Origin: a virus
Length of the DNA stretch: 64,000 nucleotides
Direction: 5' to 3' (one strand)
Virus record (IMG/VR): IMGVR_UViG_3300037201_000018
Coordinates: 1 to 64,000 of that record
Below are positions 1 to 64,000 of the stretch, one piece after another; positions within the stretch are counted from its first letter, which is position 1, and the number at the start of each line of letters is the position of its first letter. Below the pieces are notes generated by a model that worked only from the letters and a program-made list of their open reading frames with translations, was not told the origin of the DNA and did no database searches. The translations under genes and the position numbers were made by a program.

Positions 1-128
1 CGATGACAATCGAATTCAACCGAGCAAAATCTTAGAACTACAGATGTACAGTAAGACTCCTTATAATTCTGTCCTGCTGATCGCCTGGTTGGTTGTAAAG
101 AGCTACTTGAGACCGGGGAGACTGTGAG

Positions 129-497
129 ATGGGTAAGCAGCCGCTGACTCCGGAAGAGCTGACTTCTTGTCGTAGAGAAGGGATCATCTTCTGTTTCGGA
201 GTTCTACACGACTTAAAAGAACTGGGATTGACCGACGTAGCATTCGACATCACTCCAGACAAGGGAATGGCACACTATGAATCTGTCAAAGATGATTGGA
301 AGCGGTTCGTGGGAGAACAGCCGTTCTGTAATATGCTCATCATATGGGAGATCTCCAGACACGAAGAGTTCTGCGAGGGATCTGCTAAATTAGCGAGACG
401 CTACAAACTGATCGGTGATTTCAATCACTTCTCGCCCAAGAAATCTGAGTCAACCAACGAATCGATAATCAGGTTCCATTTTGGCGGATTCTACTGA
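129..497 (+). CDS. hypothetical phage protein
   Basis: 122-aa ORF co-oriented with the late operon; no recognisable motif. Confidence 0.5.
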   Translation: MGKQPLTPEELTSCRREGIIFCFGVLHDLKELGLTDVAFDITPDKGMAHYESVKDDWKRFVGEQPFCNMLIIWEISRHEEFCEGSAKLARRYKLIGDFNHFSPKKSESTNESIIRFHFGGFY

Positions 498-511
498 TAA
501 AACTGGAGACT

Positions 512-763
512 GTGATGGTATTCATCCAGAACAACGATAGGGTCATGACGCCTGATCAATACAGTCCCCCACTGACTGACCAGCAGATTGAGACTCTCAC
601 GATCCGCGGGTATACACACGACACTGAGATCGAGGCGATGGAGAGGTGCTGCGAGTGGATTAAGTCGAGTCGTGCCGGAATGAAGAGTGCATACATCAGG
701 CTAGGTAAGCAACTGAAAGAAGTACGGACCAAGCTGAACTCTCTGAAAGCTAAGAGCGACTAG
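512..763 (+). CDS. hypothetical protein
   Basis: 83-aa ORF with AACTGGAG RBS at 501-508; abuts the portal gene. Confidence 0.55.
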   Translation: MMVFIQNNDRVMTPDQYSPPLTDQQIETLTIRGYTHDTEIEAMERCCEWIKSSRAGMKSAYIRLGKQLKEVRTKLNSLKAKSD

Positions 764-775
764 AACGGATCGATC

Positions 776-3481
776 ATGACGGAAGGCAATGGAGACGATC
801 GAGGTAGATTAACAGCAAATGAAGAGCGCAAGCAGTTCCCCGAGGGGATGTATCCACAGCAACGGCTGACCCATGCCGAGGAGGACGCGCTCTGGTCCCA
901 CGTGATGGACTACGTCGAGAACGCGGGGATGGCACGCAACGACGGGCCGCAGCAGGGGTCGATCACCAGTCGCAACGAGCTGTTCCGAGCCTGGAGGCAC
1001 AACCCGCTCCGGCTGATCAGCGAGGAGTGCGGCTATCCGGACACGATGGCGATCGAGCCAGACACGTACCGGACGTTCTACGACCGTGAACCGATCGCGA
1101 CTCTGGTCTGTCAACTCTTACCGCGTGAGTCGTGGCAGGTATCTCCGCGGGTCTATGAGGACGAGGACCCGCAGAACGAGACCCCCTTCGAGAAGAGGTG
1201 GGCTGAAATCGACCGACTGCTTCACGGTCAGAGTTGGTATCGAGACATGAAGGGTTCCCAAATCTGGGAGCACCTGAGGAGGGCGGATGAGTTATCAGGG
1301 ATTGGTAGCTTCGGGGTTTTACTCATGGGATTCAATGATGGACGTCGGTTGGATGAACCTGTACCAGGGGCACTTGGGGGAGGTACGCAGTTCGACACTG
1401 GAGGCGAACCCCTTTCACGTGTTGGCGTCTACTCCGGCGAGAAGGAAGGTCCACAGAGCCAGTCACAAGGGGGTCCAGGCTCAGGCGTCAACTCGCACAA
1501 GATCGGGAACCTCGTCGAGCCAAACAAGCTGACGCAGGGTGGACTGCCGCAGTATCGCTATGACAGCCAGCTGTTGGGTACTGACGCGCAGTACGTCGGC
1601 GTTCAACTCAGTCATGACATCATTCCCCCGAAGGGGAAGGGACAACAACTCGACCTACTATTCTTGAGGGCCTTCGATGAAAGTCTCGTCCAGATCGTCC
1701 AGTATGAAGCTGACCTTCGCAATCCACGATTTGGTCTCCCTGTCATGTATCGTATTACTCTTAATGATCCGCGGGAGCTGCACTCGGGAATTGGATTACC
1801 TCTTGCTACCATTAGGGTGCATTGGAGCCGCGTCATCCATCTCGCCGATAATCTTGGATCTTCTGAGATCTTTGGCGTCCCCCGGATGCGACCGGTCTTC
1901 AACCGACTGATCGACCTCGCGAAGGTCTACGGAGCCAGTGCACAGGGGTACTGGTACGGCGCGTTCATGGGCCTAGCATTCACGACGCATCCCCAGCTAG
2001 GTGGTGACGTGAAGATCGACGTGGCTCAGATGCGGCAGCAGTCGAGGGACTACTTCAAGCGACTGAACCGGGCGATCACCGCCAGCGGGATGAACGTGCA
2101 GCCCCTCGCACCGCAGGTCAGCGATCCGACGGCACAGATCAAGGCACTCTTGGAGTGCATCGCGATGCAACTGAGAGTCCCCATGCGGGTCTTCATGGGA
2201 TCAGAACGAGGTGAACTCGCCAGCAGTCAAGACATGCAGGCCCACAATGGTAGACTCGCGTTTAGGCAGAACAACTACCTGACGCCGAGGGTCATCATAC
2301 CGTTTGTGGACCGGTTGATTTCGGTTGGCGTGCTACCCGAGCCGAACAGCAAGGTCCCAACAGCAAATAAACGGATGAGAAGGTCTCTCATTGCTAACAA
2401 GAGGTACGGCTGGTGGACGACGTACCAGAGGTGGTTGGAGGGCGGCAACTGCGGAGGATACGAGGTTCACGAGGCCGAGCGAATTACGGTGAATGTGGAG
2501 TCCAAGGCCGAGAAGCGGCAGCTGCTGTTGGGATTGAGCCAAGAGGCTGACGCGACTGATCTGTATCCTCAGCCCGAGGCTTACGGTGGCCTGATCGTCC
2601 TGAACGAGGCCCCTCCGCAGGACGCTACTCAAGGACAAGGGGAGACAGACGAGGACCAAGCGGAAGATCCCACATCTGATGACGATGAATCAGACTCTAC
2701 GACCGAGGAAGCTTCGGGTGGGTACGTCGTGGACTGGCCAGATATGGAGGCCCTAACGGACGCTGAGAAGGCGGCCATCGCCCAGCAGCTCTCCTCCGCG
2801 CTGGCGACCTATGTCCAGTCGGGTGCCGAGAACGTGTGTCCTCCCGCGATCTTCATGAGTGCGATCATGAGGCTGGACGAGGAGACGGCCAACATGATGA
2901 TCGATGCCGCGATGGAAGCCCTGGAAGACCCCTCTGACCGGCTGACCCCTGACCCGATGGACCAGAAGGAACGAGAGAAGGAGGCTCACGAGACAGACCA
3001 GCAAGGCCAGCAACAGGGTCAGGAGCAGCAGGCCGAGAGCCACGACCAGAACCTCCAGCAAGGTCAAGAAGCTCACGAGAAGGCCATGAGCGAACCACCG
3101 CCGGACGAGGCCGATGAGGAGCCACCTGGCAAGCCTACGAGCAACGCCGACCGATCCAAGGCCGAGGCGTTCATGAGGAAGTACATGGGAACCGTAACGG
3201 GCAACGAGAAGGATGCGCTGGGACATGGGTCTGATGCTAAAGGGGAACGATCGCTGATAAGGAAAGGTAAAAAAGAATCTAGGCAGCAGAAAAAGTCAGA
3301 CGAAATCCATCTCAAGAAGCTAGAAGGAAAGTCACCAGAGGAAGTCAATCAACTCATAGCGACTGACCACTACATTGGGGCAGCTATGAGTCGGCAGGGG
3401 ATGAAATCATCTGACTTCAAGAGTCCGCCCGCGGGACCGATGCCTCCGGGGAGCAGCGACAAGGAACAGACTGGGGCGTAG
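776..3481 (+). CDS. portal protein (DUF1073-like) with insertions and an acidic/Gln-rich C-terminal extension
   Basis: Motifs VHWSRVIHLAD, FGVPRMRPVFNRLIDLAKVYGASA, VPMRVFMGSERGELASSQD and PFVDRLISVGVLPEP resemble DUF1073-type portals; lies upstream of MuF/protease/capsid. Confidence 0.85.
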   Translation: MTEGNGDDRGRLTANEERKQFPEGMYPQQRLTHAEEDALWSHVMDYVENAGMARNDGPQQGSITSRNELFRAWRHNPLRLISEECGYPDTMAIEPDTYRTFYDREPIATLVCQLLPRESWQVSPRVYEDEDPQNETPFEKRWAEIDRLLHGQSWYRDMKGSQIWEHLRRADELSGIGSFGVLLMGFNDGRRLDEPVPGALGGGTQFDTGGEPLSRVGVYSGEKEGPQSQSQGGPGSGVNSHKIGNLVEPNKLTQGGLPQYRYDSQLLGTDAQYVGVQLSHDIIPPKGKGQQLDLLFLRAFDESLVQIVQYEADLRNPRFGLPVMYRITLNDPRELHSGIGLPLATIRVHWSRVIHLADNLGSSEIFGVPRMRPVFNRLIDLAKVYGASAQGYWYGAFMGLAFTTHPQLGGDVKIDVAQMRQQSRDYFKRLNRAITASGMNVQPLAPQVSDPTAQIKALLECIAMQLRVPMRVFMGSERGELASSQDMQAHNGRLAFRQNNYLTPRVIIPFVDRLISVGVLPEPNSKVPTANKRMRRSLIANKRYGWWTTYQRWLEGGNCGGYEVHEAERITVNVESKAEKRQLLLGLSQEADATDLYPQPEAYGGLIVLNEAPPQDATQGQGETDEDQAEDPTSDDDESDSTTEEASGGYVVDWPDMEALTDAEKAAIAQQLSSALATYVQSGAENVCPPAIFMSAIMRLDEETANMMIDAAMEALEDPSDRLTPDPMDQKEREKEAHETDQQGQQQGQEQQAESHDQNLQQGQEAHEKAMSEPPPDEADEEPPGKPTSNADRSKAEAFMRKYMGTVTGNEKDALGHGSDAKGERSLIRKGKKESRQQKKSDEIHLKKLEGKSPEEVNQLIATDHYIGAAMSRQGMKSSDFKSPPAGPMPPGSSDKEQTGA

Positions 3482-3739
3482 GTTAAAATAGACGTGAAGG
3501 AGACGACGATGCGAGGAAGCTTGAAGTCCAAGGCCCACGCGGAGAGAGCCAAGATGGAGGGGATCTTTAGGATTCGAGAGCGAGTCTCTCCCAGGTGGCT
3601 GACGCTGGACAAGAGTCGTAATGACGTCTTCAACTGGCTGATGGGCGGCAGGGAGCGTAAGACCCTGAGACAGCAGAGGTGGGCCAAGATCGTCTACAAG
3701 CGCAGACGGTTGGAAGTCGTAGAATAACTGGAGAAGGCT

Positions 3740-4126
3740 ATGAACAAAGAGAAAGCGATTGCTTATCTGAGGAACTGGAGGAATAGCGGCCCTGGGAATT
3801 GTTCAAACCTATTGCCATTGATCATTGACTTACTACTGGAAGGCCAATCAGAACCGACCAAGCCGCAGACCTACGGTGAGAAGATCGCTGAGGAGAGGAT
3901 CACAGTGGGCGAGACGAGTAACTACGCTCGACTGACAAGCAAAGACGAAACCTTCGACGTTTGTTCTACATCCATGAGAAACGGATTGGATAGCAAGTTG
4001 AAATCATTCTTCTCATTGGATAGCAAGTTGAAATCATTCTTCTCAGCTGCACTCGACGAGGCGTTCGAGGCAGAGAAAGCTGCTGGAGTGAGCGAGTACA
4101 TTACAAGTCGAGAGAGACCAGAGTGA
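3740..4126 (+). CDS. hypothetical protein with a 10-aa tandem duplication
   Basis: AACTGGAG RBS at 3726; LDSKLKSFFS present twice. Confidence 0.55.
   Translation: MNKEKAIAYLRNWRNSGPGNCSNLLPLIIDLLLEGQSEPTKPQTYGEKIAEERITVGETSNYARLTSKDETFDVCSTSMRNGLDSKLKSFFSLDSKLKSFFSAALDEAFEAEKAAGVSEYITSRERPE
3985..4045. repeat. perfect 30-bp tandem duplication
   Basis: attggatagcaagttgaaatcattcttctc twice in tandem, in frame. Confidence 0.95.
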
Positions 4127-4881
4127 TCAAGCGAACCCATACACCTAGTAAGTGTCCGCTCTCCCGAGAGGAGGAGAATCAGCTCGTGGAAGCCGCGAAG
4201 GGCGGGGACGCGGTTGCCTTCGACCGGCTGTGGGAGACGTTCAAGTACATGGGCTTGAGGGTCGTGATCGCGAGGTGTCGCTTCGGGTTTACCAACGACG
4301 AGCGGGATCAGGTGATCAGGATCAGTCTGTGGGACGCTGTGAGGAAGTTCGACCCTTCCCGCAGGATCAGGTTCGGGACCTATGTGTTCAACTGGTTCAG
4401 GCAGGGAGCGAACAGGCTGTTGGACAACGAGGGATGTCGTATCATCAGAGTCCCGCGGACCCAAGCGACGACGACTTCGAGGACAGGATGCAAGCGGAAG
4501 TATCTGGATAGAACAACAGACGCCAAGCGGAGGATGCGGGAGGCCGCGATCTTCAGCTTGAGTACCGAGGCGAAGAGCGGAAGACCGAGACACGAAGGCG
4601 TCTCCAGCAGAGATCAGCTTGAAGTCTGGGAAGAGGTAGACACCAAGCTAGAAGTCGAAGCGACTCATGCACGATTGCGGCTAGTTCTCAGCGAACGATC
4701 GGTGAGCATCCTGGAACGTCGAGCTAGTGGGATGACGTTGAGGGCGATAGCGGAGTCTGAGGGAATAACCCACGAGCGAGTTAAGCAGATCCAGGTCAAC
4801 GCGATCATCAAGTTGCAACGGAGGTATCCAAGTCTCCTGCGTTGTACGAGTCGTAGGAACAGCTCAAGGAGGGCAGTATGA
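4123..4881 (+). CDS. sigma-70 family RNA polymerase sigma factor
   Basis: Region 1.2-like LSREEENQL, region 2 DAVRKFDPSRRIRFGTYVFNWFRQ, region 4 HTH MTLRAIAESEGITHERVKQIQVNAIIKL. Confidence 0.85.
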   Translation: MIKRTHTPSKCPLSREEENQLVEAAKGGDAVAFDRLWETFKYMGLRVVIARCRFGFTNDERDQVIRISLWDAVRKFDPSRRIRFGTYVFNWFRQGANRLLDNEGCRIIRVPRTQATTTSRTGCKRKYLDRTTDAKRRMREAAIFSLSTEAKSGRPRHEGVSSRDQLEVWEEVDTKLEVEATHARLRLVLSERSVSILERRASGMTLRAIAESEGITHERVKQIQVNAIIKLQRRYPSLLRCTSRRNSSRRAV

Positions 4882-6909
4882 AAGTGGTGCTCATCGACGG
4901 CTGCCAGGTGCCGCAGATCGTGATCCCCAAGAACTCGATTCACAAGTTCTCGATGGCTCAGGTTCCGATCGAGCTGGCTGAGTCGGGGATCGAGACGAAG
5001 GATAGACTCGTCCACTCGGTGACCTATGGCAAGCGAACGTATCACATGATCTGCTTCGACACGAACCTCTGGATAGACATGGAGACCGGCGACGTCGTTA
5101 CGATCGAGGTAAGCAAGTAGGAACGACGAGATGACAGATGAAAGAGAGTCGTATGGAAAGGATAGGATTGAGATGAATGAGGAAGCCCTGACCTGTGGGA
5201 CGTGCAGGAACTGGATCAAGTTGCCCCCGAACATCGCAGCCTTGAAGGAGGTCAGGGGGCAGTGTCGAGCGATCCCGCCTCAGGCGATGCCCTTGTACTC
5301 GGCAAGGCAGCAGATGACGAGCGAGGGCATGTTGCTGATCCTGACCCCAGTCCTCGACGCTCATAGTGTCAACGCGGCCTATCCAGTTCTTCCTCCCGAG
5401 TTCCCTGCCTGCGGTCAACACGTCAGGCGAGAGACCTGGCAGCAGGGGAACTACGACGCAGAGGAGGGAGTGCTGTGATGCCGATGCCGATCGAGTGTTC
5501 ACTAGGTTCGCTGCCGTCAAAGGAAAGTCCTTGGTCGGTCAGCATGATCCCGGAAGAGGGAGCTGCGTTGCTGATGACCGAGTTGAAGTCAGTTCCAAGA
5601 TACTCGAACCTTTGGAGCTGGTTTAGGAAACGACCCACCTCTTATGACGTCATCTGTCGATTCGCGTTCAACTTCGATTTGCCAGTAGTTGAGACATTCA
5701 CGAACGTCACTTATCGTCCGAAGGGGATACTGTAATGGTCAGTAAAACGAGGCAGATCCAAATCGGTTATCTAGCCGAAGGTCGTTGTGAGTGTGGGCGA
5801 ACGAAACGCCCAGATCGGTATCGCTGTGAAGTCTGCTTGGCAAAGCATCGTAGGATCAAGTTGGAGAAGAGACATGTCAGCTGACAGACGTGAGATTGTC
5901 GTTCAGGATCAGGGGAAGATCGTCGTCGTGACTAACGACAAGGAAGTCGAACTGGGGATCGAGAGCCCCTGCTGCACCTGCGTCGCCCCCGTCTTCCGGT
6001 TGAACCTGTTCAGAGCGAGAGCCCTGAGAGCCGCACTGACAGACGCGATCGTCAACCTCGTCGGGACCGAGGCGAAGAGGAACGACTCGATCGAGGAGGA
6101 AGCTGAGTGATCTACAACATGCAAAACACGTGTGACACTGGTAGGTTCGTCGAGAAGATCATCGACGCTGGGGGGAGGGTCGTGTCAAGTAACGAGGCGT
6201 CGTCTAAGATTGGAGCGATCGAGTGCGACACGGAGACCGGCAGGGTCTACGGCCTGAAGCGAGAGAATGGAAAGTACGTGTACTACTATGACAAGGGAGA
6301 GGCCGTGAGGATGACGGAGTACTTCCCTGCTCCGCTGCGAGTCGTCTTCTTTGACGATCCTAAGACACCCAAGCCTGAGACTTGGCGTGACCGCTCGCCG
6401 TTGTTGCGAGAGGGAGTCGAGTAGGTGACCAGTTCGCACTGTCCTTACAAGCTGCTCCCCGAGACACTGAGGATGTTTGTAGACACTGAGATCGCAGTAC
6501 AGACTGGTAAGGGAGTCTGGCCTGAGTTGAATTTCTTCACGCCTAACAAGGACGGCATACCTCCGCTGATGATGATCTATGATAGGCTGAAGAAGGAACC
6601 CAACCTCTCTGATGTCCACTACACAATCGGTCCTTACGGATTTAGCATGTGGGTCATGAAGACGATCGGCGGACACGTATTGGAGATATGATGAACTCGA
6701 TCAAGCTGCACCCCGACCACTGGGACGACTTCCGATTGAGGGAGTTCTCGGAAGCGATCGACGTTCACAACCGACGGTTCAGAGTCGGTAACGCTCAGAG
6801 CGAAGAGTCGATCACGGCTGAGGAACACGAGGAGCGAGAGAGTCGCATCCCACTGTACGCCGAGAGAGCTAAGGAACGTCTCAACCTGTTCACGGGGAAG
6901 GGTAACTGA
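4878..6909 (+). CDS. cluster of small hypothetical ORFs (4878-5120, 5131-5478, 5475-5735, 5787-6110, 6107-6424, 6425-6691, ~6688-6909)
   Basis: Tightly packed co-oriented ORFs with overlapping start/stop codons; 5131-5478 has a CxxC...C...C pattern. Confidence 0.55.
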
Positions 6910-9900
6910 TGCTCCTGAAGCCTAAGATGAGGAAGCTCCCCAAGCGGACGAAGGCCGTGTCCAAGAGGCGAAAGATGATCGCGAGGAAGGAACTCGCGGT
7001 CCGCAACGCTTTCTGTCCAACCGGCGAAGGTGGAGGCCAGGACAACAGCTGTTCGTCCCACGGCAAGTTTGAACTTGGGAAAGGGATTGATCTTCCAAAT
7101 AAACCGCTAGAAAAAGCGATTAGTAATCCGAAGCGACTTCCGAAAGAAGTCGGTGGCCATCGGGTAGTCTACCTGGAAGAGATGAACAACGAGGGTCGAG
7201 CGGACCCAGATGGAACTATCAAAGTCGGCCCGAAGTTCTTCAAGCTGGACGTCGACCAGCAGAATCACGTCTTGATTCACGAGTGGGTCCATCAGAAGAA
7301 CATTGAGACGTCGGTGATGATGGACAACGAGTTCTGGGATCGACTACGCAGCGGAAAGATGTGGGGCAAGCCGGAGGGCGAGTACAATGTCGTCTGGGGA
7401 CCAGGAGGCAACACCCCAAATGAGAATATCGTTGAGACGACGATCGCGATGGTCACTGAGCCAGGCTGGGTGAAGGAGAAGTATTCTGGCGCGTACGACT
7501 ACTTTAGTAAGAAAGTCTTCAGAAATGGTGGACGAGATCTTCAATCTGAGAACCGGGGAGTGGCTAATCTATCTGGGCGAGTCAAAGATAACATCTCTCA
7601 TCGCGGCTCACGCCCAGTCGCTGCGGGATTACAACACCTGGGACTATCGAGCAAAATACCGCTATCTGGTAGTGAGCAACAAGCTGACTCTAAGGTGCGG
7701 GGACTTCGCCATATTCAAAAGAAGCCGACCGTCAACGCCTTTTGTCCGACTGGAGAAGGGGGAGGTCAGGATAATTCCTGCTCGTCCCACGGTGGAGGAT
7801 CGAAGGTAATTGAGACTCCTGAGTTCAAGAAGTGGTTTGGAGACTCGAAGGTCGTCGACGCTCAAGGCAAGCCGGCTGTTGTGTGGCACTCATCTGAAGC
7901 ATTTTTTACTGCGTTTGATCCCGCAAAAATTGGGAGTGGATTCAAGGAGGGGTACGACGGAATTAGAGTGATCGGTAAAGACGGTCAGACGATGGAGTAC
8001 GTCGCCTTTCATCCGACGCAGATTAAGTCAACAGAGAATCGAGGAACGTTCGACGCTAAAGACCCAATCATCACGAACCGCAAGCGTCTAGCGACCGTCA
8101 ATGCCAAGCGAAATCCGCTCAAAGCCGACCCAACCAGAACGGCGTCTCTCCGCAGGAGGTTCATCGCGGACCTCACCCGTAGGTTCAACATCCTCAAGCG
8201 GCGGATCTACAAGCTGATCGTCGAGGAGGACGCCTTCGGACTCAAGTCGAGCAACCACAATCCGTTTACAGCGAACGCTAATTTTTCCAGTACGCAGGTC
8301 AACGTCGACGATGCCTTCGTCGAGCAGCAGATCAAGAGGATTCAGGCGGCGATTAACCCTTCAGACATCGTCGAGCTGGAGGACGAGCCGCACGTCACGG
8401 TTCGATACGGTCTGCACGATCAGGACTCGGCGAGGGTCGAGAAGCTGCTGAGTGAGTGTGGGCCGATCTACGCGAGACTCGGACGGCTATCCCTCTTCAA
8501 GTCGCCAGAGCAGGACGTTCTGAAGATCGACGTCCGCAGCAACCAGATGGACGGACTCAACCGGCGACTGAAGCTACTCCCGAATACCGAGACGTTCCGT
8601 GAGTACCATCCCCACCTCACGATCGCCTACCTCAAGCCAGGGACCGGACAGAAGTACCTTGACATCCCGACCCAGCTCGAACACAGCAAACTGTTGTTCA
8701 AGTCGCTGGTGTTCTCCAACAAGGACCGCGAGAAGACTGAGCTGATGCTGACGGCGAACGCTTTTTGTCCTACCGGACCGGGAGGTGGGATAGATCCGAC
8801 GTGTTCATTGTCCCCACAGGAGGCAAGTTCGTTAATCTCAAAGATTCGCGGGGGTGACGAGCGGTCTAAAAATAAGGGAGACATACGACCAGAACAGATC
8901 AACAAGTCACAAGTAATTCGGCAAGTTCCGCTCAAGTCAATTCCGCAATCGATTATCGAGTCGCTACGAGAATCCACAGATCGAGCGAGAGTCGCAAAGT
9001 ACGCAACCCAGAAGATCGACACACCTGTGGTCTTAGTCCCCCTCAGAAAGACAAGCGGGTTTGGAGTTTCTGACGGGGGACATCGGATACTTGCGGCGAT
9101 CGAACGGGGCGACACTCACATCAACGCGATCATTCCGGCAGACTCTCAAGATAGATTAACAGCGAATACTCGCTTCAAGTTTCACACGACGAGCGAGCAG
9201 GTCGAGGCTTTTCGCCAGTGGTTGGCCCAGCAGACGCAGTACCTGATCCTCGGAACCTCGCTGCGGGAGATCGAGGACGCTTGGTGGAAGCAGTACGTCA
9301 TGGAGGGTTATGAGAAAGGTGCTGGAAGAGCCTTCTCAGACGTCCGCAAGCCAAAGACGAGCGACAATGTGAAGTTGGACTTCTTCAACGGCACGAAGGA
9401 TCAGTTTCTGCGAGAGTCGTTTGCCCACCCCGTCTCAGTCGACAAGGTCAAGCTGCTGAGTGGGAGGGTCTACACCGAGCTGAAGGGCGTGACGGAGGCG
9501 ATGAGTCAGAACCTCGTGAGGACCTTGACCGATGGGCTGGTCCAGGGAGACTCACCGAGAGAGATCGCGAGGGACATCAACGAGCGAGTCGACGGGATCG
9601 GCAGGCAAAGGGCGGACGTCATCGCGAGAACTGAAATAATCAGAGCCCACGCGGACGGACAGCTGAACGCTCTCCGCGATCTCGGTGTTGAGCAGGTGGG
9701 CGTCCTTGTGGAATTTTCAAGTACGCAGGACGATCTTGTTTGTCCTGAATGTGAGGCGTTGGAAGGGATCGTAATCACGATCGACGAGGCGGAAGGTCAA
9801 ATCCCAGTTCATCCGCAGTGTCGTTGTGCTTGGATTCCTGCGAATGTCGGCGAGGACGAGAAGGATCAGGTTAGGGGCAAGGAGGACGTCGACGACGCGA

Positions 9901-11333
9901 TCGAGGAGGCCAATGACTTGGGGGCAGACATCGACTCGAAGATCAGCAAAGAGCGACCAGAGAGCATTCTGAACTTCGATCCTGACGAGGCTCGTGACGA
10001 GAAGGGAGAGTGGACAAGTGGCGGAGGAACTTCAGAAGGTAAGCCAGAATCTTACAAGGACATTAAAAAGCGGATAATGAAAGAGTGGCCGAGGGCGGGC
10101 AAGATGGTTGGCGGTCTTCGAGCGTTGCGAGGAGTCCCAGTACCGAATACTGATTCGATCAGTGCCTCGATGACAGACTACGAGGAGTTGCCCGGAATCC
10201 GTGAGGTTCCCCTCTCGGCTTTCAAGGGCCTCGGTAATAAGTCGTACTCCACGGAGCGAGATGAGAAGGTAGACAAGCTCGCGGCTAGAATCAAGAAGTC
10301 TGGTAAGATCGTCCCCCTAATCGTCGTCTACGATAAGCATCCTGACAACCCGAGTTACATTCTGGAAGGAGGGCATCGCTCTGACGCACTGGCGAGACTC
10401 GGAGTGAAGTCGCTGCCGGCCCTCGTCGTACTGGATCGTGGAGCGATACGCGAGCACTCTAAGAAAGCCTCTACAAAGAACTCTGAAAGTATTCTCAACC
10501 GAATTTGGAACGCCTTGAGAGGGAAGAGGACCGATAACGCATTTTGTCCCACAGGGCTTGGAGGAGGCGTCGACGATTCGTGCTCGCCTGGGGGCGGGCC
10601 AAGTGGGATTGACATCGGTAAGTTAGGAACTACGCCGCACGACGAATGGAAGAACCTCAAGGGCGACTCCAAGTTCATCTACCACGCAACGAATCTGGAC
10701 AACCTACACGACATTAGTCAGGGTAAACTGGAGCCGCACAAGCCCAGCTTCGGGACTGACCAAAGAGAATGGCCTGACGGGTCTCGTGAGAAGCGGAGCT
10801 ACTTTAGCCACGAGCCTTCCATTGCTTGGCAGTTCGCCCCCGAAGAAGGAAAGCCAGTATTGCTGAGGATTCCCCGCGGTCCGAAACTGAAACAAGAGTC
10901 GACGGGGGACTACTACACAACGGCACACGTCGGGCGGGAGAAGGTTGAAGTTTCTACGAAGAATGGCTGGGTTAATCTGTCAAGTGGCCAAATGACTGAA
11001 AATGCAGAAGTGATGAACGTAGCGACTGTGAACCTGTTCGTGTATGGGACGTTCAAGGATGCAGGCACGCTCGACCGAGTCGCTGGTCGTGACGTCTCTC
11101 GTGAAGAGGCGACGCTGGATGGCTACCGACACGATACGGGTACTGACGGTTACAGCTACCTCCGACGAGATCCCTCCGCGTCGGTCCCCGGCTTCCTCGT
11201 CCGTCTGACCCCGCAGGAGCTACAGAAGACTGATCGCTGGGAAACTCGTTACGAACGGGAGTGGGTTACTCTCAAAGATGGGACTCGTGCCTGGGCCTAC
11301 TTCATCGACCCAAAGGACGTAGACAAGTCGTGA
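6909..11333 (+). CDS. multidomain (polyvalent) head morphogenesis protein, MuF/SPP1 gp7 family, carrying zincin-like, truncated ART-like, 2H phosphoesterase, two ParB/Srx-like, ART-like and gamma-glutamylcyclotransferase-like domains
   Basis: MuF core RADVIARTEIIRAH...VCPECEALEG...IPVHPQCRCAWIP; HEWVH; HVT...HLT; DGGHR and EGGHR; YHAT...SYFS; LFVYGTF. Confidence 0.85.
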   Translation: MLLKPKMRKLPKRTKAVSKRRKMIARKELAVRNAFCPTGEGGGQDNSCSSHGKFELGKGIDLPNKPLEKAISNPKRLPKEVGGHRVVYLEEMNNEGRADPDGTIKVGPKFFKLDVDQQNHVLIHEWVHQKNIETSVMMDNEFWDRLRSGKMWGKPEGEYNVVWGPGGNTPNENIVETTIAMVTEPGWVKEKYSGAYDYFSKKVFRNGGRDLQSENRGVANLSGRVKDNISHRGSRPVAAGLQHLGLSSKIPLSGSEQQADSKVRGLRHIQKKPTVNAFCPTGEGGGQDNSCSSHGGGSKVIETPEFKKWFGDSKVVDAQGKPAVVWHSSEAFFTAFDPAKIGSGFKEGYDGIRVIGKDGQTMEYVAFHPTQIKSTENRGTFDAKDPIITNRKRLATVNAKRNPLKADPTRTASLRRRFIADLTRRFNILKRRIYKLIVEEDAFGLKSSNHNPFTANANFSSTQVNVDDAFVEQQIKRIQAAINPSDIVELEDEPHVTVRYGLHDQDSARVEKLLSECGPIYARLGRLSLFKSPEQDVLKIDVRSNQMDGLNRRLKLLPNTETFREYHPHLTIAYLKPGTGQKYLDIPTQLEHSKLLFKSLVFSNKDREKTELMLTANAFCPTGPGGGIDPTCSLSPQEASSLISKIRGGDERSKNKGDIRPEQINKSQVIRQVPLKSIPQSIIESLRESTDRARVAKYATQKIDTPVVLVPLRKTSGFGVSDGGHRILAAIERGDTHINAIIPADSQDRLTANTRFKFHTTSEQVEAFRQWLAQQTQYLILGTSLREIEDAWWKQYVMEGYEKGAGRAFSDVRKPKTSDNVKLDFFNGTKDQFLRESFAHPVSVDKVKLLSGRVYTELKGVTEAMSQNLVRTLTDGLVQGDSPREIARDINERVDGIGRQRADVIARTEIIRAHADGQLNALRDLGVEQVGVLVEFSSTQDDLVCPECEALEGIVITIDEAEGQIPVHPQCRCAWIPANVGEDEKDQVRGKEDVDDAIEEANDLGADIDSKISKERPESILNFDPDEARDEKGEWTSGGGTSEGKPESYKDIKKRIMKEWPRAGKMVGGLRALRGVPVPNTDSISASMTDYEELPGIREVPLSAFKGLGNKSYSTERDEKVDKLAARIKKSGKIVPLIVVYDKHPDNPSYILEGGHRSDALARLGVKSLPALVVLDRGAIREHSKKASTKNSESILNRIWNALRGKRTDNAFCPTGLGGGVDDSCSPGGGPSGIDIGKLGTTPHDEWKNLKGDSKFIYHATNLDNLHDISQGKLEPHKPSFGTDQREWPDGSREKRSYFSHEPSIAWQFAPEEGKPVLLRIPRGPKLKQESTGDYYTTAHVGREKVEVSTKNGWVNLSSGQMTENAEVMNVATVNLFVYGTFKDAGTLDRVAGRDVSREEATLDGYRHDTGTDGYSYLRRDPSASVPGFLVRLTPQELQKTDRWETRYEREWVTLKDGTRAWAYFIDPKDVDKS

Positions 11334-11732
11334 CGTTTCATCATCTCAAATTCATGACGAAGTTGAGGCTGCGACGGCTGATCTGTCGACTGATCGGTCA
11401 CGACAACGAGTTCATCGAGTCTAGCGAGATGGAGCCATATGCCTTCCTGAAGTGTCGCCGCTGTTGGTACTGCGAGGAGCGAGTCCCGATCTCGTTCAAG
11501 CAGTGGTGCCTCGCCAAGTTCAGGTACGACCAGATGTCGGAAGAGCTATACGAGATCAACACGCGAGGTTTGTAGAAGTGAATAGGACTCAGGCTATCTA
11601 TTGGGTGCTCATCTGCTTCTACGTGTTACTATTCGCGTCTGAATCTTACGACCGTAACTGGTCCAAGTCAGTCTATTGGGTTGGTGCTCTGATTCTGACA
11701 TTCGCACTTATGAAAATGAAGTAGGAGCTTGA

Positions 11733-12059
11733 TTGATGTCGAATGGAGTCAAGCCACAGTTCACTGAGACTCAGCAGAAGATCGTCAACCTGCTGAGTGA
11801 CGGAAACGCACACCAGCGGAAGAAGCTCCATGTACTTCTACCAGATCCGCAGAGCAAACTTAGCTCCATCAACATCCACATCAGCCGCATTCGAGAGAAG
11901 ATCGAGCCACAGGGATACACGATCGTTTGCGAGCTGGTGAACCGACAGATCTGTTATCGTCACGTCAGACTGTTGCATCCTGACTCTCCGGTGCCTGGCT
12001 ACAATCATCACAACACGCTGAAGAGACAACAACGAGCCGCCGACTGGGACGAGAGATAG
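11733..12059 (+). CDS. winged-helix DNA-binding protein (OmpR/PhoB C-terminal-like)
   Basis: SSINIHISRIREKIEPQG resembles the trans_reg_C recognition helix. Confidence 0.6.
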   Translation: MMSNGVKPQFTETQQKIVNLLSDGNAHQRKKLHVLLPDPQSKLSSINIHISRIREKIEPQGYTIVCELVNRQICYRHVRLLHPDSPVPGYNHHNTLKRQQRAADWDER

Positions 12060-12094
12060 TTTATTACGATAAACTTCTTCAGTCTCAGTTATCG

Positions 12095-12122
12095 TTGACA
12101 TAGCCTCAAATCTATTTATCTC
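12095..12122 (+). promoter_or_regulatory. possible sigma-70 promoter upstream of the protease gene
   Basis: Perfect TTGACA at 12095 in an AT-rich intergenic gap; -10 is weak (TATCTC). Confidence 0.3.
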
Positions 12123-12149
12123 CGCTGCTCTCCCCCTTAATTTAAGGGC

Positions 12150-15100
12150 ATGAGCACCTCGACAAAGCTCGGCAGTGCCAAATCTCTCGTCGCCAATCAT
12201 CGGCAGACAGAAACTCATCCAGTCTTCCAAGAGATCGTCGCCAACCTCTCAACGGGGAAGGTCAGACGCGAGCGACTCGATGGTAATACTTACCTCGTCG
12301 CTCACGCCACGATCCTGAAGCAGGGAGTTCTGAACGGCAGCAAGGGTGCGCTGTTCTACCCCGACTCCGAGATCGCGAAGAACTACAGGGATTGGGACGG
12401 GGTCCTCCTAACTCTGTACCACCCGATGGCCGCCAACGGCGAGCACCTCTCCGCCAACCATCCCGGCGTCTCTGACCGTCAGGGAATCGGCTTCGTTAAG
12501 CGACCGAGACTCGAAGGCAAGCTGAGGGTCAACGCCTTCTTCGACGAGACCAAGCTGACTCAGATGGCCAAGTCAAATACAGAAGCGAGGAGAGTCTTGA
12601 ACGCTCTCGAAAACGGCGAGCCCCTCGAACTCTCAACTGGGTTGTTCACCGAGAACGAGAAGGCAGCGGTCGGTTCGAACTATCGCGGCAAGCCCTACGA
12701 GTTCGTCGCCCGCAATTACACCCCGGACCACGTGGCTGTCCTTCCGGGTCAGGTCGGTGCGTGCTCGAACAACGACGGCTGCGGAATCCTGGTGAACAGC
12801 AGCAGCCAAGTCCAAACTGAACTCGACCTCCTCGTCAACGGTGGACCCGGTTCTGGCCCACGACCCGGAGTCAAATTCGTTCAAAGAAAAAATCCCTCAT
12901 TTAGTAGGCCAGAAACCCACGTTGCAAAAACTGACAAAGGAACATACTCGATCACACCAACAGAGAGCGGACATCATTTAACCTATGAAACTGGAAGACA
13001 AAGAGAAAATTGGACAGTAGGCCAATCTACTTTCAAATCTCTTGGAGTACATCCAACTGTCGACGCAGCTAAGTCTGCCGCTGATTCACACTACTCCTCT
13101 CCAGCAAATAATTCTTCCTATCTACTTGTCAACGCTAAGAAGGAAAGAGACATGGGACCGGAGGACGACGAGGATGAGGAAGACGACGACGAGGTGACCG
13201 ACAACGAGCCAGAGACGGTCGAGGGGATGGAGGACGAGGAAGCTGGCGGGGGTGACGTCCCTACGCCAACCGGCAACCAGGAGCGGAAGCGAACCTTCCG
13301 AGGCTGGCTGGGTGAGCTGCTGAAGATCGCCAACGATCCTAACTACGAGCCAACGAACAACGGAGGCCCAGGTAGTGGCCCGCAAGGCGGTGGTAGTAGT
13401 CCTAAGAAATTCGATGAGATTAGAGAAGAACACGTAGCTCCAATCATCGAGCATCTACGAGCAGGCAGAAACTCAGAAGCACAGTCTCATATGGATGCCC
13501 TGCTAAAAGGAGTAAAGGCGAAGGATTGGGAAGCTCGATTGTTAGCTGAAAAGGTCAAAGAAAAAGCTGGAGTAAAACAACAAACACGAGCCGAAAGAAA
13601 AGCTGCGGCTAAAGAGATCACAGGAAATACGTGTGGAAAATGCGGGGGAACTGGAATTGTAACGAAATGGTTTGGCGAACCTCCTCGCACTGGAGCTACG
13701 ACTAGTTGCGGAAGATGTGGAGGTAACGGTAAAAGTTTACTACATAACCGTAAGTTCGCGAGACTGCTGGAAGCGACGTATAACGCTCGGTGGCCGGAGG
13801 AACGTAAGCAGCAGACCCAGCAGCGAGACTTCGCCGGACGTTACCCCATCGCCAACCAAGCGGACCTCGACGCCGTCTGCTACTTGGTCGAGAACGGTGG
13901 ACCTGGAAGTGGGCCACACGCTGGGGGCGGATCTGCGGCGAGACAGGCTTCTGAAAACGCTTCTACAAAGACGGCAGAAGCTGGAAAGAATTATGGGTCG
14001 AGTAATTATTTCAAAATGATGGCTCAACGAGCTGTGGATCATGCAAACCAGGGAAATCACACAGCGGCTGCGAAAGAGCACACGAAACTTGCAGCTGACC
14101 ACCGAGACTCTGCGAAGTTGTATCCAGGTATTTCATTAAGCCATTTGGCAGCTGCGAAAGCGCATGAGACGGCAGCTACTGCTCATTTGGCAATGACCCA
14201 TAACCGCGACATCTCGCAAAAAACTCGCGACAAGATGCCCGAGTCGGACTTCGCTGGAAGCGGTACTTCGTTCCCGATCAAGACCCAGGCCGACGTCGAG
14301 GCCGCTGCCCACTCGCTCGGAAGGACGGGTCAGGACCGAGACAAGATCAAGTCGAGGATCAAGTCGATCGCCAAGCGGAAAGGACTGACGCTACCTGACT
14401 CGATGAAGGACGACGAGAAACCTGCTGACAACGAAGACCTGAACCTGAAGGTCGACGGTATTGGCCTCGACCAGAACAAGCCAGCGCTGAAGAACGCCTC
14501 AAAGGCCGCGAAGGGGAGTTTCAGACCGATGGGAAGCAGCTACCTTTCAAGCAACACGACGAGCGGCAAGCAGATGAGCCACGACGAGATCCGCGGGCAC
14601 CTTCAGAAGGGCCTTGATCAGTCCTCGACTCACGACGAACCCCAGCCCCTGATCCACTCAGTCTACGACGACCACTGCGTCTACTCGAAGGGGGGTGATC
14701 TCTTCAAGCAGGGCTACACGAAGTCCAAGACGAGCGACGGTAGGCAAGTAGCTGAACTCGATAAGGAAGAGCCTGAGAAGGTTCTCAAGGGCGAGTCGAT
14801 CTATCCAGATGACGTCGACACTTCGGCGAAGTATCACGGACAGAAGCTAACCTCCGACAACCCAACTGCGAACGAAAAAGATGCTCTTGGTCATGGATCA
14901 GATAAGCGAGGGCAGGAGGGTAAAAGTTCCTTACCTAACCGAGCTAAGGACGCCAGTTCAAGCGCCGAAGCAATGAGTGGTCTGGCAGGGTCGATGACTG
15001 ACCGATTGAAGGGCGCTGTCGCTGAGGCGAGAGGACATGCTACGAACGCACTGGCTGCTGCGGGAAAAGGAGAGCACGGATCAGCGGCCGGATTCCATAT

Positions 15101-16127
15101 GAAAGCGGCAGAGAGACACTACGCTCTGGCGACCCATCCTGACAACGAAGGAACGTACTTCGCTAACGCCAATATGAAGGCTTCAGACGCGCACGATGCA
15201 GCGGCCAAGTTGCAAATGCAGATGCAACGTCGGGGTGGCATTAAAAAATCTACCAACAATTCCATGTTCCGTAAGGAGATCACGATGAGGAAGTTCACTG
15301 CGGACGAGAGGGATCTGCTCACGGAGCAACTCGTCGCGAACTGTGACTGCGAAGACCGAGCCGAGGAAGTTCAGAACGAACTGAACGAGCTTTCCGACGA
15401 GGCGTTCGGCCTCGTGGCCAACTCGATCACATCGAATGTGACGCCGGGTGGGACGAGGGTCGGCGATGGCAAGAAGATGATCCCTGCCTCCAAGGGTGGA
15501 GGCGACACGGGTTCGTATCCTTCGAGCGGTGTGAAGGGGGGTAATCAAGACGCGGACGCTGATGGAGACCCGCAGAAGGGGACGGCAGCTGCGAAAGCAG
15601 GATTGGGGGTTCATACGGAAGGCAAGTCACCACGCAAGACGGGGAAGCAAGTCATGGGCATCGAGGACGTCACGACCGACAACCAGCTCAGCTGGGAGGA
15701 GTGGGTCGCCAGCCCTGAGTTCAAGAGCCTGCCGAAGATCGTGCAGAACACGCACCTTCAGTCGAAGAGATGGTGGGATGATCAAAAATCATCGCTGATC
15801 AATCAGCTCGTCTCGAACATGGAAGGCGACGAGCGGAAGCAGCGGGAGACGTTCTACGGGGCGATGGAGCCGGACGCGCTCCAGACGATCCTCGAAGACC
15901 GCGAACGATCGACTCCGACTCGTAACGTCCGAGTTCACGTCCCGCCGGTCCCGAACTACGTCGGTGCAGCCGGTGGTCCCTCGGCGGGAATTGGTGGCTC
16001 CGGAAACCGTCAACTGTCTACCAAGGACATGGACGCTGACCAGCTCCTGCCGCCAACTGTGAACTGGTCGAAGGTCAGCGAGGAGAACGCCAAGCACTTC
16101 GCCAAGAGCAAGGTGTCGGCCAGCTAG
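12150..16127 (+). CDS. prohead protease/scaffold polyprotein (DUF2213-like N-terminal protease with inserted modules)
   Basis: LKQGVLNG, WDGVLLTLYHP, LELSTGLF and PDHVAVLPGQVGACSNNDGCG match DUF2213-type proteases; directly precedes decoration and capsid genes. Confidence 0.8.
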   Translation: MSTSTKLGSAKSLVANHRQTETHPVFQEIVANLSTGKVRRERLDGNTYLVAHATILKQGVLNGSKGALFYPDSEIAKNYRDWDGVLLTLYHPMAANGEHLSANHPGVSDRQGIGFVKRPRLEGKLRVNAFFDETKLTQMAKSNTEARRVLNALENGEPLELSTGLFTENEKAAVGSNYRGKPYEFVARNYTPDHVAVLPGQVGACSNNDGCGILVNSSSQVQTELDLLVNGGPGSGPRPGVKFVQRKNPSFSRPETHVAKTDKGTYSITPTESGHHLTYETGRQRENWTVGQSTFKSLGVHPTVDAAKSAADSHYSSPANNSSYLLVNAKKERDMGPEDDEDEEDDDEVTDNEPETVEGMEDEEAGGGDVPTPTGNQERKRTFRGWLGELLKIANDPNYEPTNNGGPGSGPQGGGSSPKKFDEIREEHVAPIIEHLRAGRNSEAQSHMDALLKGVKAKDWEARLLAEKVKEKAGVKQQTRAERKAAAKEITGNTCGKCGGTGIVTKWFGEPPRTGATTSCGRCGGNGKSLLHNRKFARLLEATYNARWPEERKQQTQQRDFAGRYPIANQADLDAVCYLVENGGPGSGPHAGGGSAARQASENASTKTAEAGKNYGSSNYFKMMAQRAVDHANQGNHTAAAKEHTKLAADHRDSAKLYPGISLSHLAAAKAHETAATAHLAMTHNRDISQKTRDKMPESDFAGSGTSFPIKTQADVEAAAHSLGRTGQDRDKIKSRIKSIAKRKGLTLPDSMKDDEKPADNEDLNLKVDGIGLDQNKPALKNASKAAKGSFRPMGSSYLSSNTTSGKQMSHDEIRGHLQKGLDQSSTHDEPQPLIHSVYDDHCVYSKGGDLFKQGYTKSKTSDGRQVAELDKEEPEKVLKGESIYPDDVDTSAKYHGQKLTSDNPTANEKDALGHGSDKRGQEGKSSLPNRAKDASSSAEAMSGLAGSMTDRLKGAVAEARGHATNALAAAGKGEHGSAAGFHMKAAERHYALATHPDNEGTYFANANMKASDAHDAAAKLQMQMQRRGGIKKSTNNSMFRKEITMRKFTADERDLLTEQLVANCDCEDRAEEVQNELNELSDEAFGLVANSITSNVTPGGTRVGDGKKMIPASKGGGDTGSYPSSGVKGGNQDADADGDPQKGTAAAKAGLGVHTEGKSPRKTGKQVMGIEDVTTDNQLSWEEWVASPEFKSLPKIVQNTHLQSKRWWDDQKSSLINQLVSNMEGDERKQRETFYGAMEPDALQTILEDRERSTPTRNVRVHVPPVPNYVGAAGGPSAGIGGSGNRQLSTKDMDADQLLPPTVNWSKVSEENAKHFAKSKVSAS

Positions 16128-16200
16128 GGCATCTCGTACTAACCCCTCGACAAGCTCGGGGCAGGCTCAACCAAACAAGGATTCATAAAGGAGATTCGGG

Positions 16201-16725
16201 ATGCTCGGCAACGAGATCATCGTCAGTACGATCTACGAGCGCGCGATGGAGACGGAGTGCACGATTGTCGGTACTCCCTACCCTGGCACGTTCATGACCC
16301 TGGTGCCAGCAGTGGCTCCGATCGGAGGCTATATCGCCCAGCCCGCGACGGCCCCCGTGATCGGTCGGTTCAGCTGGCAGGCTTACGCTCCCTACGGGGG
16401 AGTCGACGGACAGAAGTCGACGATTACGGCCCTCTTGCTGCCGGACTACAACCAGGGGATGGGGCCGACGACGCAGTACGCCAACGGCTCGCGGGGATAT
16501 CTGTACTTCCCGCTGCCGGGCGACCAGTACAACGCGCTCGTTTCCTCTGTACCGGTCGCTGGTACGGCGGACAACCACGTCATCGGCGACATCATGGCGA
16601 TTCAGTGGGGCACGGGAGTCTTGGAGAGAGACGTGGCCCTTGCCAAGAACAAGGACGTCTGCCAACTGCTGGAGACGATCAACGCGATCGCAGTCAATAC
16701 GCTCATGTGGTGCATGGGCATCTAG
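16201..16725 (+). CDS. head decoration / capsid cement protein
   Basis: Beta-rich 174-aa ORF between protease and major capsid; strong AAGGAG RBS. Confidence 0.6.
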   Translation: MLGNEIIVSTIYERAMETECTIVGTPYPGTFMTLVPAVAPIGGYIAQPATAPVIGRFSWQAYAPYGGVDGQKSTITALLLPDYNQGMGPTTQYANGSRGYLYFPLPGDQYNALVSSVPVAGTADNHVIGDIMAIQWGTGVLERDVALAKNKDVCQLLETINAIAVNTLMWCMGI

Positions 16726-16779
16726 TCCCCTCGCGAGAGGGATCGAGAGAATTAACTTTTCGCAAGGGAGAATCAAATA

Positions 16780-18027
16780 ATGGCTCAAGACTTCATTCTC
16801 AACGGCTCTGGGTACGGACCCGTGGCCGAGGCGCTGGTCAGTGACGGACTGGACGTCGGTCTTCGTCGTCCGTTCAAGGTGACGAATCCCCGCAGTCCGA
16901 ACTACGGCAAGACGTGCGTCACGGTCAACACCGGGCGCAGGCGGGAGGTGACTGACAATCAAGGTCAGCTGGTCTACAACGAACTAGGATTGCCGACGAC
17001 CCAGGCAGTCATGGAGACGGTTCGAGTCAGTGACCTGATCGCCAACGGTGACGGCCTGCCGGTGCCCGTCACGAACGCGACGACTCTCCGAAAAGAAGAG
17101 TGGATCGAGCTGGACCAGGTGATCCTGCGTGAAGCGAGATACCGTCTTCGGGCCTGGGCTGACCTGGCCAATGCGAACTCGTTCGGCGGGTTCAACGGGA
17201 TGTCAAAGCTGATCCTCGAACACGAGACGATGAGCGACCCTGGAGCCGCGGTCCAGGACATGGATGGCATCTCTCCGGCCTTCGCTGACAGTCCGCTGTT
17301 CCAGCTCCAGGGCCTGCCGCTGCCGATCACGCACGCGGACTTCTGGTTCCCCAGTCGGCGACTCTCAATTTCGCGGAACACGGGCACCCCGCTGGACACC
17401 GTGATGGGTGAGGCGGCTGGACGGAGAGTCGCGGAACTCATCGAGCAGACCCTGATCGGCACGATCTCGGGGATCACGCTGGGCAGTCCTTCGGGATGGA
17501 CTCCCGCCTACGGTCGTGCGAACTCGGTCTACGGCTATACGAACTTCCCACCAGCCCTGACCTACACGGGATCGGTTCCTACGGCTGGCGGATATACCGC
17601 GTCGAAGACCCTGGCCGACGTCCTCTCCATGATCGACGTCCTCACGGCCAACAAGTTCTACGGTCCCTTCATGCTGTATCACACAGGCAACTGGGACCAC
17701 GTCCTGGACAACGACTACATTCTCACCGGCGGCAACGTGGCAACTCAGACGCTGCGAAATCGCTTGCGAAGTATCGAAATCATCCAGGACGTTCGCCGCT
17801 TGGACTTCTTCCTGGACAACACCTACAACACCGGGCCGTTCAAGATGCTGCTTGTGCAGATGACCCCGGACGTGGCCCGCGCCGTCAACGGAATGGACAT
17901 CACGACCGTCCAGTGGGAGGCGATGGGTGGCATGAAGCTGAACTTCAAGGTCATGGCGATCCAGGTTCCCCAGCTCCGTGCGACCTTTGCTGGGAATTGC
18001 GGAATTTTGTACGCACAATTCGCATAG
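16780..18027 (+). CDS. major capsid protein (HK97 fold, linocin/encapsulin-like clade)
   Basis: NATTLRKEEWIELDQVILREARYRLRAWADL, LPLPITHADF, VYGYTNFP, FYGPFMLY, NFKVMAIQVPQLR; canonical position. Confidence 0.85.
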   Translation: MAQDFILNGSGYGPVAEALVSDGLDVGLRRPFKVTNPRSPNYGKTCVTVNTGRRREVTDNQGQLVYNELGLPTTQAVMETVRVSDLIANGDGLPVPVTNATTLRKEEWIELDQVILREARYRLRAWADLANANSFGGFNGMSKLILEHETMSDPGAAVQDMDGISPAFADSPLFQLQGLPLPITHADFWFPSRRLSISRNTGTPLDTVMGEAAGRRVAELIEQTLIGTISGITLGSPSGWTPAYGRANSVYGYTNFPPALTYTGSVPTAGGYTASKTLADVLSMIDVLTANKFYGPFMLYHTGNWDHVLDNDYILTGGNVATQTLRNRLRSIEIIQDVRRLDFFLDNTYNTGPFKMLLVQMTPDVARAVNGMDITTVQWEAMGGMKLNFKVMAIQVPQLRATFAGNCGILYAQFA

Positions 18028-18085
18028 TATTTGCCTAACATTTGGGTAAAATAGTTTAAGACTTTTAATGAACTGAGGACATGAC

Positions 18086-18703
18086 ATGGTGACAGCTGAG
18101 TTAGAACGCCCAGTAGAGGCGAAGAAGACTCCCGAGGCTCCCAAGCCCAAGAAGTACAAGTTCCGATTGAACTACTCAACCTACGTGGCCAACCAGGGCT
18201 ACGAGCACATCTTCGTGGAGGTCTACAACGAGCAGGGAGAGGTCGTCGGGAAGAAGCCTGTCGACCTCCGTGCCAAGCCGCCCAAGATCTACCGTGCCCT
18301 TTCCCCGACCGGGAAGAAGGTCCACCCCGATGACTGCAACATCATCGAGACGGACCTGGAGCTGGACGTCCTGTTCCCCACGCTGCCCTCGACGAACTAT
18401 CCCTTGCAAAAGTTCACGCGGTTGAGCGGTCCTTCGGGCGTCCCCCTGGACGATGCAGCGCAGGAGGCGTATCGGCTCGGAGTCGAGGAAGGAATGAAGC
18501 GAGCGAGGGGAGAGCAGCCAGTGGACTCGATCGGAGATCCGGTCGTAGCCGCCCCAGTAGAGTCGGCTTCAGGAGTCGACATCCGGGCGACCTACGAAGC
18601 GATGACCGAGGACGACCTGCGACAGTTAGCAGCGAGCGAGGAGATCGACCTCAACGGATGCCGTACCAAGAAGCAGGTCATCGACCGCTTCATGCATTCC
18701 TAA
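18086..18703 (+). CDS. virion-associated protein with C-terminal Rho-N/HeH-like domain
   Basis: C-terminal YEAMTEDDLRQLAASEEIDLNGCRTKKQVIDRF; follows the capsid gene. Confidence 0.55.
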   Translation: MVTAELERPVEAKKTPEAPKPKKYKFRLNYSTYVANQGYEHIFVEVYNEQGEVVGKKPVDLRAKPPKIYRALSPTGKKVHPDDCNIIETDLELDVLFPTLPSTNYPLQKFTRLSGPSGVPLDDAAQEAYRLGVEEGMKRARGEQPVDSIGDPVVAAPVESASGVDIRATYEAMTEDDLRQLAASEEIDLNGCRTKKQVIDRFMHS

Positions 18704-18753
18704 TCAATAAAGACACCGACGGCGAAGAAACACACTAGCTAGGAGACCGAACG

Positions 18754-19059
18754 ATGCCAACAAATCCCCCAGTCGAACCCAAGAAGAAGGTCCGTAAGTT
18801 CCGGTTGATGTCTGGCTACGGCAAGCACACCGACTCGAAGGGCAGCCACGCTCCTGGAGACGTCGTGACGGTTGAGTACGACGACTATGCTGGCGATCCT
18901 TCCGACGAAGAAGCGAAGAACAAGCACCACGACCCACACGACCTCTCCAAGGCGTTCCTTGGACAGCCCAGTAATCCCCGCTTCGTGGAGTTCAAGGACG
19001 GCGAGCCTCTCCCCAAGCTGAAGGAAGAGCAGCCAGCGACGACTGGTCCTCGCATCTAG
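18754..19059 (+). CDS. hypothetical head-associated protein
   Basis: AGGAG RBS; KVRKFRL N-terminus resembles KKYKFRL of the preceding ORF. Confidence 0.5.
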   Translation: MPTNPPVEPKKKVRKFRLMSGYGKHTDSKGSHAPGDVVTVEYDDYAGDPSDEEAKNKHHDPHDLSKAFLGQPSNPRFVEFKDGEPLPKLKEEQPATTGPRI

Positions 19060-19105
19060 TCAGTCATATTAACCACGTCGTCTACGTCAGTAACTGGAGC
19101 GACAG

Positions 19106-19549
19106 GTGCCATTAAGGACGAACGACTCGACGGTTCGCTCGACAATCAAGATGTCGCCGACGACGCCGACAGCCATCTTCATCCTGATGGCCAACTCGCT
19201 AACGAACCAGGTCGCTCTAAACGACGCCTACGCTCAGCTCGACGCCAACACGTTGCTCTGCATCGAGACGCTGCTCGCCTGTCACTACATCGCGAGTCAC
19301 CCCGACGAGCAGCAGTACGCTTCGAGGACGACTGAGGGAGCCTCTGCTTCGTTTCAAGGCCAGTTCACGGTCGCTCTCAAATCGACGAAGTATGGGCAGG
19401 ACGCGATGATGCTGGACGTGACGAACTACCTCGCTCGACACTCGAAGGAGGTCGAGGACGGATACCGACGAGTCGCCGGTATCGCCTCCCTGGCGGGACA
19501 TCAGTGGCCTGCGAGTGTGAACGAACTGGATGAGGGACCCGAGGACTAG
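19106..19549 (+). CDS. head-tail adaptor/connector protein
   Basis: IETLLACHYIA...LKSTKYGQDAMMLD pattern typical of adaptor proteins; position. Confidence 0.7.
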   Translation: MPLRTNDSTVRSTIKMSPTTPTAIFILMANSLTNQVALNDAYAQLDANTLLCIETLLACHYIASHPDEQQYASRTTEGASASFQGQFTVALKSTKYGQDAMMLDVTNYLARHSKEVEDGYRRVAGIASLAGHQWPASVNELDEGPED

Positions 19550-19551
19550 AG

Positions 19552-19752
19552 ATGAATTCATTTAGCTACAAGTACGTCATTGGAGTAGTGCTTACCGTCT
19601 TAGTTCTACTCTCAGCGTTTTTAGGAATTGGCGGAGTTTGGGGTTGGATCAAGGGCGACTCGGCCTGGCAGGTCTTTTTGACGTTCTTGATCGTTGGTGG
19701 TACGGTCGCAGTCGTGACTTACGTCGCACATGCCTTCTTCGGAGTCGGCTAG
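19552..19752 (+). CDS. small two-TM membrane protein
   Basis: Two hydrophobic helices in 66 aa. Confidence 0.55.
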   Translation: MNSFSYKYVIGVVLTVLVLLSAFLGIGGVWGWIKGDSAWQVFLTFLIVGGTVAVVTYVAHAFFGVG

Positions 19753-20135
19753 TGCCACCACTTGAGTCAATGGATCGGAACCAACTAGCGACTCTCTGGA
19801 CGAACACGGGAGCGGGTAACTACGGGACTCCGATCGTCTCAGCGACGTCTCAGAAACTACTTGTGAGGTGGATCGACACTGTGGAGGAAGGGACCAACGA
19901 GCAGGGAGAGGTCATCAGCGTCTCGGCGACAGTCGTGATCGATCCCACGATACCGATCCCTCCAGTTGGGAGCCTACTGCGTTACGGTTATCCGCCACCG
20001 GTTGGTTTGAGTCCAGGGAACCTGATGAGAGTTGCAAACTACAAGCACGGACGAGACATCAAAGGTAGAAACCAGCGAGTCGTGCTCGTCCTCGAACGAT
20101 ACAAGAACAGCCTGCCACTGGCAGCGACAGCGTAA
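19752..20135 (+). CDS. head-closure (stopper) protein; probable GTG start at 19752
   Basis: NQLATLW...GNYGTP...VRWID...GEVISVSATV pattern; GTG overlaps the upstream stop. Confidence 0.6.
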   Translation: MPPLESMDRNQLATLWTNTGAGNYGTPIVSATSQKLLVRWIDTVEEGTNEQGEVISVSATVVIDPTIPIPPVGSLLRYGYPPPVGLSPGNLMRVANYKHGRDIKGRNQRVVLVLERYKNSLPLAATA

Positions 20136-20147
20136 AGGAGACTCCTG

Positions 20148-20369
20148 ATGAACGCACTCATGACGTTAGGTCAAGTGGTCGGCGGCGGGATGGGGATCGT
20201 CCAGATGGTTGTCGTCGGGATCATCATCATCGCGGTCATCGCAATCGGAGTCGTCGCGGTTAAGGCGATGGGTCTCTCGTTCCCGCCCTGGGTCGTGACG
20301 ATCTTCTGGATCGCCGTGATCGCAATCGTTGCTATTTTTGCGATCAAGCTGCTCATCGGTCTGTTCTGA
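20148..20369 (+). CDS. small hydrophobic membrane protein (holin candidate)
   Basis: Two very hydrophobic segments; AAAGGAG RBS. Confidence 0.5.
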   Translation: MNALMTLGQVVGGGMGIVQMVVVGIIIIAVIAIGVVAVKAMGLSFPPWVVTIFWIAVIAIVAIFAIKLLIGLF

Positions 20370-20433
20370 GTTGATCATGGTCGCTAGTTGCAGTTCTACA
20401 TTGAGTTGACCAATTAAGAATCAAGGCGAACGG

Positions 20434-20790
20434 ATGACCACGAAGCAAGAGATGGCAGACGCTTTGGCTCTGGCGTCTAAGCAGCCCACCAAGGGGCATG
20501 CAGACGAGATGTCTCCACTCACCATCAACCTCGCCAAGGCAGAGCACGTTCGTATACTCTTGGCCCTCATCCTGCACACCGCGGTCGTGCTGGGTTCAGT
20601 CATCGCAGTGATCTGGTCAGCAACGGCCACGATCAACACTCGACTCTTGTCGCTGGAGATCCACAGAGACAGAGACCACGAAGAGTTCAAGACGATGGCC
20701 GTCGACTTCAAGATCATCGCCATCCAAGTGTTGCGGAACCAGGAGGGCGTCAAGAGTCTGAACGACCGAGTGGGCAGAGGCGGTAAATGA
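20434..20790 (+). CDS. membrane protein with one TM and a coiled tail
   Basis: ILLALILHTAVVLGSVIAVIW hydrophobic stretch. Confidence 0.5.
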   Translation: MTTKQEMADALALASKQPTKGHADEMSPLTINLAKAEHVRILLALILHTAVVLGSVIAVIWSATATINTRLLSLEIHRDRDHEEFKTMAVDFKIIAIQVLRNQEGVKSLNDRVGRGGK

Positions 20791-21140
20791 TGCCGTCGAA
20801 AAGTTCAAATTTTGAAAAGGAAATCGCTGTATGGCAAAGCGCAAAGCACATGAATTGGTAACGCCAGCGGTTCCAATCGCACCAACACTGGTCCGCGTCC
20901 AAGGTGCCCCGACAGGTCCCGGAGATTATCGCGTCAAGCTCACGGCGTCCGCCTCGCAGGACGAGCCACGCCCTGAGGTGTTGAGCGTCGATTCGGTCGA
21001 CGAGATCTTCATCTATGGTCGACCGAAAGGGTTCTTCGGCATGGCCGGGTTCAAGATCGACAAGCAAGTGATCGAGTGGTTCGAGAAACTGCCCTGACGG
21101 TCTCTCTGTTCGTAGCGACTTACTTTTTATAGGTAAACGG

Positions 21141-21503
21141 ATGAGCGAAGCGGACATCAAGCTGCCGATCCCGAGGAGCTGGTTCAACAACCTGGCTCTG
21201 AAGATCAGCGGGACCGTAATCAGTGCTGTCATCCTCAGCATGTTCGCCGCGGTCGGTACGGCCTACCACTTCATGAGCGACACGAAGGAGAGACTCTCGG
21301 TCCTGGAGACTGAGATGAAGGGCCTGATCGGAGAGACGAACCAGCGAGTTGACCTCGTCGACCGCAGGGTGGAAGCTGCGATGAGGAAGTCCAAGATGCA
21401 CGAGCAGCAGATCGCTGGCTTGCAGAGAGAAGACCGCGAGATACACCAGGTCATGAAGGTCCAGGGTCGAGAGCCGCAGGAACCAGTACCGAGCGGGAAG
21501 TGA
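21141..21503 (+). CDS. TM plus coiled-coil protein (lysis-block type)
   Basis: N-terminal TM followed by a heptad-rich region. Confidence 0.5.
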   Translation: MSEADIKLPIPRSWFNNLALKISGTVISAVILSMFAAVGTAYHFMSDTKERLSVLETEMKGLIGETNQRVDLVDRRVEAAMRKSKMHEQQIAGLQREDREIHQVMKVQGREPQEPVPSGK

Positions 21504-21504
21504 G

Positions 21505-21984
21505 ATGACTCATCTGTTCTCGTTACTGTTAGTTCTCTGGCTCGCCCTGCCCGTCGTCGCAGGACAGGGAAGGCAGACGCTCGTCGTCGAGACAAGCTAC
21601 GACTATGGGACTGTCTGCCGTTGGTTAGAGAGGAACGCCGACCGAGTTCGGGAGAGCAGTGGGGCGATGACGGTTGGGAGGGACGGAACGACCTCCACCG
21701 TCCAGAGCGAGACGAAGCGCGGTATCGAGGTCTTCAGAATCAGACAGTACGGAGCCAAGGGAAGATATCGAGCCGTCTTCGTCCAGTCGCTGAAGGGATC
21801 TGTCACGGACTTCGAGTGCCACATCGACATCCGACCATTACCAGAGAACCGAACGAGCGAGATGACAGTCGTCCTGATCGCGGCAGCCAGTAACTCGAAC
21901 TCGGTGGAGATCAACGTCGAACTCAGGAAGTCTCTCCGTCTGATGAGGACATACATTCAATCTCGACTGGTGACGAACAAGTGA
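21505..21984 (+). CDS. secreted hypothetical protein
   Basis: Signal-peptide-like MTHLFSLLLVLWLALPVVA. Confidence 0.5.
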   Translation: MTHLFSLLLVLWLALPVVAGQGRQTLVVETSYDYGTVCRWLERNADRVRESSGAMTVGRDGTTSTVQSETKRGIEVFRIRQYGAKGRYRAVFVQSLKGSVTDFECHIDIRPLPENRTSEMTVVLIAAASNSNSVEINVELRKSLRLMRTYIQSRLVTNK

Positions 21985-22171
21985 TCTACTACCCTGACGA
22001 GCAGGACGTGAGGATCGGCGACAAGGTTGAGGAGATTGGACGCGGGATCAGAGGAACGGTGACTGCGATCAACGAGTACCAGTTAAACCCAATCGAAGTA
22101 ACAGACGACGACGATAACTGTGTGGATCAGGTAGGACCTGAAGTGCTGACCCTCTTGGAACGGAAACAGGG

Positions 22172-22615
22172 ATGACTGACGAAGAGAGAGACGCCGAAGA
22201 GACGGGAGACGTCTTCACGAGCAAGCACCGGCTCCAGCCGAACGAGAGCCTGGTCTACACGCTCGTCGAGATGGCTGGTGGTTGGTTTCCGATTGGCGTC
22301 TTCCTACTGCTCTCCGGTGCCTCGTTCGCGTTCATGTTCGTACATCCCGAGCACGCCCCGGTCGTCTTCGGGTTCATCGGGACCGCACTGCTGCCAATCG
22401 TGATCGGACACCAGGCCTGGAAGACTCGGCAGAACACGGACGTCGCCGCTACGGCGATCAACAGCGTGTCCAGGACGACGACGGCGAACGTGATCGAGAA
22501 GATGCAGGATGGGGTCGGAACGAAGATCGCCGATCAGGTAGCCAGCAAGGTGAACGAGAGAGTTGACGAGAAAGTGAAGAGTGCGATCGACGAGAAACTG
22601 CCAGGAACGAAGTAA
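22172..22615 (+). CDS. two-TM membrane protein (holin-like)
   Basis: Two TM helices then a charged C-terminus. Confidence 0.5.
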   Translation: MTDEERDAEETGDVFTSKHRLQPNESLVYTLVEMAGGWFPIGVFLLLSGASFAFMFVHPEHAPVVFGFIGTALLPIVIGHQAWKTRQNTDVAATAINSVSRTTTANVIEKMQDGVGTKIADQVASKVNERVDEKVKSAIDEKLPGTK

Positions 22616-23981
22616 TGCTAGTCGACTACGAAGACGTGAGGTCAGGGATCAGGGAGAGTTGGAAGCGGGATCATCACCTGCTCGGGTTCGTCATCTGGCG
22701 ACCGTTTCACAACGAGAGACACTTCAACAGCTGTCTCGGCTCGATCCTGACGGAGTTCGATTGTCGAGACGACCTCGGTGACTACGGTTCGCTAGAGACG
22801 GACAAGGACGACGCCGAGACGGAGGTGATGGCAGAGATCATTGACGTCGTCGTCGCAAAGGAGTTCCCTCACGTCAACGAGAACAACGTCCTCGTGCGAA
22901 TGGCGATTCACTTCATGACGGTCGAACTGGTCAAGAAGTTACACGAGGCGCAGGAAGGACTTAGTCCTAGAACGAAGGTGGAGCGATGGCTGGGACAGTA
23001 CAAGGCGGTGGTGGAGTAGGCAAAGCGGTCGCGATCGGCTGTGGTTGCTTCATCGTGATCATCGTGGTCTCGATCCTACTGAGCGTGGCTTCCTACTGCT
23101 TCTGGCTCTTCAGGGACATGTTCCTGCCGGGCGACCGAGACAACCACCCACCGATCAACAACGCGAAGCTGATCGACCGGGCTTACGAGAACGAGCGGAT
23201 ACTCAACGCCGAGGTTTACGAGCAGGCGGCTGACAACGAAGAGCTGGACGTCCCTCAGGAACTCCTCAAGGCTCACAAGCGGGCGTTCGTCGAGGTCCAG
23301 AGGAACCTTAAGCGGAACATGGATCGGGAGGGGCGGAAGAGGGCCTATCACGAGCTGGCGGTAGAGACGAGGGGGAGCAGGAGACGGGCCGACCCCGATC
23401 CCCAATCTCAAGAGAGTCGGCAGCCTACGGAGAGTCAGCCATTAGAGACAGTTCCTCAACGACGTGCGATTCAGAGACCGGGCCGAACGCTGCTCGAAGA
23501 GAAGTAAAGAGAGGAAACGATGCTAGACCCTTACGTGATCGTCCCGATGCTGCTCATCCTACTCCTAGCGGTGTTCGCGTCGTACTTCATGGTCGCCCTA
23601 CTCGTCTACGTCCGACTGAAGGACGGGATAGTCCCCTCGCTCCTGTGGCTCGTCTATCCCCTGATCGTCTGGCTCAAGACCCGTAAGGTCCGTGCGCCAG
23701 TCAACCCGCTAACCCTCCTGACGAACGAGATCCTCGGCCTCAAGCTGCTGATGACCGAGAACCTGGTGACGATGAAGCTGATGCTACAAGGGAAGGGGCC
23801 AGCGTTTGTCCCAATCAAGGACGATCCCAAAGGTCCAATCAAGGACGATCCCACTGGGAACGTGATTAAGCCGATCCCGATAAGTGATCCCACTGCTCCC
23901 CTGTTACCGACGACAACGACGAGTACGACAGAGACCCCCCTGCCGAGTTCGATCGAGCCAGTTAAGCAGTTCGCTCGCTAG
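22615..23981 (+). CDS. hypothetical and membrane ORFs (22615-23019, 22986-23507, 23520-23981)
   Basis: Co-oriented ORFs; the latter two have N-terminal TM segments. Confidence 0.5.
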
Positions 23982-23997
23982 ATAGAAGGAAACTGAG

Positions 23998-24861
23998 ATG
24001 GACTTCGCATACGGTTGGAACGTCGCGAAAGAGGATCACGCCCAGCTGATGGCGACCCAGCAGCGGTTTGACTTGTCCCACTACATGGCCTACAAGATCC
24101 CGCGGCAGGTCGACCAGCGGAAGCACGTCAGGATCAAGAACCAGCAGCAGGTTGGAGCTTGCTCGGGGTTCTCTCGCTCGACGATCCAGGAGACGTTGCA
24201 CGGGATATTGACCAAGTGGAAAATCCCCGTCAACCTCTCTGCCAACTTCGCGTACATCACGAACCAGCAGCGGTGCGGCTGTACGGGAGGAGACAAGGGG
24301 GCGACAATTAGTGGCTCGGCGATTGCTGCCAAGCAGGACGGCATTTGCCTGGAGTCGATGGCCCCCTTCCGCGGGGTCTACGATCCCAACATCTCGGGTC
24401 AGTCTCGTCAGTTCGCTCGGCAGCACACCGTCCAGAGTCACTCAGTCATTTCGTCCTATAGAGCGGCGATCCAGTACCTCGGCACAGTCGGGTGCATCCA
24501 GATCGGGATGCCGGTCGGCAACGGCTTCCAGTCGTGCAAGGGACCACTGACGACTCAGATGATCAGGAGGGACGTACAGAGTCCAGAAGGTGGCCATGCC
24601 CTCGCGATCGTTGGCTACCTGCTCCCCCAGACGATCGGGATCGAGACGAGAGAGGAAGATCCCTGGTTGTTAGGGGTCAACTCCTGGACCGAGGAGTTCG
24701 GCGACAACGGGTTCTTCTACGTCGAGCCAGAGGGAGCTGACCTACTCCTTTCCATGATCAGTCACGGTGAGGTCGAGTGCGTGGGGATGTCCAAGCAGGA
24801 GACCTTCAAGGGCGACGACAACAACTCGATCGACTTCGACGACGAAACGATCCTCTGCTGA
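23998..24861 (+). CDS. papain-like (C1) cysteine peptidase
   Basis: NQQQVGACSGF (oxyanion Q and catalytic C), GGHALAIVGY (His), NSWTEEFGDNGFFY (Asn). Confidence 0.85.
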   Translation: MDFAYGWNVAKEDHAQLMATQQRFDLSHYMAYKIPRQVDQRKHVRIKNQQQVGACSGFSRSTIQETLHGILTKWKIPVNLSANFAYITNQQRCGCTGGDKGATISGSAIAAKQDGICLESMAPFRGVYDPNISGQSRQFARQHTVQSHSVISSYRAAIQYLGTVGCIQIGMPVGNGFQSCKGPLTTQMIRRDVQSPEGGHALAIVGYLLPQTIGIETREEDPWLLGVNSWTEEFGDNGFFYVEPEGADLLLSMISHGEVECVGMSKQETFKGDDNNSIDFDDETILC

Positions 24862-25067
24862 AAGGCAACTCGAATGGGAGATAAGTCACTAGTTGTTGAG
24901 TCCGAACAGTGGATTGCTGGGGATCGAAAACGATCTGCGGAAGACTTGTTACGCGAGTGGATTGCCTACGGTAGTGGTATTGAACTGGGAATCAAACACG
25001 ACGCTCGCTTAATCAATGAAGCTCGGAAGAGTCTAAGAGAAGTAATACTTGGTCAGGGAATGCAATC

Positions 25068-26468
25068 ATGAACAAACTTGTACTCGTCCTCTTCGTCTTG
25101 CTACTCTGCGGGTGTACCGCGGGGAAGGCTCAATCGACTGGCCCCGCGTCTCAGTCAAGCTATAACGACTCTGACTCGCAGGACCAACCCCTGGTTTACA
25201 ATAACCCTGACCAACCAGAACCTCGTCAGATCCCTCAGCGAAAGAGGTACAGCTCAGTCAAGACGAGGAGGACGAACGCCCCTCCCGCCGCGCCTCCGAC
25301 GGAGGACGAGGACAACTCCCAATCCAGTCGATTGGCTCTCTGTCCTCCGATCGACATCCCGCTGGGTTGGACTGGCTCGGTGATCTACGAGCAACCAGGG
25401 AAAGTCTGTCCCAACTGTCCCAAGCTCCACAAGGCGATCCTCGCAGCGGGGTATCACATCGCGGCTCCCGGAGACGACACCGACGCTCCCTACCTCTCGG
25501 TAGTGCTCCAAGGGGCGACAGACGAGGAAGTAGAGCAGTTATTCATCCAGAGGAATATCACGTTGACCCCGACGGTCGTCGACTTCGAGAACGGCAAGGA
25601 GGTGACTCGCACGGTCGGCTACCTGGGGACTGACGCCGAGGTTCAGGCGATCCTGATCAAGAACCCCGTGATCCGCCCCGCCATCCGGCAGCGAATGATC
25701 AGAGACAACAGTCGTCAGCGATCGTCGCGCAGCAGCGAGGTTCCGCCGACGAAGAGCCGAAGCAAGATCGAGTACGCCGTTGATCAAGTTCCTGAGGATG
25801 AGGAAAGTCAAAGCGAACTATATCGGAAGGCCCTCGCTGCTGCTGATGAAGCTGATAGAACTGGGGGCTGGAAAAGTTATTATGCGACTCCAGTCAAATC
25901 TAGTTCCCCTCAGTATCAAAAGGTGAGTGAAATTGACTTCAGCGCCTATCCAGATGGGACTAAGATCAAGACTTACGACTGTGGGAATCCTGAGCATCCC
26001 CAGATTGGAACTGTCACAGTTAGGAACGGCAATCCGATCAGGGAAGACGGATCTAACTGTTTATCTCCTATGACTACCTACAGCACAACAGTTCCTTACT
26101 CAAATCGAATGACGGTAACTCTCCCTACCGATCCCCCGGTTCAGTACGACGCTCCGCCCCAGCAGGGCTATCCAGTAACGGTCGTCGACTGCGGGAGACC
26201 AGACCATCCAGTGATCGGGAGTTACCAAACTCCAGTGATGACACAGAATTATCAACCGAGTTACTCGTCGTCTAACTACTCAAGTCCGAACTACTCCCAA
26301 GGCTATCCCCAACAAAACTACGGCAACGGTTATTCGCAGCAAGTAGTCCCGATGAACTACCAATCCTACGCTCCCCCAGTCAATATTCAATCTTACGGTC
26401 AATACTACGGAGGTGGCTTCTCTGGCGGGTGTCCTCCAGGCGGTTGTCCTCCGAGATATGGTTACTAA
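25068..26468 (+). CDS. lipoprotein with thioredoxin-like domain and a Y/Q/S/P-rich tail
   Basis: Lipobox-like LLLCGC; CPNC redox motif; ITLTPTVVDFENGKEVTRTVGY cis-Pro strand typical of thioredoxins. Confidence 0.7.
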   Translation: MNKLVLVLFVLLLCGCTAGKAQSTGPASQSSYNDSDSQDQPLVYNNPDQPEPRQIPQRKRYSSVKTRRTNAPPAAPPTEDEDNSQSSRLALCPPIDIPLGWTGSVIYEQPGKVCPNCPKLHKAILAAGYHIAAPGDDTDAPYLSVVLQGATDEEVEQLFIQRNITLTPTVVDFENGKEVTRTVGYLGTDAEVQAILIKNPVIRPAIRQRMIRDNSRQRSSRSSEVPPTKSRSKIEYAVDQVPEDEESQSELYRKALAAADEADRTGGWKSYYATPVKSSSPQYQKVSEIDFSAYPDGTKIKTYDCGNPEHPQIGTVTVRNGNPIREDGSNCLSPMTTYSTTVPYSNRMTVTLPTDPPVQYDAPPQQGYPVTVVDCGRPDHPVIGSYQTPVMTQNYQPSYSSSNYSSPNYSQGYPQQNYGNGYSQQVVPMNYQSYAPPVNIQSYGQYYGGGFSGGCPPGGCPPRYGY

Positions 26469-26478
26469 CCCGAGGAGA

Positions 26479-26809
26479 GATGATGACGAATATCTTGACT
26501 TACCTGAAAGCATTGACTGATGGCCAAGCGAAAACCGAAGCTGCAAAGGCCGCGTTGGAGATGGTCGCGAAGGCTCAGGGGTCGCTCGAATCCCTGAAGG
26601 CTGCCGAACAGCAGGCCGTCGACGACCTGAACGACATGCTGGCCGCTGACGGCTACCTGATCCGCACGGGTCACGGACTCGCCTGTCTGCCGACGACCAC
26701 GAGCACGACGACGACCTTACCGGGAAACGTCGTCCCTCCCGCCGCAGGAGGCATCGTCGGAGAGCTGACGAACGTGGTTGAGGAAGCGGCTTCTCGGATT
26801 CCTTCGTAA
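26479..26809 (+). CDS. hypothetical protein
   Basis: GAGGAG RBS before ATG ~26479-26482; helical N-terminus. Confidence 0.45.
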
Positions 26810-26831
26810 CACAACAAAGGGAGTGACTCAA

Positions 26832-27467
26832 GTGAAGTACAGAGACTTGTTCAAATCGTCCAAATTTCCGTTGATCCTCGCAGTCGCTGTGATGATCGCG
26901 ATCTGCATTCCTACGAAAACTGCTCAGGCTTACGGCGGTGCTGGCGGAGGGCTGCTGATCCCAGTCGCTACGAACTTCGCCTTCGGAGTCGGGGAGGGAA
27001 TCGGGAAGGCTCTCGTCAATCGAGCGTTCACGAGGCAGGTGGCTCATCAGGGGTACGGCTACGGGGCCTATGCTGCTCCCAACTGTTCTCAACCAGCCCA
27101 AGCCTACGGAGCGACTTACGCAACGCCTGTCTACTCAGCCCCAACCTATGCGGCTCCAAACTGTTCTCAACCATCTCAGTCGTATGCATCTCCAGCTTAC
27201 TCAGCCCCTAACTGCTCTCAGCCCGCTCAGTCTTACGGGGTTGCTCCGAGCTATTCGGTAGCTCCAGCTTATCAAGCTCAAGTCTACTCAGCACCAACCT
27301 ATGCGGCTCCGATGTACGCAGCTCCTCCTGTCTACGCTTCGCCCGCCTATGGATACGGGATCGGGTTTGGTATTGGCTTCGGTGACGGTAGGGGAAGAGG
27401 CGACTACCGACGAGTTCACTACCACGAGAACCACAACGGGAATATCCACGGGACTTGGAGACGTTAG
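26832..27467 (+). CDS. secreted low-complexity protein with Y(A/S)APNCSQP repeats (probable GTG start 26832)
   Basis: Signal peptide ending AQA; three APNCSQP copies and two YSAPTYAAP copies. Confidence 0.65.
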   Translation: MKYRDLFKSSKFPLILAVAVMIAICIPTKTAQAYGGAGGGLLIPVATNFAFGVGEGIGKALVNRAFTRQVAHQGYGYGAYAAPNCSQPAQAYGATYATPVYSAPTYAAPNCSQPSQSYASPAYSAPNCSQPAQSYGVAPSYSVAPAYQAQVYSAPTYAAPMYAAPPVYASPAYGYGIGFGIGFGDGRGRGDYRRVHYHENHNGNIHGTWRR

Positions 27468-27480
27468 TTCGACATGCTCG

Positions 27481-27544
27481 CGTCCGACCGTTGGACCGCA
27501 AACGGGTGTTGCTACCTCACAGGGTCTCAGCGGTCGGACGTTTT
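27481..27544 (+). terminator. long hairpin followed by TTTT (terminator or regulatory structure)
   Basis: cgtccgaccgttg (27481-93) pairs with cagcggtcggacg (27528-40), then tttt. Confidence 0.55.
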
Positions 27545-27561
27545 AACTACATGAGATAACT

Positions 27562-28299
27562 ATGCCAATTGTTCCTGGATTCGTACCAGATTCGACTGCT
27601 AACTTCGTTCGTCCTCCAGCGAACGGATTCGGTTTGAGATTGTACGGAAGTAGTAGCGGTCACGTCGGGCTGAGGCCGGCAGCCGCAGCAGGAGCAGTCG
27701 ACTTTACACTCCCGGCAGCGGACGGAGCTAACACGAACGTGCTTCAGACTAATGGATCTGGCATCTTGAGTTTCGTGGCAGTTGGTGGTGCTGGTGCTCC
27801 GACTGCTCAAAACCTTCTAGCATTCATCTGGTGATCGATGGCTAAGACGAGTACCCTCCCCTGTACGCAAGCCTACTTCGACATCATGGCGAGCATCGTC
27901 CTCGCGACGGGGAACATCGGCACGACGATGACAACTGCCCCAACTTCGGGGAACCTCGTTCTGCTCCATACGGCGGGAGCGAACGACGGGGTCATTAAGT
28001 CCCTGATCGTGAGTATGGACGACAGTACGGCGAGGGTGCTCACGTTCTATCGAGCGATCGGGATCGTTACCCCGTTCTGGCCGATCGGCACGGTGAACAT
28101 CCCGATCAACTCTGGAGCGACTGGAGCGATCGCCAACGTCGACGTACTCGGGTCGGCGTTCCTGATCGGATTGGAATTGGACGCAGCTGGAAAGCCAATG
28201 CTTGGGATTCAAGCAGGTAACTCGATCTTCGTAGGCTGCCAGACGACAGTGACGACGGCGAAAACGATCAGCATCACCGGCAGCGCACAGGACTTCTAA
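27562..28299 (+). CDS. two small structural/fibre-associated proteins (27562-27834, 27838-28299)
   Basis: FTLPAADGANTNVLQTNGSGILSF is a common phage fibre motif; beta-rich second ORF. Confidence 0.55.
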
Positions 28300-28301
28300 A
28301 C

Positions 28302-29552
28302 GTGCTCGCAGCGTTAAGCCAAGTCTCGATGTATCCCGAAGCTCGCGGACCGAGAAGGCTCGCCGGGCTCAATCGTGACTTGGCCGAGTGGTTCCCGGTC
28401 AACGGCGTCCCCGGCAACTTCGCCAGGATCACGAGTGCGGGAGCGTTTAGCGATAACGGGGGGACGGCAGCTTCGGAGGCATTTGGGGCTGGTGCAGTTT
28501 TTGGAGCTAACAACAACTGTACGGTTGTCGGAAATGGGTCAAGTGCGACCAACGCTAACTGTACGCTGATCGGGCAAAACACCAGTTCTTCGGGCAACGA
28601 GGGTGTGGCGATTGGCGTTGCGGCGGCAGTGACAGGCACGGCCGGGATAGCCATTGGGTATGGTTCGGCGGTAGCGTTGGCCAATACGTGCGTTATCGGC
28701 GCCTCTGGCACGAGCACCGGCTTCATCTCCGCTCTCTATTTTGGGATAACTGCGGCCGCCCCCCAGAATGTAAGCATCAACGCCTGCGGCGGCTCGGGCA
28801 GCAACATCGCAGGGGCTTCGATCACGATCGCGGGTGGCAAGAATACAGGGACTGGTGCTGCCGGGGCGATCATATTTTCTCAGTCGCTTCCGATCGCGAC
28901 GACAACCAGCTCTACGCTCAACGCTCTTGCGACCGTTGGCCAGTTCGATGGCGTGTACGGCGGTTTGACGCTCACGCAGCCGATCGCTCCGACTGGCTCT
29001 CCGACCGCGTTCATGATCACGGGCGCGGCCCACACGACACTGACGCTCTCCACCGAAGCGACGGACGTCAACTTCAACTTGGCAAGGACGGTTCAGTTCG
29101 CGACGGGGGCGATTGCAACTCAGCGAGCCTTCCGTGTCCAGGCACCGACCTACGGGTTCGTGGGGGCTTCGACGATCACGACTGCCGTGACGCTGGACGT
29201 CAGCGGTCCACCGATCGTCGGGAGCAACGCGACTTTCACGAGTGCGATCGCTCTCCGTGTGGGCGGTCTGACGCAGATCAACGGAAATCTGCAACTCGGG
29301 ACGGCTGGGAACAAGCTGCTCATTGCGACGGGATCGAACGCCAGCGCTGGAACAGGGACGCTCTCCAGCGGGACGGTCACGATCAGCACGACGGCGGTTA
29401 CGGCGAGCAGCCTGATTTTCCTCACGGACACAAGCAGCGGCATCAACATCGGAACATTGTCGGTTGGGACGATCACGGCGGCAACTTCGTTTGTGGTAAA
29501 CAGCAGCAATGTCGCAGACGCCTCGACGTTCAATTGGATTATTATCAATTAG
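28302..29552 (+). CDS. fibre/adhesin-like virion protein
   Basis: G/A/T/S-rich with YadA-head-like AIG repeats (GVAIGVAA, GIAIGYGS); C-terminal GTGTLSSGTVTISTTAVTASSLIFLT domain. Confidence 0.65.
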   Translation: MLAALSQVSMYPEARGPRRLAGLNRDLAEWFPVNGVPGNFARITSAGAFSDNGGTAASEAFGAGAVFGANNNCTVVGNGSSATNANCTLIGQNTSSSGNEGVAIGVAAAVTGTAGIAIGYGSAVALANTCVIGASGTSTGFISALYFGITAAAPQNVSINACGGSGSNIAGASITIAGGKNTGTGAAGAIIFSQSLPIATTTSSTLNALATVGQFDGVYGGLTLTQPIAPTGSPTAFMITGAAHTTLTLSTEATDVNFNLARTVQFATGAIATQRAFRVQAPTYGFVGASTITTAVTLDVSGPPIVGSNATFTSAIALRVGGLTQINGNLQLGTAGNKLLIATGSNASAGTGTLSSGTVTISTTAVTASSLIFLTDTSSGINIGTLSVGTITAATSFVVNSSNVADASTFNWIIIN

Positions 29553-29560
29553 GTGAAAAG

Positions 29561-29860
29561 ATGGCCGCAGGTACAGTCACGCTTACCTTCAGTGATTCCG
29601 CCGACATAACTAACCTGCTCAACGCGATGGAATCGAACTACAATTTCGCCAAGAATGGGGGTGGATTAACGGGCGGGCAGTTTGCCCTGAATCAGATGGT
29701 TGCATGGTTTCAATCGCAGTTCGCTCAGTACAACCAGATGCTGGCGAGTCAGGCAGCGTCAGCGGCTTCAGCGGCGGCACTAGCAGGACAGACGACAATA
29801 TCATTGGTGCCATACGAAGCGGTGGGCCTTGGTGGAACAATAACAGCGTCTAGTCCCTAA
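29561..29860 (+). CDS. hypothetical structural protein (start 29561 rather than 28688)
   Basis: ATG just after the fibre stop codon; the upstream extension is alternate-frame shadow of the fibre gene. Confidence 0.55.
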   Translation: MAAGTVTLTFSDSADITNLLNAMESNYNFAKNGGGLTGGQFALNQMVAWFQSQFAQYNQMLASQAASAASAAALAGQTTISLVPYEAVGLGGTITASSP

Positions 29861-30106
29861 CAAAAGGAGCGATACGGTGGTTTTGAGAAACGTCGAAAAA
29901 GTAGAGGAGATGTTGAGGCGAGACCTAACCGTCCTGCGTCAGCAACGGTCGCAACTAGAGCAGCAGAAGCAGCAGGTCGATCAGCAACTTGTTCAGCTTA
30001 ACCGAGCGATCGCGGAGTGGGAGGAAGTCGTCGTCGAGGAGAACGGCCAGAAGAGGGAAACGATCAAAAGAGGAAGTCTCACGAACGAAGTCGACTGAGG
30101 TAAGCA

Positions 30107-32095
30107 ATGGCAACTGCGACTATCGAGGCTCTCGTCGGGATCAGCGGGCTCACGCTGCTGGTGGACCTCTACCCGCTCGGGAGCGACACAATCTCCTTAA
30201 ACGGCGGTACGCTGACAGAGGCGACGAACCGTAAGGGCCTCTACACAGGGACATTCACCTCGACGGGGTTCAGTGGCGAGTATCAGGCGTTCGTCTATCC
30301 CTCTGGCTCAGTGTCGCAGAGGGTCTACGTCGGCTACGTGAACATCACAGACGCAGCATCTTTGCATCGGATCGTTGACAACGCAGCAGACGCCTCAGTC
30401 GACATCACGGGTTGTAGTTCAAACGTCGGAGCGTTTTTGGGAACGGTATCGAAGGGAGCAGCTGGTTACGCCGGAATGGACTGGGGGCAGATGACGAACC
30501 TGACCGCGGTGACTACCCTGACGAATACGACGATCGCCACGAGCCAAGTCATCGCCACGGTCACTAATCAGCTCACCGCCGCAGCAATTGCGACAGGAGT
30601 CTGGGAGGATACGACCGCGGGAGGAGACTTCGGGACGGCTGGCAGCATCGGTCTCCTGCTCGTCACGAACGTCAACGCGACGATCGGCAGCCGACTAGCG
30701 ACCTCAGGATACACAGCCCCGACGAACCTGACAGCAGCCCAGATCGCGACTGGAGTCTGGCAAGACGCAACTGCTGGAGACTTCACCGTCTCGGGGAGCA
30801 TCGGTAAGAGCTTATTCACGAGTGGCAACGCCCCCGGAGCTGCGTCTGGTCTGGCACTCGTCGGTTCCAACATGGGAAGTGCCAGTTCAGTCACTGCGGC
30901 GATCACGCTCCCCGCTATCCCGAACAACTGGATCTCAGCGGCCGGGATCGCCGCCAATGCACTCAACGGAAAGGGTGACTGGCTCCTGGCAGTTAATTAC
31001 ACAGCACCTCCGACGTCGGCACAAACGGCTACAGCGGTGTGGCAAGACTCGACTGCTGGGGACTTCACCGCGGCTGGGTCTATCGGTAAGTCCCTCGCAC
31101 CAGCAACCCTCGGAGCCGTACCAGGAGCCTCAGGCGGGTTCCTGATCGCGGGAGCCAACGCAGCGACGACGTTCGCCACGCTGACTTCGACGGGAGCATT
31201 TACGGTCAACGGCGTGTCAAATGTATCACAAACAGGGGACAGCTTCGCGAGAATCGGGGCGCTTGGTGCTGGACTGACTGGGATCACTGGAGTTACTCTG
31301 GCAGCGAGCCAACCAGGAGTTACGATCCCTACGGTTACGACAGTCACCAACCAGCTGACGGCAGCGGTCATCGGTGGGGCAGTCTGGGACGTCACCCTCT
31401 CGGGCCACCTGGTAGGCGGGTCGACTGGAGCGGCACTGAACGCAGCTGGCTCGGCCGGTGACCCATGGTCGACGTTGATCCCCGGTGCTTACGGAGCTGG
31501 GACAGCAGGGAACCTCGTCGGTAACAACCTGGCGACGATCCTGACGAACCTCAACTCGCTTGTCACGACTGTCGGAGCCGCCGGTGCTGGATTGACAGCA
31601 CTCGCGTCTGCCACGAACCTGGCAACAGCCAACACGGACATCAACGCCCTGATTACGACAGTCGGAGTTGCAGGTGCAGGATTAACGGCGCTGGCCCCTG
31701 CCTCGACTGCCCTCTCCTCCGTCGTCTGGACGAACGCGAGAGCGGGATATCAGGACAATCTCAACGTCGGAGGCAATGTCGCTTCTTCGTCTCAGTCAGT
31801 CACTCTCCTCGGGGCGATCGCCACAGTTGATGCCGACGTCCTCACGAGACTCGCCGCGACGTCCTACACGGTTCCTCCGACAGCAGCAGCGATTCAGTTG
31901 CAAGTCTTTAACGGGCTCGTCGATGGGACTTACTCCCTGAGACAGTGTGTCAAGGCAGCGGCTGCTGGCGCAGGCGGGGCATTGACTGGCGGACCTGGAC
32001 CGTCTCTCGCGTTTAAGTCTCTCGACGGAACAACTGCGTTCACTTGTACTGTCGACTCTTCGGGTGACAGATCAGGATTCAACTACACACTATGA
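30107..32095 (+). CDS. repetitive A/G/T-rich virion structural protein
   Basis: Four repeats of about TAAxIAxxVWxDxTAGDFxxxGSIGKxL. Confidence 0.65.
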   Translation: MATATIEALVGISGLTLLVDLYPLGSDTISLNGGTLTEATNRKGLYTGTFTSTGFSGEYQAFVYPSGSVSQRVYVGYVNITDAASLHRIVDNAADASVDITGCSSNVGAFLGTVSKGAAGYAGMDWGQMTNLTAVTTLTNTTIATSQVIATVTNQLTAAAIATGVWEDTTAGGDFGTAGSIGLLLVTNVNATIGSRLATSGYTAPTNLTAAQIATGVWQDATAGDFTVSGSIGKSLFTSGNAPGAASGLALVGSNMGSASSVTAAITLPAIPNNWISAAGIAANALNGKGDWLLAVNYTAPPTSAQTATAVWQDSTAGDFTAAGSIGKSLAPATLGAVPGASGGFLIAGANAATTFATLTSTGAFTVNGVSNVSQTGDSFARIGALGAGLTGITGVTLAASQPGVTIPTVTTVTNQLTAAVIGGAVWDVTLSGHLVGGSTGAALNAAGSAGDPWSTLIPGAYGAGTAGNLVGNNLATILTNLNSLVTTVGAAGAGLTALASATNLATANTDINALITTVGVAGAGLTALAPASTALSSVVWTNARAGYQDNLNVGGNVASSSQSVTLLGAIATVDADVLTRLAATSYTVPPTAAAIQLQVFNGLVDGTYSLRQCVKAAAAGAGGALTGGPGPSLAFKSLDGTTAFTCTVDSSGDRSGFNYTL

Positions 32096-33193
32096 ACTTC
32101 TGGTCCTCTAGCTTCTGGGCAGCTTGGCACTGGGTCAGCAACTACTGGCACGGCGGTGGATTCGTACCTCCACCGGTTCATCCCAAGCCAGCCAAGTTTC
32201 TGTTCGCCCAGTCAAGAACGGCGACACTGTACGCGACTCCCCGTACCTCACAGCTTTATGCGGAGCCAAGATAGGTGTCTCTCGATGTACACAAGCCTGG
32301 ATCTAGAATCAAATTTAATAACAGCGGGAAGGACGAGATTGAGGCGACGATCACAGCTGTTTGCATCAGAGGGGATTCAAGAACCGTTTATGTGACTTAC
32401 GAAGTGATCTGGTGGAACGGAAGGACGAGGGAGGAGAAGTGGGTGACTGAGCACGAGCTGTGGAGTGTTGCCTCTCACGGCAAGGTCTCGATCGGATTCA
32501 ATGGAGAATCTAAGTAGTGTCGACAGGAAGCCCGGGATTCGGATCGAACCAAGACCTCGTCGCGTCACCCGACGTGCTCGTTGCTGCACCGACGGATTCG
32601 TTCGATTTCTCCTTCGACTTCGTAACGCTTCCTCTGCTGCCGGGTGAGTACGTTTCGTCGATCGTTGCGACAGTCGTGACTTTACAAGGAATTGCTCAGG
32701 CTCCCGGACTTATTACGAACGTCGCAGTCGGTCCTGGGTCGACTCCCACGGCGATCACGGCCCGAGTCAACTTCCCCATCGACCAGTGTGACTACCTCGT
32801 GACAGTAGTCGTGACGACAGATTTTACAGGATCGTCGGGAGCGAGCGAGACGAGATCAGCTGTCTTTTGGGTTCAGGGGAGAGCGGCATGAAACTCTCTC
32901 AATTGAATCCAGCTATCGGAAAAACAGCCGAGAAAGACGTACTCGAAATTTCATTCGATTGTCCGAAGTGCGGGATACCGTATCGAATTCTGGCAAAAGG
33001 AAGAGTTCGTCAGCCAAAAGATGAGAGTCGGCATCTTTGGGGATTTGAAATTGGATTTAATTGGGACATCGATTGTAGTTACATGATCGACTGGGACTCT
33101 ATCACAGTAGACCCATCGATCATGAACCATCACCACGGTAAAAAACTCTGCGGGTTGGATGTCACAATCAGTAACGGCGAGATTAAAGTCTGA
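32092..33193 (+). CDS. small ORFs 32092-32274, 32275-32517, 32517-32891, 32888-33193
   Basis: 32517-32891 is beta-rich (fibre-adaptor-like); 32888-33193 has FDCPKC...SITVDPSI...CG...NGEI. Confidence 0.5.
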
Positions 33194-33675
33194 TGCCCAA
33201 GATCGAGAATCTGAACAAGCTGCTCTCAAAGCTCAGTCAGAAGCAGAAGGAGGCAGTCAAGGCGAGCGAGGCTTCGGTAACTACCGGGTTCACACAGAAC
33301 TACGCGGTGCACGTTCACGAGAACATGGAAGCTAAGCATAACGTCGGACAGGCCAAGTTCCTCGAACAGCCGGCGAGAGAGCTAAACAACAGTGGAGAGC
33401 TGTCCAATATCATGACGAAGGCACTCAAGCGGGGAGCGACAGTCGAGCAGGGGCTTCTCCTTGACGGATTACGAATCCAACGAGAGGCGCAGAAACTAAC
33501 CCCGGTCGACACAGGAGCACTGAAGGCGAGTGCCTTTACGTCACTAACGAGAGACGAGGAGCAGGCAGCAGAAACAGCATTAGCAACCTCGAACGCAATC
33601 AAATTATCGGTGACGTCTCAGAGAGCCAAGAAGTCAGAGTCAAAGAAACTGAAGGGTTTACCGAGGACCTACTGA
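33193..33675 (+). CDS. neck/tail completion protein (HK97 gp10-like)
   Basis: YAVHVHE, GQAKFLEQP and AQKLTPVDTGALKAS motifs. Confidence 0.75.
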   Translation: MPKIENLNKLLSKLSQKQKEAVKASEASVTTGFTQNYAVHVHENMEAKHNVGQAKFLEQPARELNNSGELSNIMTKALKRGATVEQGLLLDGLRIQREAQKLTPVDTGALKASAFTSLTRDEEQAAETALATSNAIKLSVTSQRAKKSESKKLKGLPRTY

Positions 33676-33676
33676 G

Positions 33677-34147
33677 TTGAGTATCCCCCTAGCTAACTCC
33701 CCCGCCGACGTCGTTCGCTACCTGCTGATCGCGCTCGGCTTGGGAACCTTACCGACAAACACTCCACAAGGGAACTGGCCTATTAGTTCTGGTCAGGAGT
33801 TGAACGACCCTGATAACACTGTGACAGTCTACGACACGCTGGGAAACAAGCACGCGAGGATCATGATCGACGGGCAAGTCGTCGAGGACCCCGGCATCCA
33901 GATCAGAGTGAGAGCGACTGACAACCCTACCGCTCAGACTCAGGCGGAGATCATCAAGCAGGCGATCGACGAGAGAGCAACGGGATACAACGTCCAGATC
34001 CCCGACTTGAGCAACGTGCTTCACAACTTCACGGTCTACGCTCTCAATCGATCAGGGAACCCGATCCAGTTGGGGAAGGAGTCCCCGACGAGCAACAGAA
34101 GGATCTACACGATCAACGCCACGGTAACTCTCAGACAGGCAACCTAA
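33677..34147 (+). CDS. tail terminator (phage minor-capsid-like family)
   Basis: PDNTVTVYDT, PGIQIRVRA, LGKE..NRRIYTIN; precedes the tail tube gene. Confidence 0.7.
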   Translation: MSIPLANSPADVVRYLLIALGLGTLPTNTPQGNWPISSGQELNDPDNTVTVYDTLGNKHARIMIDGQVVEDPGIQIRVRATDNPTAQTQAEIIKQAIDERATGYNVQIPDLSNVLHNFTVYALNRSGNPIQLGKESPTSNRRIYTINATVTLRQAT

Positions 34148-34165
34148 CTAACAGAGGAGAACGAT

Positions 34166-34642
34166 ATGGCTGCACCCCCGGTCACCGCCCGAGTCCTTCC
34201 GACTCACGGCAAGATCTACAACGGATTCCCGACGACGATAGCATTGAGTCTCAATCCCGCGATCAACATCTACGAGAAGACCGTCATGCCACCTGGACTC
34301 GACGGAGGGGAGATGATCGACGTCACGACGATGCTGAACGTCGCCTGGCGGACGATGGTCCCCCGCTCCCTGAAGACCCTCTCACCGATCACGATCGTCG
34401 GACTGTACTCAGCTTACCTGTACCTCGACATGCTGGCAGTTCTGAACTTACAGGGAGCCGCCTCGGTCCACTTCCCAGACGGCGACGTCTACTCGTTCTG
34501 GGCAACTTTGAACAAGTTCGAGACTCCCGCCCACGCAGAGGGAGTCGCACCTGAGGCGACCTTCACGCTGACCCCGACAAACTGGGACCCGGTCTTGCTT
34601 GTCGAGTCCGGCCCAATCCTTACCTCCGTCTCAGGGACCTAG
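34166..34642 (+). CDS. major tail tube protein
   Basis: PPGLDGGEMIDVTTM...PRSLKTL, VHFPDG...FWA pattern; GAGGAG RBS; position. Confidence 0.75.
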   Translation: MAAPPVTARVLPTHGKIYNGFPTTIALSLNPAINIYEKTVMPPGLDGGEMIDVTTMLNVAWRTMVPRSLKTLSPITIVGLYSAYLYLDMLAVLNLQGAASVHFPDGDVYSFWATLNKFETPAHAEGVAPEATFTLTPTNWDPVLLVESGPILTSVSGT

Positions 34643-34710
34643 CAGATCGTAGGACGTGTTCGGACCCCTGAGTAGGGAATCCTAGCCTAAACACTTTAGG
34701 AGTTTCCTTC

Positions 34711-34784
34711 GGCGCGGCCCGTCTGAGTCAGGATTTTCCAGTTTCTCCAGGCTCGGATGGGCTGCGTCTTTCTCAAACTGGAAA
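34711..34784 (+). promoter_or_regulatory. 19-bp G-U-rich hairpin whose loop is complementary to the leader of the downstream gene
   Basis: 34711-29 pairs with 34750-68 (all five non-Watson-Crick pairs are G-U); loop tttccagttt is complementary to aaactggaaa at 34775-84. Confidence 0.6.
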
Positions 34785-34795
34785 GGTAGCGAGCG

Positions 34796-35227
34796 ATGAC
34801 AGAAGTGATGGACTTCGAGTCCCTAGCCCCGATCGACGTCGAAGTCAAGTACAAGGGGCAGACGCTGACGTTGAGGAGCGCAAACGGGGCAGTCGGTACA
34901 CTCTTCAAAAACAAGATCATCCAGTATGAATCCTGCGACCGGAGGGACATGGCGGACATCCAGCCTTGGCTCGTCTCGGTCTGCCTCTTTCGTCGAGTTC
35001 CTGACCTGGCAATCCCTGGGGATCAGGGTGAACTGGTTCCAGTGTCGGTCGTGAGAACGTTCCCTCATCCAATGCTCAAGAAGCTGTTCGACAAGGCGGT
35101 CGAGATTGGTGAATTGATTCCCGAGGACGAGACGATCGAGTCACTGGAGAAGAAGCTGGCGATCCTTCGGAAGCAGGAGGCGGCGAGAAAAAACGGGCAC
35201 GAGTCTACGGGGACTGGTTCGAGTTAG
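34796..35227 (+). CDS. tail assembly chaperone (G-like)
   Basis: Between tail tube and tape measure; slippery site near its 3' end. Confidence 0.75.
   Translation: MTEVMDFESLAPIDVEVKYKGQTLTLRSANGAVGTLFKNKIIQYESCDRRDMADIQPWLVSVCLFRRVPDLAIPGDQGELVPVSVVRTFPHPMLKKLFDKAVEIGELIPEDETIESLEKKLAILRKQEAARKNGHESTGTGSS
35188..35194 (+). other. programmed -1 ribosomal frameshift site (A AAA AAC) giving the GT-type extended chaperone ending at 35475
   Basis: The -1 frame is open (RARVYGDWFELAAYYG...) and continuous with ORF 35266-35475. Confidence 0.8.
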
Positions 35228-35452
35228 CGGCTTATTACGGCCACTCGGGGCCGATCCACTCGTTCATGAGTTGCATGTCTTACAGGGAGTTCCTGACTCG
35301 CGTCGACCTGATGAACGAAGAGCGTAAACGAGAGAACCAGGGAACTCAACCGAGTCAAGCTCCTCAACTCTCTCCCGAGGAACAAGCGAGACAGTCCAAG
35401 GCGGCTTGGGCAGGGGCGTTGGGAATGACGAAGACTCAAACTGGAGAGATTC

Positions 35453-35833
35453 GTGGGGCACCCCTTGGAAGATAACAAGACTGCGTTCACTGACAAGAAC
35501 AACGCGACGACTGTCCTGAACAGTAAGTGGAGAACTCGCGTAGCAGAGTACAAGGGAGAAACTGAGATGAAGATGAAGGAGTTCAAGAACGGGAAAGAGA
35601 CGTTCAACACGCTCTCCCCGATCCCAGATCAGGACATCCAACTGGGAGACGGGAGAGTCCTTCGAGTCCAAGGTTGGCGACCCAAGGGAGACCCAGAGGT
35701 TTGGTCTCTGGTGAAGATCAAGATCACGGATTACATCTGCATGCCCGAGAAAGAGACGGACGACGACTTCCTTAAGAAAAGCTACGGGATGCTGAGGGAC
35801 CTGGCTCAGAAGAGAGAGGACGAGAGTAAATAA
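35453..35833 (+). CDS. hypothetical protein between chaperone and tape measure
   Basis: AACTGGAG RBS at 35439-46 before GTG 35453. Confidence 0.5.
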   Translation: MGHPLEDNKTAFTDKNNATTVLNSKWRTRVAEYKGETEMKMKEFKNGKETFNTLSPIPDQDIQLGDGRVLRVQGWRPKGDPEVWSLVKIKITDYICMPEKETDDDFLKKSYGMLRDLAQKREDESK

Positions 35834-35835
35834 CG

Positions 35836-38187
35836 ATGGCTGGTGAGACCGAACTCGAAAGATTAGTCGTCCGCCTGACTGGCGACGGTAGCCAGTATAA
35901 GCGGATGTTGGATACGGCGATCTCAGCGACGACCTCCGCGGCCGAGAAGATCGAGCAGTCGACTGAGAAGATGGGCTCCGGGATGGTCGCCAAGGGAGTC
36001 CTCATCGCTGAGGGCGTGACCCTGATGGTTGAGAAGTTCAAAGAATTCGGGAAGGAGGCTCTCTCCGCTTTCAGATCTCACGAGGACGCAGAGTTCAAAC
36101 TGAAGGCGGTGATCGAAGCGAACGGGGAATCTGTCTCCAAGGTAACTGAAGAGTACGAAAAGTTTGCTGACACGATCGGCAAGACAACGACTCACGGTAA
36201 GGTTCAAGTTCTTCAGTTACTTCAGATGGCTGAAACCTACGGTTTGACAGGAACTAAGGCAGAGCAGGCAGTCAAACACGCACTGGGATTCGAGGATGCG
36301 TTAGGTCACAGCGCAGAGGGGGCCTTACGCCTGACTGCGAGACTCCAGCAGGGCAGCGCTGAGATGCTGGGGAGGTTCGTCCCCGGCCTTGACAAGGCGA
36401 CGAGCGAGCAAGCCAAGCTGACTCTCGCGAACGACCGCTTCAACAAGATGTTCAAGGTCTCCGAGTCGTTGACTGAGACGACGACCGGCGCAATTACGAT
36501 GTTCCACAAATCGATACATTCGTTATTTGCGGAGCTGGGGGGACTCGTCGCTCTCGGCCTCAAGCCGATAGTCAAGCTACTCACGGAGGGAATCGACGCA
36601 TTCCAGAAGCTAGACCCAGAGATCAAGAAGGTGACGTCTTCCATCGCCGCGTTCACGGCGGTCACGCTGGCAATAGGAGCCGCAAGTACCTACGCACCGA
36701 TTGTCGGGGCCTTCAAGCTGCTCGGGACGGTAATCGGATTCTTGACAGGACCGATCGGCCTCGTCGCGGCTGCCATCGTGGGGCTTGGATACCTTGTGGT
36801 TAAGCACTTCGGAGGGATCAGCGAGACGTTCACGGCGATCAAGACCAAGTTTGACGAGTTTGCGAACTACGTTCGGCCTGTTACTACGGAGTTGGGTAAC
36901 ATCTTTCGTGTGGTGTGGGACGATATCCTAGAGGCAGGACAGACCACGTTCAATACCCTCTCACTGTTCATCAGCCCGATACTGGCGAAGCTCGGGGTCT
37001 TGATGACTGGATTCTGGGATACGTTCAGACGGGCGTCGATCGAGGCACTCATCGGAGCCGAGTTCGCGATCCGTAACTGGAAGGAGATGCTAGCCCTGGC
37101 AGCGACGTTTGCGCGTCTTAAATTTGAGACGTTCAAGGAAGACGCGAAGTATCTCTTCACTGACGAGATCCCTAACTACCTCCAGAACATGACAGGCGTG
37201 TTTAAAGCTACGTGGAAAGCCGTGTTTGATAGTGCGACGGACGCATTCAATCAGCTCGGAGCAAACTTAGTAAGCATCTCTCTCCACTTGCCGCAGCTGC
37301 TATCGGGCCGGATGGATTTCAGCCAAGTTTGGAATCCGCTAGTTGAGAACTTTGAGATTACGATCCCTAAGATCGTCCCTCTAGCCAAACGCGAACTGAG
37401 TTTCGTCGAGAAGGCACTGACGGCGGCTATGAAGGTGATGGGCGGTGGACTCGCCGCGTCGTTCATGGATTTTCGGGCCAAGCGGGTCGGTGAGTTACTC
37501 TTTCCAGACAAGGCGATCGACGCCGCCGTAGATAAGACGGCTAACAAACTGAATACGGACATCCTCCCAGTCGCGAAGGCGATCAACAAGGAGCTGCGCC
37601 CGCCTGACGTCGTGTTCTGGAGCGCGACTGCGATCACCCACGCGAGGAACCAGCTGTTCGGCCTCGCCAGGACGATCAAGACTGTTCAGACCGTAGGCAA
37701 CGCGACCGTCACCAACGTGGGAGGCGGCGTAGCGGGCCATGCCAGAGCAGCCCCTGCCGCTGTTGGAGCTGCTGCCGTTCACCCCGCGATCGCTCAGATC
37801 GTCCGTGCGGCGGTGGGTGCCTCTGCTGCCCCTGACCTGCCCGTAGAACTTGAAGAGGGTAAGTTCGGAACGGCAAATCTAATTAGCAGCAATCGTAAGC
37901 AACGGCAGCAAGAGTTCCTCCGCAAGGCCGGCGTCGTACCAGCAGGAGCTGCCCCCTCTATCCGACAGGGTCTCATACGTCCTAAATTGCAATCTGGTTT
38001 TGGCTACAAGCAACGTCAGCAAGAGTTCCTCCGCAAGGCCGGAGTCACTCCCGTTACTCCGCCGCCGGGGAGTCTCTCTCCCCAACAGACGACAATGACG
38101 GATCAGTTACTTCAGCAGATCGTGACGTTGCTGAGTGACAAAAACAAGAAGAGGACGCTCGAAGTCAGACCCCTGGGGATAGCATGA
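35836..38187 (+). CDS. tape measure protein
   Basis: ELERLVVRLTGDGSQY N-terminus, long helical Ala/Leu-rich body with a central hydrophobic segment; follows the chaperones. Confidence 0.85.
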   Translation: MAGETELERLVVRLTGDGSQYKRMLDTAISATTSAAEKIEQSTEKMGSGMVAKGVLIAEGVTLMVEKFKEFGKEALSAFRSHEDAEFKLKAVIEANGESVSKVTEEYEKFADTIGKTTTHGKVQVLQLLQMAETYGLTGTKAEQAVKHALGFEDALGHSAEGALRLTARLQQGSAEMLGRFVPGLDKATSEQAKLTLANDRFNKMFKVSESLTETTTGAITMFHKSIHSLFAELGGLVALGLKPIVKLLTEGIDAFQKLDPEIKKVTSSIAAFTAVTLAIGAASTYAPIVGAFKLLGTVIGFLTGPIGLVAAAIVGLGYLVVKHFGGISETFTAIKTKFDEFANYVRPVTTELGNIFRVVWDDILEAGQTTFNTLSLFISPILAKLGVLMTGFWDTFRRASIEALIGAEFAIRNWKEMLALAATFARLKFETFKEDAKYLFTDEIPNYLQNMTGVFKATWKAVFDSATDAFNQLGANLVSISLHLPQLLSGRMDFSQVWNPLVENFEITIPKIVPLAKRELSFVEKALTAAMKVMGGGLAASFMDFRAKRVGELLFPDKAIDAAVDKTANKLNTDILPVAKAINKELRPPDVVFWSATAITHARNQLFGLARTIKTVQTVGNATVTNVGGGVAGHARAAPAAVGAAAVHPAIAQIVRAAVGASAAPDLPVELEEGKFGTANLISSNRKQRQQEFLRKAGVVPAGAAPSIRQGLIRPKLQSGFGYKQRQQEFLRKAGVTPVTPPPGSLSPQQTTMTDQLLQQIVTLLSDKNKKRTLEVRPLGIA

Positions 38188-39359
38188 CCGCGACTGTCCA
38201 AGGTATCCTCTCGTGGAGCGCGTCTGAGAACCAGGACGGGCACAAGGACTACCACATCGTCCTGGAGGTCGAGTCAGCTCTAAATGACGGTCCCGACGCG
38301 ATCCTCAACGCTGCTGGGATGCCGGCGATTGGTGCACCGTACCAAGGTTCTTCCCTGCCAATGGTCGCCAACGGCGGTAGCCCCTCGATAATCAACGACT
38401 TCAACCCTTGGGCCTTCCGTTGGCCGAACTGCGAAGTCAAGATTCACAGCGAGAAGAGCGGAGAGAACACGAAGTGGTACGAGGCGGACATCCTGTTCTC
38501 GACCCGGCCTCTCGAACGGTGCATGACGGCGCTACCAGCGAACCCGATCAGCGAACCTCCCAAAATCGGGGGGTCGTTCACCAAGTTCACACGGGAGGCG
38601 CTGGTCGACCGCTATGGCTATCCAATCCTCAACTCCGCGTTGGAGCCGATAACTGGGCAGCAGGTCGAGAGGGATTACAACACGGCATCGGTTACGATCG
38701 AGATGAACTTCGCCACGTTCGGGGGTGGAACGTGGGCACCGATGATCGACACATTGAATGACTCAACTCTGTGGGGTCTTCCTCCCCGATGCGTCAAACT
38801 GAGTAACGTCAGATGGCAAAGAAAGTTGTATTCACTCTGTACGTTCTTTTACAACTTCACCTACGAGTTCGACATCAACTTTGAGACGTTTGACCGCCTG
38901 CTACCAGACATCGGGACCAAGATCTTGGCTCCGGGTGGCAACGTGTTCAACCCCAGTCACTTCGTCGCCTACCAGGATCTCCAGGGGAACACAGGGACGG
39001 TGACGCTCGACGGTTCTGGTAACCAGTGGACTGGGATCAGTTCTGGTGTAGTTATCGTCGGGTTTTCGGTCAGTACTAACTCCCTAATCTCGACAGCTGC
39101 ACCGCACAATCTATCTATTGGGGATCAATGTATCATCGTCGGGACTGGTGGGACGGTAAACCTCAACGGAACATGGGAAGTAACTGATACGCCTACATCG
39201 AACGAGATCATTATCGATAACCCTTTCGTTCCTTCAGCGACGCTCTCGGCAGCCAGTCAACTTGGTAGCTTTGCCAACTCGACCCTACCCGGATCGAACT
39301 ACGTGCAGTTCTATGACGAATCCAACTTCCTGCTGCTCGGGATTCCCTCCTCTCTCTAG
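38184..39359 (+). CDS. tail tip/distal tail protein with a C-terminal beta insertion
   Basis: First gene after the TMP; VDRYGYPILNSA motif; TAAPHNLSIGDQCII...LNGTWEV beta module. Confidence 0.6.
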   Translation: MTATVQGILSWSASENQDGHKDYHIVLEVESALNDGPDAILNAAGMPAIGAPYQGSSLPMVANGGSPSIINDFNPWAFRWPNCEVKIHSEKSGENTKWYEADILFSTRPLERCMTALPANPISEPPKIGGSFTKFTREALVDRYGYPILNSALEPITGQQVERDYNTASVTIEMNFATFGGGTWAPMIDTLNDSTLWGLPPRCVKLSNVRWQRKLYSLCTFFYNFTYEFDINFETFDRLLPDIGTKILAPGGNVFNPSHFVAYQDLQGNTGTVTLDGSGNQWTGISSGVVIVGFSVSTNSLISTAAPHNLSIGDQCIIVGTGGTVNLNGTWEVTDTPTSNEIIIDNPFVPSATLSAASQLGSFANSTLPGSNYVQFYDESNFLLLGIPSSL

Positions 39360-39369
39360 CGAGCGAACG

Positions 39370-39837
39370 ATGAAAGGTGAACAGCTGCCAGACACGACCT
39401 ACCCAGCTGACGGGAGACTGAGGAACAACGACCGACTGACAGTGATCACCCAGATCCATCACGACCACACCGGAAGACCGACGTTCAGTGGCGACGTTAG
39501 ATTTGACAGACTACTAAGAACGACTGAGCAGCCGCTCCATCGGGAGATCGAGATCGGTGAGGAGCCAACTCAGCTGGAGACCCACTGGATGAAGGAGGTC
39601 GGCTACGTCCTGATCCACAACATCACTGGATCAAACTTCCAGATACATCCATCGAAAGCCGAGAAGGAAGACAACGAGAAGCGAATCGTCAAGGTGACGT
39701 TCGGACTTGACTGTGTTAAGGGCCTCCTGTTTCCTCCAGGGACTGGCTACCCGATCGAGGTTGAAGACATCACCAGCGTCTACCTGAGGAGCCTGTACAA
39801 AAAGGCCCTCGTCAACGTCTACCTTTTCCCAGCCTGA
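39370..39837 (+). CDS. hypothetical tail-region protein
   Basis: ATG at 39370 after the upstream stop; beta-rich. Confidence 0.5.
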   Translation: MKGEQLPDTTYPADGRLRNNDRLTVITQIHHDHTGRPTFSGDVRFDRLLRTTEQPLHREIEIGEEPTQLETHWMKEVGYVLIHNITGSNFQIHPSKAEKEDNEKRIVKVTFGLDCVKGLLFPPGTGYPIEVEDITSVYLRSLYKKALVNVYLFPA

Positions 39838-39845
39838 AGTAAACT

Positions 39846-42281
39846 GTGACCGAACCTCTTCATTTCTTGACTGAGCAGGACCGGCAGAAGCTGGTCGACA
39901 CGATCGACCAAGCGAAGAAGCTCCGTGTCAGCAAGCCAGTCATAAGTAAAGATCCAAAGCTCGCCGTCGCTCAGGACGTCTACGTCGCCCGAGTCCCCTG
40001 CGGTCTCCAGATCCCTGCGAGCACGGCGACTCAGCCGGGATACCTCGACTGCTGCATCTTCAAGATCACGTGGCAGACCGACATCAACAATCCCACGATG
40101 GTCTACCAGCCACTCCTGAACCCCGATGGTTCAGCGGTGCGGGAGCGGGTCTACAACATCTACGACGTCCCAGTATTGGACTGTCAGTACATCCAGATCT
40201 ACAAGACAAAGGACGGACACTTCGTCAACGAGAACCCGGATTGGATGGACTGTCCTAACAATCCCGCGAGTACGTCATCAACCAGCTCAACTTCGAGTTC
40301 CACGACGACGGTCGCCCCGCAGAACACGTCAACGACGACTCCCAACCCGAACTATGCCTACTGCGCAGGAGTCTGCCAGTGGGTCTGGAGTGCCACAAAC
40401 AAAACCTGGAGCGTCACGAGCAGCACTTGCTACATAGCAACGACGACCAGCTCGACGAGTTCTAGCAGCACCAGCAGCACGAGTACTAGCTCGACTAGCA
40501 GTACATCTAGTACGAGTACGACTAGCAGTACATCTAGTACGAGTACGACGAGTACCTCGACGACGACTCCTTGTCCCTGCCCGACGACGTCAAGTTCCAG
40601 TTCGAGTTCTACATCGTCGACTAGCTCTAGCTCGACGTCATCGACATCTTCAACTAGTACGACGTCATCCACGACAACGAGCAGCACGACGACTCCTGCC
40701 CCCTGTCAGTGTCTCTATCCAACGACCTGTGGGACGAACGACGGGGACTGCACGACGACGTACTGCTCGACGGGGATCAATCAGCCCCCGAGCTGCGGTC
40801 AGTCGACGACCAGCTCATCCTCAACGACCTGCTCGCCCTGTCAGTCTTGTGCAGCTACGTCGACAACGCCATCGCCTGGAGGTGGAGGTAGCGGAAATAA
40901 CTGCGGTAACTGCATAGCGACTTGTTTGGGAGTCGTGGCTGGGACGTGTAACGACAAGGCAGGAACTTGGACGTTAACGACTGGATGCATCTCACCAACC
41001 GGGTGCGGTTGCCCACTCTTCGGTCAGAACTTCGTTCCTGGGATCATCGGAACACCGTGTAGCACTAACGGTGCCACGATCTCGATGGTATGCATCACTG
41101 GGGAGACTATCCCACCTGGATCTAGCAGCAGCGGACAGTGTTGCTACAGTTGGACCGGATCGGCGTGGCAGTACAAATCTACCGCATCGACTCCCTGCGC
41201 CGTTTCGGGAATTGTGACTTCTGGCCTTACCTGTCAACCTCCATCAGCCCCCGGCGGGACTGTCTGCGGTATATCTTGTACGCCATGCGTGGCGGCGGGA
41301 GGAGGTGGTAGCCCAGGCAATCCAGCGACTACCCAAGCTCCATGCTGCACCGGATACTCTGGCCCCGTCTGCGGGGGCGTCCCTCAGACCTCAACGACAA
41401 CTACGACTGCCCAGCCTTGCGGGACCGGCTGCTCCTACAGTTACACTACCAGTACCTGGTCTCTCGTCTCGAACAACTGCGGTCCCTGTTCTTGCGTCGC
41501 CCCAACTGGAACTCCGAGTCCTGCCTGTGCCGCTGGCTCAAATATCCAGGTAATGCCCTGTGGTCCCCAGACGTCCTCGACAACTACCACAACGACTACG
41601 ACGACTACCACAACGACTACGACGACTACGACGACTACTACGACCACGACGACTACTACGACCACGACGACTTGTGCTCCAAATGGGTGCGTCCCAATAG
41701 CAACAGGATGCCCAAGTAGTGGAGGAGTTTGTGCAATTTATTGTGCAAATGGATGTGGAGGAGGCGGTCCCGGTTGGTATGGCCACGCTGAGGGTGCCGG
41801 ATGTGCATCCAGTTGCGTTGTATATTCTCCCTCTCCTGGAAATTGTGTTTATCAGGCATGCGGCCCCGGCTGCCCCAATAATTTACCATCAAGCCCAACT
41901 GATGGGCAGACCGTTTGTGGAGGATGCATTCCAGGCGGCATTTCGTCACAGAATTCTTGCTTTGGTGCCATGAGTGGTTGCACTACCTGCAACACCACCA
42001 CGACAACTACAACGACCACCACTACCACGACGACGACGACCACAGCTGCTCCTTGTCAGTGGCAATGCTGTGAACCGGGCAAAGACAACCCTTACGGCTG
42101 GCAGCTGCTGAGCACCACCTGCGGAGGAGGATTCGCGTGTCTGCCACCTGCGACGGTCTGTAATGCTGGCACGGCGAACTGCCTAATCGCCACAAACAGT
42201 TGCGTCCCCAGCAGCACGCCAGGGTCGACAAACACGCCCTCCGGGTACACCAGCTGTAGTGGTGGTGGAGTCTGTAGTTAA
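39846..42281 (+). CDS. mucin-like Cys-rich, poly-Thr/Ser tail-associated protein
   Basis: Long S/T tracts, runs of 31 and 17 Thr, and many Cys-rich modules with WxW...W...C motifs; last gene of the tail module. Confidence 0.75.
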   Translation: MTEPLHFLTEQDRQKLVDTIDQAKKLRVSKPVISKDPKLAVAQDVYVARVPCGLQIPASTATQPGYLDCCIFKITWQTDINNPTMVYQPLLNPDGSAVRERVYNIYDVPVLDCQYIQIYKTKDGHFVNENPDWMDCPNNPASTSSTSSTSSSTTTVAPQNTSTTTPNPNYAYCAGVCQWVWSATNKTWSVTSSTCYIATTTSSTSSSSTSSTSTSSTSSTSSTSTTSSTSSTSTTSTSTTTPCPCPTTSSSSSSSTSSTSSSSTSSTSSTSTTSSTTTSSTTTPAPCQCLYPTTCGTNDGDCTTTYCSTGINQPPSCGQSTTSSSSTTCSPCQSCAATSTTPSPGGGGSGNNCGNCIATCLGVVAGTCNDKAGTWTLTTGCISPTGCGCPLFGQNFVPGIIGTPCSTNGATISMVCITGETIPPGSSSSGQCCYSWTGSAWQYKSTASTPCAVSGIVTSGLTCQPPSAPGGTVCGISCTPCVAAGGGGSPGNPATTQAPCCTGYSGPVCGGVPQTSTTTTTAQPCGTGCSYSYTTSTWSLVSNNCGPCSCVAPTGTPSPACAAGSNIQVMPCGPQTSSTTTTTTTTTTTTTTTTTTTTTTTTTTTTTTTCAPNGCVPIATGCPSSGGVCAIYCANGCGGGGPGWYGHAEGAGCASSCVVYSPSPGNCVYQACGPGCPNNLPSSPTDGQTVCGGCIPGGISSQNSCFGAMSGCTTCNTTTTTTTTTTTTTTTTTAAPCQWQCCEPGKDNPYGWQLLSTTCGGGFACLPPATVCNAGTANCLIATNSCVPSSTPGSTNTPSGYTSCSGGGVCS
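41580..41672 (+). repeat. (ACN)31 poly-threonine codon tract
   Basis: 31 consecutive Thr codons using ACG/ACT/ACC/ACA; a second 17-codon tract at 41994-42044. Confidence 0.95.
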
Positions 42282-42293
42282 GGAATCCGTAGG

Positions 42294-42746
42294 ATGAGAA
42301 CTCTGCCGACGATCACCGCTGCCCAGCTGCTGGGGTTCGGTCCCTGTGCCGAGTATCTGAAGGGCGGCAAGCGAGAGAGCGTCATCAGCCAGTCGCCTGA
42401 GTGGGACGCTAGGGGACTCCTGTCGTTGGACATCCCAGACGACCACAAGTTGTGGGCGGTCCTGAGACTCGAACTGCTACCGCAGGACTTGCTGGATAAC
42501 TGCGTCAAAGCGATCCACGCGGACTATCCCGAGCTGAGAGGCGAGATCGTTCCCCCAGCCGGCAGTACCTACGAGCAAGACCGAGATGTCATCCTCTCCT
42601 CACTGAAGAAGAAAAAGTATCTCTCCGCCTGCGTCCACTGCACCCAACTGGCGAGACTGATCCCCCGCAACCGTAACGTGCGGCAGGAACTGGCGAGGCA
42701 GGTCGAAGTGATCAAGCAGCAGGTCCAGAACTGGATAGATGATTAA
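42294..42746 (+). CDS. hypothetical protein
   Basis: 150-aa ORF linking the mucin-like gene and the glycosyltransferase cluster. Confidence 0.55.
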   Translation: MRTLPTITAAQLLGFGPCAEYLKGGKRESVISQSPEWDARGLLSLDIPDDHKLWAVLRLELLPQDLLDNCVKAIHADYPELRGEIVPPAGSTYEQDRDVILSSLKKKKYLSACVHCTQLARLIPRNRNVRQELARQVEVIKQQVQNWIDD

Positions 42747-44655
42747 CCCCTCTCAAACTGGAGTGACAGAAGTGCCCAAACTGACGATCGGGATGGCCCA
42801 CCACGCGGACGTCGCGAGATTAGAGTCTACAGTTCAGTCTTTGAGACTGCATCACGCGGTCGACTGGAACTTTGAGATCGTGATCGTCGACAACTCGGCG
42901 AACCTCCCCTGCACTCAGGACCTCGTCAACTTTATCAACTCGGCGACGTCTCACGATCGCTGCGTGATCAAGTACGTCCCCATGACCGATCCCGTCGGTA
43001 CGAGTCCCACGAGAGACCTGATCTTCCAGATCGCGACGGGCGACTTCGTGCTCGTGATGGATTGCCACGTCATGCTTGACAAGGATGCCATCTCTCGTCT
43101 CTTGAAGTTCTACTCTGAGCATCCCAAGACTGACGACCTCTACTCTGGTCCCTTACTGACTAACGACTTGAGAACCTCGTGGACTCACTTCAACGACCAG
43201 TGGCGGGCGGAGATGTGGGGAACGTGGAGTACGGCCTGGATCTGTCCCTGCGGAGGAACGCGGTTCTCCACGCTCGACATGGGGACCGGTAAGATGATCC
43301 CGATCGCCCTGACGATGGGAGCGGTCAAGATCGACGGCTGCCACTACTGCGGCAAGCAGTTACCCAAGGACGGTCCCTGGAACGGTCACGAGGACTACTT
43401 AGAACGACAGGGTTGGATTCCTCTCGGGAGAGATCCCGACGAGAAGCCCTTCGAGATACCGGGCCAAGGTTTGGGACTCTTCACTTGCCGTCGGGAGTCG
43501 TGGCTCGGCTTCAACAAGGATTCGAGGTTCTTCGGAGGCGAGGAACTCTACATCCACCAGAAGTACAGGAAGGCTGGGAGAACCTGCTGGTGTCTGCCCT
43601 TCCTCCGCTGGTGGCACGACTTCTACAAGGACCCCAACAAGCCAACTTACACCAATACGACATGGAACAAGTGTCGGAACTACGTATTAGAGTCTCAAGA
43701 GTTGGGCGAGGAGTGGATGCCGCTGCTCGACGTCAAGAACCACTTCATCGGGCAGAACAACTTCACGGAGGCCCACTGGAACAAGCTGATAGCCGATCCC
43801 GTCAAGAGGGTCAACGAGAGCGACTGCCCTGGCTGTCAGGCGGCTCAGGCTGCCATGATGATCCAAGACGATCCTCAGATCAAGACCCTCGACGACGCAT
43901 TCGACGTCGTCTCAAAGATTCCCCGTGACATGGAGCAGCACATGCCCAAGCTGCGGGAGCTGGCAGCCGACGTCTCGCACGTGACGGAGATCAGTCACCG
44001 GCGGGAGGGGACGATCGCGTTCCTGGCTGCTCGACCCAAGTTCATCAAGTCCTACAACCTAGAGCCAGCTTCCCCTCAACTCAGCAAACTCGCGAAGGAG
44101 GCGGGAGTCTCGCTAGACATCCAAGCCCCCGCCGACGGTTACGTTAAAATAGAACCGACGGATCTGCTCTTCATCGACGACGTCGAGACGTATGAGAGAA
44201 CCAAGCAGCACCTAGAGAGACTGTCGGGCTCAGTGAGTCGCTACATCGTCTTCCACGACACGATCTTCGCCCCTCCGATGATGCAGGCGATCAGGGAGTT
44301 TCTGTTCGTCAATCGTCAGTGGTCGGTCATCTACCACACGGTCGAGGAGCACGGGCTGACTGTCCTCGGTTGCAGAGACGAGGACAAGCCAAAGCTGCCG
44401 CCCTTCACCGACGAGCTGAAGAATGTCACCCGGAGCATCTGGAAGGCGGCGACGAACTACGTTAAGGGAGGGCAGACGAACGTCGAGCCTGAGGTCTATG
44501 AGAAGCGACTCTCGATCTGTGCGACCTGCACCCAGCGAGTCAACGACCGCTGCGCTGCCTGCGGGTGCCGCATCGAACTCAAGGCGAGCTTGGCAACGGA
44601 CACCTGCCCCCTCCTCTACTGGCCCCTACTGAATGCAGAAGGGAAGGTAGAATGA
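42739..44655 (+). CDS. GT-A glycosyltransferase (ppGalNAc-T-like motifs) fused to a methyltransferase-like domain and a C-terminal Cys-rich domain; possible start GTG 42772
   Basis: EIVIVDNS, ATGDFVLVMDCH (DxH), GLGLF, FGGEELYI, LRWWH; DLLFIDD...IVFHDT; RLSICATC...RCAACGC...CPL. Confidence 0.75.
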   Translation: MINPSQTGVTEVPKLTIGMAHHADVARLESTVQSLRLHHAVDWNFEIVIVDNSANLPCTQDLVNFINSATSHDRCVIKYVPMTDPVGTSPTRDLIFQIATGDFVLVMDCHVMLDKDAISRLLKFYSEHPKTDDLYSGPLLTNDLRTSWTHFNDQWRAEMWGTWSTAWICPCGGTRFSTLDMGTGKMIPIALTMGAVKIDGCHYCGKQLPKDGPWNGHEDYLERQGWIPLGRDPDEKPFEIPGQGLGLFTCRRESWLGFNKDSRFFGGEELYIHQKYRKAGRTCWCLPFLRWWHDFYKDPNKPTYTNTTWNKCRNYVLESQELGEEWMPLLDVKNHFIGQNNFTEAHWNKLIADPVKRVNESDCPGCQAAQAAMMIQDDPQIKTLDDAFDVVSKIPRDMEQHMPKLRELAADVSHVTEISHRREGTIAFLAARPKFIKSYNLEPASPQLSKLAKEAGVSLDIQAPADGYVKIEPTDLLFIDDVETYERTKQHLERLSGSVSRYIVFHDTIFAPPMMQAIREFLFVNRQWSVIYHTVEEHGLTVLGCRDEDKPKLPPFTDELKNVTRSIWKAATNYVKGGQTNVEPEVYEKRLSICATCTQRVNDRCAACGCRIELKASLATDTCPLLYWPLLNAEGKVE

Positions 44656-44728
44656 CCCATGTTCACTGACAATACTCCGTGGGATCATGCGGGTTGGGGC
44701 GGCGTAATCGTTCTCGCAGGTTTTAAGG

Positions 44729-45022
44729 ATGTTAAACTCTAAAGAACACGTATGTCATCACTGTGATAATCCGCCATGTTGTAATCCAAAGCACCTGTTT
44801 CTAGGTAACGATAAATCTAATCGCCGAGACGCTACGTCTAAATTTAGAACGGAGCACGGAGAGGATCATCACTTCGCAAAGATAACTGAGAGGGATGTAC
44901 TGGAGATTAGAAAATTGGGGGCTGCTGGATCACACCGCCACCGGCAATTAGCTGAGATGTTTGGTATTAGTATTTCACAAATTGTCTCGATAATCCACCG
45001 AAGGTTTTGGAGGCACATATGA
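44729..45022 (+). CDS. HNH homing endonuclease (short, possibly N-truncated)
   Basis: VCHHCDNPPCCNPKHLFLG..KSN plus C-terminal HTH; AT-richer than flanks. Confidence 0.75.
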   Translation: MLNSKEHVCHHCDNPPCCNPKHLFLGNDKSNRRDATSKFRTEHGEDHHFAKITERDVLEIRKLGAAGSHRHRQLAEMFGISISQIVSIIHRRFWRHI

Positions 45023-45813
45023 GAAGTAACCCATTTATTGCGTGCTTGTGTGCAACTTACAAGAGACCGACTTGCCTGGCGAACGCGGTCGCCTGTTTCT
45101 TGGCTCAGGAGTACGAAAATAAGGTATTGGTGATCGTAGATGACGCCGCGCAATACAACCCACGTGAGTACGATTGGAAGCAACCCAAGAACATCCTGAT
45201 GATCTCTTGGCAGCAGAGAGGACCGAGCCTCAGCGAGAAACGAAATGAAGTAGCTAGGATCGCTAAGGACGGATATGAACCAGAGATCTTTGCTGTTTGG
45301 GACGACGACGACGTTTACCTCCCGAATCATCTCAGCAACATAGCCGCGGGTTACGAGCGAGGGGGAGAGTTCTTCCTTCACAAGAAGGTACTGACGACCT
45401 ACGACTGTGGAGAGACCGGAAAGACGGTTTTAGAACAGGCGGTGTATGAAGTCGCCGGTCCCTGGGAAACCCGGTTCCATTCCTCCTGGGCATTCACGCG
45501 GGAGCTGTTCGAGCGAGTCGGGGGTTATCCCCCTCCTATGCCTAACGGGCAATACGATGATTTTGAGACTCAGCTCGGAATAAACCTAAAGCGAGTCGGT
45601 AAAGTAGAATATATCGACGGCGATGGACCGAGTTACGTCTGCCGGGTGTTCAACCAAGCCGAGTACCACTTGACGCAGACGGACGGGAAGAGCTACCAAG
45701 AGAACTGGGAAAGGATCGGCAAGTTGCCATCTCCGTTCGTCGGCGAGTTAGTTCCAAAGATGGACGACTGGACCAAGCGACTGTACGTGAACTTAACTGG
45801 AGTAAAAGCGTGA
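45019..45813 (+). CDS. GT2-like glycosyltransferase
   Basis: LCATYKRP, FLAQEY, LVIVDD, SLSEKRN, VWDDDDVYLPNHL. Confidence 0.85.
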   Translation: MRSNPFIACLCATYKRPTCLANAVACFLAQEYENKVLVIVDDAAQYNPREYDWKQPKNILMISWQQRGPSLSEKRNEVARIAKDGYEPEIFAVWDDDDVYLPNHLSNIAAGYERGGEFFLHKKVLTTYDCGETGKTVLEQAVYEVAGPWETRFHSSWAFTRELFERVGGYPPPMPNGQYDDFETQLGINLKRVGKVEYIDGDGPSYVCRVFNQAEYHLTQTDGKSYQENWERIGKLPSPFVGELVPKMDDWTKRLYVNLTGVKA

Positions 45814-46631
45814 GCGACGAGCTTCCTTTCGTATCGTGCTTGTGCCCTACCTATCGTCACCCAAAGCTACTGGCCAACGCCGTCGCCTGCTACCTCTCGC
45901 AGGACTACCCGTTGGAGAGGCGAGAGCTGATCATCCTCGACGACTACGGCCAATACGAGAACAAGAGCTACGACGGTTACCAAGTCGTCTCCGTCTCTCG
46001 TCGATACGTTTCGTTCTGGGAGAAGCGGTGTGCGACAGCGGCTCTCGGGAGGAACTTGGGAGAGAACAAATCCCCAGACGTCTACTGTGCTTGGGACGAT
46101 GACGACGTCTACATGCCGTGGCACATCACAGCCCACATCGAGGCGCTGAAAGTCAGACGGCGGGGTAGGGACGCTGTTGCCTACTCACATCCCATGAAGA
46201 TATTCAGCACATATGGGCGAGTCTTACATGAGGAAGACGGTCGAGGTCGGTTTGAGGGTTCTTTCGCATTCACCCGAAGAGCCTACGAGAAGGCCGACGG
46301 CTGGCCAGTCACCAAGCGGGGAGGGGGTGACCAGATATTCATCGGTCGACTGGAGAAGGCCTGCGGAGGAAAGATCGACGACCCCTGCGAGGGATATGCC
46401 CCCAGCTACGTCTACCGTTGGGAGTCTACGAACAGTAATCATTCATCGGGGTACCATAAGTCGTTTGACGACGAGGAGTGGTATGATCGCTACGCGAGAG
46501 AGGCGAACTTCGACGACGAGGGGGCCAGCAGGATCGTCTTACCCCAGTTCGATGCGGAGACGAAGCAGATCTACAGTCTAGTCGATCAGGAGAAAGGAAT
46601 CGGCCTTGAGACACATCAGATACAGAGTTGA
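45810..46631 (+). CDS. GT2-like glycosyltransferase (paralogue of the preceding gene)
   Basis: VSCLCPTYRHP, YLSQDYP, ELIILDD, AWDDDDVYMPWHI. Confidence 0.85.
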   Translation: MSDELPFVSCLCPTYRHPKLLANAVACYLSQDYPLERRELIILDDYGQYENKSYDGYQVVSVSRRYVSFWEKRCATAALGRNLGENKSPDVYCAWDDDDVYMPWHITAHIEALKVRRRGRDAVAYSHPMKIFSTYGRVLHEEDGRGRFEGSFAFTRRAYEKADGWPVTKRGGGDQIFIGRLEKACGGKIDDPCEGYAPSYVYRWESTNSNHSSGYHKSFDDEEWYDRYAREANFDDEGASRIVLPQFDAETKQIYSLVDQEKGIGLETHQIQS

Positions 46632-47008
46632 CCCCGACGTCGAGATCAGTCGGGTCCTCAACCAACTCTTGGACTACTATGACGATAAAAAGTACGAGGA
46701 ACACCAGATCGAGAGGGCCAAGCGACCGCCGATCTACGAGAAGAGGCATGAGTACGGATGTTATCTTGACACTGGAAAGCCTCTCTCCGAGGAAGATCGC
46801 GAGAACTTGAGAAAAGAACTGGCAGGCGAGATCAGAGGAGACATCGACGAATGAGTGAACCTACCCACTACCACTGCCCCTACGGACACGAACATCCTCA
46901 ACCGTGCGAACTGGAAGACGGCAGGGTCATCTGTCGGAAGTGCTTGTACGACGACGGCGTAGAAGTTGAATGCATTCTATGTACGCCAGAGACCTGCGGA
47001 GAGCGAGC

Positions 47009-47785
47009 ATGAGATGGGCTTACGGAGTGATGACTTGTAAAGAGCGAGCGACGAATATCCTAAGTAAGACTCTCACGTCACTGGCAACGGGGGGATTTGA
47101 CAAGCCGCGAATTTTCCTCGACGATGGTTGGGAAGAGATCCCGATCGCAATCGAACTGGATTTCACAAATAGAAGTCCGCGAATCAATCCGTTCGGTAAC
47201 TGGCTGCTCGGGATTTGGGAACTCTACATCAGGAATCCCAACGCCGAGCGATACGCGATGTTCCAGGACGACATCGTATGCTACAAGAACCTTCGTCAGT
47301 ACCTCGAACAGTGTAACTTACTTCAGTACCAACCGATGACCGAATCAACCAGAACAGACACGATTCAAGAACCAAATAAACGATACTGGAACCTCTTCAC
47401 GTTCACGGCAACAGTCGACGTCGCTAAACACCAACCCTCGAACGAGGAACTAGCTCCGAAAGACAGAACAGGTTGGTACGAGTCCAACCAACTCGGTCGG
47501 GGGGCGGTCGCCCTCGTGTTCGATCGTCAGGGACTCCAGACGTTACTCAGCAGCCCCCTCCTCGTTCAGCACCCGATGGAAGTCTATCTGGGAACTAGGA
47601 GGATTGACGGGATTGTACGAGATTGCCTGAGTGCCGCTGGTTACGTGGAGTACGTTCATTGGCCTTCGCTCGTTCAACACGTGGGAGACCTCTCGACGAT
47701 CGGCAACCCAACACAGAAGCCCGCCATCTCCTTCCGCGGCGAAGAATATGATGCTCTCAACTTACTGAAGAGGGAAACCGTTTGA
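47009..47785 (+). CDS. GT-A glycosyltransferase
   Basis: YAMFQDDIV and WPSLVQHVGDLSTIG motifs as seen in phage glycosyltransferases. Confidence 0.65.
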   Translation: MRWAYGVMTCKERATNILSKTLTSLATGGFDKPRIFLDDGWEEIPIAIELDFTNRSPRINPFGNWLLGIWELYIRNPNAERYAMFQDDIVCYKNLRQYLEQCNLLQYQPMTESTRTDTIQEPNKRYWNLFTFTATVDVAKHQPSNEELAPKDRTGWYESNQLGRGAVALVFDRQGLQTLLSSPLLVQHPMEVYLGTRRIDGIVRDCLSAAGYVEYVHWPSLVQHVGDLSTIGNPTQKPAISFRGEEYDALNLLKRETV

Positions 47786-47954
47786 TCTATCTTATTCCGT
47801 TATCAATTATTGCGGGGGTACTTGTCTTTGCTACCTCTACCTTGTTTGACGTAGTGAAGCAAATCGAAAAAGTGGCGGACGAACTGATGGGAATACACAA
47901 CGCGATCATCGCCGAGCAGGTTCGGAGAGACGAACGAGAGAAGAGGTACGAGAC

Positions 47955-48281
47955 ATGAAGGCCCTCTGCATCTGTCAGTACGGTCACTCGCGATCGGTCG
48001 CTCTGAGTCGAGTGTTACACGGCAGGTCGATCGAGGCAGTCGCGATCGGCTGGTCTACTGCGGGACAAGACGCGATAGACGTACTGTCAGAGTGGGCTCA
48101 TTACATCTTCATGCTGGACATGACGAACGGACCCCATAAGATCCTACCGAGGCACAGAATCAAGATCGTCCCGTTCGACGTCGGACCTGACAGGTGGAGT
48201 AACCCCTACAACCAAGAATTGCTTGAGATACTCGGTAAGAAGTTCAACGAGTTCTATGCGACGCTACCGACGGAAGACTGA
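47955..48281 (+). CDS. low-molecular-weight phosphatase-like protein (CX5R)
   Basis: N-terminal LCICQYGHSRS P-loop; WAHYIFML. Confidence 0.7.
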   Translation: MKALCICQYGHSRSVALSRVLHGRSIEAVAIGWSTAGQDAIDVLSEWAHYIFMLDMTNGPHKILPRHRIKIVPFDVGPDRWSNPYNQELLEILGKKFNEFYATLPTED

Positions 48282-48283
48282 CG

Positions 48284-49342
48284 ATGCCCGAACCCTGGAC
48301 GATCGACGACACGATCGGTCGCTTGCAGACGACTCAGCTGCCGAGGCTCGTCAAGCCAGCTTACGTGCCGAAGGAGGAGAGTCAGCGTAGGATCATGCTC
48401 GCGGTCGAGTCGATGAAGCGGCACACCAGCGATGAAGGTTATCAGATAGCCCAGGGACTGGAGAGCGCGGGATACGATCTCGTAGGACACCGGATGACCT
48501 TCGACGTGACCGACGTCCGCAGGATCTACCAGAGTCTCAAGCCGGGGACAGTCGTCGTTCAGGACAAGCGGGAGTGGGACGTCCAGCCGGGAGACTTCCG
48601 CGAGCACGAGGCTCGATTCCACCACGTCTCCTGTCTGGCGTACCAACCCGAAGTCTTCAGACTGACGATCCTCAAGGACTCTCACCAGCGGCCGGAGTGG
48701 CATCGAGAGAGTGCTGATGAGATCAACTGCCACGCCTGGATCGTCTATTACAACAAAAGGATCGTGCAGCACGTTGCTACCTACGTCAGACCCGAGCACC
48801 TCGTGAGGACGTACCACAGTCTTGACCCCGACCTGGTTCCTCCCTACTCGGGCGATCGTAACCAGGAGTGCTTGTTGTCGGGGGCTGTCTCGGCAGCGTA
48901 TCCTCTCCGACTGAGTATCGTGCGTAACCTCTGTAACACACCGGGAATTACTTACCTCTCACATCCGGGTTATCACCGTAACGGTTCTGCGACCCCCCAG
49001 TTCCTCAAGAACCTGAGTCACTTCAAGGTAGCGATCTGTACGGCGTCGATGTACGGCTACGCTCTCCGCAAGATCATGGAGGCGACGGCCTGCGGCTGCC
49101 GAGTCCTGACCGACCTACCAGTTGACGAGGTTCTGCCTGAGATCGATGGGAACTTGTTTAGAATTAGACCAGACACGTCAGCGTACCACGTTGGGATCTA
49201 TGTCCGTCAGCTCGTCAAGGAGTACGACGCCGACAAGCAAAGGGACTACGCCGATAAGGCCAAGCAGTTCTACGATTACAGAGCAATAGGAAAGAGATTG
49301 TCTGACGACATCGAGAAACTGAGGAAAGGCTACAATGACTGA
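48284..49342 (+). CDS. GT-B glycosyltransferase (CgeB/YkvP-like C-terminal domain)
   Basis: LSGAVSAAYPLR, HPGY, FKVAICTASMYGYALRKIMEATACGCRVLTD. Confidence 0.65.
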   Translation: MPEPWTIDDTIGRLQTTQLPRLVKPAYVPKEESQRRIMLAVESMKRHTSDEGYQIAQGLESAGYDLVGHRMTFDVTDVRRIYQSLKPGTVVVQDKREWDVQPGDFREHEARFHHVSCLAYQPEVFRLTILKDSHQRPEWHRESADEINCHAWIVYYNKRIVQHVATYVRPEHLVRTYHSLDPDLVPPYSGDRNQECLLSGAVSAAYPLRLSIVRNLCNTPGITYLSHPGYHRNGSATPQFLKNLSHFKVAICTASMYGYALRKIMEATACGCRVLTDLPVDEVLPEIDGNLFRIRPDTSAYHVGIYVRQLVKEYDADKQRDYADKAKQFYDYRAIGKRLSDDIEKLRKGYND

Positions 49343-49570
49343 GCAAGAGCAATATCAAGAATACGAGGCAAAGAGAAAGGAACATCAGTACGAGATCCGC
49401 AGAGAACGATTTGCGTTAAAAATTTACGGGATACTAACTCAAGAAGAAGCCGCTGGAGAAGCATTTCCAGACTGGAAAGAGATAGCGGAGAGGGCTGTTA
49501 CAGCGGCTGACGCCTTAGATAACGCTCTCTATCCTGATCCTCATGTACTTCCCCCTTACGAGGCATAACG

Positions 49571-50740
49571 ATGAACGAAGCTGAAGCAATCGCGAAGATG
49601 ATCGGACCCGGTCAGCGTCGACCGAGGAAGAGTTATCGTGAAGGCGTGATGCAGATCTGGACCACGAACGTCTGCGACAAGGCGTGTTTTGGATGTACCC
49701 AGCTCGGACAGATCAAGTCGCCGAAGAGGTTCATCACGCCGGAGCAGTTTGAGCAGGCAGTCATCAGTCTTGGATTCGAGAAGGGGGACGGTTTACCTTC
49801 TTGGCGAAACGGAATGCCCTCAGAATCTTATTTTGGAGTTGTTGGAGTTTTCGGTGCCAACCCCGCTCTTCATCCTCAGTTCGACGATCTCTGCGATGTC
49901 TTGCAGACCTACGTCCCTTTCGAGCAGCGAGGACTCTGGTGCAACAACCCACTTGGTCACGGCAAGAAGATGCGAGAGACGTTCAACCCCGCGGTCAGCA
50001 ATCTCAACGTCCACTTGGATCAGAAGGCTTATGACGAGTTCAAGCGAGACTGGCCGGAGGGGAACGTCTTCGGACTGCACGAGGACAGTCGTCACAGTCC
50101 CCCGTGGGTCGCGATGCAGGACATTATGATAAACATAGAAGATACTGTGACGCCACAGGGAATCGTCTCAAATTCTGAAGCTGAACGCCATTCAGTCAGC
50201 TTACGACACCTGACAGAAGAGGAGCGATGGACTCTCAAATCTGGCTGCGACATCAATCAATACTGGAGTGCGATGATCGGGGTCTTTCGGGGGGAGCTGA
50301 GAGGTTACTTCTGCGAGGTCGCGGGGGCTCAGGCGATCGCTCACCAGGACGATGATTGCCCCGACTGTGCGATGAGAATTGACACTGTGGACAGCGGTGA
50401 AGTCCTGCAACACTTCAAACGCAAGGACGGTTGCCCAACTTGCAAGGGAACCAGGCTCTATCCAGACCTCGGTTCAACGATCTACGATGGCTGGTGGAAG
50501 CAGCCGATGGAAGCCTTCAAGGAACAGGCAAGGTTCCACTGTGACGCCTGCGGAGTTCCATTACGAGGCTACGGCGAACTGGCCCAATCCCACGAGGGAC
50601 TCGAACAGGTCAGCAAGACCCACGAGGCGATCTTCAAGCCGAAGCGAAGCAGCCACCTCGTCCAGCTCGTAACCGACCGCAGCCAGCTCGGCAAACCCCT
50701 GGCGGTAATGACTCAATACCTGCAAAATTCTCATAAGTAA
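49571..50740 (+). CDS. radical SAM protein
   Basis: TNVCDKACFGC (CxxxCxxC), FGANPALHPQF, C-terminal Cys residues of SPASM type. Confidence 0.8.
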   Translation: MNEAEAIAKMIGPGQRRPRKSYREGVMQIWTTNVCDKACFGCTQLGQIKSPKRFITPEQFEQAVISLGFEKGDGLPSWRNGMPSESYFGVVGVFGANPALHPQFDDLCDVLQTYVPFEQRGLWCNNPLGHGKKMRETFNPAVSNLNVHLDQKAYDEFKRDWPEGNVFGLHEDSRHSPPWVAMQDIMINIEDTVTPQGIVSNSEAERHSVSLRHLTEEERWTLKSGCDINQYWSAMIGVFRGELRGYFCEVAGAQAIAHQDDDCPDCAMRIDTVDSGEVLQHFKRKDGCPTCKGTRLYPDLGSTIYDGWWKQPMEAFKEQARFHCDACGVPLRGYGELAQSHEGLEQVSKTHEAIFKPKRSSHLVQLVTDRSQLGKPLAVMTQYLQNSHK

Positions 50741-50749
50741 TCGAGCAAC

Positions 50750-51058
50750 GTGATGCCTAAATTCAGAAAGAATCCGATTGTAATTGAAGCGTTCTGCTGG
50801 CTTAAAAATGGAGATCACCCAGAAGACGGGCCGGCTGAGACAGAGGGTAAAGTCGTTCGATACTTTCGCCATCCACAAGTGGCTGCCGACAAGTGTTGTC
50901 CGCATTGCCTAAACGCCATGAATGACCACGGATTTATGGACACACACGAAGGCGGATATACTGTTTGCCCTGGCGACTGGATTATTACGGGCGTGAAGGG
51001 CGAGCGTTATCCGTGTAAGCCAGATATCTTCAGGGCGACTTACGAGGAAGTGAAATAA
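50750..51058 (+). CDS. conserved phage protein (PGDWII...YPCKPDIF family)
   Basis: KFRKNPIVIEA and PGDWIITGVKGERYPCKPDIFRATYE. Confidence 0.75.
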   Translation: MMPKFRKNPIVIEAFCWLKNGDHPEDGPAETEGKVVRYFRHPQVAADKCCPHCLNAMNDHGFMDTHEGGYTVCPGDWIITGVKGERYPCKPDIFRATYEEVK

Positions 51059-51059
51059 T

Positions 51060-51824
51060 ATGGACTCGGACTTCCCCAGTGCGATGCTCCCCGAGATCGA
51101 GGAGTTCCTCTCGAAAGACAGCGAGAGAGAATCTGGACTCGATCTCTACCCAGGCGTCTTCGACACACAGCACTTCTTCCCGCTTCAGAGGAAGGAGGAG
51201 CTGAAGAAGATGATCCAGACGGCTCGGAAGGTCGAGCCGAAGGTCATCATGGAGATCGGAGCAGATAAGGGGGGAGGACTGTATCACTGGTGTAAGTGCT
51301 TCCCCAGCGTCGAGAGAATCATTGGATGTGAGATACGAGGGACACCGTACTCCAGCCTCTTCGAGCGGTCCTTTCCGAATGTCAACTTCCTCTGGCTGCC
51401 GGTGAGCAGCTACGACAACAAGACGCTGAACGCTGTTCACAGGTGGCTCGGCGAGGAGAGACCCGACAGGCTGAAGATCGACGTCCTGTTCTGTGATGGC
51501 GAGAAATCGTACTTCAAGAAGGACATCGACGCCTACCTACCCTTCATGTCCCCGAAGGGGGTTATGTTCCTGCACGACATCACGGACTGGGATGGTCCCC
51601 CGCAGGCGTTCGAGTACGCCCAGAGTCTGGGTTTCAGGACCGAGACGATCATCGACAAGTCAGACACGATGCAGTCGCTCGGGAGGGCGATCCAGGGTCA
51701 GGCAGCGACGACTCCCTACGAGAGCTGGCTACGGCACTGGGCCGGGACCTCGTGCGGGGTCGGGGTCGTCTGGATGAGAGAATCTCAATTTACTGTCAAC
51801 GAAAGGAAGTTTAGAGATGAGTAG
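51060..51824 (+). CDS. class I SAM-dependent methyltransferase (Methyltransf_24-like)
   Basis: IMEIGADKGG, IDVLFCDG, GVMFLHDI. Confidence 0.75.
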   Translation: MDSDFPSAMLPEIEEFLSKDSERESGLDLYPGVFDTQHFFPLQRKEELKKMIQTARKVEPKVIMEIGADKGGGLYHWCKCFPSVERIIGCEIRGTPYSSLFERSFPNVNFLWLPVSSYDNKTLNAVHRWLGEERPDRLKIDVLFCDGEKSYFKKDIDAYLPFMSPKGVMFLHDITDWDGPPQAFEYAQSLGFRTETIIDKSDTMQSLGRAIQGQAATTPYESWLRHWAGTSCGVGVVWMRESQFTVNERKFRDE

Positions 51825-51961
51825 CGGCAAACCAGTTCTACAGCCTCAGCCGACTTGCAAGCATGAGTGGGAGATCTCCCGCGTGAGGGTCGGCATCAAC
51901 AAGTATGAGACCCGACATACCTGCAAGAAATGTGGGGAAACTAACCCACCAGGAAAGTAGA

Positions 51962-52852
51962 ATGGCTAAAGAGTGCAAACTGATAGGACAAGTTGGAGGA
52001 GTTTATCAGATTAGAAATACCTCAAACCAAAAAGCCTATGTTGGATCTACGAAGTGCTTTACTGGTAGATGGAAGACGCATAAGATCGCCCTTAGAAACG
52101 GCATTCACCCTAACAGATATCTGCAAAACGCTTGGAACAAGCACGGAGAAAAAGCATTCAAATTTGAGATCCTTATTAAATGCCGCTCTAGCTTGTGCTT
52201 GAAAAATGAGCAGAAGTGCATAGACGAAAGGACACTTAAAAATCTGTACAATCTTGCTCCAAAAGCTAACGGCGTTTTTGGAATCAAATGGTCAGAAAAA
52301 TCTAAAGAGGCTTTTCGGGCACGTTGGAATGAAATTTACTTAACTCCTGAATATATTCAGCACATGAAAGCTATCAAATTCGGAACAAAACGGTCAAAAC
52401 AAGCCATAGAAAAACACAAACTGTGGATGAGTAAAAACCGAGCCAAACTCGGAGCAGCTATTAAGCGGGGTCTTGCCAATCCCGAGGCCAGAAGAAAAAT
52501 GCGTGAGGCAGCTGCCAGACGTTGGGCATCGCGTAAGGCTGAGATTGCTAAAGTCAACGCAAATAATCGCAAAAATATAAACCCAGCGGTGTCAGAAGGT
52601 GCCAAGAGGGGCTGGATTACTAGAAAAGCTAATTACGGGACAGATGGGGGAGTCTCTGGGAAAATAGCAAATAAAGCTTTAATAACCAGAAGACAGAGAT
52701 ATGGCCCCAGTGGAAGGTCTCCAAGAGCAGCGGCCGAACTAGAGAAGCATCGAAAGCAGGCAAAATTGAGGAAAGATAAATTCAGGAAGGAACTGGCAGA
52801 AATCTATGAAAATATTCTCACGAAAAGACGAAAAACCAACACCAGTATGTGA
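51962..52852 (+). CDS. GIY-YIG homing endonuclease (Seg/I-TevI-like)
   Basis: GVYQIRNTSNQKAYVGST, RWKTH, LQNAWNKHG, EQKCID, YNL; basic C-terminal repeats; AT-rich. Confidence 0.85.
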   Translation: MAKECKLIGQVGGVYQIRNTSNQKAYVGSTKCFTGRWKTHKIALRNGIHPNRYLQNAWNKHGEKAFKFEILIKCRSSLCLKNEQKCIDERTLKNLYNLAPKANGVFGIKWSEKSKEAFRARWNEIYLTPEYIQHMKAIKFGTKRSKQAIEKHKLWMSKNRAKLGAAIKRGLANPEARRKMREAAARRWASRKAEIAKVNANNRKNINPAVSEGAKRGWITRKANYGTDGGVSGKIANKALITRRQRYGPSGRSPRAAAELEKHRKQAKLRKDKFRKELAEIYENILTKRRKTNTSM

Positions 52853-53280
52853 ACATCTATGGGTCAAGAAGTGTACTGGCGGAGTCTGTCAGGTCGTCTG
52901 CGTCCTCTGCGGTCAGAAGGGAACTAACGCCAGTTTACCCAAGATAGACCCAAAAGTGTTAGAGACTGTACGTAATCATCTAGGACCTTCAAAGTGAACG
53001 AGCAAGTGAGAAAAGAACGAACGCTGTCAGATGAAGAGTTAGGTGCAATTGAATTTCGTGTCAACGGTTGGTTGCCAACCGATCCAGATTACGCAACAGA
53101 GGGGATGATCTCCCAAGAGATCCCGCTTCTCATCAGTGCATTACGTTCTACGAGAAATGCGCTCCGACAACAAACGGGACTCGTCGAGAACGCTCGTAAA
53201 GTTGTGGAAGAAGGACAATCTTGGTCGTTCTTTGAATTAGAAGAAGCTCGCCAAATCCTCCGAGCATTGGGAGAGGACAA

Positions 53281-53871
53281 GTGAATGACCTGACCAAGAA
53301 GCTCGTTGAGATGTTCCCCAACGGCGGGTACTTCGTCGAGGCAGGGGCACACGACGGGATAGGCGACTCCCAGACCTATGAGTTAGAGCAACTCGGCTGG
53401 AACGGCCTCTGCGTAGAGCCCTCGTCAGCGTTCCACGGACTAACCGAGAGCCGCAGGTGCAGGCTAGACAACCGTTGCCTGTGGGACCACAACGGATTAG
53501 CTCCATTCACAGAGATCTCCGGAAATGACATCGAGCTAAGTGGTATCTCTGGGTCATTCAACTACGACGAACACGGCCGAGATAACCTTTCTAGCTATGT
53601 CAGCTTAAAGCAGGCGGTCACTCTTACCGCGATGCTCAAGGATCACGACGCTCCCTCAGTCATCGAGTTCCTGGCATTGGACACTGAGGGATCAGAATTG
53701 GCGATCCTCTCGGTTCACGACTTCGAGCGGTATCGGTTCCTGTTCATGGAGATCGAGTACCACACGGACAAGAGACGCGAAGAACTGACTCAACTACTTG
53801 TACCGAAGGGATACCAACTCCACTCTGACGACGCGGTAAACTTGTTTCTGACCTACGGAAGGGAGATATAA
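53281..53871 (+). CDS. FkbM family methyltransferase
   Basis: YFVEAGAHDG, GWNGLCVEP, IEFLALDTEGSELAIL. Confidence 0.85.
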   Translation: MNDLTKKLVEMFPNGGYFVEAGAHDGIGDSQTYELEQLGWNGLCVEPSSAFHGLTESRRCRLDNRCLWDHNGLAPFTEISGNDIELSGISGSFNYDEHGRDNLSSYVSLKQAVTLTAMLKDHDAPSVIEFLALDTEGSELAILSVHDFERYRFLFMEIEYHTDKRREELTQLLVPKGYQLHSDDAVNLFLTYGREI

Positions 53872-53877
53872 TAGAAA

Positions 53878-53945
53878 TTGCGTGGCTAGGGTCGCTCCTG
53901 AAAAGCAGAAACCTCGCTGCCTGCCACGTAACTTTTTAATTGAGG
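53878..53945 (+). promoter_or_regulatory. structured leader (three-way junction) upstream of the HNH gene
   Basis: ttgcgtggc/gccacgtaa outer stem; internal agg...cct and gcag...ctgc hairpins; TATAAT at 53867. Confidence 0.45.
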
Positions 53946-54617
53946 GCTACTGGGGGAGTAGAAAACGTGACAGAGATTAAGGACATTAAAGGACAGCGGT
54001 TTGGCAAGTTGGTAGTCTTAAGCTATGTCGGACAGAACAAGTTCAGGAAGGCCGAATGGAGGTGCCAATGCGACTGCGGTAAGACTACAGTCACAACAGG
54101 AGGCGGATTAAGGTCAGGCAATACAACTAGCTGTGGCTGTTACCAGAGAGAAGCTAACAAAACCCACGGTGAGTCACGAGTCAACAGTAAGGAATACAAA
54201 GCTTGGGGCGAGATGTTGAGCCGATGCCGGAACTCAAACGGGAAGGCATACCACAACTACGGCGGTCGGGGAATCAAAGTCTGTACTCGTTGGTTGTTAT
54301 TTGTAAATTTCCTAGCTGACATGGGCCGTAAGCCAACTCCTCAACACAGCCTTGATCGTTATCCAAACAACAACGGCAACTATGAACCCGGAAATTGCCG
54401 ATGGGCGACCAAAAAGCAACAGGACACGAACCGCAGACAGACGCGACTGCACACATTCAATGGTGAGACGCTATGCGTTAAAGACTGGGCTAAGAAATAC
54501 GATCGAAGCTACGACGTGCTACTGAAAAGAATCCAGTCTGGATGGGACTTCGAGAAAGCCCTGATGACTCCCTACAAAAAATACAAACTAAAAAGAAAGG
54601 AGGTGCACAATGGCTAA
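53940..54617 (+). CDS. HNH-type homing endonuclease (GQRFGKL...CDCG family); start may be GTG 53967
   Basis: GQRFGKLVV, WRCQCDCG, SCGC, YGGRGIKVCTRW, SLDRYPNNNGNYEPGNCRWAT. Confidence 0.85.
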   Translation: MRATGGVENVTEIKDIKGQRFGKLVVLSYVGQNKFRKAEWRCQCDCGKTTVTTGGGLRSGNTTSCGCYQREANKTHGESRVNSKEYKAWGEMLSRCRNSNGKAYHNYGGRGIKVCTRWLLFVNFLADMGRKPTPQHSLDRYPNNNGNYEPGNCRWATKKQQDTNRRQTRLHTFNGETLCVKDWAKKYDRSYDVLLKRIQSGWDFEKALMTPYKKYKLKRKEVHNG

Positions 54618-55381
54618 TCCAATGGTGTTTAAGCATATCGAGCTGGAAATACTAACGGCTTGCGATTGTGCCTGCTTTTGGTTGTGATCGAATGAGCGAC
54701 GTCACCAACGCACCGAACATGACGATCGAACAGGTCAAGCTGTTCGTCGACGAGAGCCTTGAACTCGACTGGGAGTGGGAGCGTATTCGATTGCTCGGGG
54801 GAGAGCCTACTCTACATCCCAAGTTCCGTGAGATCTGCGAAGAGCTGATTCGTTACCGTACCAAGTTCCCTGGCGTCTTCCTTCAGGTCCTCAGCAACGG
54901 ACTCGGCAAGTTAGCCCAACACCAGGACTGGCTCGTCGAGAGGAACATCGACCCACACGTCGAGGCCAAGAACAAGACCGTCCAGCCTCACTGGTTCGTC
55001 AACACGAGGATCGTCCCTCTCGACAGAGACCCCGACTGCCCCGACCTACCGCCGTGCGGGATCTTCGGCGTTAGGGGCTGTGGGATCGGACTGACGAGGC
55101 ACGGATACTTCCTCGATGGTGCTGGGGCCTCGATCGCTCGTATCGCTGGGTTCAACATCGGAGTCCAGCACCTCAAGAACGTCACGATGGAGGCCATGCT
55201 CGAACAAGCCAAGCCAATCTGCAAGCGCTGCGGACACTGGAACGACCAAACGCCAGGAGTCCCATCAGTGACCAAAAAAGTTTCGGAGACCGGGATGACG
55301 ACTGGGGCCTTCTGGACAGAGACCCTCGCGAAGTACAACAAGGAGAAGCCAGTCCTGACCGTCTACGGGAGCGACAGATGA
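54610..55381 (+). pseudogene. radical SAM protein with a +1 frameshift inside the CxxxCxxC motif
   Basis: ATG 54610 frame gives MANPMVFKHIELEILTACDCACFWL*; removing one T of TTTT restores CDCACFGCDR in frame with LLGGEPTLHP and VLSNG. Confidence 0.7.
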
Positions 55382-55569
55382 CAAATGTACTTCAACGAGA
55401 CACGACTAACGGCGTGCTGTTCGGCGTGTGTGCTGGACTGGCCAACTACTTCAGCGTCGACGTCACGCTCGTTCGCCTGGCATTCGTCGTCGGCTTATTC
55501 TTCACGCTCGGCCTCGACGTGATTGTCTATCTGGCGCTGTGCTTCCTAGAGAAGCGACCGGAAGAGTAA
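55378..55569 (+). CDS. pspC: PspC domain membrane protein
   Basis: LQRDTTNGVLFGVCAGLANYFSVDVTLVRLAFVV matches the PspC signature. Confidence 0.8.
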   Translation: MTNVLQRDTTNGVLFGVCAGLANYFSVDVTLVRLAFVVGLFFTLGLDVIVYLALCFLEKRPEE

Positions 55570-55570
55570 C

Positions 55571-56149
55571 ATGACTAGAGATCGTTACTGCCTGCCTCAG
55601 AACTACATTACGAGGCCTGAGCCGATCTTCCACGATGATACGACGTTGAAGGACGAATACCAGAAGGAAGTGTACGCCGAGGCGAGAGACTACTACGACA
55701 GATACGAGTTCAACACAGTCCTCGACCTCGGCTGCGGCTCGGCGTTCAAGCTGCTCAAATACTTCCCCGAAGCCCTGACAATTGGAGTCGACCTGCCTTC
55801 TACCGTAGATTGGCTCCGCAGGAATCATACCGAGAGAGCCTGGAGGGATTGGGACGACGGACCCACGAACGCGGAGTTAGTGATCTGCGCCGACATGATT
55901 GAGCACGTGAAGGACCCCGACGAGGTCATCAACTTCATCGAACGCTGCAAGCCAACCCTCATCGTGATCTCAACGCCAGACCGCTCGTTACTGGAGAAGG
56001 GCAAGGAAGGTCCACCGAATAACGAAGCCCACGTCCGGGAGTGGACCTTCGACGAGTTTGGTGAGTACCTCCGTCAGCGGTGGGTGATCATCGATCAGAA
56101 AGTAGTGAACTACCAACAATCAACCCAAGTGGCGGTCTGCCGACTATGA
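55571..56149 (+). CDS. class I SAM-dependent methyltransferase
   Basis: VLDLGCGSAFKL, LVICADMIEHVKDP, ISTPDR, HVREW. Confidence 0.85.
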   Translation: MTRDRYCLPQNYITRPEPIFHDDTTLKDEYQKEVYAEARDYYDRYEFNTVLDLGCGSAFKLLKYFPEALTIGVDLPSTVDWLRRNHTERAWRDWDDGPTNAELVICADMIEHVKDPDEVINFIERCKPTLIVISTPDRSLLEKGKEGPPNNEAHVREWTFDEFGEYLRQRWVIIDQKVVNYQQSTQVAVCRL

Positions 56150-56721
56150 AACTCACGATCCTCATGCCGACGCTCGTCGAACGTCGTGACACGCGGAAGA
56201 AGTTGGTCAACGAACTCCTGAGACAGACGAGAGGCCACAGGAGAGACGTCGAGCTGTCAGTCTTCGAGGACGATGGGACGATGTTCTATGGGCGAAAGAT
56301 GCACGTGATGTACTCCCAAGCGAAGGGAGACTACGTCTGCTGCGTCGACGATGACGACTGGGTTGCAGGTAACTACGTCGAGTGGATACTGAACGCGATT
56401 GCAATTGGGCCAGACGTCGTCACGTTCGACCTCTATCGCGTCGATCTTGCCCAGACCTGGACGTTCGGAACCAAGTACCAGGACCGAGAGGTTGTTGGAT
56501 CTAAGATTGGGATGACGGCGAATCACCTCTGCGTCTGGCGGAGGGAACTGGCTCAGTCGGTTCCCTGGCCCGACGAGACACAAGGGGCCGACGTCGCGTG
56601 GTACACTGAGATGCAGCGAAAGTATCCAGACGCTCTTGAACAGCACATCGACGCGATCCTCTACCTCTACTTCTTCGACCGCTCGGTCAGCCGCTGCCAC
56701 GAAAGGTTAGATGATGAGTAA
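56146..56721 (+). CDS. GT2-like glycosyltransferase
   Basis: LTILMPTL, AKGDYVCCVDDDDWV, GADVAW. Confidence 0.8.
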   Translation: MKLTILMPTLVERRDTRKKLVNELLRQTRGHRRDVELSVFEDDGTMFYGRKMHVMYSQAKGDYVCCVDDDDWVAGNYVEWILNAIAIGPDVVTFDLYRVDLAQTWTFGTKYQDREVVGSKIGMTANHLCVWRRELAQSVPWPDETQGADVAWYTEMQRKYPDALEQHIDAILYLYFFDRSVSRCHERLDDE

Positions 56722-56895
56722 GTGGAAGAAAGACAATCTAGCCGCTGTAGTTGACGACCTCGTGAAAGGAAAGATAGATGAGCAAAAGGCGAGAGAAAGA
56801 TTGGCGGTAATCATTGACGAATACGTCGTTGAAGCACTACAAGACAGGGACCACAGCGAAGAGTCTGCATTACAGAGATCGTTTAGGAGAGAACT

Positions 56896-58503
56896 ATGAA
56901 GGCAATACTTGTTGCCGTTAATTTCCTTGATATCCTGTCAATCACGCTTCCTTACAATCGACATCACTTCGACGAGGTCTGGATCGTCACGAACCAACTG
57001 GAAGTCAGCAGTCCCAAGATGATGCAGTTAGCTGCGGACAACCGAGCGACGCTGTTCGGGACCGACGCCTTCTACGAGGATCATGCCGTTTTCAATAAAT
57101 TCAAGGCGCTGGAGCAGGGACTCGACGCGATGGGAAGAGACGGTTGGTTATGTGTAGCACCCTGGGTCCCCGTAGAAGCTCCATTCGTTAAAGGCGCATC
57201 GAGAAAATGGTACGTCGGAAATCTGATCACGATCAGGACCGTCAGTGGCCGGTCAGTGTCCGTGACACCTGATCACAACTTGTTTACCTCTCGCGGTTGG
57301 GTTCCAGCGAAATCGATTCGCAAAGGAGACAATCTCTTTCAGGTCAGCAGTCCCGATTGTCTTGGGGCACCAGACGTACACCAGCGTCCACCCGAGATTG
57401 GTCAAATAGTCGATGCGGCGTTTGAGAGATCCGCGATGAAGAAGGTGGGGTCCGTGAGGATTCGTATGGATCTCAAACCCCAATTTCTTGACGACGATCG
57501 CGACGTCGATGTTATACCGTCTGACAGCGAATTGTCTGTCGACCTTGAACCGCTTCGACAGTGTGTCAGCGACGTCGCCTTCGTAGCGTCCGATGCAGAC
57601 CTGGTTTGCGTGTCTAGTCTTAGCGATCTTCGACGAGACCTTCGCGGGACGCGCTACGCCGGTACGCACAGCCCTCATCGCAGCGACCCGCTTAGCGACG
57701 GCCGCCGGAGAATCGTGAGTCGCCCTAACTTTACCGGCTTGGCTATGACTCCGTTGTATTATTCCAGACAGTCTGAGTTGCCTACTGATAACCTTGTCAC
57801 TTGTATCAAAAACAGCGGCGATAGTTCTCAAGCTATCGCCGGCCTCATAACGCCTGACGACGTAGTCTCTATCGATGCCATCCCGTGGTCTGGTCATGTC
57901 TATGATCTCTCTACGGTTCAAGGTTGGTTCCTAGCAGATGGACTTATTATACACAATTGCATCATGGACGCCGACGTCCTCTGGCCTAAAGACATTGGCG
58001 GAGTGATGATCGAGAACAGTTCCAACAGGAACTTGATCCTATCAGATTGTGGTTGCTCATTTACGTTTGGCTATCTTTACACTCCCAAGCGGCGGATGTT
58101 CACCAATCTCACGAAGCCAATTCCGCCGGAGTCCGAGTGGAAGGACTACCCCTACCATCACTACTTGGCTGAGTGGAGTGGCTACACCCAGATATTCCAC
58201 GGCAGCGACCCAGTCCTTCCGAATCCGCCTTGGCATGACACTTCGTGGTTACATGCTGGCGGCGGCGACAGCGGATTTCAGAGTCTGTGGCCACCAGACA
58301 AAAAGCTCCGTACACCCTTTGAATGCTTGCACTTGGGCGACTCGCTTAACTGGACAGGGAGAGTGACGAAATACGTCGACGGGTCTACTCCGCCGGGGGC
58401 CGAAGCAAACCGCCAGAAGCTGGTGAGGTTCCTGCACGAGCGAAGTCTGAAGGGCAGCAGGTCAGATCGCTACGACCACGAGAAGATACAAAGGACTGAG
58501 TGA
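56896..58503 (+). CDS. GT-A glycosyltransferase interrupted by an intein
   Basis: Exteins join as FNKFKALEQGL...DGWL|CIMDADVLWP (DxD motif), then GYTQIFH, AGGGDSGF and CLHLG. Confidence 0.8.
   Translation: MKAILVAVNFLDILSITLPYNRHHFDEVWIVTNQLEVSSPKMMQLAADNRATLFGTDAFYEDHAVFNKFKALEQGLDAMGRDGWLCVAPWVPVEAPFVKGASRKWYVGNLITIRTVSGRSVSVTPDHNLFTSRGWVPAKSIRKGDNLFQVSSPDCLGAPDVHQRPPEIGQIVDAAFERSAMKKVGSVRIRMDLKPQFLDDDRDVDVIPSDSELSVDLEPLRQCVSDVAFVASDADLVCVSSLSDLRRDLRGTRYAGTHSPHRSDPLSDGRRRIVSRPNFTGLAMTPLYYSRQSELPTDNLVTCIKNSGDSSQAIAGLITPDDVVSIDAIPWSGHVYDLSTVQGWFLADGLIIHNCIMDADVLWPKDIGGVMIENSSNRNLILSDCGCSFTFGYLYTPKRRMFTNLTKPIPPESEWKDYPYHHYLAEWSGYTQIFHGSDPVLPNPPWHDTSWLHAGGGDSGFQSLWPPDKKLRTPFECLHLGDSLNWTGRVTKYVDGSTPPGAEANRQKLVRFLHERSLKGSRSDRYDHEKIQRTE
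57151..57957 (+). mobile_element. intein (269 aa)
   Basis: Starts with Cys (CVAPWVPV); block B VTPDH...GWVPAKSIRKGD; block F HVYDLSTV; ends IIHN followed by Cys+1. Confidence 0.9.
57253..57897 (-). CDS. antisense-encoded HTH plus PD-(D/E)xK (Vsr/DUF559-like) endonuclease nested in the intein
   Basis: RYEAGDSLRTIAAVFDTS (HTH); E..VADTL...QFAVRRYNIDVA...LGFEIH...H...RIDYLTNLGWTLVYVW; ATG at 57897 with AGAGAG upstream. Confidence 0.75.
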   Translation of the reverse strand: MTRPRDGIDRDYVVRRYEAGDSLRTIAAVFDTSDKVISRQLRLSGIIQRSHSQAGKVRATHDSPAAVAKRVAAMRAVRTGVARPAKVSSKIAKTRHANQVCIGRYEGDVADTLSKRFKVDRQFAVRRYNIDVAIVVKKLGFEIHTNPHGPHLLHRGSLKRRIDYLTNLGWTLVYVWCPKTIGTADLKEIVSFANRFRWNPTARGKQVVIRCHGH

Positions 58504-58711
58504 TGAGTAAGGGGATAGCAGACGCTACGGCGATGGAGAATGGAGTCGAGATCTTTCGCAAGGCCGCTGATGGAGTCCCGCCGTTCTCCCCAGAGCACAA
58601 GGAACTGGATCGAGAGACTTGCCTGAGGATGATCAACGGGGACGTAGCGGAGATCGGTCGAATAGACCAGCTCATCGCCAGCCACGAGGAAGCCGAGCGG
58701 GGCAAGTAAAC

Positions 58712-58844
58712 TAAACAGAACGACCGTTGCAGACTGGGATCGCACGCCGTAGGAGTCGAGGTGTGTAATCTGGAAGGCGACAAGCGTCTAGAGACCGTCA
58801 AGGATGAAGTCCGGGCGGTTACGTCTGACCGTCGTTCCGTTTTA
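58712..58844 (+). ncRNA. candidate structured RNA at the convergence of late and early transcription units
   Basis: Closing stem 58712-24/58831-44 enclosing two arms (gcacgcc/ggtgtgt; gaccgtc/ggcggtt with ggat/gtcc). Confidence 0.35.
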
Positions 58845-58888
58845 ACTAAAAGAGCCGCCGGCACCACGGCCAGAGAGCGGGCCGCAAA

Positions 58889-59074
58889 TCAGGACTGCTT
58901 TGAGTGAGGCCGGCCTGGCCTCGTCGGAAGGTCCCGCTTGCCCTTGCCTATGCGGCGCCGGATGCACTCGCGGAAAAACTGCGAATAATCCATGTCTCCG
59001 CGGGCCGCGTTGATGGATGCGATCCAGTCGTCGGGCAGGCGGAGGAGGAAGTCGGTGTAGCCGGGGCGTCTCAT
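58889..59074 (-). CDS. small ribbon-helix-helix-like DNA-binding protein
   Basis: FLLRLPDDWIASINAARGDMDYSQFFRECIRR. Confidence 0.5.
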   Translation of the reverse strand: MRRPGYTDFLLRLPDDWIASINAARGDMDYSQFFRECIRRRIGKGKRDLPTRPGRPHSKQS

Positions 59075-59099
59075 GAGTCACCTATGTCACCGACGACAA

Positions 59100-59423
59100 T
59101 CAGATGATGAAGCTCAGCGTAGCGCATGGAGCGTGAGTGTGGATCGTTCTCTTCTCTCCGTGACGAGAGCTGTTATAGACCTCGATCTGAAATTCACGAC
59201 CATCAAATGCAGCCCAGTCGCGCTCTACATCGGTCTTGACCTGGGCTGCGATGTCGGCGGCAGAGGCGCCCACCTCATGCTCCATATAGTCGAATTTCAA
59301 CGAGCCTATCGTTGTCCACGTCGGATACAGTGGCGAGTGACGAAAAAATACTCCCACCGCCGTGCAATGTCGCCCAGACTCGGTCCTCACGGCGTCGCCA
59401 AGTTTTACAGTTGTAGTCATCAT
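59100..59423 (-). CDS. hypothetical early protein
   Basis: ATG 59423 with upstream purine-rich RBS. Confidence 0.5.
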   Translation of the reverse strand: MMTTTVKLGDAVRTESGRHCTAVGVFFRHSPLYPTWTTIGSLKFDYMEHEVGASAADIAAQVKTDVERDWAAFDGREFQIEVYNSSRHGEKRTIHTHAPCATLSFII

Positions 59424-59529
59424 CGTTTCACCCTTTTCTCTTGCGGTTTCTTGTGGCACACGCGGAGAAATAACGGACGGCCTCAATCAGCGTCTGCGGG
59501 ATTGTGTCGGTCATTGCGATCTCCTCTCA

Positions 59530-59808
59530 TTAGTCACGGTATCGAGAGATGCGCGTCGCCTCGACGGCGTCACGGACTTCGTCTGTCCACGCCTCGATGA
59601 CTGTCTCCTCGGCCTCTCTGCACGCACGCACGGACAGCTCGTCAGATTGCTCAGCGCACTCGGCCAGCGTCGTCTCCAGGCATTGCATCGCGGCGAGCAA
59701 ATCGGCGTCATCGGTGAGGCCCGATTCGATCGCCTTGCGAATTGTGTTGATCGTGGTGTCTTCGGCGCTCTCGTAATTGCAGTTCGCGATGATTGGGTAG
59801 GTCGTCAT
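59530..59808 (-). CDS. acidic hypothetical early protein
   Basis: ATG 59808 with GAGG RBS, directly downstream of a sigma-70 promoter. Confidence 0.6.
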   Translation of the reverse strand: MTTYPIIANCNYESAEDTTINTIRKAIESGLTDDADLLAAMQCLETTLAECAEQSDELSVRACREAEETVIEAWTDEVRDAVEATRISRYRD

Positions 59809-59872
59809 GTTTTCCTCTTGGCTTGTGGCAGCCTTCGTTTTTCCCTTTCCCGTTGTTTCCTTCACTGGCCTA

Positions 59873-59901
59873 ATTGTATAGCCATTTTCGTTCGGCGACA
59901 A
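59873..59901 (-). promoter_or_regulatory. sigma-70 promoter
   Basis: TTGTCG-17 bp-TACAAT on the minus strand. Confidence 0.65.
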
Positions 59902-59968
59902 GCCAGGAAACGAAGAAAAACGACAGAATTCCAAAATAATTGGCTAGCCGTTACGTAGATTACCCAAA

Positions 59969-61704
59969 CTACCGAGCCACCGCCGGAGATTTGCGAAGGC
60001 TCTCAACTGCTGCCGTGGCGAGCGCTTCGTAGCTCGGATACTTTACGCACCACGACTGATAATCGGCACGCGGTTCCGTGTCCGGCAGATCCACGTCGGC
60101 CGTCACGGTGATAAACAGCTTCATCATGCGGCCAAACACGTAATCGCCGTAGGGATGTCCGGGGCGATCAAAGCTCATTGGATAATCACCCTGCCCTCGA
60201 ACGTTGTTCCAGACCATCTCTTCGGTCACGCTTCTGCGCTCCTGAAGCACTCCCATGCCCGATGCACGGCCGCAGGCTTCGTAAGCGAGGAAGAAAATCC
60301 GTTTGGCCAATTGCTCACCACTAAAACCTTCCACTTTGAACTTCATAACTTTCTCCAGTTTTGAAAAGTCACCACTGAACGCTACCCTACCTTAGTGCGC
60401 TTACGATCTAGGTCGGCTCGGTCAAGAGCCGCTTCCCAAGCAACTGGATTCTTGTAGCTCTGATCGTCGCGTAGAGATAATTCCTCATCTTCGTATTCAT
60501 CCTCGTCGTCGTCTTGGTAGTCATCAGGGTCGTCTGGACCTTCGTCCTCCTCGTCAACCAAGCCCAACTCATCGACAACGTGACCCGTCGTGTCCTCGTG
60601 CTTGTTCGCTTCAAGGCCGTCGTTTGTCGTAAAGTTGCAGTGTCCGCAGGTGTACATCAGCCGTCTCCCATCATAACACATTCCAGTGGAATCTGATACA
60701 GCTTGTCCTTGTCGAACGTATCTAACCTGACGATCGCGTCGGTCGAGATCGTGTCCAGCTCGCTTTTACCTAATATGGTTCTGGTCGTAACGCCGGCCGC
60801 CGCTGGGACGAATGCGATTAGCGTCGCTTCGATCGGACTCCGCCAGTCCTTGTTCAACCTGACGACGCATTTGAGATTGAGCATCAGTTCTTTCCTTTAC
60901 TGGCTGATCTGTAGACGTGAAAAGAGTCAGACGTCTGCCCCTCCTTTCTCGGTCTCACGGAGACTACTTCGTTGTTCGTGAACGCCGTTACCCAGCAGTA
61001 GTGCTTCCCGTGCTTGTGCTCGCTGATCCTCCCCTGCTTGACGACGTTGGAGACTCTCTGGATCGCAGTCTCCTCGTCGATCTCCGGTCCGAACGTGATG
61101 ATGATCCTCTTCATGGTTCCTCCTTGGTTAGAAGATGCTGGGCTTGACCTACCTAGCATGAGAAGCCGTCCGAGATGAGTTTGGCGGCTCCAAGGTTTCA
61201 GACTCGGTAATTCCCACACGACTGACTGAGGTAAACTACGTAGCCATCTTGGTCTTGGAATTCCGTTCGACAGGTAATGTCGTCAGATTCGTGTTGGGGA
61301 GACAAAACCGAGTAGGCGGTAATCGTCTTGTCGCCGTTCGTCCAGTTGAGACGATCCCAATCATATCGCCACTCCCCAGGGAACATCTTACGGAGTTGGT
61401 CAATTACTCGCTTACGAGGCATAGACTAAGCTTCCTGACTTGGTTCCTGAATCATGTCGTGACCGAACGTCCTAAAGAACTCGTCCCTGATCTGCTTCTC
61501 GATGTAGCGGAGATCATCTAGAGATAAGCTCAAATCTGCCGAGTCTCTACCTGATCTTATAAGTTGTAACATCAGACCTAGATCTTGAGCTAAGTTAGCA
61601 ACAACCAGAGGGAATTTGGCGACTGCCCCTAGTCGGTTCAGCTCGCTCATCGCGAGGATCTCTTGGGTCTTCGCCCCTTCCAGCTTCTTGCGATCAACTG
61701 ACAT
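59969..61704 (-). CDS. cluster of small early ORFs (59969-60346, 60382-60681, 60657-60884, 60884-~61114, 61198-61422, 61426-61704)
   Basis: Contiguous minus-strand ORFs with RBSs; 60382-60681 has a CxxC...H...H Zn-finger-like motif and an acidic tract. Confidence 0.55.
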
Positions 61705-63442
61705 AGATAAGCTCCTCGATCGCCCTCGTTATGGCGATGTAGCGACAATTCCATTCTTGCTCGACCTGCCACTTGCTCTTGGCCATCGGATGTGGAACGG
61801 TCGCCCCTTCCGGTTCAAGTAAGAAAACTCTCTTGTTTTCGAGGCCCTTCGCTTTGTGAATCGACGACAGTCTAATCCCGGTTCCGTTCTTGTCGTCGGT
61901 GAACACGCTCTCGATCTTCGCGACGACTCCCGCAACCGTCGTCTGGTCTTCACAGAATGCAATTAAGCAGTCGTGACGATCTTGCAGGGCGATCAGTCGG
62001 GTGTCGGACGGGTTGCGCTTCGAGTTCTCCTTCGTCTGTTCCTTGTGAAGCCAGTCCTCCAATTTGACGAGCAGTTGCGAGACGTCGTCACACTTCATCT
62101 TGTTGATCGTGCTGATGAGCCCCTGTCCGACGTCTCTGCCTTGAATTACGGCTTTTCGTCCAGCCTTGAGGAACTTGAAACACTGCGAGACGAGAGGTGC
62201 GTTACAGCGACAGAGGATCATGTCTCCGTCTTGGACGTAACCGCGGTAGTTACTTTGAGCAGCCCCGTCCTTCGCTTCCTTCTCGTCATCCTTGTACTTG
62301 AGTCCGTGACGAATCGCCCCGTCGCAGTTTGACTCGTGCGCCTCGAAGTCAGGCACGATCCTCTGAGCTTCCTTGACGATCGCCTTCCCGCACCTCCGAG
62401 TGACGGTGAGCGGGAGAGTGACGCAACCTCGAACTGAAACTGGCGGGTCTATTTTTTGAGCAGCGTAGATGGCTTGAAGCACAGATCGACTACGCGGTAC
62501 ACCGAAGCACTCACTGAGTTCTTCCGCCATCCGCTTCATGCTCTCGGAGTCGGCTCCTGCGAAACCGTAGATCGCCTGCTTCGGGTCTCCACATAGGATG
62601 AGACGCCTTCCCGACATCTTCGCGAGGGCTTGTTGAACTTTTGAAAGGTCCTGGCACTCATCACAAAGCAATACGTCGTACTTCTGGACGTTCAAGCCGA
62701 GAGCGACCGGAATCCACACCATGTCGTTGAAGTCCACGCAGTTATCGCGAGCGACGTCCTTGCACCGTTCGAGGACTCGCGGAACCAGCGAAAAGACCTC
62801 TTCCTGCGAGCTGTTCAGGTCGACGTCGTAGTACGAAGCCAAATCCCGAAGAGTCTCATTCCAGTCTGGATCTCCGGGTTTCATCGAGTTACCACAAGGA
62901 TCGAGGTGAGAGAGGTTCATCTTGCAGAGACCGACCAGCTCCTCCGTCGCCTTGACGAGGACCGGCTTGGTACGTCGGAGTTCGCGGATGTCGCGTTCGA
63001 GCAGCTCGGAGACGACGTCCTGCACGCGGTAGCTGTTTACCTTGACGTTGCCGAACGCCCGCTTGACTGAGGAGAAGCCCAGGCTGTGCATCGTCATCGC
63101 GTCACAGCCTGCGGGGACTCGCCGCTTCAACTCCTCAGCTATGCTCTTGTTGAATGCCACGAAACCAACAGTCTGTGCTTTCCCCTTCGACAGGCAGACG
63201 GCGTCGAAGATCGCCTGCTGCTGCGGGGAGGGGACGATGTCCGAGGGGAGACCCTTCAGCAACTTGAGGGACTCAATGAGAGTTGTCGTCTTGCCAGTCC
63301 CCGCTCTCGCCTCAATGATCAGGTGGGGGGTGGTGTCCGCGCCGGTATCTCGCTTCGTCTTTAGCCGGTCCGCGAGAGTTTTCCGCCCGTCTTCCCGTAC
63401 CACCTGATCCTGTGCTTTTTCCTCAACGCGATCAGTAACCAT
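61694..63442 (-). CDS. UvrD/Rep-like superfamily 1 helicase
   Basis: EARAGTGKTTT, VAFNKSIAEEL, LCDECQD, GDPKQAIYGFAGA, SSIHKAKGLE, YIAITRA. Confidence 0.9.
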   Translation of the reverse strand: MVTDRVEEKAQDQVVREDGRKTLADRLKTKRDTGADTTPHLIIEARAGTGKTTTLIESLKLLKGLPSDIVPSPQQQAIFDAVCLSKGKAQTVGFVAFNKSIAEELKRRVPAGCDAMTMHSLGFSSVKRAFGNVKVNSYRVQDVVSELLERDIRELRRTKPVLVKATEELVGLCKMNLSHLDPCGNSMKPGDPDWNETLRDLASYYDVDLNSSQEEVFSLVPRVLERCKDVARDNCVDFNDMVWIPVALGLNVQKYDVLLCDECQDLSKVQQALAKMSGRRLILCGDPKQAIYGFAGADSESMKRMAEELSECFGVPRSRSVLQAIYAAQKIDPPVSVRGCVTLPLTVTRRCGKAIVKEAQRIVPDFEAHESNCDGAIRHGLKYKDDEKEAKDGAAQSNYRGYVQDGDMILCRCNAPLVSQCFKFLKAGRKAVIQGRDVGQGLISTINKMKCDDVSQLLVKLEDWLHKEQTKENSKRNPSDTRLIALQDRHDCLIAFCEDQTTVAGVVAKIESVFTDDKNGTGIRLSSIHKAKGLENKRVFLLEPEGATVPHPMAKSKWQVEQEWNCRYIAITRAIEELIYVS

Positions 63443-64000
63443 CGCTCTTCTCCCGCTTCTGTTTGGCTCGGGTCATGTCGTCGCTGATCTGCTTCCGCAT
63501 CGTTCGCGTCTTGTCGACTGCCTTCTTCGCGTTCGTCTGCGATCTCGTCGGCTTCTTAGTCTTCTTCGGGTGCATCGCGTCGCTCCTGTTCCTGAGTCAA
63601 CTAAGTAATAGGACCAAATTCACTTGGCGTTGCAAGCCGTAAGTTGCCTTATGATATTCTTTATCCTCTTCTCGTGAAGTTTCCAGTGACGCTTTTGCTT
63701 ATGCAGGTCGTCAATGCTCTCGGGAAAGGATTGAACTTTCTGGTTCTATTAGCCTGGATTTTTGGGGATAATTACAAGCCATTACAGACCAACGACTTAC
63801 GGCTCTTCCGAGCGGAGGTTGGCTGCGGGAACCTCCCAGATTTTGCCGTTGGCCGCCTTCACTTTGGCGACCTCAGCCCCAACTTTGCCGTAGACCTCAA
63901 CTAACACACCTTGCCAGTTATCCCCATCCTCGTCGAGGACCCAAACGACGTCCTTCGGTTGGGGGTCGAACTTCGGGGCCTTCCCCTTACCGTTTTTCTT

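Follow-up and report, generated by a model that had tools for sequence, protein, structure and literature searches.

Together with their DNA, phages inject proteins that disarm host defences, and T4 and a few giant phages are, to our knowledge, the only ones for which it is known how such cargo is chosen, loaded, released and delivered. The propeptide sites of giant phages end in Glu, and we know of no conserved header after the cut in them. Encapsulin cargo-loading peptides are short terminal peptides that dock in a conserved pocket of the HK97-fold shell protein. In the giant phages phiKZ, 201phi2-1 and SPN3US, a prohead protease of the assemblin fold cuts many injected proteins of the head interior (PMC10052503, PMC7411985). 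The T4 prohead protease, gp21, removes the capsid targeting sequence (CTS) from the proteins IPI-III and Alt (Mullaney and Black 1996, reviewed in PMC9026906); the CTS can be transferred to unrelated proteins. Polyvalent proteins were described by Iyer, Burroughs, Anand, de Souza, and Aravind (2017, PMC5512222) as MuF-anchored chains of effector domains that are predicted to be packaged, processed, and injected. In the available text of that paper, processing is ascribed mainly to embedded MPTases, the words "linker" and "cysteine" are not used, and mentions of cleavage or processing are about peptidase domains, with no junction motif.

The locus analysed here belongs to an uncultured phage with a genome of 94,383 bp, the first 64,000 nt of which are referred to as the window. 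Six-frame scans of the window and of the whole genome gave ten motif copies, all in frame and all in the portal, MuF, and protease ORFs: NAFCPTGxGGGxDxxCS four times in MuF, NGGPGSGP three times in the protease-led ORF, NEKDALGHGSD once in the portal and once in the protease ORF, and NFDPDEARDEKGEWTSGGG once in MuF. Their positions (Table 1) agreed exactly with those in the earlier note. The degenerate DNA pattern of the CPTG tag matched the window four times, against 0.00 expected from 100 shuffles. All ten tags were preceded by (T/V/I/L)-x-N, with the Asn immediately before the tag. The motifs had been thought each to begin at an Asn site, and this is so throughout the present phage, but the Asn turned out to be a lineage-specific upstream site that lies outside the tag and is R, K, E, L, or Y/F in other phages. 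The scans found no further copies elsewhere in the 94,383-bp genome except GGPGSG at 1469. That copy lies in the portal and is preceded by Gln, not Asn.

The motifs are probably the header part of two-part junctions, a protease site plus a header, that divide carrier proteins into exchangeable cargo cassettes. The carriers would be three procapsid-internal proteins, namely the portal, MuF, and the prohead protease/scaffold, each split into cargo modules. The first part of a junction would be a cut site specific to the lineage; in this phage it is (T/V/I/L)-x-Asn, and the phage's own assemblin-fold protease is the enzyme most likely to cut there. The second would be an interchangeable header (AFCPTGxGGGxDxxC, GGPGSGP(H), xKDALGHGSD, or (F/Y)DPxxxRDxxGxW), followed by a Gly/Ser-rich spacer and then a variable domain. 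Carrier domains would bring the polyproteins into the procapsid, and inside the head the protease would separate them into modules; cut apart at the junctions, each freed module would therefore begin with a header. Units of tag plus domain would behave as cassettes that insert between sites already present and pass from phage to phage, with adaptation to the resident protease confined to the residues before the tag. Cleavage at the junctions, and its position, are predicted from sequence, and the modules would be packaged and injected.

Table 1. Portal, MuF, protease and capsid features of the window (a slash marks the predicted cut)
Feature	Coordinates	Strand	Basis or remark
Portal protein, 901 aa	776..3481	+	phrog_146 portal 2.4e-38; Pfam Phage_portal_3
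Tag N/EKDALGHGSD copy 1, after T-G-N	3203..3235	+	Six-frame scan
MuF polyvalent protein, 1474 aa	6909..11333	+	Pfam, PHROGs, module homologies to relatives
CPTG tag copy 1, V-R-N/AFCPTGEGGGQDNSCS	7005..7055	+	32 aa past start codon
CPTG tag copy 2, T-V-N/AFCPTG...	7734..7784	+	Heads ART-PolyVal remnant
CPTG tag copy 3, T-A-N/AFCPTGPGGGIDPTCS	8757..8807	+	Heads ParB-like module and MuF core
Tag N/FDPDEARDEKGEWTSGGG, R-D-x-x-G-x-W family	9972..10028	+	After MuF core
CPTG tag copy 4, T-D-N/AFCPTGLGGGVDDSCS	10536..10586	+	Heads phrog_3147 and GGACT modules
Prohead protease domain (putative), aa 1-216 of 1325-aa ORF 12150-16127	12150..12797	+	phrog_760, weak DUF2213, fold
Cassette A, N/GGPGSGP and 98-aa module ending L-L-V-N	12837..13133	+	GC3 0.28
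Cassette B, N/GGPGSGP and module ending L-L-H-N	13359..13748	+	GC3 0.30
Cassette C, N/GGPGSGPHAGGGS and His/Ala-rich helical module ending M-T-H-N	13893..14204	+	GC3 about 0.38
Tag N/EKDALGHGSD copy 2, after T-A-N	14871..14903	+	Six-frame scan
Major capsid protein candidate, 415 aa	16780..18027	+	phrog_771 match aa 97-413

The MuF ORF lies between the portal and the protease and capsid genes, i.e., in a head-gene neighbourhood, and has profile matches to Phage_Mu_F (8.5e-14) and phrog_758 (1.3e-35). Its modules are, in order, a leader, a zincin-like HEWVH module, a truncated ART-PolyVal, a MuF N-segment, a 2H phosphoesterase, a ParB-like module, the MuF core, ParB_N, a phrog_3147 domain, and GGACT. 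Effector-type matches were obtained for ART-PolyVal, 2_5_RNA_ligase2/Acb1-like 2H, ParB_N (weak), GGACT, and phrog_3147, in addition to the HExxH module; as the earlier note had said, the motifs precede domains unrelated to one another (Pfam/PHROGs). Several unrelated effector-type domains are thus fused to a virion head domain, and ART-PolyVal, 2H phosphoesterase, ParB-like, and zincin-like peptidase domains are also those of the polyvalent proteins in PMC5512222. Unlike there, the two-part grammar of site plus header is present here, extends to the portal and protease ORFs, and points to the prohead protease. The portal, 36-60% identical to those of the N-lineage loci, carries an acidic C-terminal extension and a tail module; this final 92-aa part is headed by the first EKDALGHGSD copy, and its GC3 is down to ~0.4-0.5. 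In the protease ORF, the module of cassette B has two CxxCxGxG knuckles, the tag and module of cassette C have a 36% identical counterpart in the relative P0004, and the second EKDALGHGSD copy heads the C-terminal scaffold-like part.

Judged from its model, the domain at the start of the protease ORF is a protease of the assemblin/T4 gp21 fold. The AF2 model (pLDDT 80.5, pTM 0.72) had T4 gp21 (5jbl) as its top PDB match in Foldseek (prob 1.00, E 2.6e-3, TM 0.60 on target) and herpesvirus assemblins (pseudorabies, HCMV, and KSHV proteases) as the next ones, no match having E <= 0.001. Residues H91, S162, and H194 were invariant across 14 sequences, and their order His...Ser...His is that of assemblin, as read from a sequence alignment. 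The domain terminates in a conserved ...DGCGILVN, and the conserved Asn ends the protease domain in those relatives whose aligned segment is long enough to include it. The closest relatives of the domain in cultured phages are only about 30% identical, and papers on DUF2213 proved uninformative. If the grammar is true, this uncharacterised branch of assemblin-fold proteases may have a new Asn-type specificity. A short consensus site for an assemblin-fold prohead protease is also found in the giant phages (PMC10052503, PMC7411985), for which the cleavage predicted here from sequence would be a parallel; their cargo is mostly encoded by separate genes, whereas the chains here are fused to the portal, MuF, and the protease.

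IMG/VR was searched with the pattern C-P-T-G-x-G-G-G-x-D-x-x-C, which gave at least 193 in-frame copies of the CPTG tag in at least 119 stretches, with up to 7 copies per ORF among the matches listed. Because nine tag positions were set in the pattern itself, their conservation is partly by construction; P-to-A variants (e.g., AFCATG) occur. The 148 segments downstream of the tag among the matches listed included ART-PolyVal, ADPrib_exo_Tox, Ntox46, Zeta toxin, sigma-70, topoisomerase IB, GNAT, C39 peptidase, and MuF domains. About 120 of these 148 segments had no Pfam match and, being without a known family, make up a catalogue of candidate anti-defence proteins. In the cultured phage collection, a 26-aa query for the tag gave no tblastn match, which is probably explained by the shortness and low complexity of the query. 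Among 185,579 bacterial genomes, the pattern occurred in 10 stretches. About five of these held genuine tags, in every case on a MAG contig, and the other matches seem due to chance. With so few bacterial matches, the tag seems largely confined to uncultured phages. A full-text literature search for the CPTG and GGPGSGP motif strings returned no description and matched only two parechovirus papers, both unrelated; the CPTG tag is apparently undescribed.

The placement of the tag was consistent: among the matches listed, none of the 161 unique CPTG tags lay within 60 aa of a true stop, so none ended a module, and 17 lay within 45 aa of the ORF start, after short leaders such as MQLHDKLKILAN and MLPAGLEL. 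A G/S-rich spacer follows the tag. Like the T4 CTS (PMC9026906), the tags are short peptides that adjoin a P3-x-P1 prohead-protease site, here a predicted one, on diverse and fast-evolving proteins that are destined, here putatively, for the head interior, and from the model the T4 and window proteases share a fold. However, the CTS is described there as an N-terminal propeptide upstream of the cut that is discarded, whereas the tags stand C-terminal to the site and would remain on the mature module. They also differ from the CTS in being internal, repeated within polyproteins, of several families, and common to phages with different protease families. The true CTS analogues could, by this comparison, be the short leaders that precede the site in the stand-alone tagged proteins.

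The earlier note had proposed capsid-targeting or ejection tags. A tag on every cargo module, in head genes only, and the existence of stand-alone tagged proteins would also fit a capsid-targeting or loading signal that binds the scaffold, the capsid interior, or the portal, in the manner of encapsulin peptides or of a retained CTS. In T4, 10 residues suffice for capsid targeting (PMC9026906). Such a signal is nevertheless unlikely: most tagged modules are already fused to the portal, MuF, or the protease and enter the procapsid anyway, and the stand-alone tagged proteins still have a separate leader of 7-30 aa before the site. Phages that differ in their capsid, portal, and protease families bear the same tag, which makes a specific docking partner hard to name, and four or five unrelated tags are interchangeable at one position. 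No sequence resemblance to encapsulin cargo-loading peptides was seen.

Within each of the at least 119 loci listed, the residues before the CPTG tag were uniform, the sole mixing being of Y and F. Among the matches listed, the P3-x-P1 patterns by lineage were TVIL-x-N (50/57), E-x-R (59/73), L-L-E (7/7), and L-x-L (4/4). A homologue of the window's protease domain was present in 14 loci, every one of them N-type; R-type loci had Peptidase_S78 with HK97-type capsid and portal, one K-type locus had Peptidase_S78_2, and no prohead protease was identified by Pfam in the L-L-E lineage. The upstream residues thus appear to track the protease family, (T/V/I/L)-x-N with the present type and E-x-R with the HK97-type S78, a link that covers three classes, one with a single protease hit, and that is confounded by common ancestry, since the N-type loci also share portal and MuF. 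The unit of CPTG tag plus ART-PolyVal recurs across lineages N, Y, and R; what changes is confined to the residues before the tag.

These uniform upstream residues bear on three further explanations. The tags might be structural mini-elements, such as metal-binding or disulfide knuckles that stiffen or pair the linkers of a polyvalent protein that stays uncleaved; some such proteins, among them N4 vRNAP, go into the virion unprocessed (Iyer et al. 2017, PMC5512222). The fixed-spacing Cys pair in CPTG, CGGxGGTPGPC, and DCGRDxxGKFGxGNxC and the His/Asp residues in other tags fit this idea, but it leaves unexplained both the change of the within-phage uniform upstream residues with the protease family and why tags are never C-terminal. 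The R-D-x-x-G-x-W and GGPGSGP tags of the N lineage also have no Cys, and the explanation is judged quite improbable. Processing by the MuF zincin-like metallopeptidase in place of the prohead protease has less still to recommend it. The HExxH module does lie between CPTG tags 1 and 2, and MPTase autoprocessing was proposed by Iyer et al. (2017, PMC5512222), but tagged junctions are also found in the portal and protease ORF, the upstream residues follow the prohead-protease family, and many loci have no zincin in the scanned downstream segments (1 ATLF-like match among 148). The HEWVH module itself (about aa 125) had no significant Pfam match. In the Asn lineage, self-cleavage by Asn cyclisation without a protease (asparagine peptide lyase chemistry, cf. 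nodavirus/tetravirus coat maturation) would suit a P1 that is always Asn, with Gly-Gly, Ala-Phe, or Phe-Asp behind it; succinimides form readily at Asn-Gly, and the nodavirus coat protein is cleaved at Asn/Ala. This chemistry is very hard to credit here, as other phages have R, K, E, L, or Y ahead of the same tags, a preference at P3 such as the one seen (T/V/I/L in 50/57) is typical of a protease subsite, and known lyases require a folded catalytic context that the short junctions do not have.

The reading of the motifs as headers of exchangeable cassettes was examined further through codon composition and homology. Several of the domains had been described as more AT-rich than their flanks, which was confirmed as a third-codon-position effect: GC3 was 0.28 at 12861-13124 and 0.30 at 13389-13754, against about 0.75 in the flanks, while GC at codon positions 1-2 was unchanged (0.50-0.53). 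GC3 falls from ~0.75 to ~0.3 exactly at N/GGPGSGP and rises again at LLVN/ and LLHN/, so the foreign codon composition begins at the tag. Cassettes A and B gave the three lowest of the 556 90-codon GC3 windows in the genome (mean 0.67, sd 0.11), and these breaks show that such cassettes are still under exchange. No donor of the low-GC3 cassettes was found in IMG/VR, and a search of 5.8 billion proteins returned only two relatives, both protease-led ORFs with GGPGSGP tags.

Relatives with portal, MuF, and protease backbones 35-55% identical to the present ones varied in the number, position, and content of the cassettes. Tag families were exchanged at equivalent positions, with four or five unrelated tag sequences at one position; the slot after the protease domain held GGPGSGP in the window and P0005, AKDALGHGSD in L072 (as N/AKDALGHGSD, immediately behind its protease domain), and AFCATG in L042. 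Homology blocks to L063 and L042 begin at the third CPTG copy, and ten blocks terminate at MuF aa 1021-1029, at the 9972 tag, the family of which also occurs in the N-lineage loci L015, L072, L078, and L119 and, as the variant DCGRDxxGKFGxGNxC, in about 40 R-lineage copies. Overall, 28 of 98 homology-block endpoints fell at tags versus 10.3 expected (p=6e-7), a count in which HSP endpoints are not independent and which is affected by the tendency of the conserved tag itself to begin or end alignments. The proposal of a plug-in cassette system in the earlier note is supported by the diverse domains after the tag in at least 119 stretches and by the endpoints and codon switch at the tag, and the tag-headed contents of relatives differ, rather than being the same fixed domains in all of them.

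The same note had also suggested recombination anchors and had remarked that the DNA copies differ at synonymous sites. The latter was borne out: CPTG copies 1 and 2 are identical over 20 residues of peptide, yet 11 of their 17 core codons differ, and the two EKDALGHGSD copies are separated by 7 synonymous differences against 0 non-synonymous ones. Selection on the tags acts at the peptide level, not on DNA. Motif DNA kept as homology anchors for cassette-swapping recombination was rejected on this divergence and is scarcely believable, for although composition and homology break points lie at the tags, these are equally expected from selection, as only in-frame insertions between modules survive, while the CPTG copies share just 32-39 of 51 nt with no long identical run, nearly every codon free to differ synonymously does so, and across phages the peptide and not the DNA is conserved.

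As a best guess, the header serves to retain the freed module in the head or to prime its exit and refolding, with protease recognition and primary targeting ranked below these. A bolder suggestion, possible but doubtful, is that CPTG, GGPGSGP, KDALGHGSD, and R-D-x-x-G-x-W make up a small, universal repertoire of portable headers that label the proteins injected by phages, independent of capsid, portal, and protease type. Such labels might hold freed modules in the DNA-filled head, or prime tail exit and refolding in the host, and any domain given a local protease site and a header would then be a deliverable cargo. If true, this simple and widespread grammar of site plus header would make injected effectors predictable from sequence in uncultured phages, and it would give a rule for designing phage heads that carry foreign proteins.

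Taken over all their Asn residues, head proteins were enriched in (T/V/I/L)-x-N only mildly: with the wider set T/V/L/I/A/M at P3, 47-64% of Asn residues in head proteins qualified versus 12-68% in other ORFs of at least 300 aa, and the ranges overlap. With an enrichment so modest, reliance was placed on tag-adjacent sites and conserved positions instead. In the major capsid protein candidate, L-I-A-N and P-V-T-N occur without a tag at aa 88/98, directly before its conserved part.

The tag motifs were located by scanning the window and the complete genome in six frames; the genome is a 94,383-bp IMG/VR virus record, rated complete by CheckV, and its first 64 kb form the window. Four families are present: CPTG (AFCPTGxGGGxDxxC), GGPGSGP, KDALGHGSD and R-D-x-x-G-x-W. 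Every copy reported in the earlier note was recovered at its coordinates, and all lie in three large co-directional genes encoding the portal, the MuF protein and a protease-led protein. No additional copies were found by these scans except one GGPGSG in the portal. The degenerate DNA pattern of the Cys motif gave 4 matches, with 0.00 expected from shuffling. In this phage, (T/V/I/L)-x-N stands upstream of all four families. The proposed Asn start of each tag therefore holds here and fails in other phages, where R, K, E, L, Y or F occupies that position. Coordinates are listed in the table; L-numbers denote IMG/VR stretches carrying the CPTG tag.

Features of the window (nucleotide positions)
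Feature	Position	Remarks
Portal gene	776-3481	phrog_146, Phage_portal_3
GGPGSG in portal	1469-1486	fourth GGPGSG; within portal-core insertion (~aa 210-254) missing in L055 and L040 portals; preceded by Gln, not Asn; G-V-N and I-G-N sites come after
EKDALGHGSD copies	3203, 14871	portal, protease-led ORF
Small genes	3740-6909	~10, function unassigned
Sigma-factor-like gene	4123-4881	phrog_351, 1.1e-23
MuF gene	6909-11333	1474 aa
CPTG tags 1-4	7005, 7734, 8757, 10536	MuF
ART-PolyVal module	7785-8090	MuF aa 293-394
R-D-x-x-G-x-W	9972	MuF
Protease-led ORF	12150-16127	1325 aa; start matches phrog_760 and, weakly, DUF2213
GGPGSGP copies	12837, 13359, 13893	protease-led ORF
Knuckle region in cassette B	13590-13750	protease-led ORF aa 490-533; cassette of low GC3
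Capsid gene candidate	16780-18027	next after protease-led ORF
Capsid aa 1-100	16780-17080	~97 residues precede conserved part
ORF behind capsid gene	18086-18703	205 aa; C-terminal part endonuclease VII-like (phrog_3281, 2.5e-05)

A degenerate search for C-P-T-G-x-G-G-G-x-D-x-x-C found the pattern in at least 119 IMG/VR stretches, with at least 193 in-frame copies and, among the matches listed, up to seven in one ORF. A survey of 185,579 genomes of bacteria and archaea yielded only ~5 genuine tags, each on a MAG contig, and no description of the motif strings was found in the searchable literature. Conservation extends outside the search pattern, with Phe/Tyr/Trp directly preceding the first Cys in 154 of the 161 unique copies listed, Ala/Gly/Val one residue earlier, Val/Ile at +8, Asn/Pro at +10, Ser/Thr at +11 and a Gly/Ser-rich spacer downstream; Pro-to-Ala variants also occur. 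No genuine stop codon is found within 60 aa of any of the 161 tags, and in 17 cases the tag follows a short leader no more than 45 aa from an ORF start, which argues that the tag opens a module rather than closing the previous one. Cataloguing the 148 non-redundant post-tag segments among the matches listed bore out the claim of unrelated downstream domains: ART-PolyVal, ADPrib_exo_Tox, Ntox46, Zeta toxin, sigma-70, topoisomerase IB, GNAT, a C39 peptidase and MuF were identified, and ~120 segments had no Pfam match.

The residue directly upstream of the tag (P1, three before the first Cys) is uniform in each of the 119 loci listed, apart from a Tyr/Phe mix, and varies from phage to phage (R 89, N 64, K 13, E 12, L 6, Y 6 and F 3 among the matches listed). 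Combined with the residue two earlier, it defines lineage patterns, again among the matches listed: (T/V/I/L)-x-N in the N lineage (50/57), E-x-R in R (59/73), L-L-E in E (7/7) and L-x-L in L (4/4). L-L-E matches the T4 gp21-type site. Homologues of the window-type protease domain were present in 14 of the loci fetched, all N-type; R-type loci have Peptidase_S78 together with capsid and portal families of the HK97 type, Peptidase_S78_2 occurs in one K-type locus, and Pfam identified no protease in the L-L-E class. A tag plus ART-PolyVal cassette is common to the N, Y and R lineages, and only the residues upstream of it differ. On the simplest reading, the prohead protease would cut directly before the tag; the protease-lineage link is confounded by shared ancestry. 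In R-lineage loci (e.g., L008, L013, L026, L047 and L077), the 10-12 residues before the tag often resemble M-R-K-(C/Y)-Q-E-F-I-(A/T)-E-R-R, which is presumably akin to the T4 internal-protein capsid targeting sequence, MKTYQEFIAE.

The protease domain was modelled with AlphaFold from the 14 homologues (pLDDT 80.5). The best PDB match was the T4 prohead protease gp21 (5jbl, probability 1.00), with herpesvirus assemblins ranking next; the E-values were weak, at 2.6e-3 and above. All 14 sequences share H91, S162 and H194 without exception, and the domain ends in a conserved DGCG-x-x-x-N in those relatives for which the alignment extends to this point. The N-terminal domain is read as a putative prohead protease, to which a long tail of scaffold and cargo is fused.

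Relatives 35-55% identical in portal, MuF core and protease carry 0 to 7 tag-headed modules, placed in the gap between MuF N-segment and core, behind the core or ahead of the N-segment. Number, location and content all vary, as the plug-in cassettes of the earlier note would. The slot directly behind the protease domain holds GGPGSGP in both the window and P0005 (a relative's protease-led protein), AKDALGHGSD in L072 and AFCATG in L042, and the L072 portal tail has R-D-x-x-G-x-W at the position of the window's EKDALGHGSD. Since equivalent slots hold different families in different phages, the families are interchangeable. A fifth family, N/CGGxGGTPGPC (Cys-x9-Cys; predicted cut site at the slash), was found in relatives' protease ORFs (L028, L088 and P0005), ahead of the protease domain in L088.

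The DNA copies differ at synonymous sites, as previously noted. The four CPTG copies share just 32-39 of 51 nt, leaving no DNA repeat able to anchor homologous recombination, and the suggested role as recombination anchors was dropped. Copies 1 and 2 encode an identical 20 residues with 11 of 17 core codons different, and the two EKDALGHGSD copies have 7 synonymous and 0 non-synonymous codon differences. The target of selection is therefore the peptide, not the DNA.

Sliding-window analysis confirmed AT-richer domains behind motifs. GC3 in the protease ORF falls from ~0.75 to 0.28-0.30 exactly at N/GGPGSGP (aa 231 and 405), and the ~0.75 level is regained at L-L-V-N (aa 328) and L-L-H-N (aa 533). 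A third dip, less deep, begins at the third tag and extends to ~M-T-H-N (aa 685). GC at codon positions 1-2 is unchanged. Among 556 90-codon windows of the genome (mean 0.67, sd 0.11), the three lowest GC3 values belong to these segments, which look like recent imports, each with its own header and closing Asn site; no donor was found in IMG/VR or in a 5.8-billion-protein search. Cassette B, with two CxxCxGxG knuckles and weak DnaJ_CXXCXGXG and phrog_27975 matches, is a predicted small, zinc-ribbon-like cargo module.

The architecture belongs to the polyvalent proteins, and MuF is a textbook example of the class as defined by Iyer et al. 2017 (PMC5512222). It comprises, in order, a basic leader, tag 1, a HEWVH zincin-like module, tag 2, a truncated ART-PolyVal, the conserved MuF N-segment, a 2H phosphoesterase, tag 3, a ParB-like module with the MuF core, the R-D-x-x-G-x-W tag, a ParB_N module, tag 4, and a phrog_3147 domain with GGACT. 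Endpoints of homology blocks between relatives and the window's MuF fell near tags in 28 of 98 cases (10.3 expected, p = 6e-7, for blocks that are not independent), with more peaks at untagged T-A-N (aa 457) and L-T-A-N (aa 747). Judged against tag-headed modules in L110, L036, L033 and L051, the ART-PolyVal module is a remnant that is probably inactive because ~65 central residues are missing and WHSS replaces the conserved YHGT.

In the proposed mechanism, the polyproteins would be brought into the procapsid by the portal, MuF or protease/scaffold portions that they contain, the protease would cleave after (T/V/I/L)-x-N, and every released module would start with a header. T4, with its capsid targeting sequence, and giant phages, with their propeptide processing, follow a similar logic (PMC9026906, PMC10052503); unlike in those systems, the conserved element here lies downstream of the predicted cut, is repeated within polyproteins, occurs as several interchangeable families and is common to phages with different protease families. 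The header is probably dispensable for cutting, since cleavage-like sites without a tag occur at the protease-domain end, cassette ends, the MuF-core end (I-P-A-N/VGED, conserved in relatives) and capsid aa 88 and 98, where L-I-A-N and P-V-T-N are candidate propeptide cut sites. It is probably not the primary docking signal either, because stand-alone tagged proteins keep a separate leader and the tags span unrelated capsid systems. Action after release, in retention in the filled head or in exit and refolding, is favoured with low confidence; a small metal-binding element would also fit the Cys/His/Asp in all tag families. The ~10 small genes are inserted between portal and MuF, an odd location for the transcription factor that the sigma-factor-like gene among them may encode.

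Follow-up and report, generated by a model that had tools for sequence, protein, structure and literature searches.

The window, a 64,000-nucleotide stretch of viral DNA, carries on its plus strand a run of tail genes and, behind it, an island of candidate glycan-building genes. The tail-tip run is opened by the gene for the tail length tape measure protein (35836-38187), which matches 14 tape-measure families of PHROG (E=1.4e-18 for the best); neither its product nor the counterparts in related loci contain any Cys (0%). It is followed by a conserved tail gene of family A4 (38184-39359), whose homologues (32-44% identity) lie directly 3' of the tape measure gene in 26 loci and a relative of which is encoded on 119 viral contigs. 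The A4 protein is possibly minor-tail-protein-like, as the Atlas points to Phage_min_tail (score 0.85, a lead only). A small conserved gene between A4 and the fibre (39262-39837) has same-position homologues in 10 loci and no match in Pfam or PHROG.

A Ser/Thr-rich fibre gene ending the tail module

Preceded by the tape measure gene and these two genes conserved in relatives, the last gene of the structural module (39846-42281, GTG start, 811 aa) is read from composition, codons and position as encoding a mucin-like fibre protein, and synteny suggests that it belongs to the virion. The initial annotation had described it as Cys-rich modules separated by long Ser/Thr tracts, with runs of 31 and 17 Thr in mixed synonymous codons, and composition and codon counts reproduced this exactly. 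Thr accounts for 20.8% of residues, Ser for 15.1% (36% for both), Cys for 8.7% (71 Cys) and Pro for 8.5%, and the Ser/Thr tracts span 14, 43, 37, 9, 7, 34 and 17 residues. The T31 run (aa 579-609; ACG14/ACT10/ACC4/ACA3) and the T17 run (aa 717-733; ACC6/ACG6/ACA3/ACT2) are each written with all four Thr codons. As TRF detected only imperfect 9/18/21-nt periodicity (78-87% matches), duplication accounts for part of the growth of the tracts, which cannot be read as arrays produced purely by slippage.

The protein starts with a conserved N-terminal domain of ~130 aa, followed by a Thr linker and a CxGxCxWxW..W..C module, after which Ser/Thr tracts alternate with Cys-rich modules. The N-terminal domain, for which a structural search gave no clear match, is common to ~30 of the roughly 60 upstream ORFs in other loci, the remaining ones being different. 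In 22 fibre orthologues (A2) the positions of linkers and module are kept, a Thr linker recurring at two fixed positions around the conserved Cys module while linker length and sequence vary. Neither a signal peptide nor a TM segment was found in the fibre protein, the lack of a signal peptide being counted in favour of the proposed glycosylation in the cytoplasm. Between the fibre gene and the transferase gene lies a 150-aa ORF (42294-42746) without family match or homologue in 80 related loci; it is specific to the present phage, the two genes being directly adjacent in related loci.

The neighbouring three-domain transferase and its distribution

The gene at 42739-44655 encodes a three-domain enzyme, presumed from Pfam, motifs and predicted fold to be an initiating protein O-glycosyltransferase. 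Residues ~10-357 form a ppGalNAc-T-like GT-A catalytic domain, residues ~385-550 a rhamnosyl-O-methyltransferase/CmcI-like domain and residues ~580-628 a DUF6171 six-Cys cluster (Pfam 35.1 bits); at the sequence level the class of the enzyme is just GT2 (37.1 bits). The residues D108xH110, F265GGEE269 and W291xH293 are invariant across 20 homologues with 39-64% identity. In a Foldseek search of the PDB with the AF2 model (pLDDT 84.5), the top 47 matches were all ppGalNAc-Ts (32 of the 47 listed; best E=1.1e-11). VIA-align comparison with 29 ppGalNAc-T entries gave Z 19.8-23.6 and rmsd 2.9-3.8 Å over 252-270 aligned residues, followed by chondroitin polymerase (K4CP, Z 19.4) and other GT-A enzymes (Z at most 18.6); most ppGalNAc-T entries thus lead by only ~2-4 Z units, and the lowest one, 5nqa, by 0.4 (19.8 vs 19.4). 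The nearest predicted fold of the catalytic domain is that of the polypeptide GalNAc-transferases (GT27), with invariant metal and donor motifs, and in predicted shape the phage enzyme resembles the animal enzymes that start mucin chains. The fused methyltransferase-like domain named in the initial annotation was recovered through RMNT_CmcI matches in 7/20 homologues (CmcI or Methyltransf_24 in 6-7/20), and its activity is uncertain because the glycine-rich SAM loop is degenerate (TEFSxRRE).

A survey of related phages, suggested with the initial annotation, bore out the association of this enzyme with Ser/Thr-rich fibres. In 48/52 viral loci the full-length transferase is immediately preceded by a co-directional ORF that is 200 aa or longer, contains 5% Cys or more and has an S/T tract of 8 or more residues, as against 1/1743 other ORFs in the background; after redundancy removal the count is 34/38 clusters at 90% identity and 19/21 at 50%. 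Three of the four exceptions have an S/T- or Cys-rich upstream ORF missing one threshold (L017, an ORF-calling artefact; L024, with 4.2% Cys; L041, with 196 aa only), and in the fourth, L033, the upstream ORF is Cys-rich with S/T runs reaching 7 residues at most. As a negative control, among cellular proteins homologous to the catalytic domain only, 3/41 have an S/T-Cys neighbour.

An independent sample of 47 relatives was gathered through the A4 anchor gene, and 24 carry both an S/T tract and the transferase, 22 neither, one the transferase only (a borderline case with a longest S/T run of 7) and none the S/T tract only. Presence of the transferase coincides with S/T tracts on the fibre, and its absence with their absence, apart from this one borderline case. 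About four state changes are placed on the anchor-gene tree, in which tracts and transferase move together, so that the core of the island was not found to occur independently of S/T-rich genes; an independent-pairs test had too few well-supported contrasts for significance. Two counter-cases are on record: one Schlesneria MAG has three transferase copies, none with such a fibre neighbour, and the close relative L033 retains the transferase with S/T runs of at most 7.

Where the transferase is missing, relatives carry either ordinary fibres or fibres that are Cys-rich but free of S/T tracts, and the latter bear on whether the virion might be glycosylated not, or not only, at the tracts, which would then be plain flexible linkers. 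Other structural proteins with Thr runs could be the targets, as short runs occur in three further structural-module ORFs (23520-23981, 26429-26809, 28302-29552), or S-linked sugars could be placed on the Cys modules, for which the 71 Cys of the fibre would offer sites. Such a target is unlikely, since L200, L206, L209, L227 and L237 combine Cys-rich, tract-free fibres with absence of the transferase and the closest structural relatives of the enzyme are Ser/Thr O-transferases.

Downstream enzymes and mobile DNA

Seven glycosyltransferase-like genes had been counted in the island, a plausible number; four entries are counted as passing the Pfam GT2 cut-off, namely the lead enzyme, 45007, 56146/56080 and, via its homologues, the family of the lead enzyme. 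The gene at 45007-45813 (GT2, 32.4 bits), presumed to be chain-extending, is a paralogue of the next gene (45810-46631), a weak GT2-like candidate with sub-cut-off matches (NCBIfam TuaG-like, E=1.4e-5; Pfam GT2, E=0.019). In 24/46 viral loci with enough sequence, a homologue of 45007 follows the lead transferase at a distance of ~2 kb, and 45810 matches the same downstream GT2 of relatives. The third (56146-56721; 25.8 bits vs cut-off 23.3) has a DDDD metal motif, and its likely ATG overlaps the stop of the methyltransferase gene before it. A possible GT-B glycosyltransferase (48284-49342) is weakly indicated by Glyco_trans_1_2 (E=0.015, sub-cut-off) and found no match in a PDB sequence search; its homologue in phage L027, located within the corresponding cassette, is 50% identical. 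The last two are GT-A-like by motif only. One is the conserved family A5 protein (46970-47785; invariant FQDD), with 389 homologues without any Pfam family, several of them on phage-sized contigs shared with the closest transferase relatives; A5 is located after the GT2 in L033 and L027, and hhalign against A1 and a PDB profile search were both negative. The other is an intein-containing protein (56896-58503; Intein_splicing 41.4 bits; junctions GWL|intein|CIMDAD), whose exteins include a DAD motif and alone match nothing in Pfam.

All three stand-alone methyltransferases of the initial annotation pass their cut-offs, namely 51060-51824 (Methyltransf_24, 27.9 bits vs 26.3), 53281-53871 (FkbM family, Methyltransf_21, 48.5 bits; 54% identical in L027) and 55571-56149 (Methyltransf_23, 38.7 bits vs 27). 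The two radical-SAM genes fared less evenly. For 49571-50740 the CX3CX2C motif (CDKACFGC, aa 35-42) is present, with 29% identity to an L027 radical SAM protein over 86 aa and nothing better than E=0.004 in Pfam, so that it is radical-SAM-like by motif only. The enzyme at 54610-55381 has a sub-cut-off Radical_SAM match (E=7e-5) and is interrupted by a 1-nt frameshift inside the CX3CX2C coding region (TTTT, 54676-54679; two frames read); its L027 homologue is intact, and the two are 56% identical from 54614 onward. Likewise, the CX5R phosphatase stands as a motif (CQYGHSRS, aa 7-14) in a 108-aa low-molecular-weight phosphatase-like protein (47955-48281) without match in Pfam, NCBIfam or PDB.

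Glycosyltransferases, methyltransferases and radical SAM enzymes are also used by other phages in DNA hypermodification, so that the island could serve base modification of the phage DNA for restriction evasion, a possibility that the initial annotation had named as refuting its proposal. This is very improbable, as the structural operon that contains the island is remote from the replication module, DNA polymerase A is adjoined elsewhere by a Mom-family DNA-modification gene (genome 77687-78472), no nucleotide hydroxymethylase or kinase was found among the ORFs scanned, and the lead enzyme has protein O-transferases as fold neighbours and co-varies with a protein feature.

The island enzymes are all soluble, no TM helix having been found among the island proteins; no flippase or polymerase family occurs among the island's Pfam, PHROG and NCBIfam matches, and no epimerase, NTP-transferase or GT1 family was matched in the genome. 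This set of absences fits direct sequential transfer to protein. Glycosyltransferases for O-antigen modification are common in temperate phages, and full-length transferase copies inside large Planctomycetota chromosomal contigs indicate that some of these phages are temperate; soluble GT2 enzymes can, moreover, act on lipid-linked intermediates. Modification of host envelope glycans (lysogenic conversion, receptor masking or superinfection exclusion), with the S/T-rich fibre a mere neighbour, is nevertheless quite unlikely: the transferase gene belongs to the late tail operon, where it comes immediately after the fibre gene, rather than being near lysogeny genes, TM helices are missing and GtrA/GtrB-type families are, like flippase and polymerase, absent from the island's Pfam, PHROG and NCBIfam matches, and this explanation does not predict that the transferase tracks the S/T tracts as it does in the anchor sample.

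Selfish DNA, absent from the initial annotation, makes up ~3.5 kb of the island. It includes an HNH homing-endonuclease remnant (44729-45022; PHROG 59, E=1.1e-14), mobile and outside the pathway, and a mobile GIY-YIG homing endonuclease (51905-52852; Pfam 32.6 bits) in a GC dip (47%; 0.474 across 52-54 kb). An ORF without family match (53940-54617), which is endonuclease-like by motif only and probably mobile, is preceded by an int-alpA RNA motif (53879-53946; Rfam 52.5 bits vs gathering score 35.8), and the intein (57151-57957) completes the set. The homing endonucleases, the mosaic fibre genes sharing an N-terminal domain in only part of the upstream ORFs, and well-supported branches compatible with a single origin of the pair would suit a functionally unlinked mobile module at a recombination hot spot ending the tail operon. 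That account is highly unlikely, given that the pair is kept at transferase identities down to ~31-36% and across fibres with unrelated N-terminal domains, that the catalytic residues are invariant, and that the association follows S/T composition rather than one fibre lineage.

A candidate cassette for fibre O-glycosylation

Hundreds of uncultured siphovirus-like phages and prophages, most of them Planctomycetota-linked, share a conserved co-directional pair of fibre and three-domain transferase genes at the end of the tail module, and no publication on this cassette was found in the literature. Full-length genomic copies of the transferase are mostly in Planctomycetota, and the host of this uncultured phage is probably a planctomycete. 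The widely conserved set is limited to the fibre, the lead transferase, a second GT2 and one unknown gene. The remaining ~12 kb of the island is variable and shared in part with one other, distantly placed phage, L027, which has an expanded cassette 3' of its fibre gene; the A5 protein, the GT-B-like enzyme, a radical SAM enzyme and the FkbM methyltransferase are common to both (shared enzymes 38-59% identical).

Taken together, genomic and structural evidence makes it likely that the phage encodes a cytoplasmic protein O-glycosylation cassette whose substrate is its own tail-end fibre, the presumed O-glycan acceptor. The proposal that the island builds a methylated or otherwise modified glycan on the fibre is thus upheld for its core by comparative genomics and the fold of the lead enzyme. 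For the whole ~16 kb, a single glycan is only inferred, because of the variable content past the first 2-3 genes, the mobile elements and the weak family assignments; most of the distal 12 kb is not conserved together with the pair.

During late gene expression, the GT27-like domain would place the first sugar, taken from a host nucleotide sugar, on Thr or Ser residues of the linker tracts that separate the Cys-rich modules. A sugar may then be O-methylated by the fused CmcI-like domain, and the downstream GT2 would lengthen the chain. In the present phage, the enlarged, partly mobile set of extra GT2s, a GT-B-like enzyme, three methyltransferases and two radical SAM enzymes may elaborate the glycan further. 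Such modification would yield mucin-like stalks, stiff, hydrated and resistant to proteases, by which the Cys-rich modules would be spaced apart and presented for host contact.

Phage and mucin-like fibre

The window covers the initial 64 kb of an IMG/VR virus record of 94,383 bp with a rated completeness of 100%. Its genes include those for a portal, a MuF-type head-morphogenesis polyprotein, a head-tail connector and a tape measure, and the phage is therefore of the tailed, siphovirus-like kind. The island, the run of enzyme genes of about 16 kb that ends at 58503, gave 0 matches by megablast against 50,697 phage records, with no cultured phage close at the DNA level, and for the portal, identity is ~32% at most. 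A scan for promoters and terminators returned nothing above chance.

The fibre ORF (39846-42281, +) agrees with its description in the initial annotation; it has 811 aa, 20.8% Thr, 15.1% Ser and 71 Cys. Its Ser/Thr tracts measure 14, 43, 37, 9, 7, 34 and 17 residues, and the reported runs of 31 and 17 Thr were recovered, encoded by all four Thr codons; Tandem Repeats Finder (TRF) detected only imperfect 9/18/21-nt periodicity in the tracts. Among the ORFs of the 94-kb genome, long Ser/Thr tracts occur in the fibre alone. Neither a signal peptide nor a membrane segment was seen in the protein, and it matched no Pfam or PHROG family. Gene order is constant in the related loci, running from the tape measure through a ~300-aa gene and a ~170-aa gene to the fibre and the transferase, often followed by a ~260-aa GT2 gene and the operon end.

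The N-terminal domain of ~130 aa is common to ~30 fibres, and an alignment of 22 of them displays this domain, a Thr linker, a CxGxCxWxW…W…C module and a poly-Thr linker, with linker positions kept and linker lengths free. A conserved anchor end with a variable distal part, at such a gene position, is typical of tail fibres. On this pattern and the gene position, the fibre is presumably located in the virion; fold searches with the N-terminal domain gave no clear match. Its model is a small OB-like barrel with a best BFVD match at E=0.014 and PDB-wide Z values of at most 4.1, at which central-spike OB domains are tied with ribosomal proteins, and an Atlas match for the N-terminal part (score 0.77) was uninformative. 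The conserved tail gene upstream (38184-39359) has an Atlas match to "minor tail protein" at 0.85, which serves as a lead. A word-index search with fibre residues 1-140 returned nothing within the length window, though ORFs of related loci do share the domain, and single-sequence scans of viral contigs with the transferase or the fibre N-terminal domain matched nothing, alignments being needed for detection. The alignment of 22 fibres proved too divergent for a reciprocal scan; with a sub-family alignment, 14 loci were matched, 13 of them on contigs already known to carry the transferase, which added little.

A small module, C-x-[WY]-x-[WY]…W-x-[LV]…C, recurs within the fibre at aa 173-195, 368-381, 432-451, 529-545 and 737-759. 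It corresponds to the conserved first module of the 22 orthologous fibres, and no Pfam family matches it. Elsewhere in the structural module, Thr runs of 6-8 residues are found in ORFs 28302-29552, 23520-23981 and 26429-26809, which could be minor glycan acceptors, and the first of them carries a polysaccharide-deacetylase-like C-terminus (PHROG 24355, E=1.4e-12). ORF 25068-26468 (466 aa, thioredoxin-like at E=3e-4, below cut-off) was considered as a partner of the 71-Cys fibre and rejected, as a search of five related phage genomes did not find it.

Fold and domains of the downstream transferase

The lead enzyme (42739-44655, +; 638 aa), encoded downstream of the fibre, has 705 homologues in a word-indexed search and 1,829 clusters at 50% identity (E<=1e-30) in an exhaustive one, most homologues being 550-720 aa long and sharing its architecture. 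Its closest relatives, P0003 and P0004, share 58-59% identity, and their contigs were not retrieved by two metagenome scans. By tblastn against the 50,697 phage records, the sole match was to the DUF6171 segment, in Synechococcus phage S-SRM01. At the sequence level only generic GT2 similarity is apparent: for Pfam Glycos_transf_2 (PF00535, cut-off 23.3 bits) the enzyme scores 37.1, the second GT2 protein of the island (45007) 32.4 and the ORF at 56080 25.8.

Across 20 homologues with 39-64% identity, D108-C-H110, F265GGEE269, W291xH293 and a six-Cys C-terminal cluster are invariant. The Mn-binding DxH motif is shared with polypeptide GalNAc-transferases (ppGalNAc-Ts) of CAZy family GT27, among them human GalNAc-T2 (PDB 6nqt/2ffu/4d0t) and Toxoplasma GalNAc-T3, and the GGE(E/N) motif and the downstream His may be shared as well. 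F265-G-G-E-E269 may be the counterpart of the Gal/GalNAc-T motif (WGGENxE-like), and H293 is probably the third metal ligand, judged from spacing and not from coordinates.

An AlphaFold2 model built from the 20-homologue alignment reached a pLDDT of 84.5. Its 47 top-ranked Foldseek matches in the PDB (of which 32 were listed) were all ppGalNAc-Ts, and VIA-align placed 29 ppGalNAc-T entries first (Z 19.8-23.6, rmsd 2.9-3.8 Å, 252-270 aligned residues), followed by chondroitin polymerase (Z 19.4) and then by the remaining GT-A enzymes (Z 18.6 or lower). By this modest margin, ppGalNAc-Ts are the closest solved structures to the modelled catalytic domain, which aligns with them over ~260 residues. 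The acceptor logic would also be alike, with dense Thr/Ser tracts in a mucin-like protein as the presumed phage acceptor.

The differences are considerable. Sequence identity to ppGalNAc-Ts is 13-20%, and Pfam assigns a plain GT2 domain. No Ricin_B_lectin match was found, the C-terminal half being CmcI/Methyltransf_24-like followed by DUF6171, and no hydrophobic 19-mer reaches a Kyte-Doolittle value of 1.6, which leaves the enzyme without a type II membrane anchor. ppGalNAc-Ts reside in the Golgi, whereas the phage enzyme is cytoplasmic and of viral/bacterial provenance, with its catalytic domain fused to the CmcI-like, putative methyltransferase domain and the DUF6171 Cys cluster. As the lectin domain and the membrane anchor are missing, the enzyme is not filed as a GT27 member, but it probably works like a ppGalNAc-T. 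ppGalNAc-Ts link GalNAc from UDP-GalNAc in alpha configuration to polypeptide Ser/Thr, and the phage enzyme may likewise transfer a sugar, GalNAc or another, to Ser/Thr. The middle domain matched rhamnosyl-O-methyltransferase/CmcI (PF04989) in 7 of the 20 homologues (best E=1.2e-4) and Methyltransf_24 in 6 of the 20; the window protein itself matched neither profile, and SAM-loop motif I is degenerate (TE[FI]SxRRE).

Co-occurrence of fibre tracts and transferase

An enzyme-anchored profile scan identified 329 viral and 381 genomic contigs encoding a relative of the transferase. The full-length form is concentrated in Planctomycetota MAGs (21/27 genomic matches; Pirellulales, Planctomycetaceae, Schlesneria and others), Bremerella volcania has one homologue (P0023), and several full-length genomic copies are embedded in contigs of 0.17-1.07 Mb, a sign of integrated prophages.

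The proposal of the initial annotation that the phage builds a modified glycan on its own mucin-like fibre could be assessed through the co-occurrence of tracts and enzyme in relatives, which is borne out from two anchors. Of 52 viral loci that contain a full-length enzyme and sufficient upstream sequence, 48 have, ending at the enzyme start, an ORF with at least 200 aa, at least 5% Cys and an S/T tract of at least 8 residues (up to 40), compared with 1 of 1743 other ORFs in the enzyme-anchored loci. When the loci were clustered at 90% identity, the upstream ORF qualified in 34 of 38 clusters, and at 50% it did so in 19 of 21. Three of the four exceptions are artefacts or threshold cases, and the fourth (L033) has a Cys-rich upstream ORF with a longest S/T run of 7. 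Homologues consisting of the catalytic domain only, mostly from non-planctomycete bacteria, had such a neighbour in 3 of 41 cases.

The second test was anchored on the tail gene 38184-39359, relatives of which were gathered regardless of fibre or enzyme. Of the 47 loci that offer 7 kb or more of downstream sequence, 24 combined an S/T-tract ORF with the catalytic domain, 22 had neither, 1 the enzyme only and 0 the S/T tracts only; the lone enzyme-only case is the closest relative, in which the S/T runs reach 7 residues at most. Where relatives lack the enzyme, their fibres are either ordinary or rich in Cys but free of S/T runs, so that the presence of the enzyme follows the S/T tracts and not the cysteine content. 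The anchor-gene tree shows ~4 state changes in which both traits move together; well-supported branches require one of them only, and the independent-pairs test on this tree is underpowered.

Cys-rich (5-9% Cys) ORFs at the fibre position without S/T runs, such as L200:10643-12061 and L206:8951-10495, occur in related phages without the transferase, and the Cys-module architecture therefore exists apart from mucin-like linkers. In a Schlesneria MAG, three full-length three-domain copies (L089, L091, L094) each stand without an S/T/Cys-rich neighbour; they may be cellular enzymes with another substrate.

This co-variation of the enzyme with a feature of the fibre also bears on the possibility that the island enzymes act on host glycans, a reading further disfavoured by the late-operon position of the enzyme and by the fact that the island encodes no membrane protein. 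Modification of phage DNA is likewise disfavoured, given the location of the island, the fold neighbours of the lead enzyme and the presence of a Mom-family gene next to DNA polymerase A elsewhere in the genome. The Mom-family gene, whose product scores 68.8 bits against Pfam PF25680, lies at L178:14687-15472, corresponding to genome positions 77687-78472 beyond the window and directly after DNA polymerase A, so that phage DNA is probably modified through a pathway of its own, apart from the glycan island. Glycosylation of the fibre stays the preferred reading, and fibre and transferase together constitute a putative virus-encoded virion glycosylation system that is well supported genomically. 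No nucleotide-sugar synthesis family was found in the genome, so host sugars would be used.

The distal island and related glycosylation systems

Behind the fibre, all on the same strand, follow the three-domain GT2/DUF6171 enzyme, an HNH remnant, a GT2, a weak GT2-like gene, the conserved protein 46970-47785, a small CX5R-motif protein, a weak GT-B-like protein and a CX3CX2C protein. The island also holds, on that strand, three methyltransferases passing cut-offs, a GIY-YIG endonuclease and an endonuclease-like ORF behind an int-alpA RNA motif, as well as a putative second radical SAM gene, another GT2 and an intein-split protein. The gene inventory in the initial annotation was largely right, with several calls holding at motif level only and the selfish elements left unmentioned.

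Beyond the GT2 gene, only the 46970-47785 protein is widely conserved. Its family has 389 homologues, no Pfam model, an invariant FQDD and two His, and it shares phage-sized contigs with the fibre-transferase pair. The comparison with the transferase family by hhalign gave a probability of 0.2, PDB profile comparison was negative, and PDB sequence searches with the ORFs at 46970, 47955, 48284 and 49571 returned no match. In one other phage, L027, the fibre is likewise followed by a 46970-type protein, a GT-B-like protein, a radical SAM enzyme and an FkbM methyltransferase (38-59% identity), and the larger gene set thus acts as an optional add-on to the cassette. ORF 49571 has the CX3CX2C motif without a profile match, and ORF 54610-55381 scores 23.5 bits against the radical SAM profile, below the 29.5 cut-off, its motif being split by a frameshift.

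In this putative second radical SAM gene, which starts at ATG 54610, the frame is lost at TTTT 54676-54679, inside the CX3CX2C coding region. Skipping one T there restores C-D-C-A-C-F-G-C and, with it, collinearity to the intact L027 homologue; misassembly, a decayed gene or programmed frameshifting may each account for the lost frame. Selfish elements are unusually dense in the island, comprising the HNH remnant (44729-45022), the GIY-YIG gene in a GC dip (51905-52852), the endonuclease-like ORF 53940-54617 and an intein (57151-57957) that splits a GT-like protein just ahead of its DAD motif. Mid-island, at 53879-53946 (+), the Rfam int-alpA RNA motif (52.5 bits against a gathering score of 35.8) immediately precedes that endonuclease-like ORF.

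Phage-encoded glycosyltransferases acting on the phage's own virion proteins, as proposed here, have a precedent in mycobacteriophages Che8, Corndog and Myrna, where, as far as the account in PMC12363180 goes, coat proteins are decorated (Freeman et al. 2023, Cell Host Microbe 31:1216, cited therein). The target here would instead be a dedicated mucin-like tail-end fibre, the host phylum differs, and the glycan was demonstrated there and is predicted here. By tblastn over the 50,697 phage records, the lead enzyme matched no transferase of the Che8 gp110/Corndog gp38 type.

Chlorovirus PBCV-1 encodes A064R, a multidomain protein with two transferase domains and a sugar methyltransferase domain that takes part in capsid glycosylation. 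It resembles the proposed phage enzyme in being a viral cytoplasmic multidomain enzyme that joins a glycosyltransferase to a sugar O-methyltransferase, with a methylated virion glycan, whereas PBCV-1 is a eukaryotic virus with N-linked glycans on its major capsid protein and different transferase families. Gram-positive serine-rich repeat adhesins (Fap1, GspB, PsrP) are O-glycosylated by GtfA/GtfB and accessory transferases. They resemble the proposed phage system in combining a long Ser/Thr-rich protein, cytoplasmic sugar-by-sugar O-glycosylation and adjoining soluble transferase genes. In contrast, a GT-B (GT4) pair initiates glycosylation there, and the 94-kb phage genome has no PF00534 (Glycos_transf_1) match and no accessory Sec system, its presumed substrate being a virion protein with Cys-rich modules.

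The fibre-transferase cassette was not described in the literature searched on DUF6171, GT27 in phages and the fibres of planctomycete phages. A bolder reading, as a whole rather doubtful, is that mucin-type O-glycosylation is not confined to eukaryotes. Phages of Planctomycetota and other bacteria would then harbour a large GT27-like clade (at least 1,800 clusters at 50% identity) whose members, with a sugar methyltransferase and a metal-binding Cys cluster fused to them, might build methylated mucin-like stalks on fibres of new small Cys-rich W-x-W modules, the glycan being tailored in the present phage by radical SAM chemistry. To our knowledge, virus-encoded glycosylation of virion proteins is established in few systems only, namely some mycobacteriophages, chloroviruses and giant viruses, and phages of Planctomycetota are almost unstudied. 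If true, the widespread pairing of a mucin-like fibre with a GT27-like enzyme would represent a new abundant class of virion glycosylation and a first functional handle on Planctomycetota phages, and Cys modules on glycosylated Thr stalks would be a new fibre architecture. The soluble bacterial-type enzyme would be of possible use in making mucin-like glycoproteins in bacteria, and the cassette bears on the evolutionary origin of ppGalNAc-transferases.

Follow-up and report, generated by a model that had tools for sequence, protein, structure and literature searches.

Mucin-type O-glycosylation initiated by GT-A enzymes with a DxH metal motif is, to our knowledge, regarded as a eukaryotic trait. 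Does a phage gene encode an enzyme of this kind, and which molecule would it modify? The question is raised by a 64,000-nucleotide stretch of viral DNA (the window; positions 1 to 64,000 of IMG/VR record IMGVR_UViG_3300037201_000018), in which a gene on the plus strand at 42739..44655 encodes a three-domain enzyme. An earlier note, made from the sequence alone, had read this enzyme as a glycosyltransferase with a polypeptide GalNAc-transferase (ppGalNAc-T)-like signature, fused to methyltransferase-like and Cys-rich domains, and had inferred that it initiates glycosylation of the neighbouring poly-Thr protein. Our analysis indicates that the sugar-transferring part, as modelled, has its closest likeness in the animal enzymes by which mucin glycosylation is started, and that the phage very probably sugar-coats the neighbouring Thr/Ser/Cys-rich tail-region protein; no sugar has been measured.

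The gene and its glycosyltransferase domain

The open reading frame runs for 638 aa from the ATG at 42739, according to the ORF list and its translation, and this ATG overlaps the stop codon of the preceding ORF. An alternative GTG start at 42772, with GGAG 8 nt upstream of it, gives 627 aa and is used by the database gene call (P0004, 100% identical to the enzyme). The domain content is unchanged whichever start is chosen. A Kyte-Doolittle scan with a window of 19 residues revealed no transmembrane segment in the enzyme; the maximum was 1.48, with its peak within the core beta-strand that carries DxH. Motif positions were verified by script, and conservation was counted in a 67-sequence alignment of relatives that are 37-64% identical to the query enzyme.

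The N-terminal domain (aa ~12-358, 42772..43812, plus strand) is a GT-A glycosyltransferase, as judged from Pfam and from the predicted structure. PF00535 (Glycos_transf_2) matches aa 28-132 with 37.1 bits against a gathering cut-off of 23.3, and it matches 67 of the 67 relatives. It also covers 96-100% of the members in ppGalNAc-T clusters, so that PF00535 does not separate GT2 from GT27, the family of the ppGalNAc-Ts. The fold was more informative. The AlphaFold model of aa 1-365 has a pLDDT of 93, and the Foldseek matches to it listed from the PDB, as far as rank 50, were all GT27 ppGalNAc-Ts (E 5e-12 to 1e-9), a family represented by mouse GalNAc-T1 (8v9q), human GalNAc-T2, T7 and T10 and Toxoplasma GalNAc-T3. 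VIA-align, run independently of Foldseek against 48,161 chains, ranked mouse GalNAc-T1 (Z 22.3) and Toxoplasma GalNAc-T3 (Z 21.8) highest, with 263-264 residues aligned at an rmsd of 3.3-3.4. Chondroitin polymerase was third (Z 18.7) and thus the next family after GT27; ordinary GT2 enzymes reached Z 16-17, and SunS has the same fold with Z 13.5. Chondroitin polymerase/synthase-type and GT7 enzymes belong to the same GT-A clade as GT27 (PMC7185993). In an Atlas structure search, five of ten rows were eukaryotic ppGalNAc-T-type clusters (three named ppGalNAc-T, one inactive-like and one with the same Pfam set). The structure prediction and GT27 comparison that the earlier note had proposed as a check thus placed GT27 above chondroitin polymerase and ordinary GT2.

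The motifs on which the earlier reading relied are all present. The DxH metal motif is MDCH at aa 107-110 (D108-C109-H110; D108 at nt 43060; 43060..43068, plus strand). It is followed by the stretch from GLGLF (aa 244-248; nt 43468) to FGGEE (aa 265-269; nt 43531), at 43468..43545 on the plus strand, which by conservation and a weak alignment is the likely counterpart of the GT27 Gal/GalNAc-T motif GGLFA...WGGEN. The sequence WWH (W291-W292-H293; nt 43609; 43609..43617, plus strand) supplies H293 as a candidate C-terminal metal-binding His. D108, H110, F265, G266, E268, E269, H273, W291 and H293 are invariant in the alignment, and so are G244, G246 and F248 of GLGLF. DxH is the metal motif of GT27 ppGalNAc-T (PMC11074326), and its replacement of DxD has been reported as confined to GT27 and GT60 (PMC7185993). 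The spacing also agrees with GT27. F265 and H293 are 28 aa apart, as are W359 and H387 in snail ppGalNAcT; 155 aa separate the DxH His from F265 and 105 aa the corresponding H254 and W359 of the snail enzyme, and the two distances are equal after subtraction of a 50-aa insert.

That insert, Zn-ribbon-like with CPC (aa 169) and CHYC (aa 201), lies between DxH and GGEE (43234..43383, plus strand). It is predicted to form beta-hairpins in the AlphaFold model, and its cysteines are kept in many relatives (C169 in 45/67, C171 in 41/67, C201 in 57/67 and C204 in 48/67). Some relatives lack the insert, and their matches split into two stretches. A further cysteine pair forms a CPGC knuckle in the linker to the next domain (43825..43836, plus strand; C363 in 57/67, C366 in 60/67).

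At the level of sequence, the relationship to GT27 is weak. When aa 222-330 are used as a profile, GalNAc-T7 and TgGalNAc-T3 align with it in register, such that GLGLF corresponds to GGLFA, FGGEE to WGGEN and WxH to VGH. H293 therefore aligns with the His of VGH; this is a sequence alignment only, with no metal-binding data. GT27 chains were the sole PDB glycosyltransferases matched by sequence in this C-terminal subdomain, weakly (E 0.0074-2), with GalNAc-T10 at E 0.0074. The profile matches to GT27 (E 0.0074-0.9) rank below bacterial GT2 matches on the N-terminal half, which is nearest by sequence to the wall-teichoic-acid enzymes TarP and TarS. Identity between the enzyme and GT27 is 14-17%, and phmmer with the enzyme against PDB sequences gave zero matches. 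Pfam Glyco_transf_7C (PF02709) was unmatched in the genome at E<=10 and in the 67 relatives at E<=1. Furthermore, GGE is followed by an invariant Glu in the enzyme family, whereas GT27 has Asn there (GGEN). Since this Glu occupies the catalytic-base position of inverting GT-A enzymes, the mechanism may differ from that of GT27.

The enzyme is thus not a classical GT27, having neither a ricin-type lectin domain nor a type II membrane anchor, no PF02709 match, and GGEE instead of GGEN. It differs also in its 50-aa Cys insert, in its low identity, in a C-terminal half consisting of an O-methyltransferase fold and DUF6171, and in being cytoplasmic and not in the Golgi. It resembles GT27 in the GT-A fold, in having DxH and a C-terminal His at the same spacing (their role as metal ligands in the phage enzyme is inferred), in a GGLF...(W/F)GGE...H subdomain that aligns in register, though with weak E-values, and in having a candidate acceptor dense in Ser/Thr. 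The GT27-like signature claimed by the earlier note holds within the limits set by GGEE, the unmatched PF02709 and the missing lectin domain. DxH is also a likeness to the GT60 polypeptide alpha-GlcNAc-transferases of the Trypanosoma/Dictyostelium type, a family that shares with GT27 both DxH and its mode of Ser/Thr polypeptide O-glycosylation (PMC7185993) and whose alpha-GlcNAc transfer may also be to Hyp; no GT60 structure was among the matches of our structure searches.

The methyltransferase-fold and DUF6171 domains

The second domain (aa ~380-555, 43876..44403, plus strand) has the Rossmann-type fold of class I cation-dependent O-methyltransferases in a model with pLDDT 89. Foldseek matched it to SafC, CCoAOMT-like, Rv0187, SpnH, MycF and MeT1 (E 3e-6 to 3e-5), among which SpnH, MycF and MeT1 are sugar O-methyltransferases. 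Pfam gave no match for this domain of the enzyme itself at E<=1, and matched the relatives with RMNT_CmcI (rhamnosyl O-methyltransferase/CmcI; 34/67) and Methyltransf_24 (33/67). The cofactor loop is unusual. SAM motif I (E-x-G-x-x-x-G) is not satisfied, as its sequence is E-I-S-H-R-R-E-G-T in the enzyme and E-F-S-K-R-R-E-S-T in the consensus of the relatives; both motif I glycines are missing family-wide, with R421 invariant and E423 present in 62/67. The canonical Methyltransf_24 of the same phage (51060-51824) reads EIGADKGGG at this motif. The O-methyltransferase 4pca is matched by a profile of the domain (E 0.009), except that the Gly loop is replaced. E442 (60/67; the acidic residue after strand 2, for ribose binding), D480 (63/67), H506 (55/67) and D507 (51/67) align with ribose-binding and metal-ligand positions of 4pca. 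Given the aberrant motif I, we did not adopt the reading that the domain is simply an active SAM methyltransferase, which is unproven.

The third domain (aa 581-628, 44479..44622, plus strand) is DUF6171, matched by Pfam PF19668 (E 1.8e-8; 35.1 bits against a gathering cut-off of 27) and PHROG 13558 (E 3.5e-12), and by PF19668 in 65/67 relatives. Both fusion domains named in the earlier note are thus borne out, one by Foldseek and one by Pfam. The six cysteines C594, C597, C605, C608, C610 and C623 are invariant or kept in 66/67, with C594, C610 and C623 invariant; zinc binding is inferred. Outside the enzyme family, DUF6171 occurs mostly in small stand-alone phage proteins, and our literature search on DUF6171 found no relevant paper.

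The neighbouring Ser/Thr-rich protein and the genome setting

The candidate acceptor (P0002; 39846..42281, plus strand) is an 811-aa protein with 20.8% Thr, 15.2% Ser and 8.8% Cys. It contains poly-S/T tracts, including Thr runs of 31 and 17, together with Cys/Trp modules and a ~135-aa N-terminal domain that is conserved in at least 27 related loci and unmatched in PDB and PHROG. The protein has no transmembrane segment. No other ORF of the 94-kb genome reaches 60% S/T in any window of 30 aa, and it is in this sense the sole mucin-like one. A 150-aa ORF (42294..42746, plus strand), whose stop overlaps the ATG of the enzyme, separates the two genes; it matches no family in Pfam or PHROG and is missing in most related loci, where the S/T-rich ORF abuts the glycosyltransferase gene.

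This gene order is conserved. We scored an adjacent same-strand upstream ORF as a partner when its S+T content reached 40% per 100 aa and its Cys content 4%. Such an ORF lay directly upstream in 54 of 72 related loci with an upstream flank; most of the other 18 were just below the thresholds, and nearly all passed looser ones. Of 475 other ORFs of at least 300 aa, only 8 met the same thresholds. The most uniform property of the upstream ORFs is Cys at 6-14%, which holds also where the S/T maximum is below 40%. Pairing was observed in all three enzyme architectures, including the form with the glycosyltransferase domain only, and it survives deep divergence, domain swaps and losses, as judged from a quick tree only. 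Further instances are L084, L087 and L089, prophage-like loci from Planctomycetes genomes, and short MAG contigs. The link to the poly-Thr neighbour is thus supported by very strongly conserved gene order and by the neighbour being the only mucin-like ORF of the genome. That the enzyme is the initiator, that GalNAc is the donor and that the peptide is the acceptor are inferences, none of them shown.

The locus lies two ORFs downstream of the gene for the tail tape-measure protein (35836..38187, plus strand), which is matched by 14 PHROG families, 12 of them annotated as tape-measure (best E 1.4e-18). This places the locus in the tail module. The inferred virion role of the acceptor rests on gene position alone. 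Behind the enzyme, a glycosyltransferase/methyltransferase block spans 16 kb and holds at least three further glycosyltransferase candidates. It begins with a second GT2-family glycosyltransferase (45007..45813, plus strand; PF00535, E 1.1e-7) and includes the Methyltransf_24 at 51060-51824, an FkbM (53281-53871), a radical SAM protein (54668-55381), a Methyltransf_23 (55571-56149) and a GT2 (56080-56721). A promoter and terminator scan of 35000-47000 found fewer sites than in shuffled sequence and was uninformative on operon structure.

The family is large, with at least 1,292 clusters at 50% identity (E<=1e-30), and its pairing with a mucin-like protein is repeated across hundreds of viral contigs (442 in IMG/VR); tblastn with the enzyme against INPHARED phages gave zero matches. 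Relatives are found in integrated, prophage-like elements of Pirellulales genomes, and a homologue (P0025) is present in Bremerella volcania. The phage host is probably a member of the Planctomycetes.

Proposed function, alternatives and known systems

The best explanation overall is that the enzyme O-glycosylates the upstream S/T-rich protein in the cytoplasm, to which we give a probability of roughly 0.6; there is no biochemical evidence. The enzyme would be soluble and would work in the cytoplasm of the host at a late stage of infection. Its GT-A domain may hold a nucleotide sugar via a divalent metal with D108, H110 and H293 as putative ligands, and may transfer the first sugar to Ser/Thr hydroxyls in the poly-S/T tracts of the protein at 39846-42281, in the manner of GT27/GT60 polypeptide transferases. 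The donor sugar and the anomeric outcome are likewise inferred. The O-methyltransferase-fold domain would most likely methylate the attached sugar, an inference from its fold; if the odd cofactor loop no longer binds SAM, it could instead be a non-catalytic docking module. The DUF6171 zinc-type domain may be an exchangeable accessory. The downstream glycosyltransferases and methyltransferases would probably extend and tailor the glycan, and the predicted product is a mucin-like, protease-resistant, extended tail appendage.

Several observations count against this explanation. Biochemical and proteomic evidence is absent, and at the sequence level GT27 is matched only weakly (E 0.0074 to 2), in a single subdomain. 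Chondroitin polymerase, a polysaccharide enzyme of the same GT-A clade, reaches Z 18.7. The TarP/TarS-like N-terminal half, the unmatched PF02709, the Glu of GGEE and a motif I without glycines point the same way.

The enzyme could instead glycosylate another target, namely a host envelope glycan, a lipid-linked intermediate or a free polysaccharide, for surface conversion or exclusion; on this view its place behind the tail genes would reflect no more than a frequent site for cargo. Its nucleotide-binding half is nearest by sequence to TarP, TarS, heparosan synthase and PglI-type enzymes, and chondroitin polymerase comes third after two GT27 chains. The 16-kb block is of the sort found in glycan-building islands, and relatives reside in elements integrated into Pirellulales genomes, a setting in which conversion genes are frequent. 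However, the pairing with an S/T- and Cys-rich ORF has been maintained over deep divergence, domain swaps and losses, and two structure searches ranked GT27 well ahead of polysaccharide enzymes. The enzyme lacks a membrane segment such as GtrB- or synthase-type enzymes have, and polysaccharide GT2 enzymes do not use DxH (PMC7185993). We regard another target as rather unlikely, though not to be dismissed. It is also unlikely that the enzyme extends a glycan on the neighbour after an island glycosyltransferase or a host enzyme has added the first sugar, with the methyltransferase-fold domain capping the chain as in chlorovirus A064R. The best structural matches are initiating polypeptide transferases, and this is the sole glycosyltransferase that always adjoins the S/T-rich ORF, a pairing that the glycosyltransferase-only form shares (other glycosyltransferases near those loci are not excluded). 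An extending role would nevertheless be compatible with the three or more other candidates downstream and with the invariant Glu at the catalytic-base position, which fits the inverting chain-extending GT7/chondroitin-synthase type in the clade of GT27. Fusions of a glycosyltransferase with a sugar methyltransferase are known as elongating and capping enzymes (PMC7826918).

Two further acceptors have to be considered. Could the sugar go to Cys of the Cys-rich modules and not to Ser/Thr? The GT2 enzymes SunS and ThuS S-glycosylate glycocins, SunS has the same fold (Z 13.5), and Cys at 6-14% is the most uniform trait of the upstream ORFs even where the S/T maximum is below 40%. SunS scores far below GT27, however, nearly all partners have S/T tracts, and the regularity with which the cysteines are spaced points to modules that form disulfides or bind metal, which makes S-glycosylation distinctly improbable. 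Transfer of sugar onto modified bases of phage DNA is hardly to be expected. Phage glycosyltransferases are classically DNA-modifying, as a review states (PMC12619734), but this gene is in the tail module and not in a replication module, its conserved protein partner favours a protein acceptor, and its nearest folds are protein glycosyltransferases; base-hypermodification genes are not excluded.

If the O-glycosylation of the S/T-rich neighbour is confirmed, phages build their own mucin-like glycoproteins. The enzymes would then be of use in glyco-engineering, as compact polypeptide glycosyltransferases that are cytoplasmic and lectin-free, and would be relevant to where GT27 and GT60 came from. 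They would also provide a first molecular entry point to the way in which the unusual Planctomycetes envelope is approached by phages. A more far-reaching proposal is possible but doubtful: the family may form a branch of the GT27/GT60 clade in viruses of prokaryotes and be capable of true mucin-type initiation. Its members would place a first sugar on poly-Ser/Thr in the cytoplasm of the bacterium and O-methylate that sugar with the same polypeptide, so that a tail appendage of Planctomycetes phages would bear a mucin-like coat that is methylated. If this were true, animal-type polypeptide-initiating O-glycosylation would have a large undescribed phage counterpart, possibly with deep roots.

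We know of few systems in which a virus encodes the glycosylation of virion proteins, namely mycobacteriophages and chloroviruses. A search of the literature on phage GT27 or Planctomycetes phage glycosylation found no paper describing an enzyme/mucin-like pair. In mycobacteriophages, glycosyltransferases encoded by the phage act in the host cytoplasm on its own structural proteins, namely those of capsid and tail tube (Freeman et al. 2023, as cited in PMC12619734). According to that citation, the glycans there are on the C-termini of capsid and tail-tube subunits. The present candidate acceptor differs in being a dedicated protein that is mucin-like and rich in Cys; the GT27-like enzyme is fused to two more domains and the hosts are probably Planctomycetes. 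The chlorovirus PBCV-1 protein A064R (638 aa) consists of two glycosyltransferase domains and a methyltransferase, and methylates the sugar just added on a virion protein (PMC7826918). Like the present enzyme, A064R is a virus-encoded multidomain protein that joins glycosyltransferase and methyltransferase-type domains; unlike it, A064R elongates N-linked capsid-protein glycans with rhamnose in a eukaryotic host, and its domain order and families are different. Among cellular systems, Gram-positive serine-rich-repeat adhesin loci encode GtfA/GtfB and accessory glycosyltransferases for cytoplasmic glycosylation of the adjoining Ser/Thr-repeat surface protein. They share with the phage locus a dedicated glycosyltransferase cluster beside a Ser/Thr-rich protein, and differ from it in having a GT-B (GT4) initiating pair, in being cellular and not viral, and in including export machinery.

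Glycosyltransferase domain of P0001

P0001 is the 638-aa protein encoded at 42739-44655 (+ strand). Glycos_transf_2 (aa 28-132) is the only Pfam match on its glycosyltransferase domain; this model also spans clusters of polypeptide GalNAc-transferases (ppGalNAc-Ts), and therefore does not discriminate GT2 from GT27. AlphaFold2 produced a confident model of aa 1-365 (pLDDT 93, pTM 0.92). When this model was compared with the PDB by Foldseek, every one of the matches listed (the best 50) was a ppGalNAc-T, represented by T1, T2, T4, T7, T10, T12, PGANT9 and TgGalNAc-T3, with E values of 5e-12 to 1e-9 and TM scores by query of 0.48-0.57. VIA-align, a search of 48,161 chains independent of Foldseek, ranked mouse GalNAc-T1 (Z 22.3, 263 residues aligned, 3.3 Å) and TgGalNAc-T3 (Z 21.8) at the top. 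Below GT27 came chondroitin polymerase K4CP (18.7), WrtF (18.1), B4GALNT1 (17.8), RmlT (17.4), TarS (16.5) and SpsA (16.3). This ranking mirrors the published GT-A phylogeny, in which GT27 and GT60 share one clade with GT7 and chondroitin-synthase-type GT2 enzymes (PMC7185993). In the ESM Atlas, five of ten rows were eukaryotic ppGalNAc-T-type clusters (TM 0.64-0.67); two bacterial GT2 clusters scored alike (0.64-0.65) and one scored higher (0.73). The three structure searches agree on this domain.

A script check located all the motifs that the earlier note had read in P0001, including MDCH at 43060 and FGGEE at 43531, where it had placed them. D108, H110, F265, G266, E268, E269, H273, W291 and H293 are invariant in an alignment of 67 relatives, which share 37-64% identity with P0001. 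A DxH motif in place of DxD is found only in GT27 and GT60 (PMC7185993). F265 and H293 are 28 residues apart, as are W359 and H387 in snail ppGalNAcT. The distance from H110 to F265 is 155 residues vs 105 in the snail enzyme, because P0001 carries a Cys insert of about 50 aa, whose four cysteines are kept in 41-57 of the 67 relatives.

Sequence evidence for kinship with GT27 is weaker than the structural evidence but consistent with it. A profile of the whole family matched only bacterial GT2 enzymes among PDB sequences (TarP, 4.8e-7, and TarS), and only over the nucleotide-binding half. A profile of the glycosyltransferase domain alone matched ppGalNAc-Ts as well (GalNAc-T10, E 0.0074; TgT3, 0.099; T7, 0.11), and these were the only PDB sequences to match the C-terminal subdomain. 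The profile of aa 222-330 aligned in register with GalNAc-T7 and TgGalNAc-T3, pairing GQGLGLF with AGGLFA, FGGEE with WGGEN and WxH with VGH; an RN-RN correspondence was seen with TgGalNAc-T3 only. Unlike GT27 enzymes, P0001 has neither a lectin domain nor a membrane anchor. No Pfam Glyco_transf_7C match was found in this genome, even at E<=10, or in the 67 relatives (E<=1). The ppGalNAc-T-like signature proposed in the earlier note holds for the structure ranking and for the DxH, GGE and His motifs in register, but not for the Glyco_transf_7C match or for the Asn that follows GGE in GT27, where P0001 relatives have an invariant Glu. This Glu sits where inverting GT-A enzymes have their catalytic base, and so it cannot be predicted whether P0001 retains or inverts.

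Fused methyltransferase-like and cysteine-bearing domains

The fusion to methyltransferase-like and Cys-rich domains, also described in the earlier note, was borne out by an O-methyltransferase fold (structure match) and a C-terminal DUF6171 (Pfam). The region aa 350-638 was modelled with confidence (pLDDT 89), and its core resembles cation-dependent O-methyltransferases (E 3e-6 to 3e-5), with the sugar O-methyltransferases SpnH, MycF and MeT1 among the structure matches. A Pfam match to RMNT_CmcI or Methyltransf_24 is found in half of the relatives. The acidic residue for ribose binding (E442) is conserved, as are the positions of the metal ligands (D480, H506-D507), but throughout the family S-x-R-(R/K)-E-S, including an invariant Arg, stands in place of the glycine-rich SAM loop; catalytic competence is thus undecided. 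In contrast, the separate Methyltransf_24 of this phage (51060-51824, + strand), which lies in the glycan island downstream of P0001, has an intact canonical loop, EIGADKGGG.

The six C-terminal cysteines of P0001 are invariant or nearly so among the 67 relatives. DUF6171 occurs elsewhere mainly in small stand-alone phage proteins, and no mention of it was found in our literature search. Relatives of P0001 have three architectures: glycosyltransferase with methyltransferase-like domain and DUF6171, glycosyltransferase with methyltransferase-like domain and a Cys-bearing tail other than DUF6171, and glycosyltransferase alone. In relatives without DUF6171 (for example L066:9992-12016, L028, L030, L039 and L084), the C-terminal ~110 aa form a different conserved module, GPGTE..LGI..P.C.CN..A..MD.WGVE.C...I..W. 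One accessory Cys domain thus seems able to take the place of another. In a quick, unfinished tree with a midpoint root only, the C-terminal module was swapped several times and glycosyltransferase-only forms were nested inside fused forms. A CPGC knuckle (43825-43836, + strand; C363/C366) was also observed in the linker before the methyltransferase-like domain and is kept in 57-60 of the 67 relatives. It may complete a metal site with other cysteines.

A Ser/Thr/Cys-rich partner and the proposed function of P0001

Thr makes up 20.8%, Ser 15.2% and Cys 8.8% of P0002, the 811-aa candidate acceptor (39846-42281, + strand), which contains runs of 31 and 17 Thr. P0002 has a 30-aa window that is 60% or more S/T, as no other ORF of the whole genome does. 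In IMG/VR, 442 viral contigs were found to encode a P0001 relative. Of the loci fetched, 72 have an upstream flank of 3 kb or more, and in these we looked for an adjacent same-strand ORF with S+T of 40% or more per 100 aa and Cys of 4% or more. Such an ORF (420-1,985 aa) lies next to the glycosyltransferase gene in 54 of the 72 loci, and most of the remaining loci fall just short; among the other ORFs of at least 300 aa, only 8 of 475 meet these criteria. The pairing is also seen in glycosyltransferase-only loci and in Planctomycetes genomes (L084, L087 and L089). Two loci (L017:4955-8835 and L018:5067-8821) have two tandem S/T- and Cys-rich ORFs of ~625-655 aa each upstream, not one.

The partner proteins share an N-terminal domain of ~135 aa (39846-40280 in P0002) with the pattern PC..IPA..PG..CC.FK ... 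VYNIY ... K.G.W.NERP. Searches of PDB, Pfam and PHROG gave no match to this domain, through which the mucin-like region is presumably anchored to the tail. Between the S/T tracts of P0002 (40350-42281, + strand) there are small repeated Cys/Trp modules (C..W.W....W.....C, CxC and CC pairs), which account for its Cys content and may serve in binding, stabilised by disulfides or metal. Scans of both sequences detected no signal or TM segment in P0001 or P0002, so any modification would occur in the host cytoplasm.

The earlier note had inferred that P0001 initiates glycosylation of its poly-Thr neighbor. The most economical reading, without biochemistry, is that the phage encodes in P0001 a cytoplasmic, GT27/GT60-like polypeptide O-glycosyltransferase that specifically serves the mucin-like tail-region protein next to it. 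Action on another acceptor is less well supported than this, given how regularly the two genes are paired, and so is elongation rather than initiation of a glycan. S-glycosylation of cysteines, in which the partners are rich, and modification of DNA are likewise less well supported; none of the four can be excluded without biochemistry. If P0001 is the dedicated O-glycosyltransferase, its fused domain is possibly sugar-methylating, and the tailoring enzymes encoded downstream would modify the glycan further. The nearest known parallels are the glycosylation of mycobacteriophage virions, as cited in PMC12619734, and chlorovirus A064R (PMC7826918). Our literature search found no publication describing the P0001 family.

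Distribution and genomic setting

Among 1.84 billion representative proteins, 1,292 clusters matched a profile of the family at E<=1e-30. Long-contig matches in genomes are all from Pirellulales or Planctomycetia, and one homologue (P0025) is in Bremerella volcania. The gene is carried by 8 of 201 sampled Pirellulales genomes, a scattered occurrence such as a mobile element would be expected to show.

The source virus record in IMG/VR is 94,383 bp and rated 100% complete; the window is its first 64 kb, and the + strand carries nearly all of its large ORFs. The tape-measure gene (35836-38187, +) is followed by two unassigned ORFs, P0002, a 150-aa ORF (42294-42746, +) and P0001. P0001 may start at ATG 42739, which overlaps the stop of the preceding ORF, or at GTG 42772, which has GGAG ahead of it and is the database call (627 aa). 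Downstream are, in order, a second GT2, two unassigned ORFs, a weak GT-B-like match, the canonical Methyltransf_24, a GIY-YIG endonuclease, an FkbM methyltransferase, a radical-SAM protein, a Methyltransf_23, another GT2 and an intein-bearing ORF. The GIY-YIG ORF (51905-52852, +; Pfam E 1e-7) lies inside this island and is probably a homing-endonuclease insertion. It adjoins the lowest-GC part of the window (52001-54000; 0.474 vs ~0.55). Far upstream, a 466-aa ORF (25068-26468, +) has a thioredoxin-like Pfam match that is weak (E 3.4e-4) and falls short of the gathering score; it could be relevant to handling of a Cys-rich virion protein. The 535-aa ORF at 56896-58503 (+), with an Intein_splicing match at aa 91-354 (Pfam E 1.7e-10), appears to be a gene interrupted by an intein and closes the glycan island.

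Follow-up and report, generated by a model that had tools for sequence, protein, structure and literature searches.

The window analysed here is a stretch of 64,000 nucleotides from an uncultured virus (94 kb, 55% GC). It contains a glycosyltransferase-like gene interrupted by an intein, and a second open reading frame lies on the opposite strand of the same intein. The features of the locus are as follows, with residues of the antisense protein given in the 222-aa numbering.

56896..58503, plus strand: sense ORF of 535 aa, with a 269-aa insert inside
56896..57150, plus strand: N-extein (85 aa) ending in GRDGWL, part of a phage GT2-like glycosyltransferase-like protein (alignment with 138 intein-less homologues; ESM look-alikes)
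57151-57957, plus strand: complete class-1 intein of 269 aa (all blocks; Pfam; HINT fold)
57151-57153, plus strand: Cys1 of the intein
57151..57348, plus strand: N-terminal HINT splicing lobe, residues 1-66 (Pfam Intein_splicing, AF2, Foldseek, invariant residues)
57265-57276, plus strand: block B, T39-P-D-H42
57349..57837, plus strand: sense linker, residues 67-229, stop-free, with residues 136-226 predicted to be disordered (AF2, identity to P0152, GC by codon position)
57838..57957, plus strand: C-terminal HINT splicing lobe, residues 230-269, with block F (GHVYDL) and block G (...IIHN)
57895-57909, plus strand: block F, (G)H249-V-Y-D-L
57958-57960, plus strand: +1 Cys, directly after the terminal H268-N269
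57958..58503, plus strand: C-extein (181 aa and stop), beginning with the +1 Cys and then D-x-D (CIMDADVLWP) (homologue alignments)
57253..57897, minus strand: antisense homing-endonuclease gene, 214 aa from a conserved ATG at 57897, stop at 57253-57255
57253..57921, minus strand: the same antisense frame, open upstream to TTG 57921 (222 aa)
57898..57918, minus strand: leader of the antisense gene within the block F coding sequence, with purine-rich GAGAGA 8 nt before the ATG
57751..57900, minus strand: predicted helix-turn-helix (HTH) DNA-binding domain, residues 8-57
57816..57841, minus strand: terminator-like hairpin within the first part of the antisense ORF (9-bp stem with 6 G-C pairs, then a T-run)
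57259..57600, minus strand: Vsr/DUF559-like PD-(D/E)xK nuclease domain, residues 108-221
57580-57582, minus strand: E114 of the nuclease, conserved
57511-57513, minus strand: N137, conserved
57505-57507, minus strand: D139, conserved
57472-57474, minus strand: E150, conserved
57466-57468, minus strand: H152, present in the window nuclease and frequent across its family

The host gene has 138 homologues without an intein, of 240-290 aa, in which GWL|CIMDADVLWP is contiguous in the alignment and the insert is missing with a boundary exactly at GWL|C. D89 and D91 are invariant among these homologues, and the splice junction is followed two residues downstream by an invariant D-A-D, a putative metal-binding D-x-D. 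The ESM look-alikes of the extein were clusters of viral glycosyltransferases (GT2-like, score 0.97). Extein homologues gave sub-threshold matches only in Pfam, such as Glyco_tranf_2_4 at E 0.0015 on the protein P0242, and the extein profile found no useful match among PDB sequences. A split intein or fractured gene was also considered and rejected because the gene is one uninterrupted ORF of 535 codons.

The initial annotation had placed a complete intein just before the DxD motif on the basis of Cys1, TPDH, VYDL and HN|C, and every one of these elements was found where it had been described. Pfam Intein_splicing (PF14890) matched with an E-value of 1.7e-10 and 41.4 bits, above the cut-off of 35.8. 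In the AF2 model, pLDDT exceeded 90 over residues 1-66 and 230-269, and Foldseek returned mini-inteins or HINT domains only, the best being the splicing domains of the Mtu RecA and Pho RadA inteins with a probability of 1.00. Residues C1, G23, T39, H42, G49 and N269 are invariant in 53 inteins, and V250, Y251 and L253 are nearly so. In addition, this intein occupies the identical site in the orthologue P0152, and no second intein was found elsewhere in the phage genome. The segment 57151-57957 is hence confirmed as a complete class-1 intein that, judging from its sequence, would be able to splice.

The central region of the intein had been described as filler without an in-frame nuclease, and this description held. 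With an alignment of 53 sequences, AF2 gave a pLDDT of 35-52 for linker residues 136-226, and over residues 136-228 the linker shares just 15% of its sense residues with the orthologous intein P0152. Foldseek detected no nuclease likeness in the sense middle, as the insert matches HINT splicing domains only. The GC content by codon position of the antisense frame is like that of phage genes, whereas it is reversed in the sense frame of the linker. Taken together, the roughly 160 linker residues appear to be mostly sequence without selection, partly disordered. Some motifs of the sense middle are conserved across relatives, which could be taken to mean that the in-frame middle is the real endonuclease and the antisense ORF its non-coding shadow. 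However, these motifs arise as the opposite-strand reading of YNxD and VIRG in the antisense protein, and the disorder persists even with the 53-sequence alignment.

On the opposite strand, the ORF at 57253-57897 is uninterrupted, as first noted, and its codons are exact reverse complements of the sense codons, leaving 645-669 nt open on both strands (about 650 bp in the initial annotation). The overlap with the splicing blocks could also be traced to individual codons: the codons of block B TPDH, read in reverse complement, give the antisense VIRC strand, the gene ending just beyond that block, and the antisense ATG is the reverse complement of the block F His codon. A word-indexed protein search with the antisense ORF gave no match. 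An exhaustive HMMER search retrieved 986 relatives of the antisense protein at E <= 1e-3 and 226 at E <= 1e-10. A chance antisense ORF was rejected in view of these 986 homologues. The alignment of 35 sequences was too divergent for pattern design, and an alignment of 6 sequences worked. The conserved start Met of the family aligns with M9.

The antisense protein was predicted by AF2 with a pLDDT of 91.7 as an HTH at the N-terminus joined by a helical linker to a Vsr/DUF559-like nuclease fold at the C-terminus, in agreement with the HTH followed by a PD-(D/E)xK motif that had been read from the letters. Structure prediction for the two strands thus gave a nuclease fold in antisense and a disordered middle in sense. 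The Foldseek search with the nuclease model was weak (best relevant E 0.06), and a full VIA-align comparison gave a clear ranking. The HTH is of the resolvase/repressor-like type and is carried twice in many relatives. All three family-invariant residues N137, D139 and E150 are present in the window nuclease, within the motifs YNIDVA, FEIH and LGWTLVYVW. The gene is free of TTA, CTA and TCA codons, which are avoided because the host frame must stay open.

An open antisense frame is by itself only moderately unusual, and it is homology that decides the case. Exact-antisense frames are open over at least 219 codons in 3 of 20 other genes of this 55% GC phage, a point in favour of the shadow interpretation. 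Recoding simulations gave P = 0.0015 for an open antisense frame given the sense peptide, and P = 0.027 for an open sense frame given the antisense protein. Among relatives, the nuclease was found antisense inside the intein and in the same phase in 96 of 96 loci (80/80 in IMG/VR and 16/16 genome loci), with the antisense frame open in every one. These loci come from viral and bacterial contigs and include contigs of 37-47% GC, in which the probability that the sense frame is open by chance is <=0.005. The inteins of Sejanus and of Gordonia, Pseudomonas and Cronobacter phages contain full-length matches on their antisense strand. Cultured carriers include Mycobacterium phage Sejanus, Pseudomonas phages vB_Pae_* and a prophage of Micromonospora carbonacea DSM 43168 (locus L110). 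With tblastn, antisense-strand matches were obtained in Sejanus (E 2e-26) and in Fosterous, Affeca and Malisha (E 2e-11); they cover 91-99% of the window nuclease in the inteins of these four phages and of Vivi2 and Angelicage. More relatives were observed in contigs binned with Bacteroidales, Anaerolineae, Acidobacteriota, Omnitrophota and Gammaproteobacteria. No match was returned by IMG/VR single-protein locus scans with the window ORF or with P0001, and no exact pair was found when database nucleases were compared with sense intein proteins for reverse-complement codon compatibility. The architecture is real and widespread in phages.

Selection was assessed in the Gordonia phages Fosterous, Vivi2 and Angelicage, which are relatives and not the window copy. 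In their N-extein, 79 of 79 changed codons are synonymous in sense. Of the 89 codons that changed over intein residues 137-216, 62 keep their amino acid in the antisense frame and 11 in the sense frame, pointing to purifying selection on the antisense frame in these close relatives. In this way the initial annotation was borne out on conservation of the antisense ORF in homologues, on conservation of its catalytic residues and, in these phages, on purifying selection. Antisense coding capacity and selection at the level of the family are established, and the protein is presumably expressed. That the antisense ORF would be a mere shadow of an in-frame endonuclease is scarcely credible and already contradicted: the substitutions in relatives are synonymous in antisense, and the antisense protein has nuclease-family matches, a nuclease fold and hundreds of relatives.

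The start signals of the antisense gene are embedded in the splicing domain. The block F His codon is CAT (ATG in antisense) in 33 and CAC (GTG) in 10 of 43 relatives, and a GGAG or GAGG core occupies the leader position in 33 of 43, of which the GAGAGA of the window is a weak version. The block F Leu codon is CTC in 33 of 42 relatives, against a background of 42%. No sigma-70-like promoter was found on the minus strand over 56600-58700, and the scan gave no candidates on either strand. Four terminator-like sites were found where 1.8 +/- 1.5 were expected. The hairpin at 57816..57841 could attenuate endonuclease expression or be due to chance, and terminator-like sites at about 58853-58873 would be expected to halt transcripts running on from the convergent minus-strand operon. 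The nuclease gene is annotated in none of the phage records examined.

These signals raise the question of whether the architecture is real and the endonuclease of the window silent or decaying, the intein being a vertically inherited passenger that splices without homing. Besides the missing promoter, the weak Shine-Dalgarno-like element and the hairpin inside the ORF, the window nuclease has the longest terminal branch of the tree (1.04 versus a median of 0.49), which could reflect relaxed constraint. Decay does occur in the family, as in the locus L030 where the nuclease is truncated to 125 aa in a 213-aa intein, and vertical patterns were reported for some VSR-like cases by Gosselin et al. 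Yet the ORF is intact over 214 codons, keeps every invariant residue and is modelled with high confidence, and it would be open by chance with P ~0.0015 in the recoding model. Moreover, an extein switch would imply past activity at the site, and P0152 shares the intein. Such a silent passenger is therefore considered unlikely.

The nuclease tree follows the insertion site, with 6 changes versus 19.9 when shuffled. The window nuclease falls within the clade of MuF WL-site nucleases (SH-aLRT 99 and 97), and the junction DNA of the window matches that of the locus L029 at 15 of 18 positions. From sequence comparison, the nesting among nucleases of MuF head-protein inteins suggests a jump to a look-alike site. 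The phylogeny also bears on the idea that the antisense protein is expressed with a main role other than homing, for instance as a DNA-binding regulator, as a nuclease against competitor phages, or through an antisense RNA down-regulating the host gene. An HTH of the resolvase/repressor-like type would suit such a role, and antisense transcription across a late gene would alter its expression. On the contrary, co-segregation of the nuclease phylogeny with the insertion site is expected if the protein recognises the site, the catalytic residues are invariant, and homing activity is proven for the functionally nearest relative with a solved structure (PMC3239194). A principal role outside homing thus seems highly improbable.

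The locus probably represents a mobile class-1 intein in a GT2-like gene whose homing endonuclease is an opposite-strand gene in codon-for-codon register, and the data support the bidirectionally coded element of the initial annotation, with transcription, translation, cleavage and splicing as its expected steps. On the sense strand, the host gene would be translated straight through the insert, the HINT lobes (residues 1-66 and 230-269) would splice it out and rejoin GWL to CIMDAD, and splicing would restore the D-x-D enzyme. On the antisense strand, the 214-aa HTH and Vsr/DUF559-like protein would be made from the ATG embedded in block F. In co-infecting phages, the nuclease would then be expected to cleave alleles lacking the intein, close to TGGTTA|TGCATCATGGAC, and repair would copy intein and nuclease together. 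This copy probably stems from the lineage whose home is the site WL|(C/S)TxD of MuF head-morphogenesis genes, and reached the look-alike site in the glycosyltransferase-like gene by an extein switch. A broader proposal, to which we give about even chances, is that the nuclease family exists only as the antisense partner of inteins, in an obligate two-strand symbiosis, and that the window copy results from a jump, with an 18-nt look-alike target (15/18 identical) directing it from a MuF head gene to the gene of an unrelated enzyme. The family, which comprises about 1000 clusters at 50% identity, is free-standing in 0 of 96 loci; block F, in reverse complement, holds its start and ribosome-binding site, and block B likewise its last beta-strand.

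In the classic intein, splicing domain and homing endonuclease form one in-frame fusion. Here, the same codons carry one of these functions on each strand, and since about 650 bp encode two proteins the nuclease gene must permanently avoid three codons. When a Leu or Ser codon of the intein is exchanged for a synonym, a stop can arise in the nuclease alone, and homing is therefore separable from splicing. The locus also bears on how inteins acquire endonucleases, that is, by invasion of a mini-intein by a free-standing gene. Genome annotation is affected in turn, the nuclease gene being missing from the examined phage records. Tree and junction similarity together make an extein switch from MuF plausible and provide a testable case of target change. 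If the obligate two-strand symbiosis were true, it would rank with the largest natural examples of extended sense/antisense double coding.

Several known systems share parts of this organisation. In the fractured genes, a free-standing Vsr-like endonuclease gene lies between the halves of split inteins (Dassa et al. 2009, PMC2677866). As in the window, the nuclease is a separate ORF inside the intein, mainly in phages, but there the host gene is in two ORFs and requires trans-splicing, whereas the host frame of the window is uninterrupted. I-Bth0305I is the prototype of EDxHD (Vsr-like) homing endonucleases (Taylor et al. 2011, PMC3239194; PDB 3r3p). It is encoded on the sense strand within a group I intron, unlike the window nuclease, which lies antisense within an intein. 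The latter has the motif E...YNxD...ExH, a possible counterpart of EDxHD. The N-terminal HTH/NUMOD-type DNA-binding module and the C-terminal Vsr-like fold of this class are predicted in the window nuclease too, and no sequence-profile match was found between it and I-Bth0305I. Nuclear group I introns with antisense homing-endonuclease genes, such as L2066 introns (PMC9548176), likewise carry the endonuclease gene opposite a self-splicing element; this is an RNA with no second frame to keep open, whereas at the present locus both strands need to stay translatable.

Closer parallels are found among contiguous inteins. Anti-sense LAGLIDADG inteins are reported in Synechocystis dnaX and in a Chloroflexus SpoVR-like gene (Gorbalenya 1998, Gogarten 2002), with the endonuclease opposite a contiguous intein as in the window, but with LAGLIDADG nucleases and cellular hosts instead of a Vsr/DUF559-like nuclease in a phage. 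Contiguous inteins with anti-sense VSR-like or LAGLIDADG endonucleases were described by Gosselin, Arsenault & Gogarten (bioRxiv 10.1101/2025.01.02.630785), and the same work gives actinobacteriophage minor capsid (MuF-like) proteins as examples and vertical patterns for some VSR-like cases. Like the window intein, those actinophage inteins are complete, have a sense middle in which no fold is recognised and bear a Vsr-like ORF on the opposite strand, and the window nuclease is directly homologous to them. The codon register, the start and ribosome-binding site in block F and the overlap of block B with VIRG were not encountered in the available text. The architecture itself is hence not new, as it was reported independently for actinophages by Gosselin et al. 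in 2025; what is new here is the host gene, which encodes a GT2-like glycosyltransferase-like protein and not a head protein as in their examples.

A 269-aa insert in a glycosyltransferase-like gene has all the landmarks of a class-1 intein, and an open reading frame (ORF) runs on the opposite strand.

56896..58503, plus strand: sense ORF with the intein, 535 aa
57151-57957, plus strand: intein insert, 269 aa, all class-1 landmarks
57921 (TTG) or 57897 (ATG) to the stop at 57253-57255, minus strand: antisense ORF, open throughout

The insert carries Cys1, block B (TPDH, residues 39-42), block F (GHVYDL, residues 248-253), the terminal HN and a +1 Cys, and its Pfam Intein_splicing match exceeds the cut-off, in agreement with the complete intein described in the initial annotation. 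It is missing from 138 proteins of 240-290 aa matching the C-extein, and in the alignment of insert-less homologues GWL directly abuts CIMDADVLWP. A related intein (40% identity) occupies the same site in P0152, an orthologous database protein. Judged from sequence, the insert is an intein within a conserved gene. The extein is only likely to be a glycosyltransferase, since it was assigned no Pfam family and the GT2 matches of its homologues are sub-threshold; its ESM-feature look-alikes are viral glycosyltransferase clusters (0.97), and an invariant D-x-D lies 2 residues past the splice junction.

The two frames are in exact register, each antisense codon reverse-complementing one sense codon, so that sense stops correspond to antisense TTA, CTA or TCA, and conversely. 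Exact-antisense frames are open for at least 219 codons in 3/20 other genes of the phage, and recoding simulations in the two directions gave P = 0.0015 (antisense open) and P = 0.027 (sense open). Double openness alone is not extraordinary in this 55% GC phage. The antisense protein gave weak and coherent Pfam matches (REase_MTES_1575, E 3.7e-4; DUF559, E 0.041; HTH_38, E 0.0047). Exhaustive HMMER searching found 986 relatives at E <= 1e-3 and 226 at E <= 1e-10, mostly full-length (215-300 aa), and the family profile also matches 3hrl (E 1.6e-5). N137, D139 and E150 (222-aa numbering from TTG 57921) are invariant in an alignment with 34 relatives, whose common start is M9, i.e. ATG 57897. The AlphaFold2 model reached a pLDDT of 91.7. 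Conservation and predicted fold identify the antisense ORF as a genuine gene, and the uninterrupted 57253-57897 frame with its HTH and Vsr/DUF559-like motif was correctly recognized at first reading. Many database relatives match in two stretches, with ~55 additional N-terminal residues, and the Gordonia phage nuclease (loci L012/L014; Fosterous record 9073-9852, minus strand) carries its N-terminal HTH in duplicate.

Given an alignment of 53 sense inteins, AlphaFold2 modelled the HINT lobes (residues 1-66 and 230-269) at pLDDT above 90 and residues 136-226 below 50. Foldseek with the sense intein returned intein splicing domains only, no nuclease. A nuclease encoded by the sense middle was ruled out on these two results; as modelled, this region holds none, which agrees with its earlier description as filler-like, and structure and profile comparison of both strands places the nuclease on the antisense one. 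Sense identity to the P0152 intein is 50-75% in the lobes and 15% over residues 136-228. Within the overlap, GC at the three codon positions is like that of the phage genes (0.56/0.47/0.67) in the antisense reading (0.55/0.46/0.61) and reversed in the sense reading.

Codon positions were compared among the Gordonia phages Fosterous, Vivi2 and Angelicage, which are divergent enough for this purpose.

Differing codons by region in the three Gordonia phages
N-extein: 79 differing; 79 synonymous in sense, 13 in antisense
Intein residues 137-216: 89 differing; 11 synonymous in sense, 62 in antisense
Intein residues 17-56 (N-terminal splicing-lobe overlap): 19 differing; 17 synonymous in sense, 2 in antisense

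Mid-insert changes mostly hit the first codon position in sense, equivalent to the third in antisense, and the sense frame dominates again where the nuclease ORF tail overlies the N-terminal splicing lobe. This regional excess of synonymous changes indicates that purifying selection switches strand inside the intein in these three phages, with the antisense ORF itself constrained mid-insert (62/89).

The layout is constant among relatives. By tblastn, full-length homologues of the antisense protein are encoded opposite annotated head genes in Mycobacterium phage Sejanus, 5 Gordonia phages, 14 Pseudomonas phages and Cronobacter phage ES2; the nuclease ORF is annotated in none of the phage records examined. 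Scanning IMG/VR with a sequence pattern confirmed 189 loci, of which 80 were retrieved. In all 80, a longer open frame spans the nuclease gene on the other strand, in one constant phase, contains blocks B, F and G and matches Pfam Intein_splicing; contigs with just 37-47% GC are no exception. Likewise, the nuclease is antisense inside the intein in 16/16 loci from bacterial genomes and MAGs, so the antisense ORF is kept across homologous inteins. Recoding of 6 relatives of 40-60% GC gave P(sense open) <= 0.005; in L092 and L060, the most AT-rich pair, 0/5,000 recodings stayed open. Exteins of related loci are MuF (phage head-morphogenesis protein), portal-MuF fusions, phage metallopeptidase and VG15.

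Some relatives depart in detail. At L030:1312-1950 (minus strand) the intein has just 213 aa and the antisense ORF is shortened to 125 aa; this copy looks like one decaying toward a mini-intein. A preprint (bioRxiv 10.1101/2025.01.02.630785) places the Gordonia phages Affeca, Angelicage, Keitabear and Sedona in one cluster, in an endonuclease-VII-like intein context. A Vsr-like antisense ORF was found in Affeca and Angelicage, and a sense intein match only (24% identity) in Keitabear and Sedona; the MuF genes of these four may hold different or multiple inteins. The cultured actinomycete Micromonospora carbonacea DSM 43168 (NZ_FMCT01000011.1) has a CDC-type site occupied by the intein with its antisense nuclease; this copy presumably belongs to a prophage, and the strain is a possible experimental system for the pair.

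Both frames share signals at their ends. Read in reverse complement, the block-F His codon supplies the start codon of the nuclease; the His codon is CAT in 33 and CAC in 10 of 43 relatives (CAT elsewhere in these inteins, 41%). A GGAG or GAGG core lies ~8 nt upstream of the start in 33/43 relatives, formed by the block-F Leu codon CTC (33/42 vs 42% background) and the next codon; the window itself has a weak version, GAGAGA. At the other end, block B TP(N/D)H reverse-complements the conserved C-terminal nuclease strand VIR(G/C). Scanning the minus strand over 56600-58700 turned up no sigma-70-like promoter. The following hairpin might attenuate nuclease expression or be due to chance.

57816-57841, minus strand: terminator-like hairpin, 9-bp stem then T-run, ~60 nt into the nuclease ORF

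The full IMG/VR virus record (94,383 bp), whose first 64 kb form the window, is rated complete by CheckV, and the window holds a tailed phage gene set, with nearly all genes on the plus strand as far as ~59 kb.

776-3481: portal gene
6909-11333, plus strand: giant MuF-like head-morphogenesis protein, 1474 aa
35836-38187: tape measure gene
51060-58503, plus strand, 3' of the tail genes: methyltransferase, radical-SAM-like, methyltransferase, GT2 and GT2-like gene run
51905-52852, plus strand: GIY-YIG catalytic-domain ORF, 315 aa (Pfam E 1e-7)
58814-58833 (plus) and 58871-58853 (minus): face-to-face terminator-like hairpins
61694-63442, minus strand: UvrD-like helicase gene, in the minus-strand block

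The giant MuF-like protein has an additional RNA-ligase-like stretch (phrog_755, residues 470-579). Methyltransferase, radical-SAM-like and GT2 genes and the GIY-YIG gene lie directly upstream of the intein gene. The methyltransferase to GT2-like run may represent a DNA or virion glycan-modification module. The GIY-YIG ORF, probably a free-standing homing endonuclease gene, lies where the window has its one low-GC stretch (52001-54000; GC 0.47 vs ~0.55). The terminator-like pair (58814-58873) marks the meeting of the long plus-strand and minus-strand blocks. No further intein was found in the genome.

Insertion sites of the intein family form four classes (MuF HPN|CRC; MuF WL|(C/S)TxD; CDC; others), and the maximum-likelihood nuclease tree tracks them (6 changes vs 19.9 with shuffled labels). 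The window nuclease is nested in the MuF WL-site clade (SH-aLRT 99 and 97). Its reconstructed intein-less junction, TGGTTA|TGCATCATGGAC, is identical to the MuF junction of locus L029 at 15/18 positions. In the MuF of this phage itself, HPQ|CRC, the commonest target type of the family, is uninterrupted, and there is no WL-C-x-x-D site. On these sequence comparisons, the simplest reading would be that a MuF intein inserted itself at a similar-looking site of the glycosyltransferase-like gene. The architecture belongs to the recently described antisense-nuclease inteins (Gosselin et al., bioRxiv 10.1101/2025.01.02.630785), to which this case contributes a new host gene, evidence of an extein switch and detail, across the family, of the frames' shared ends.
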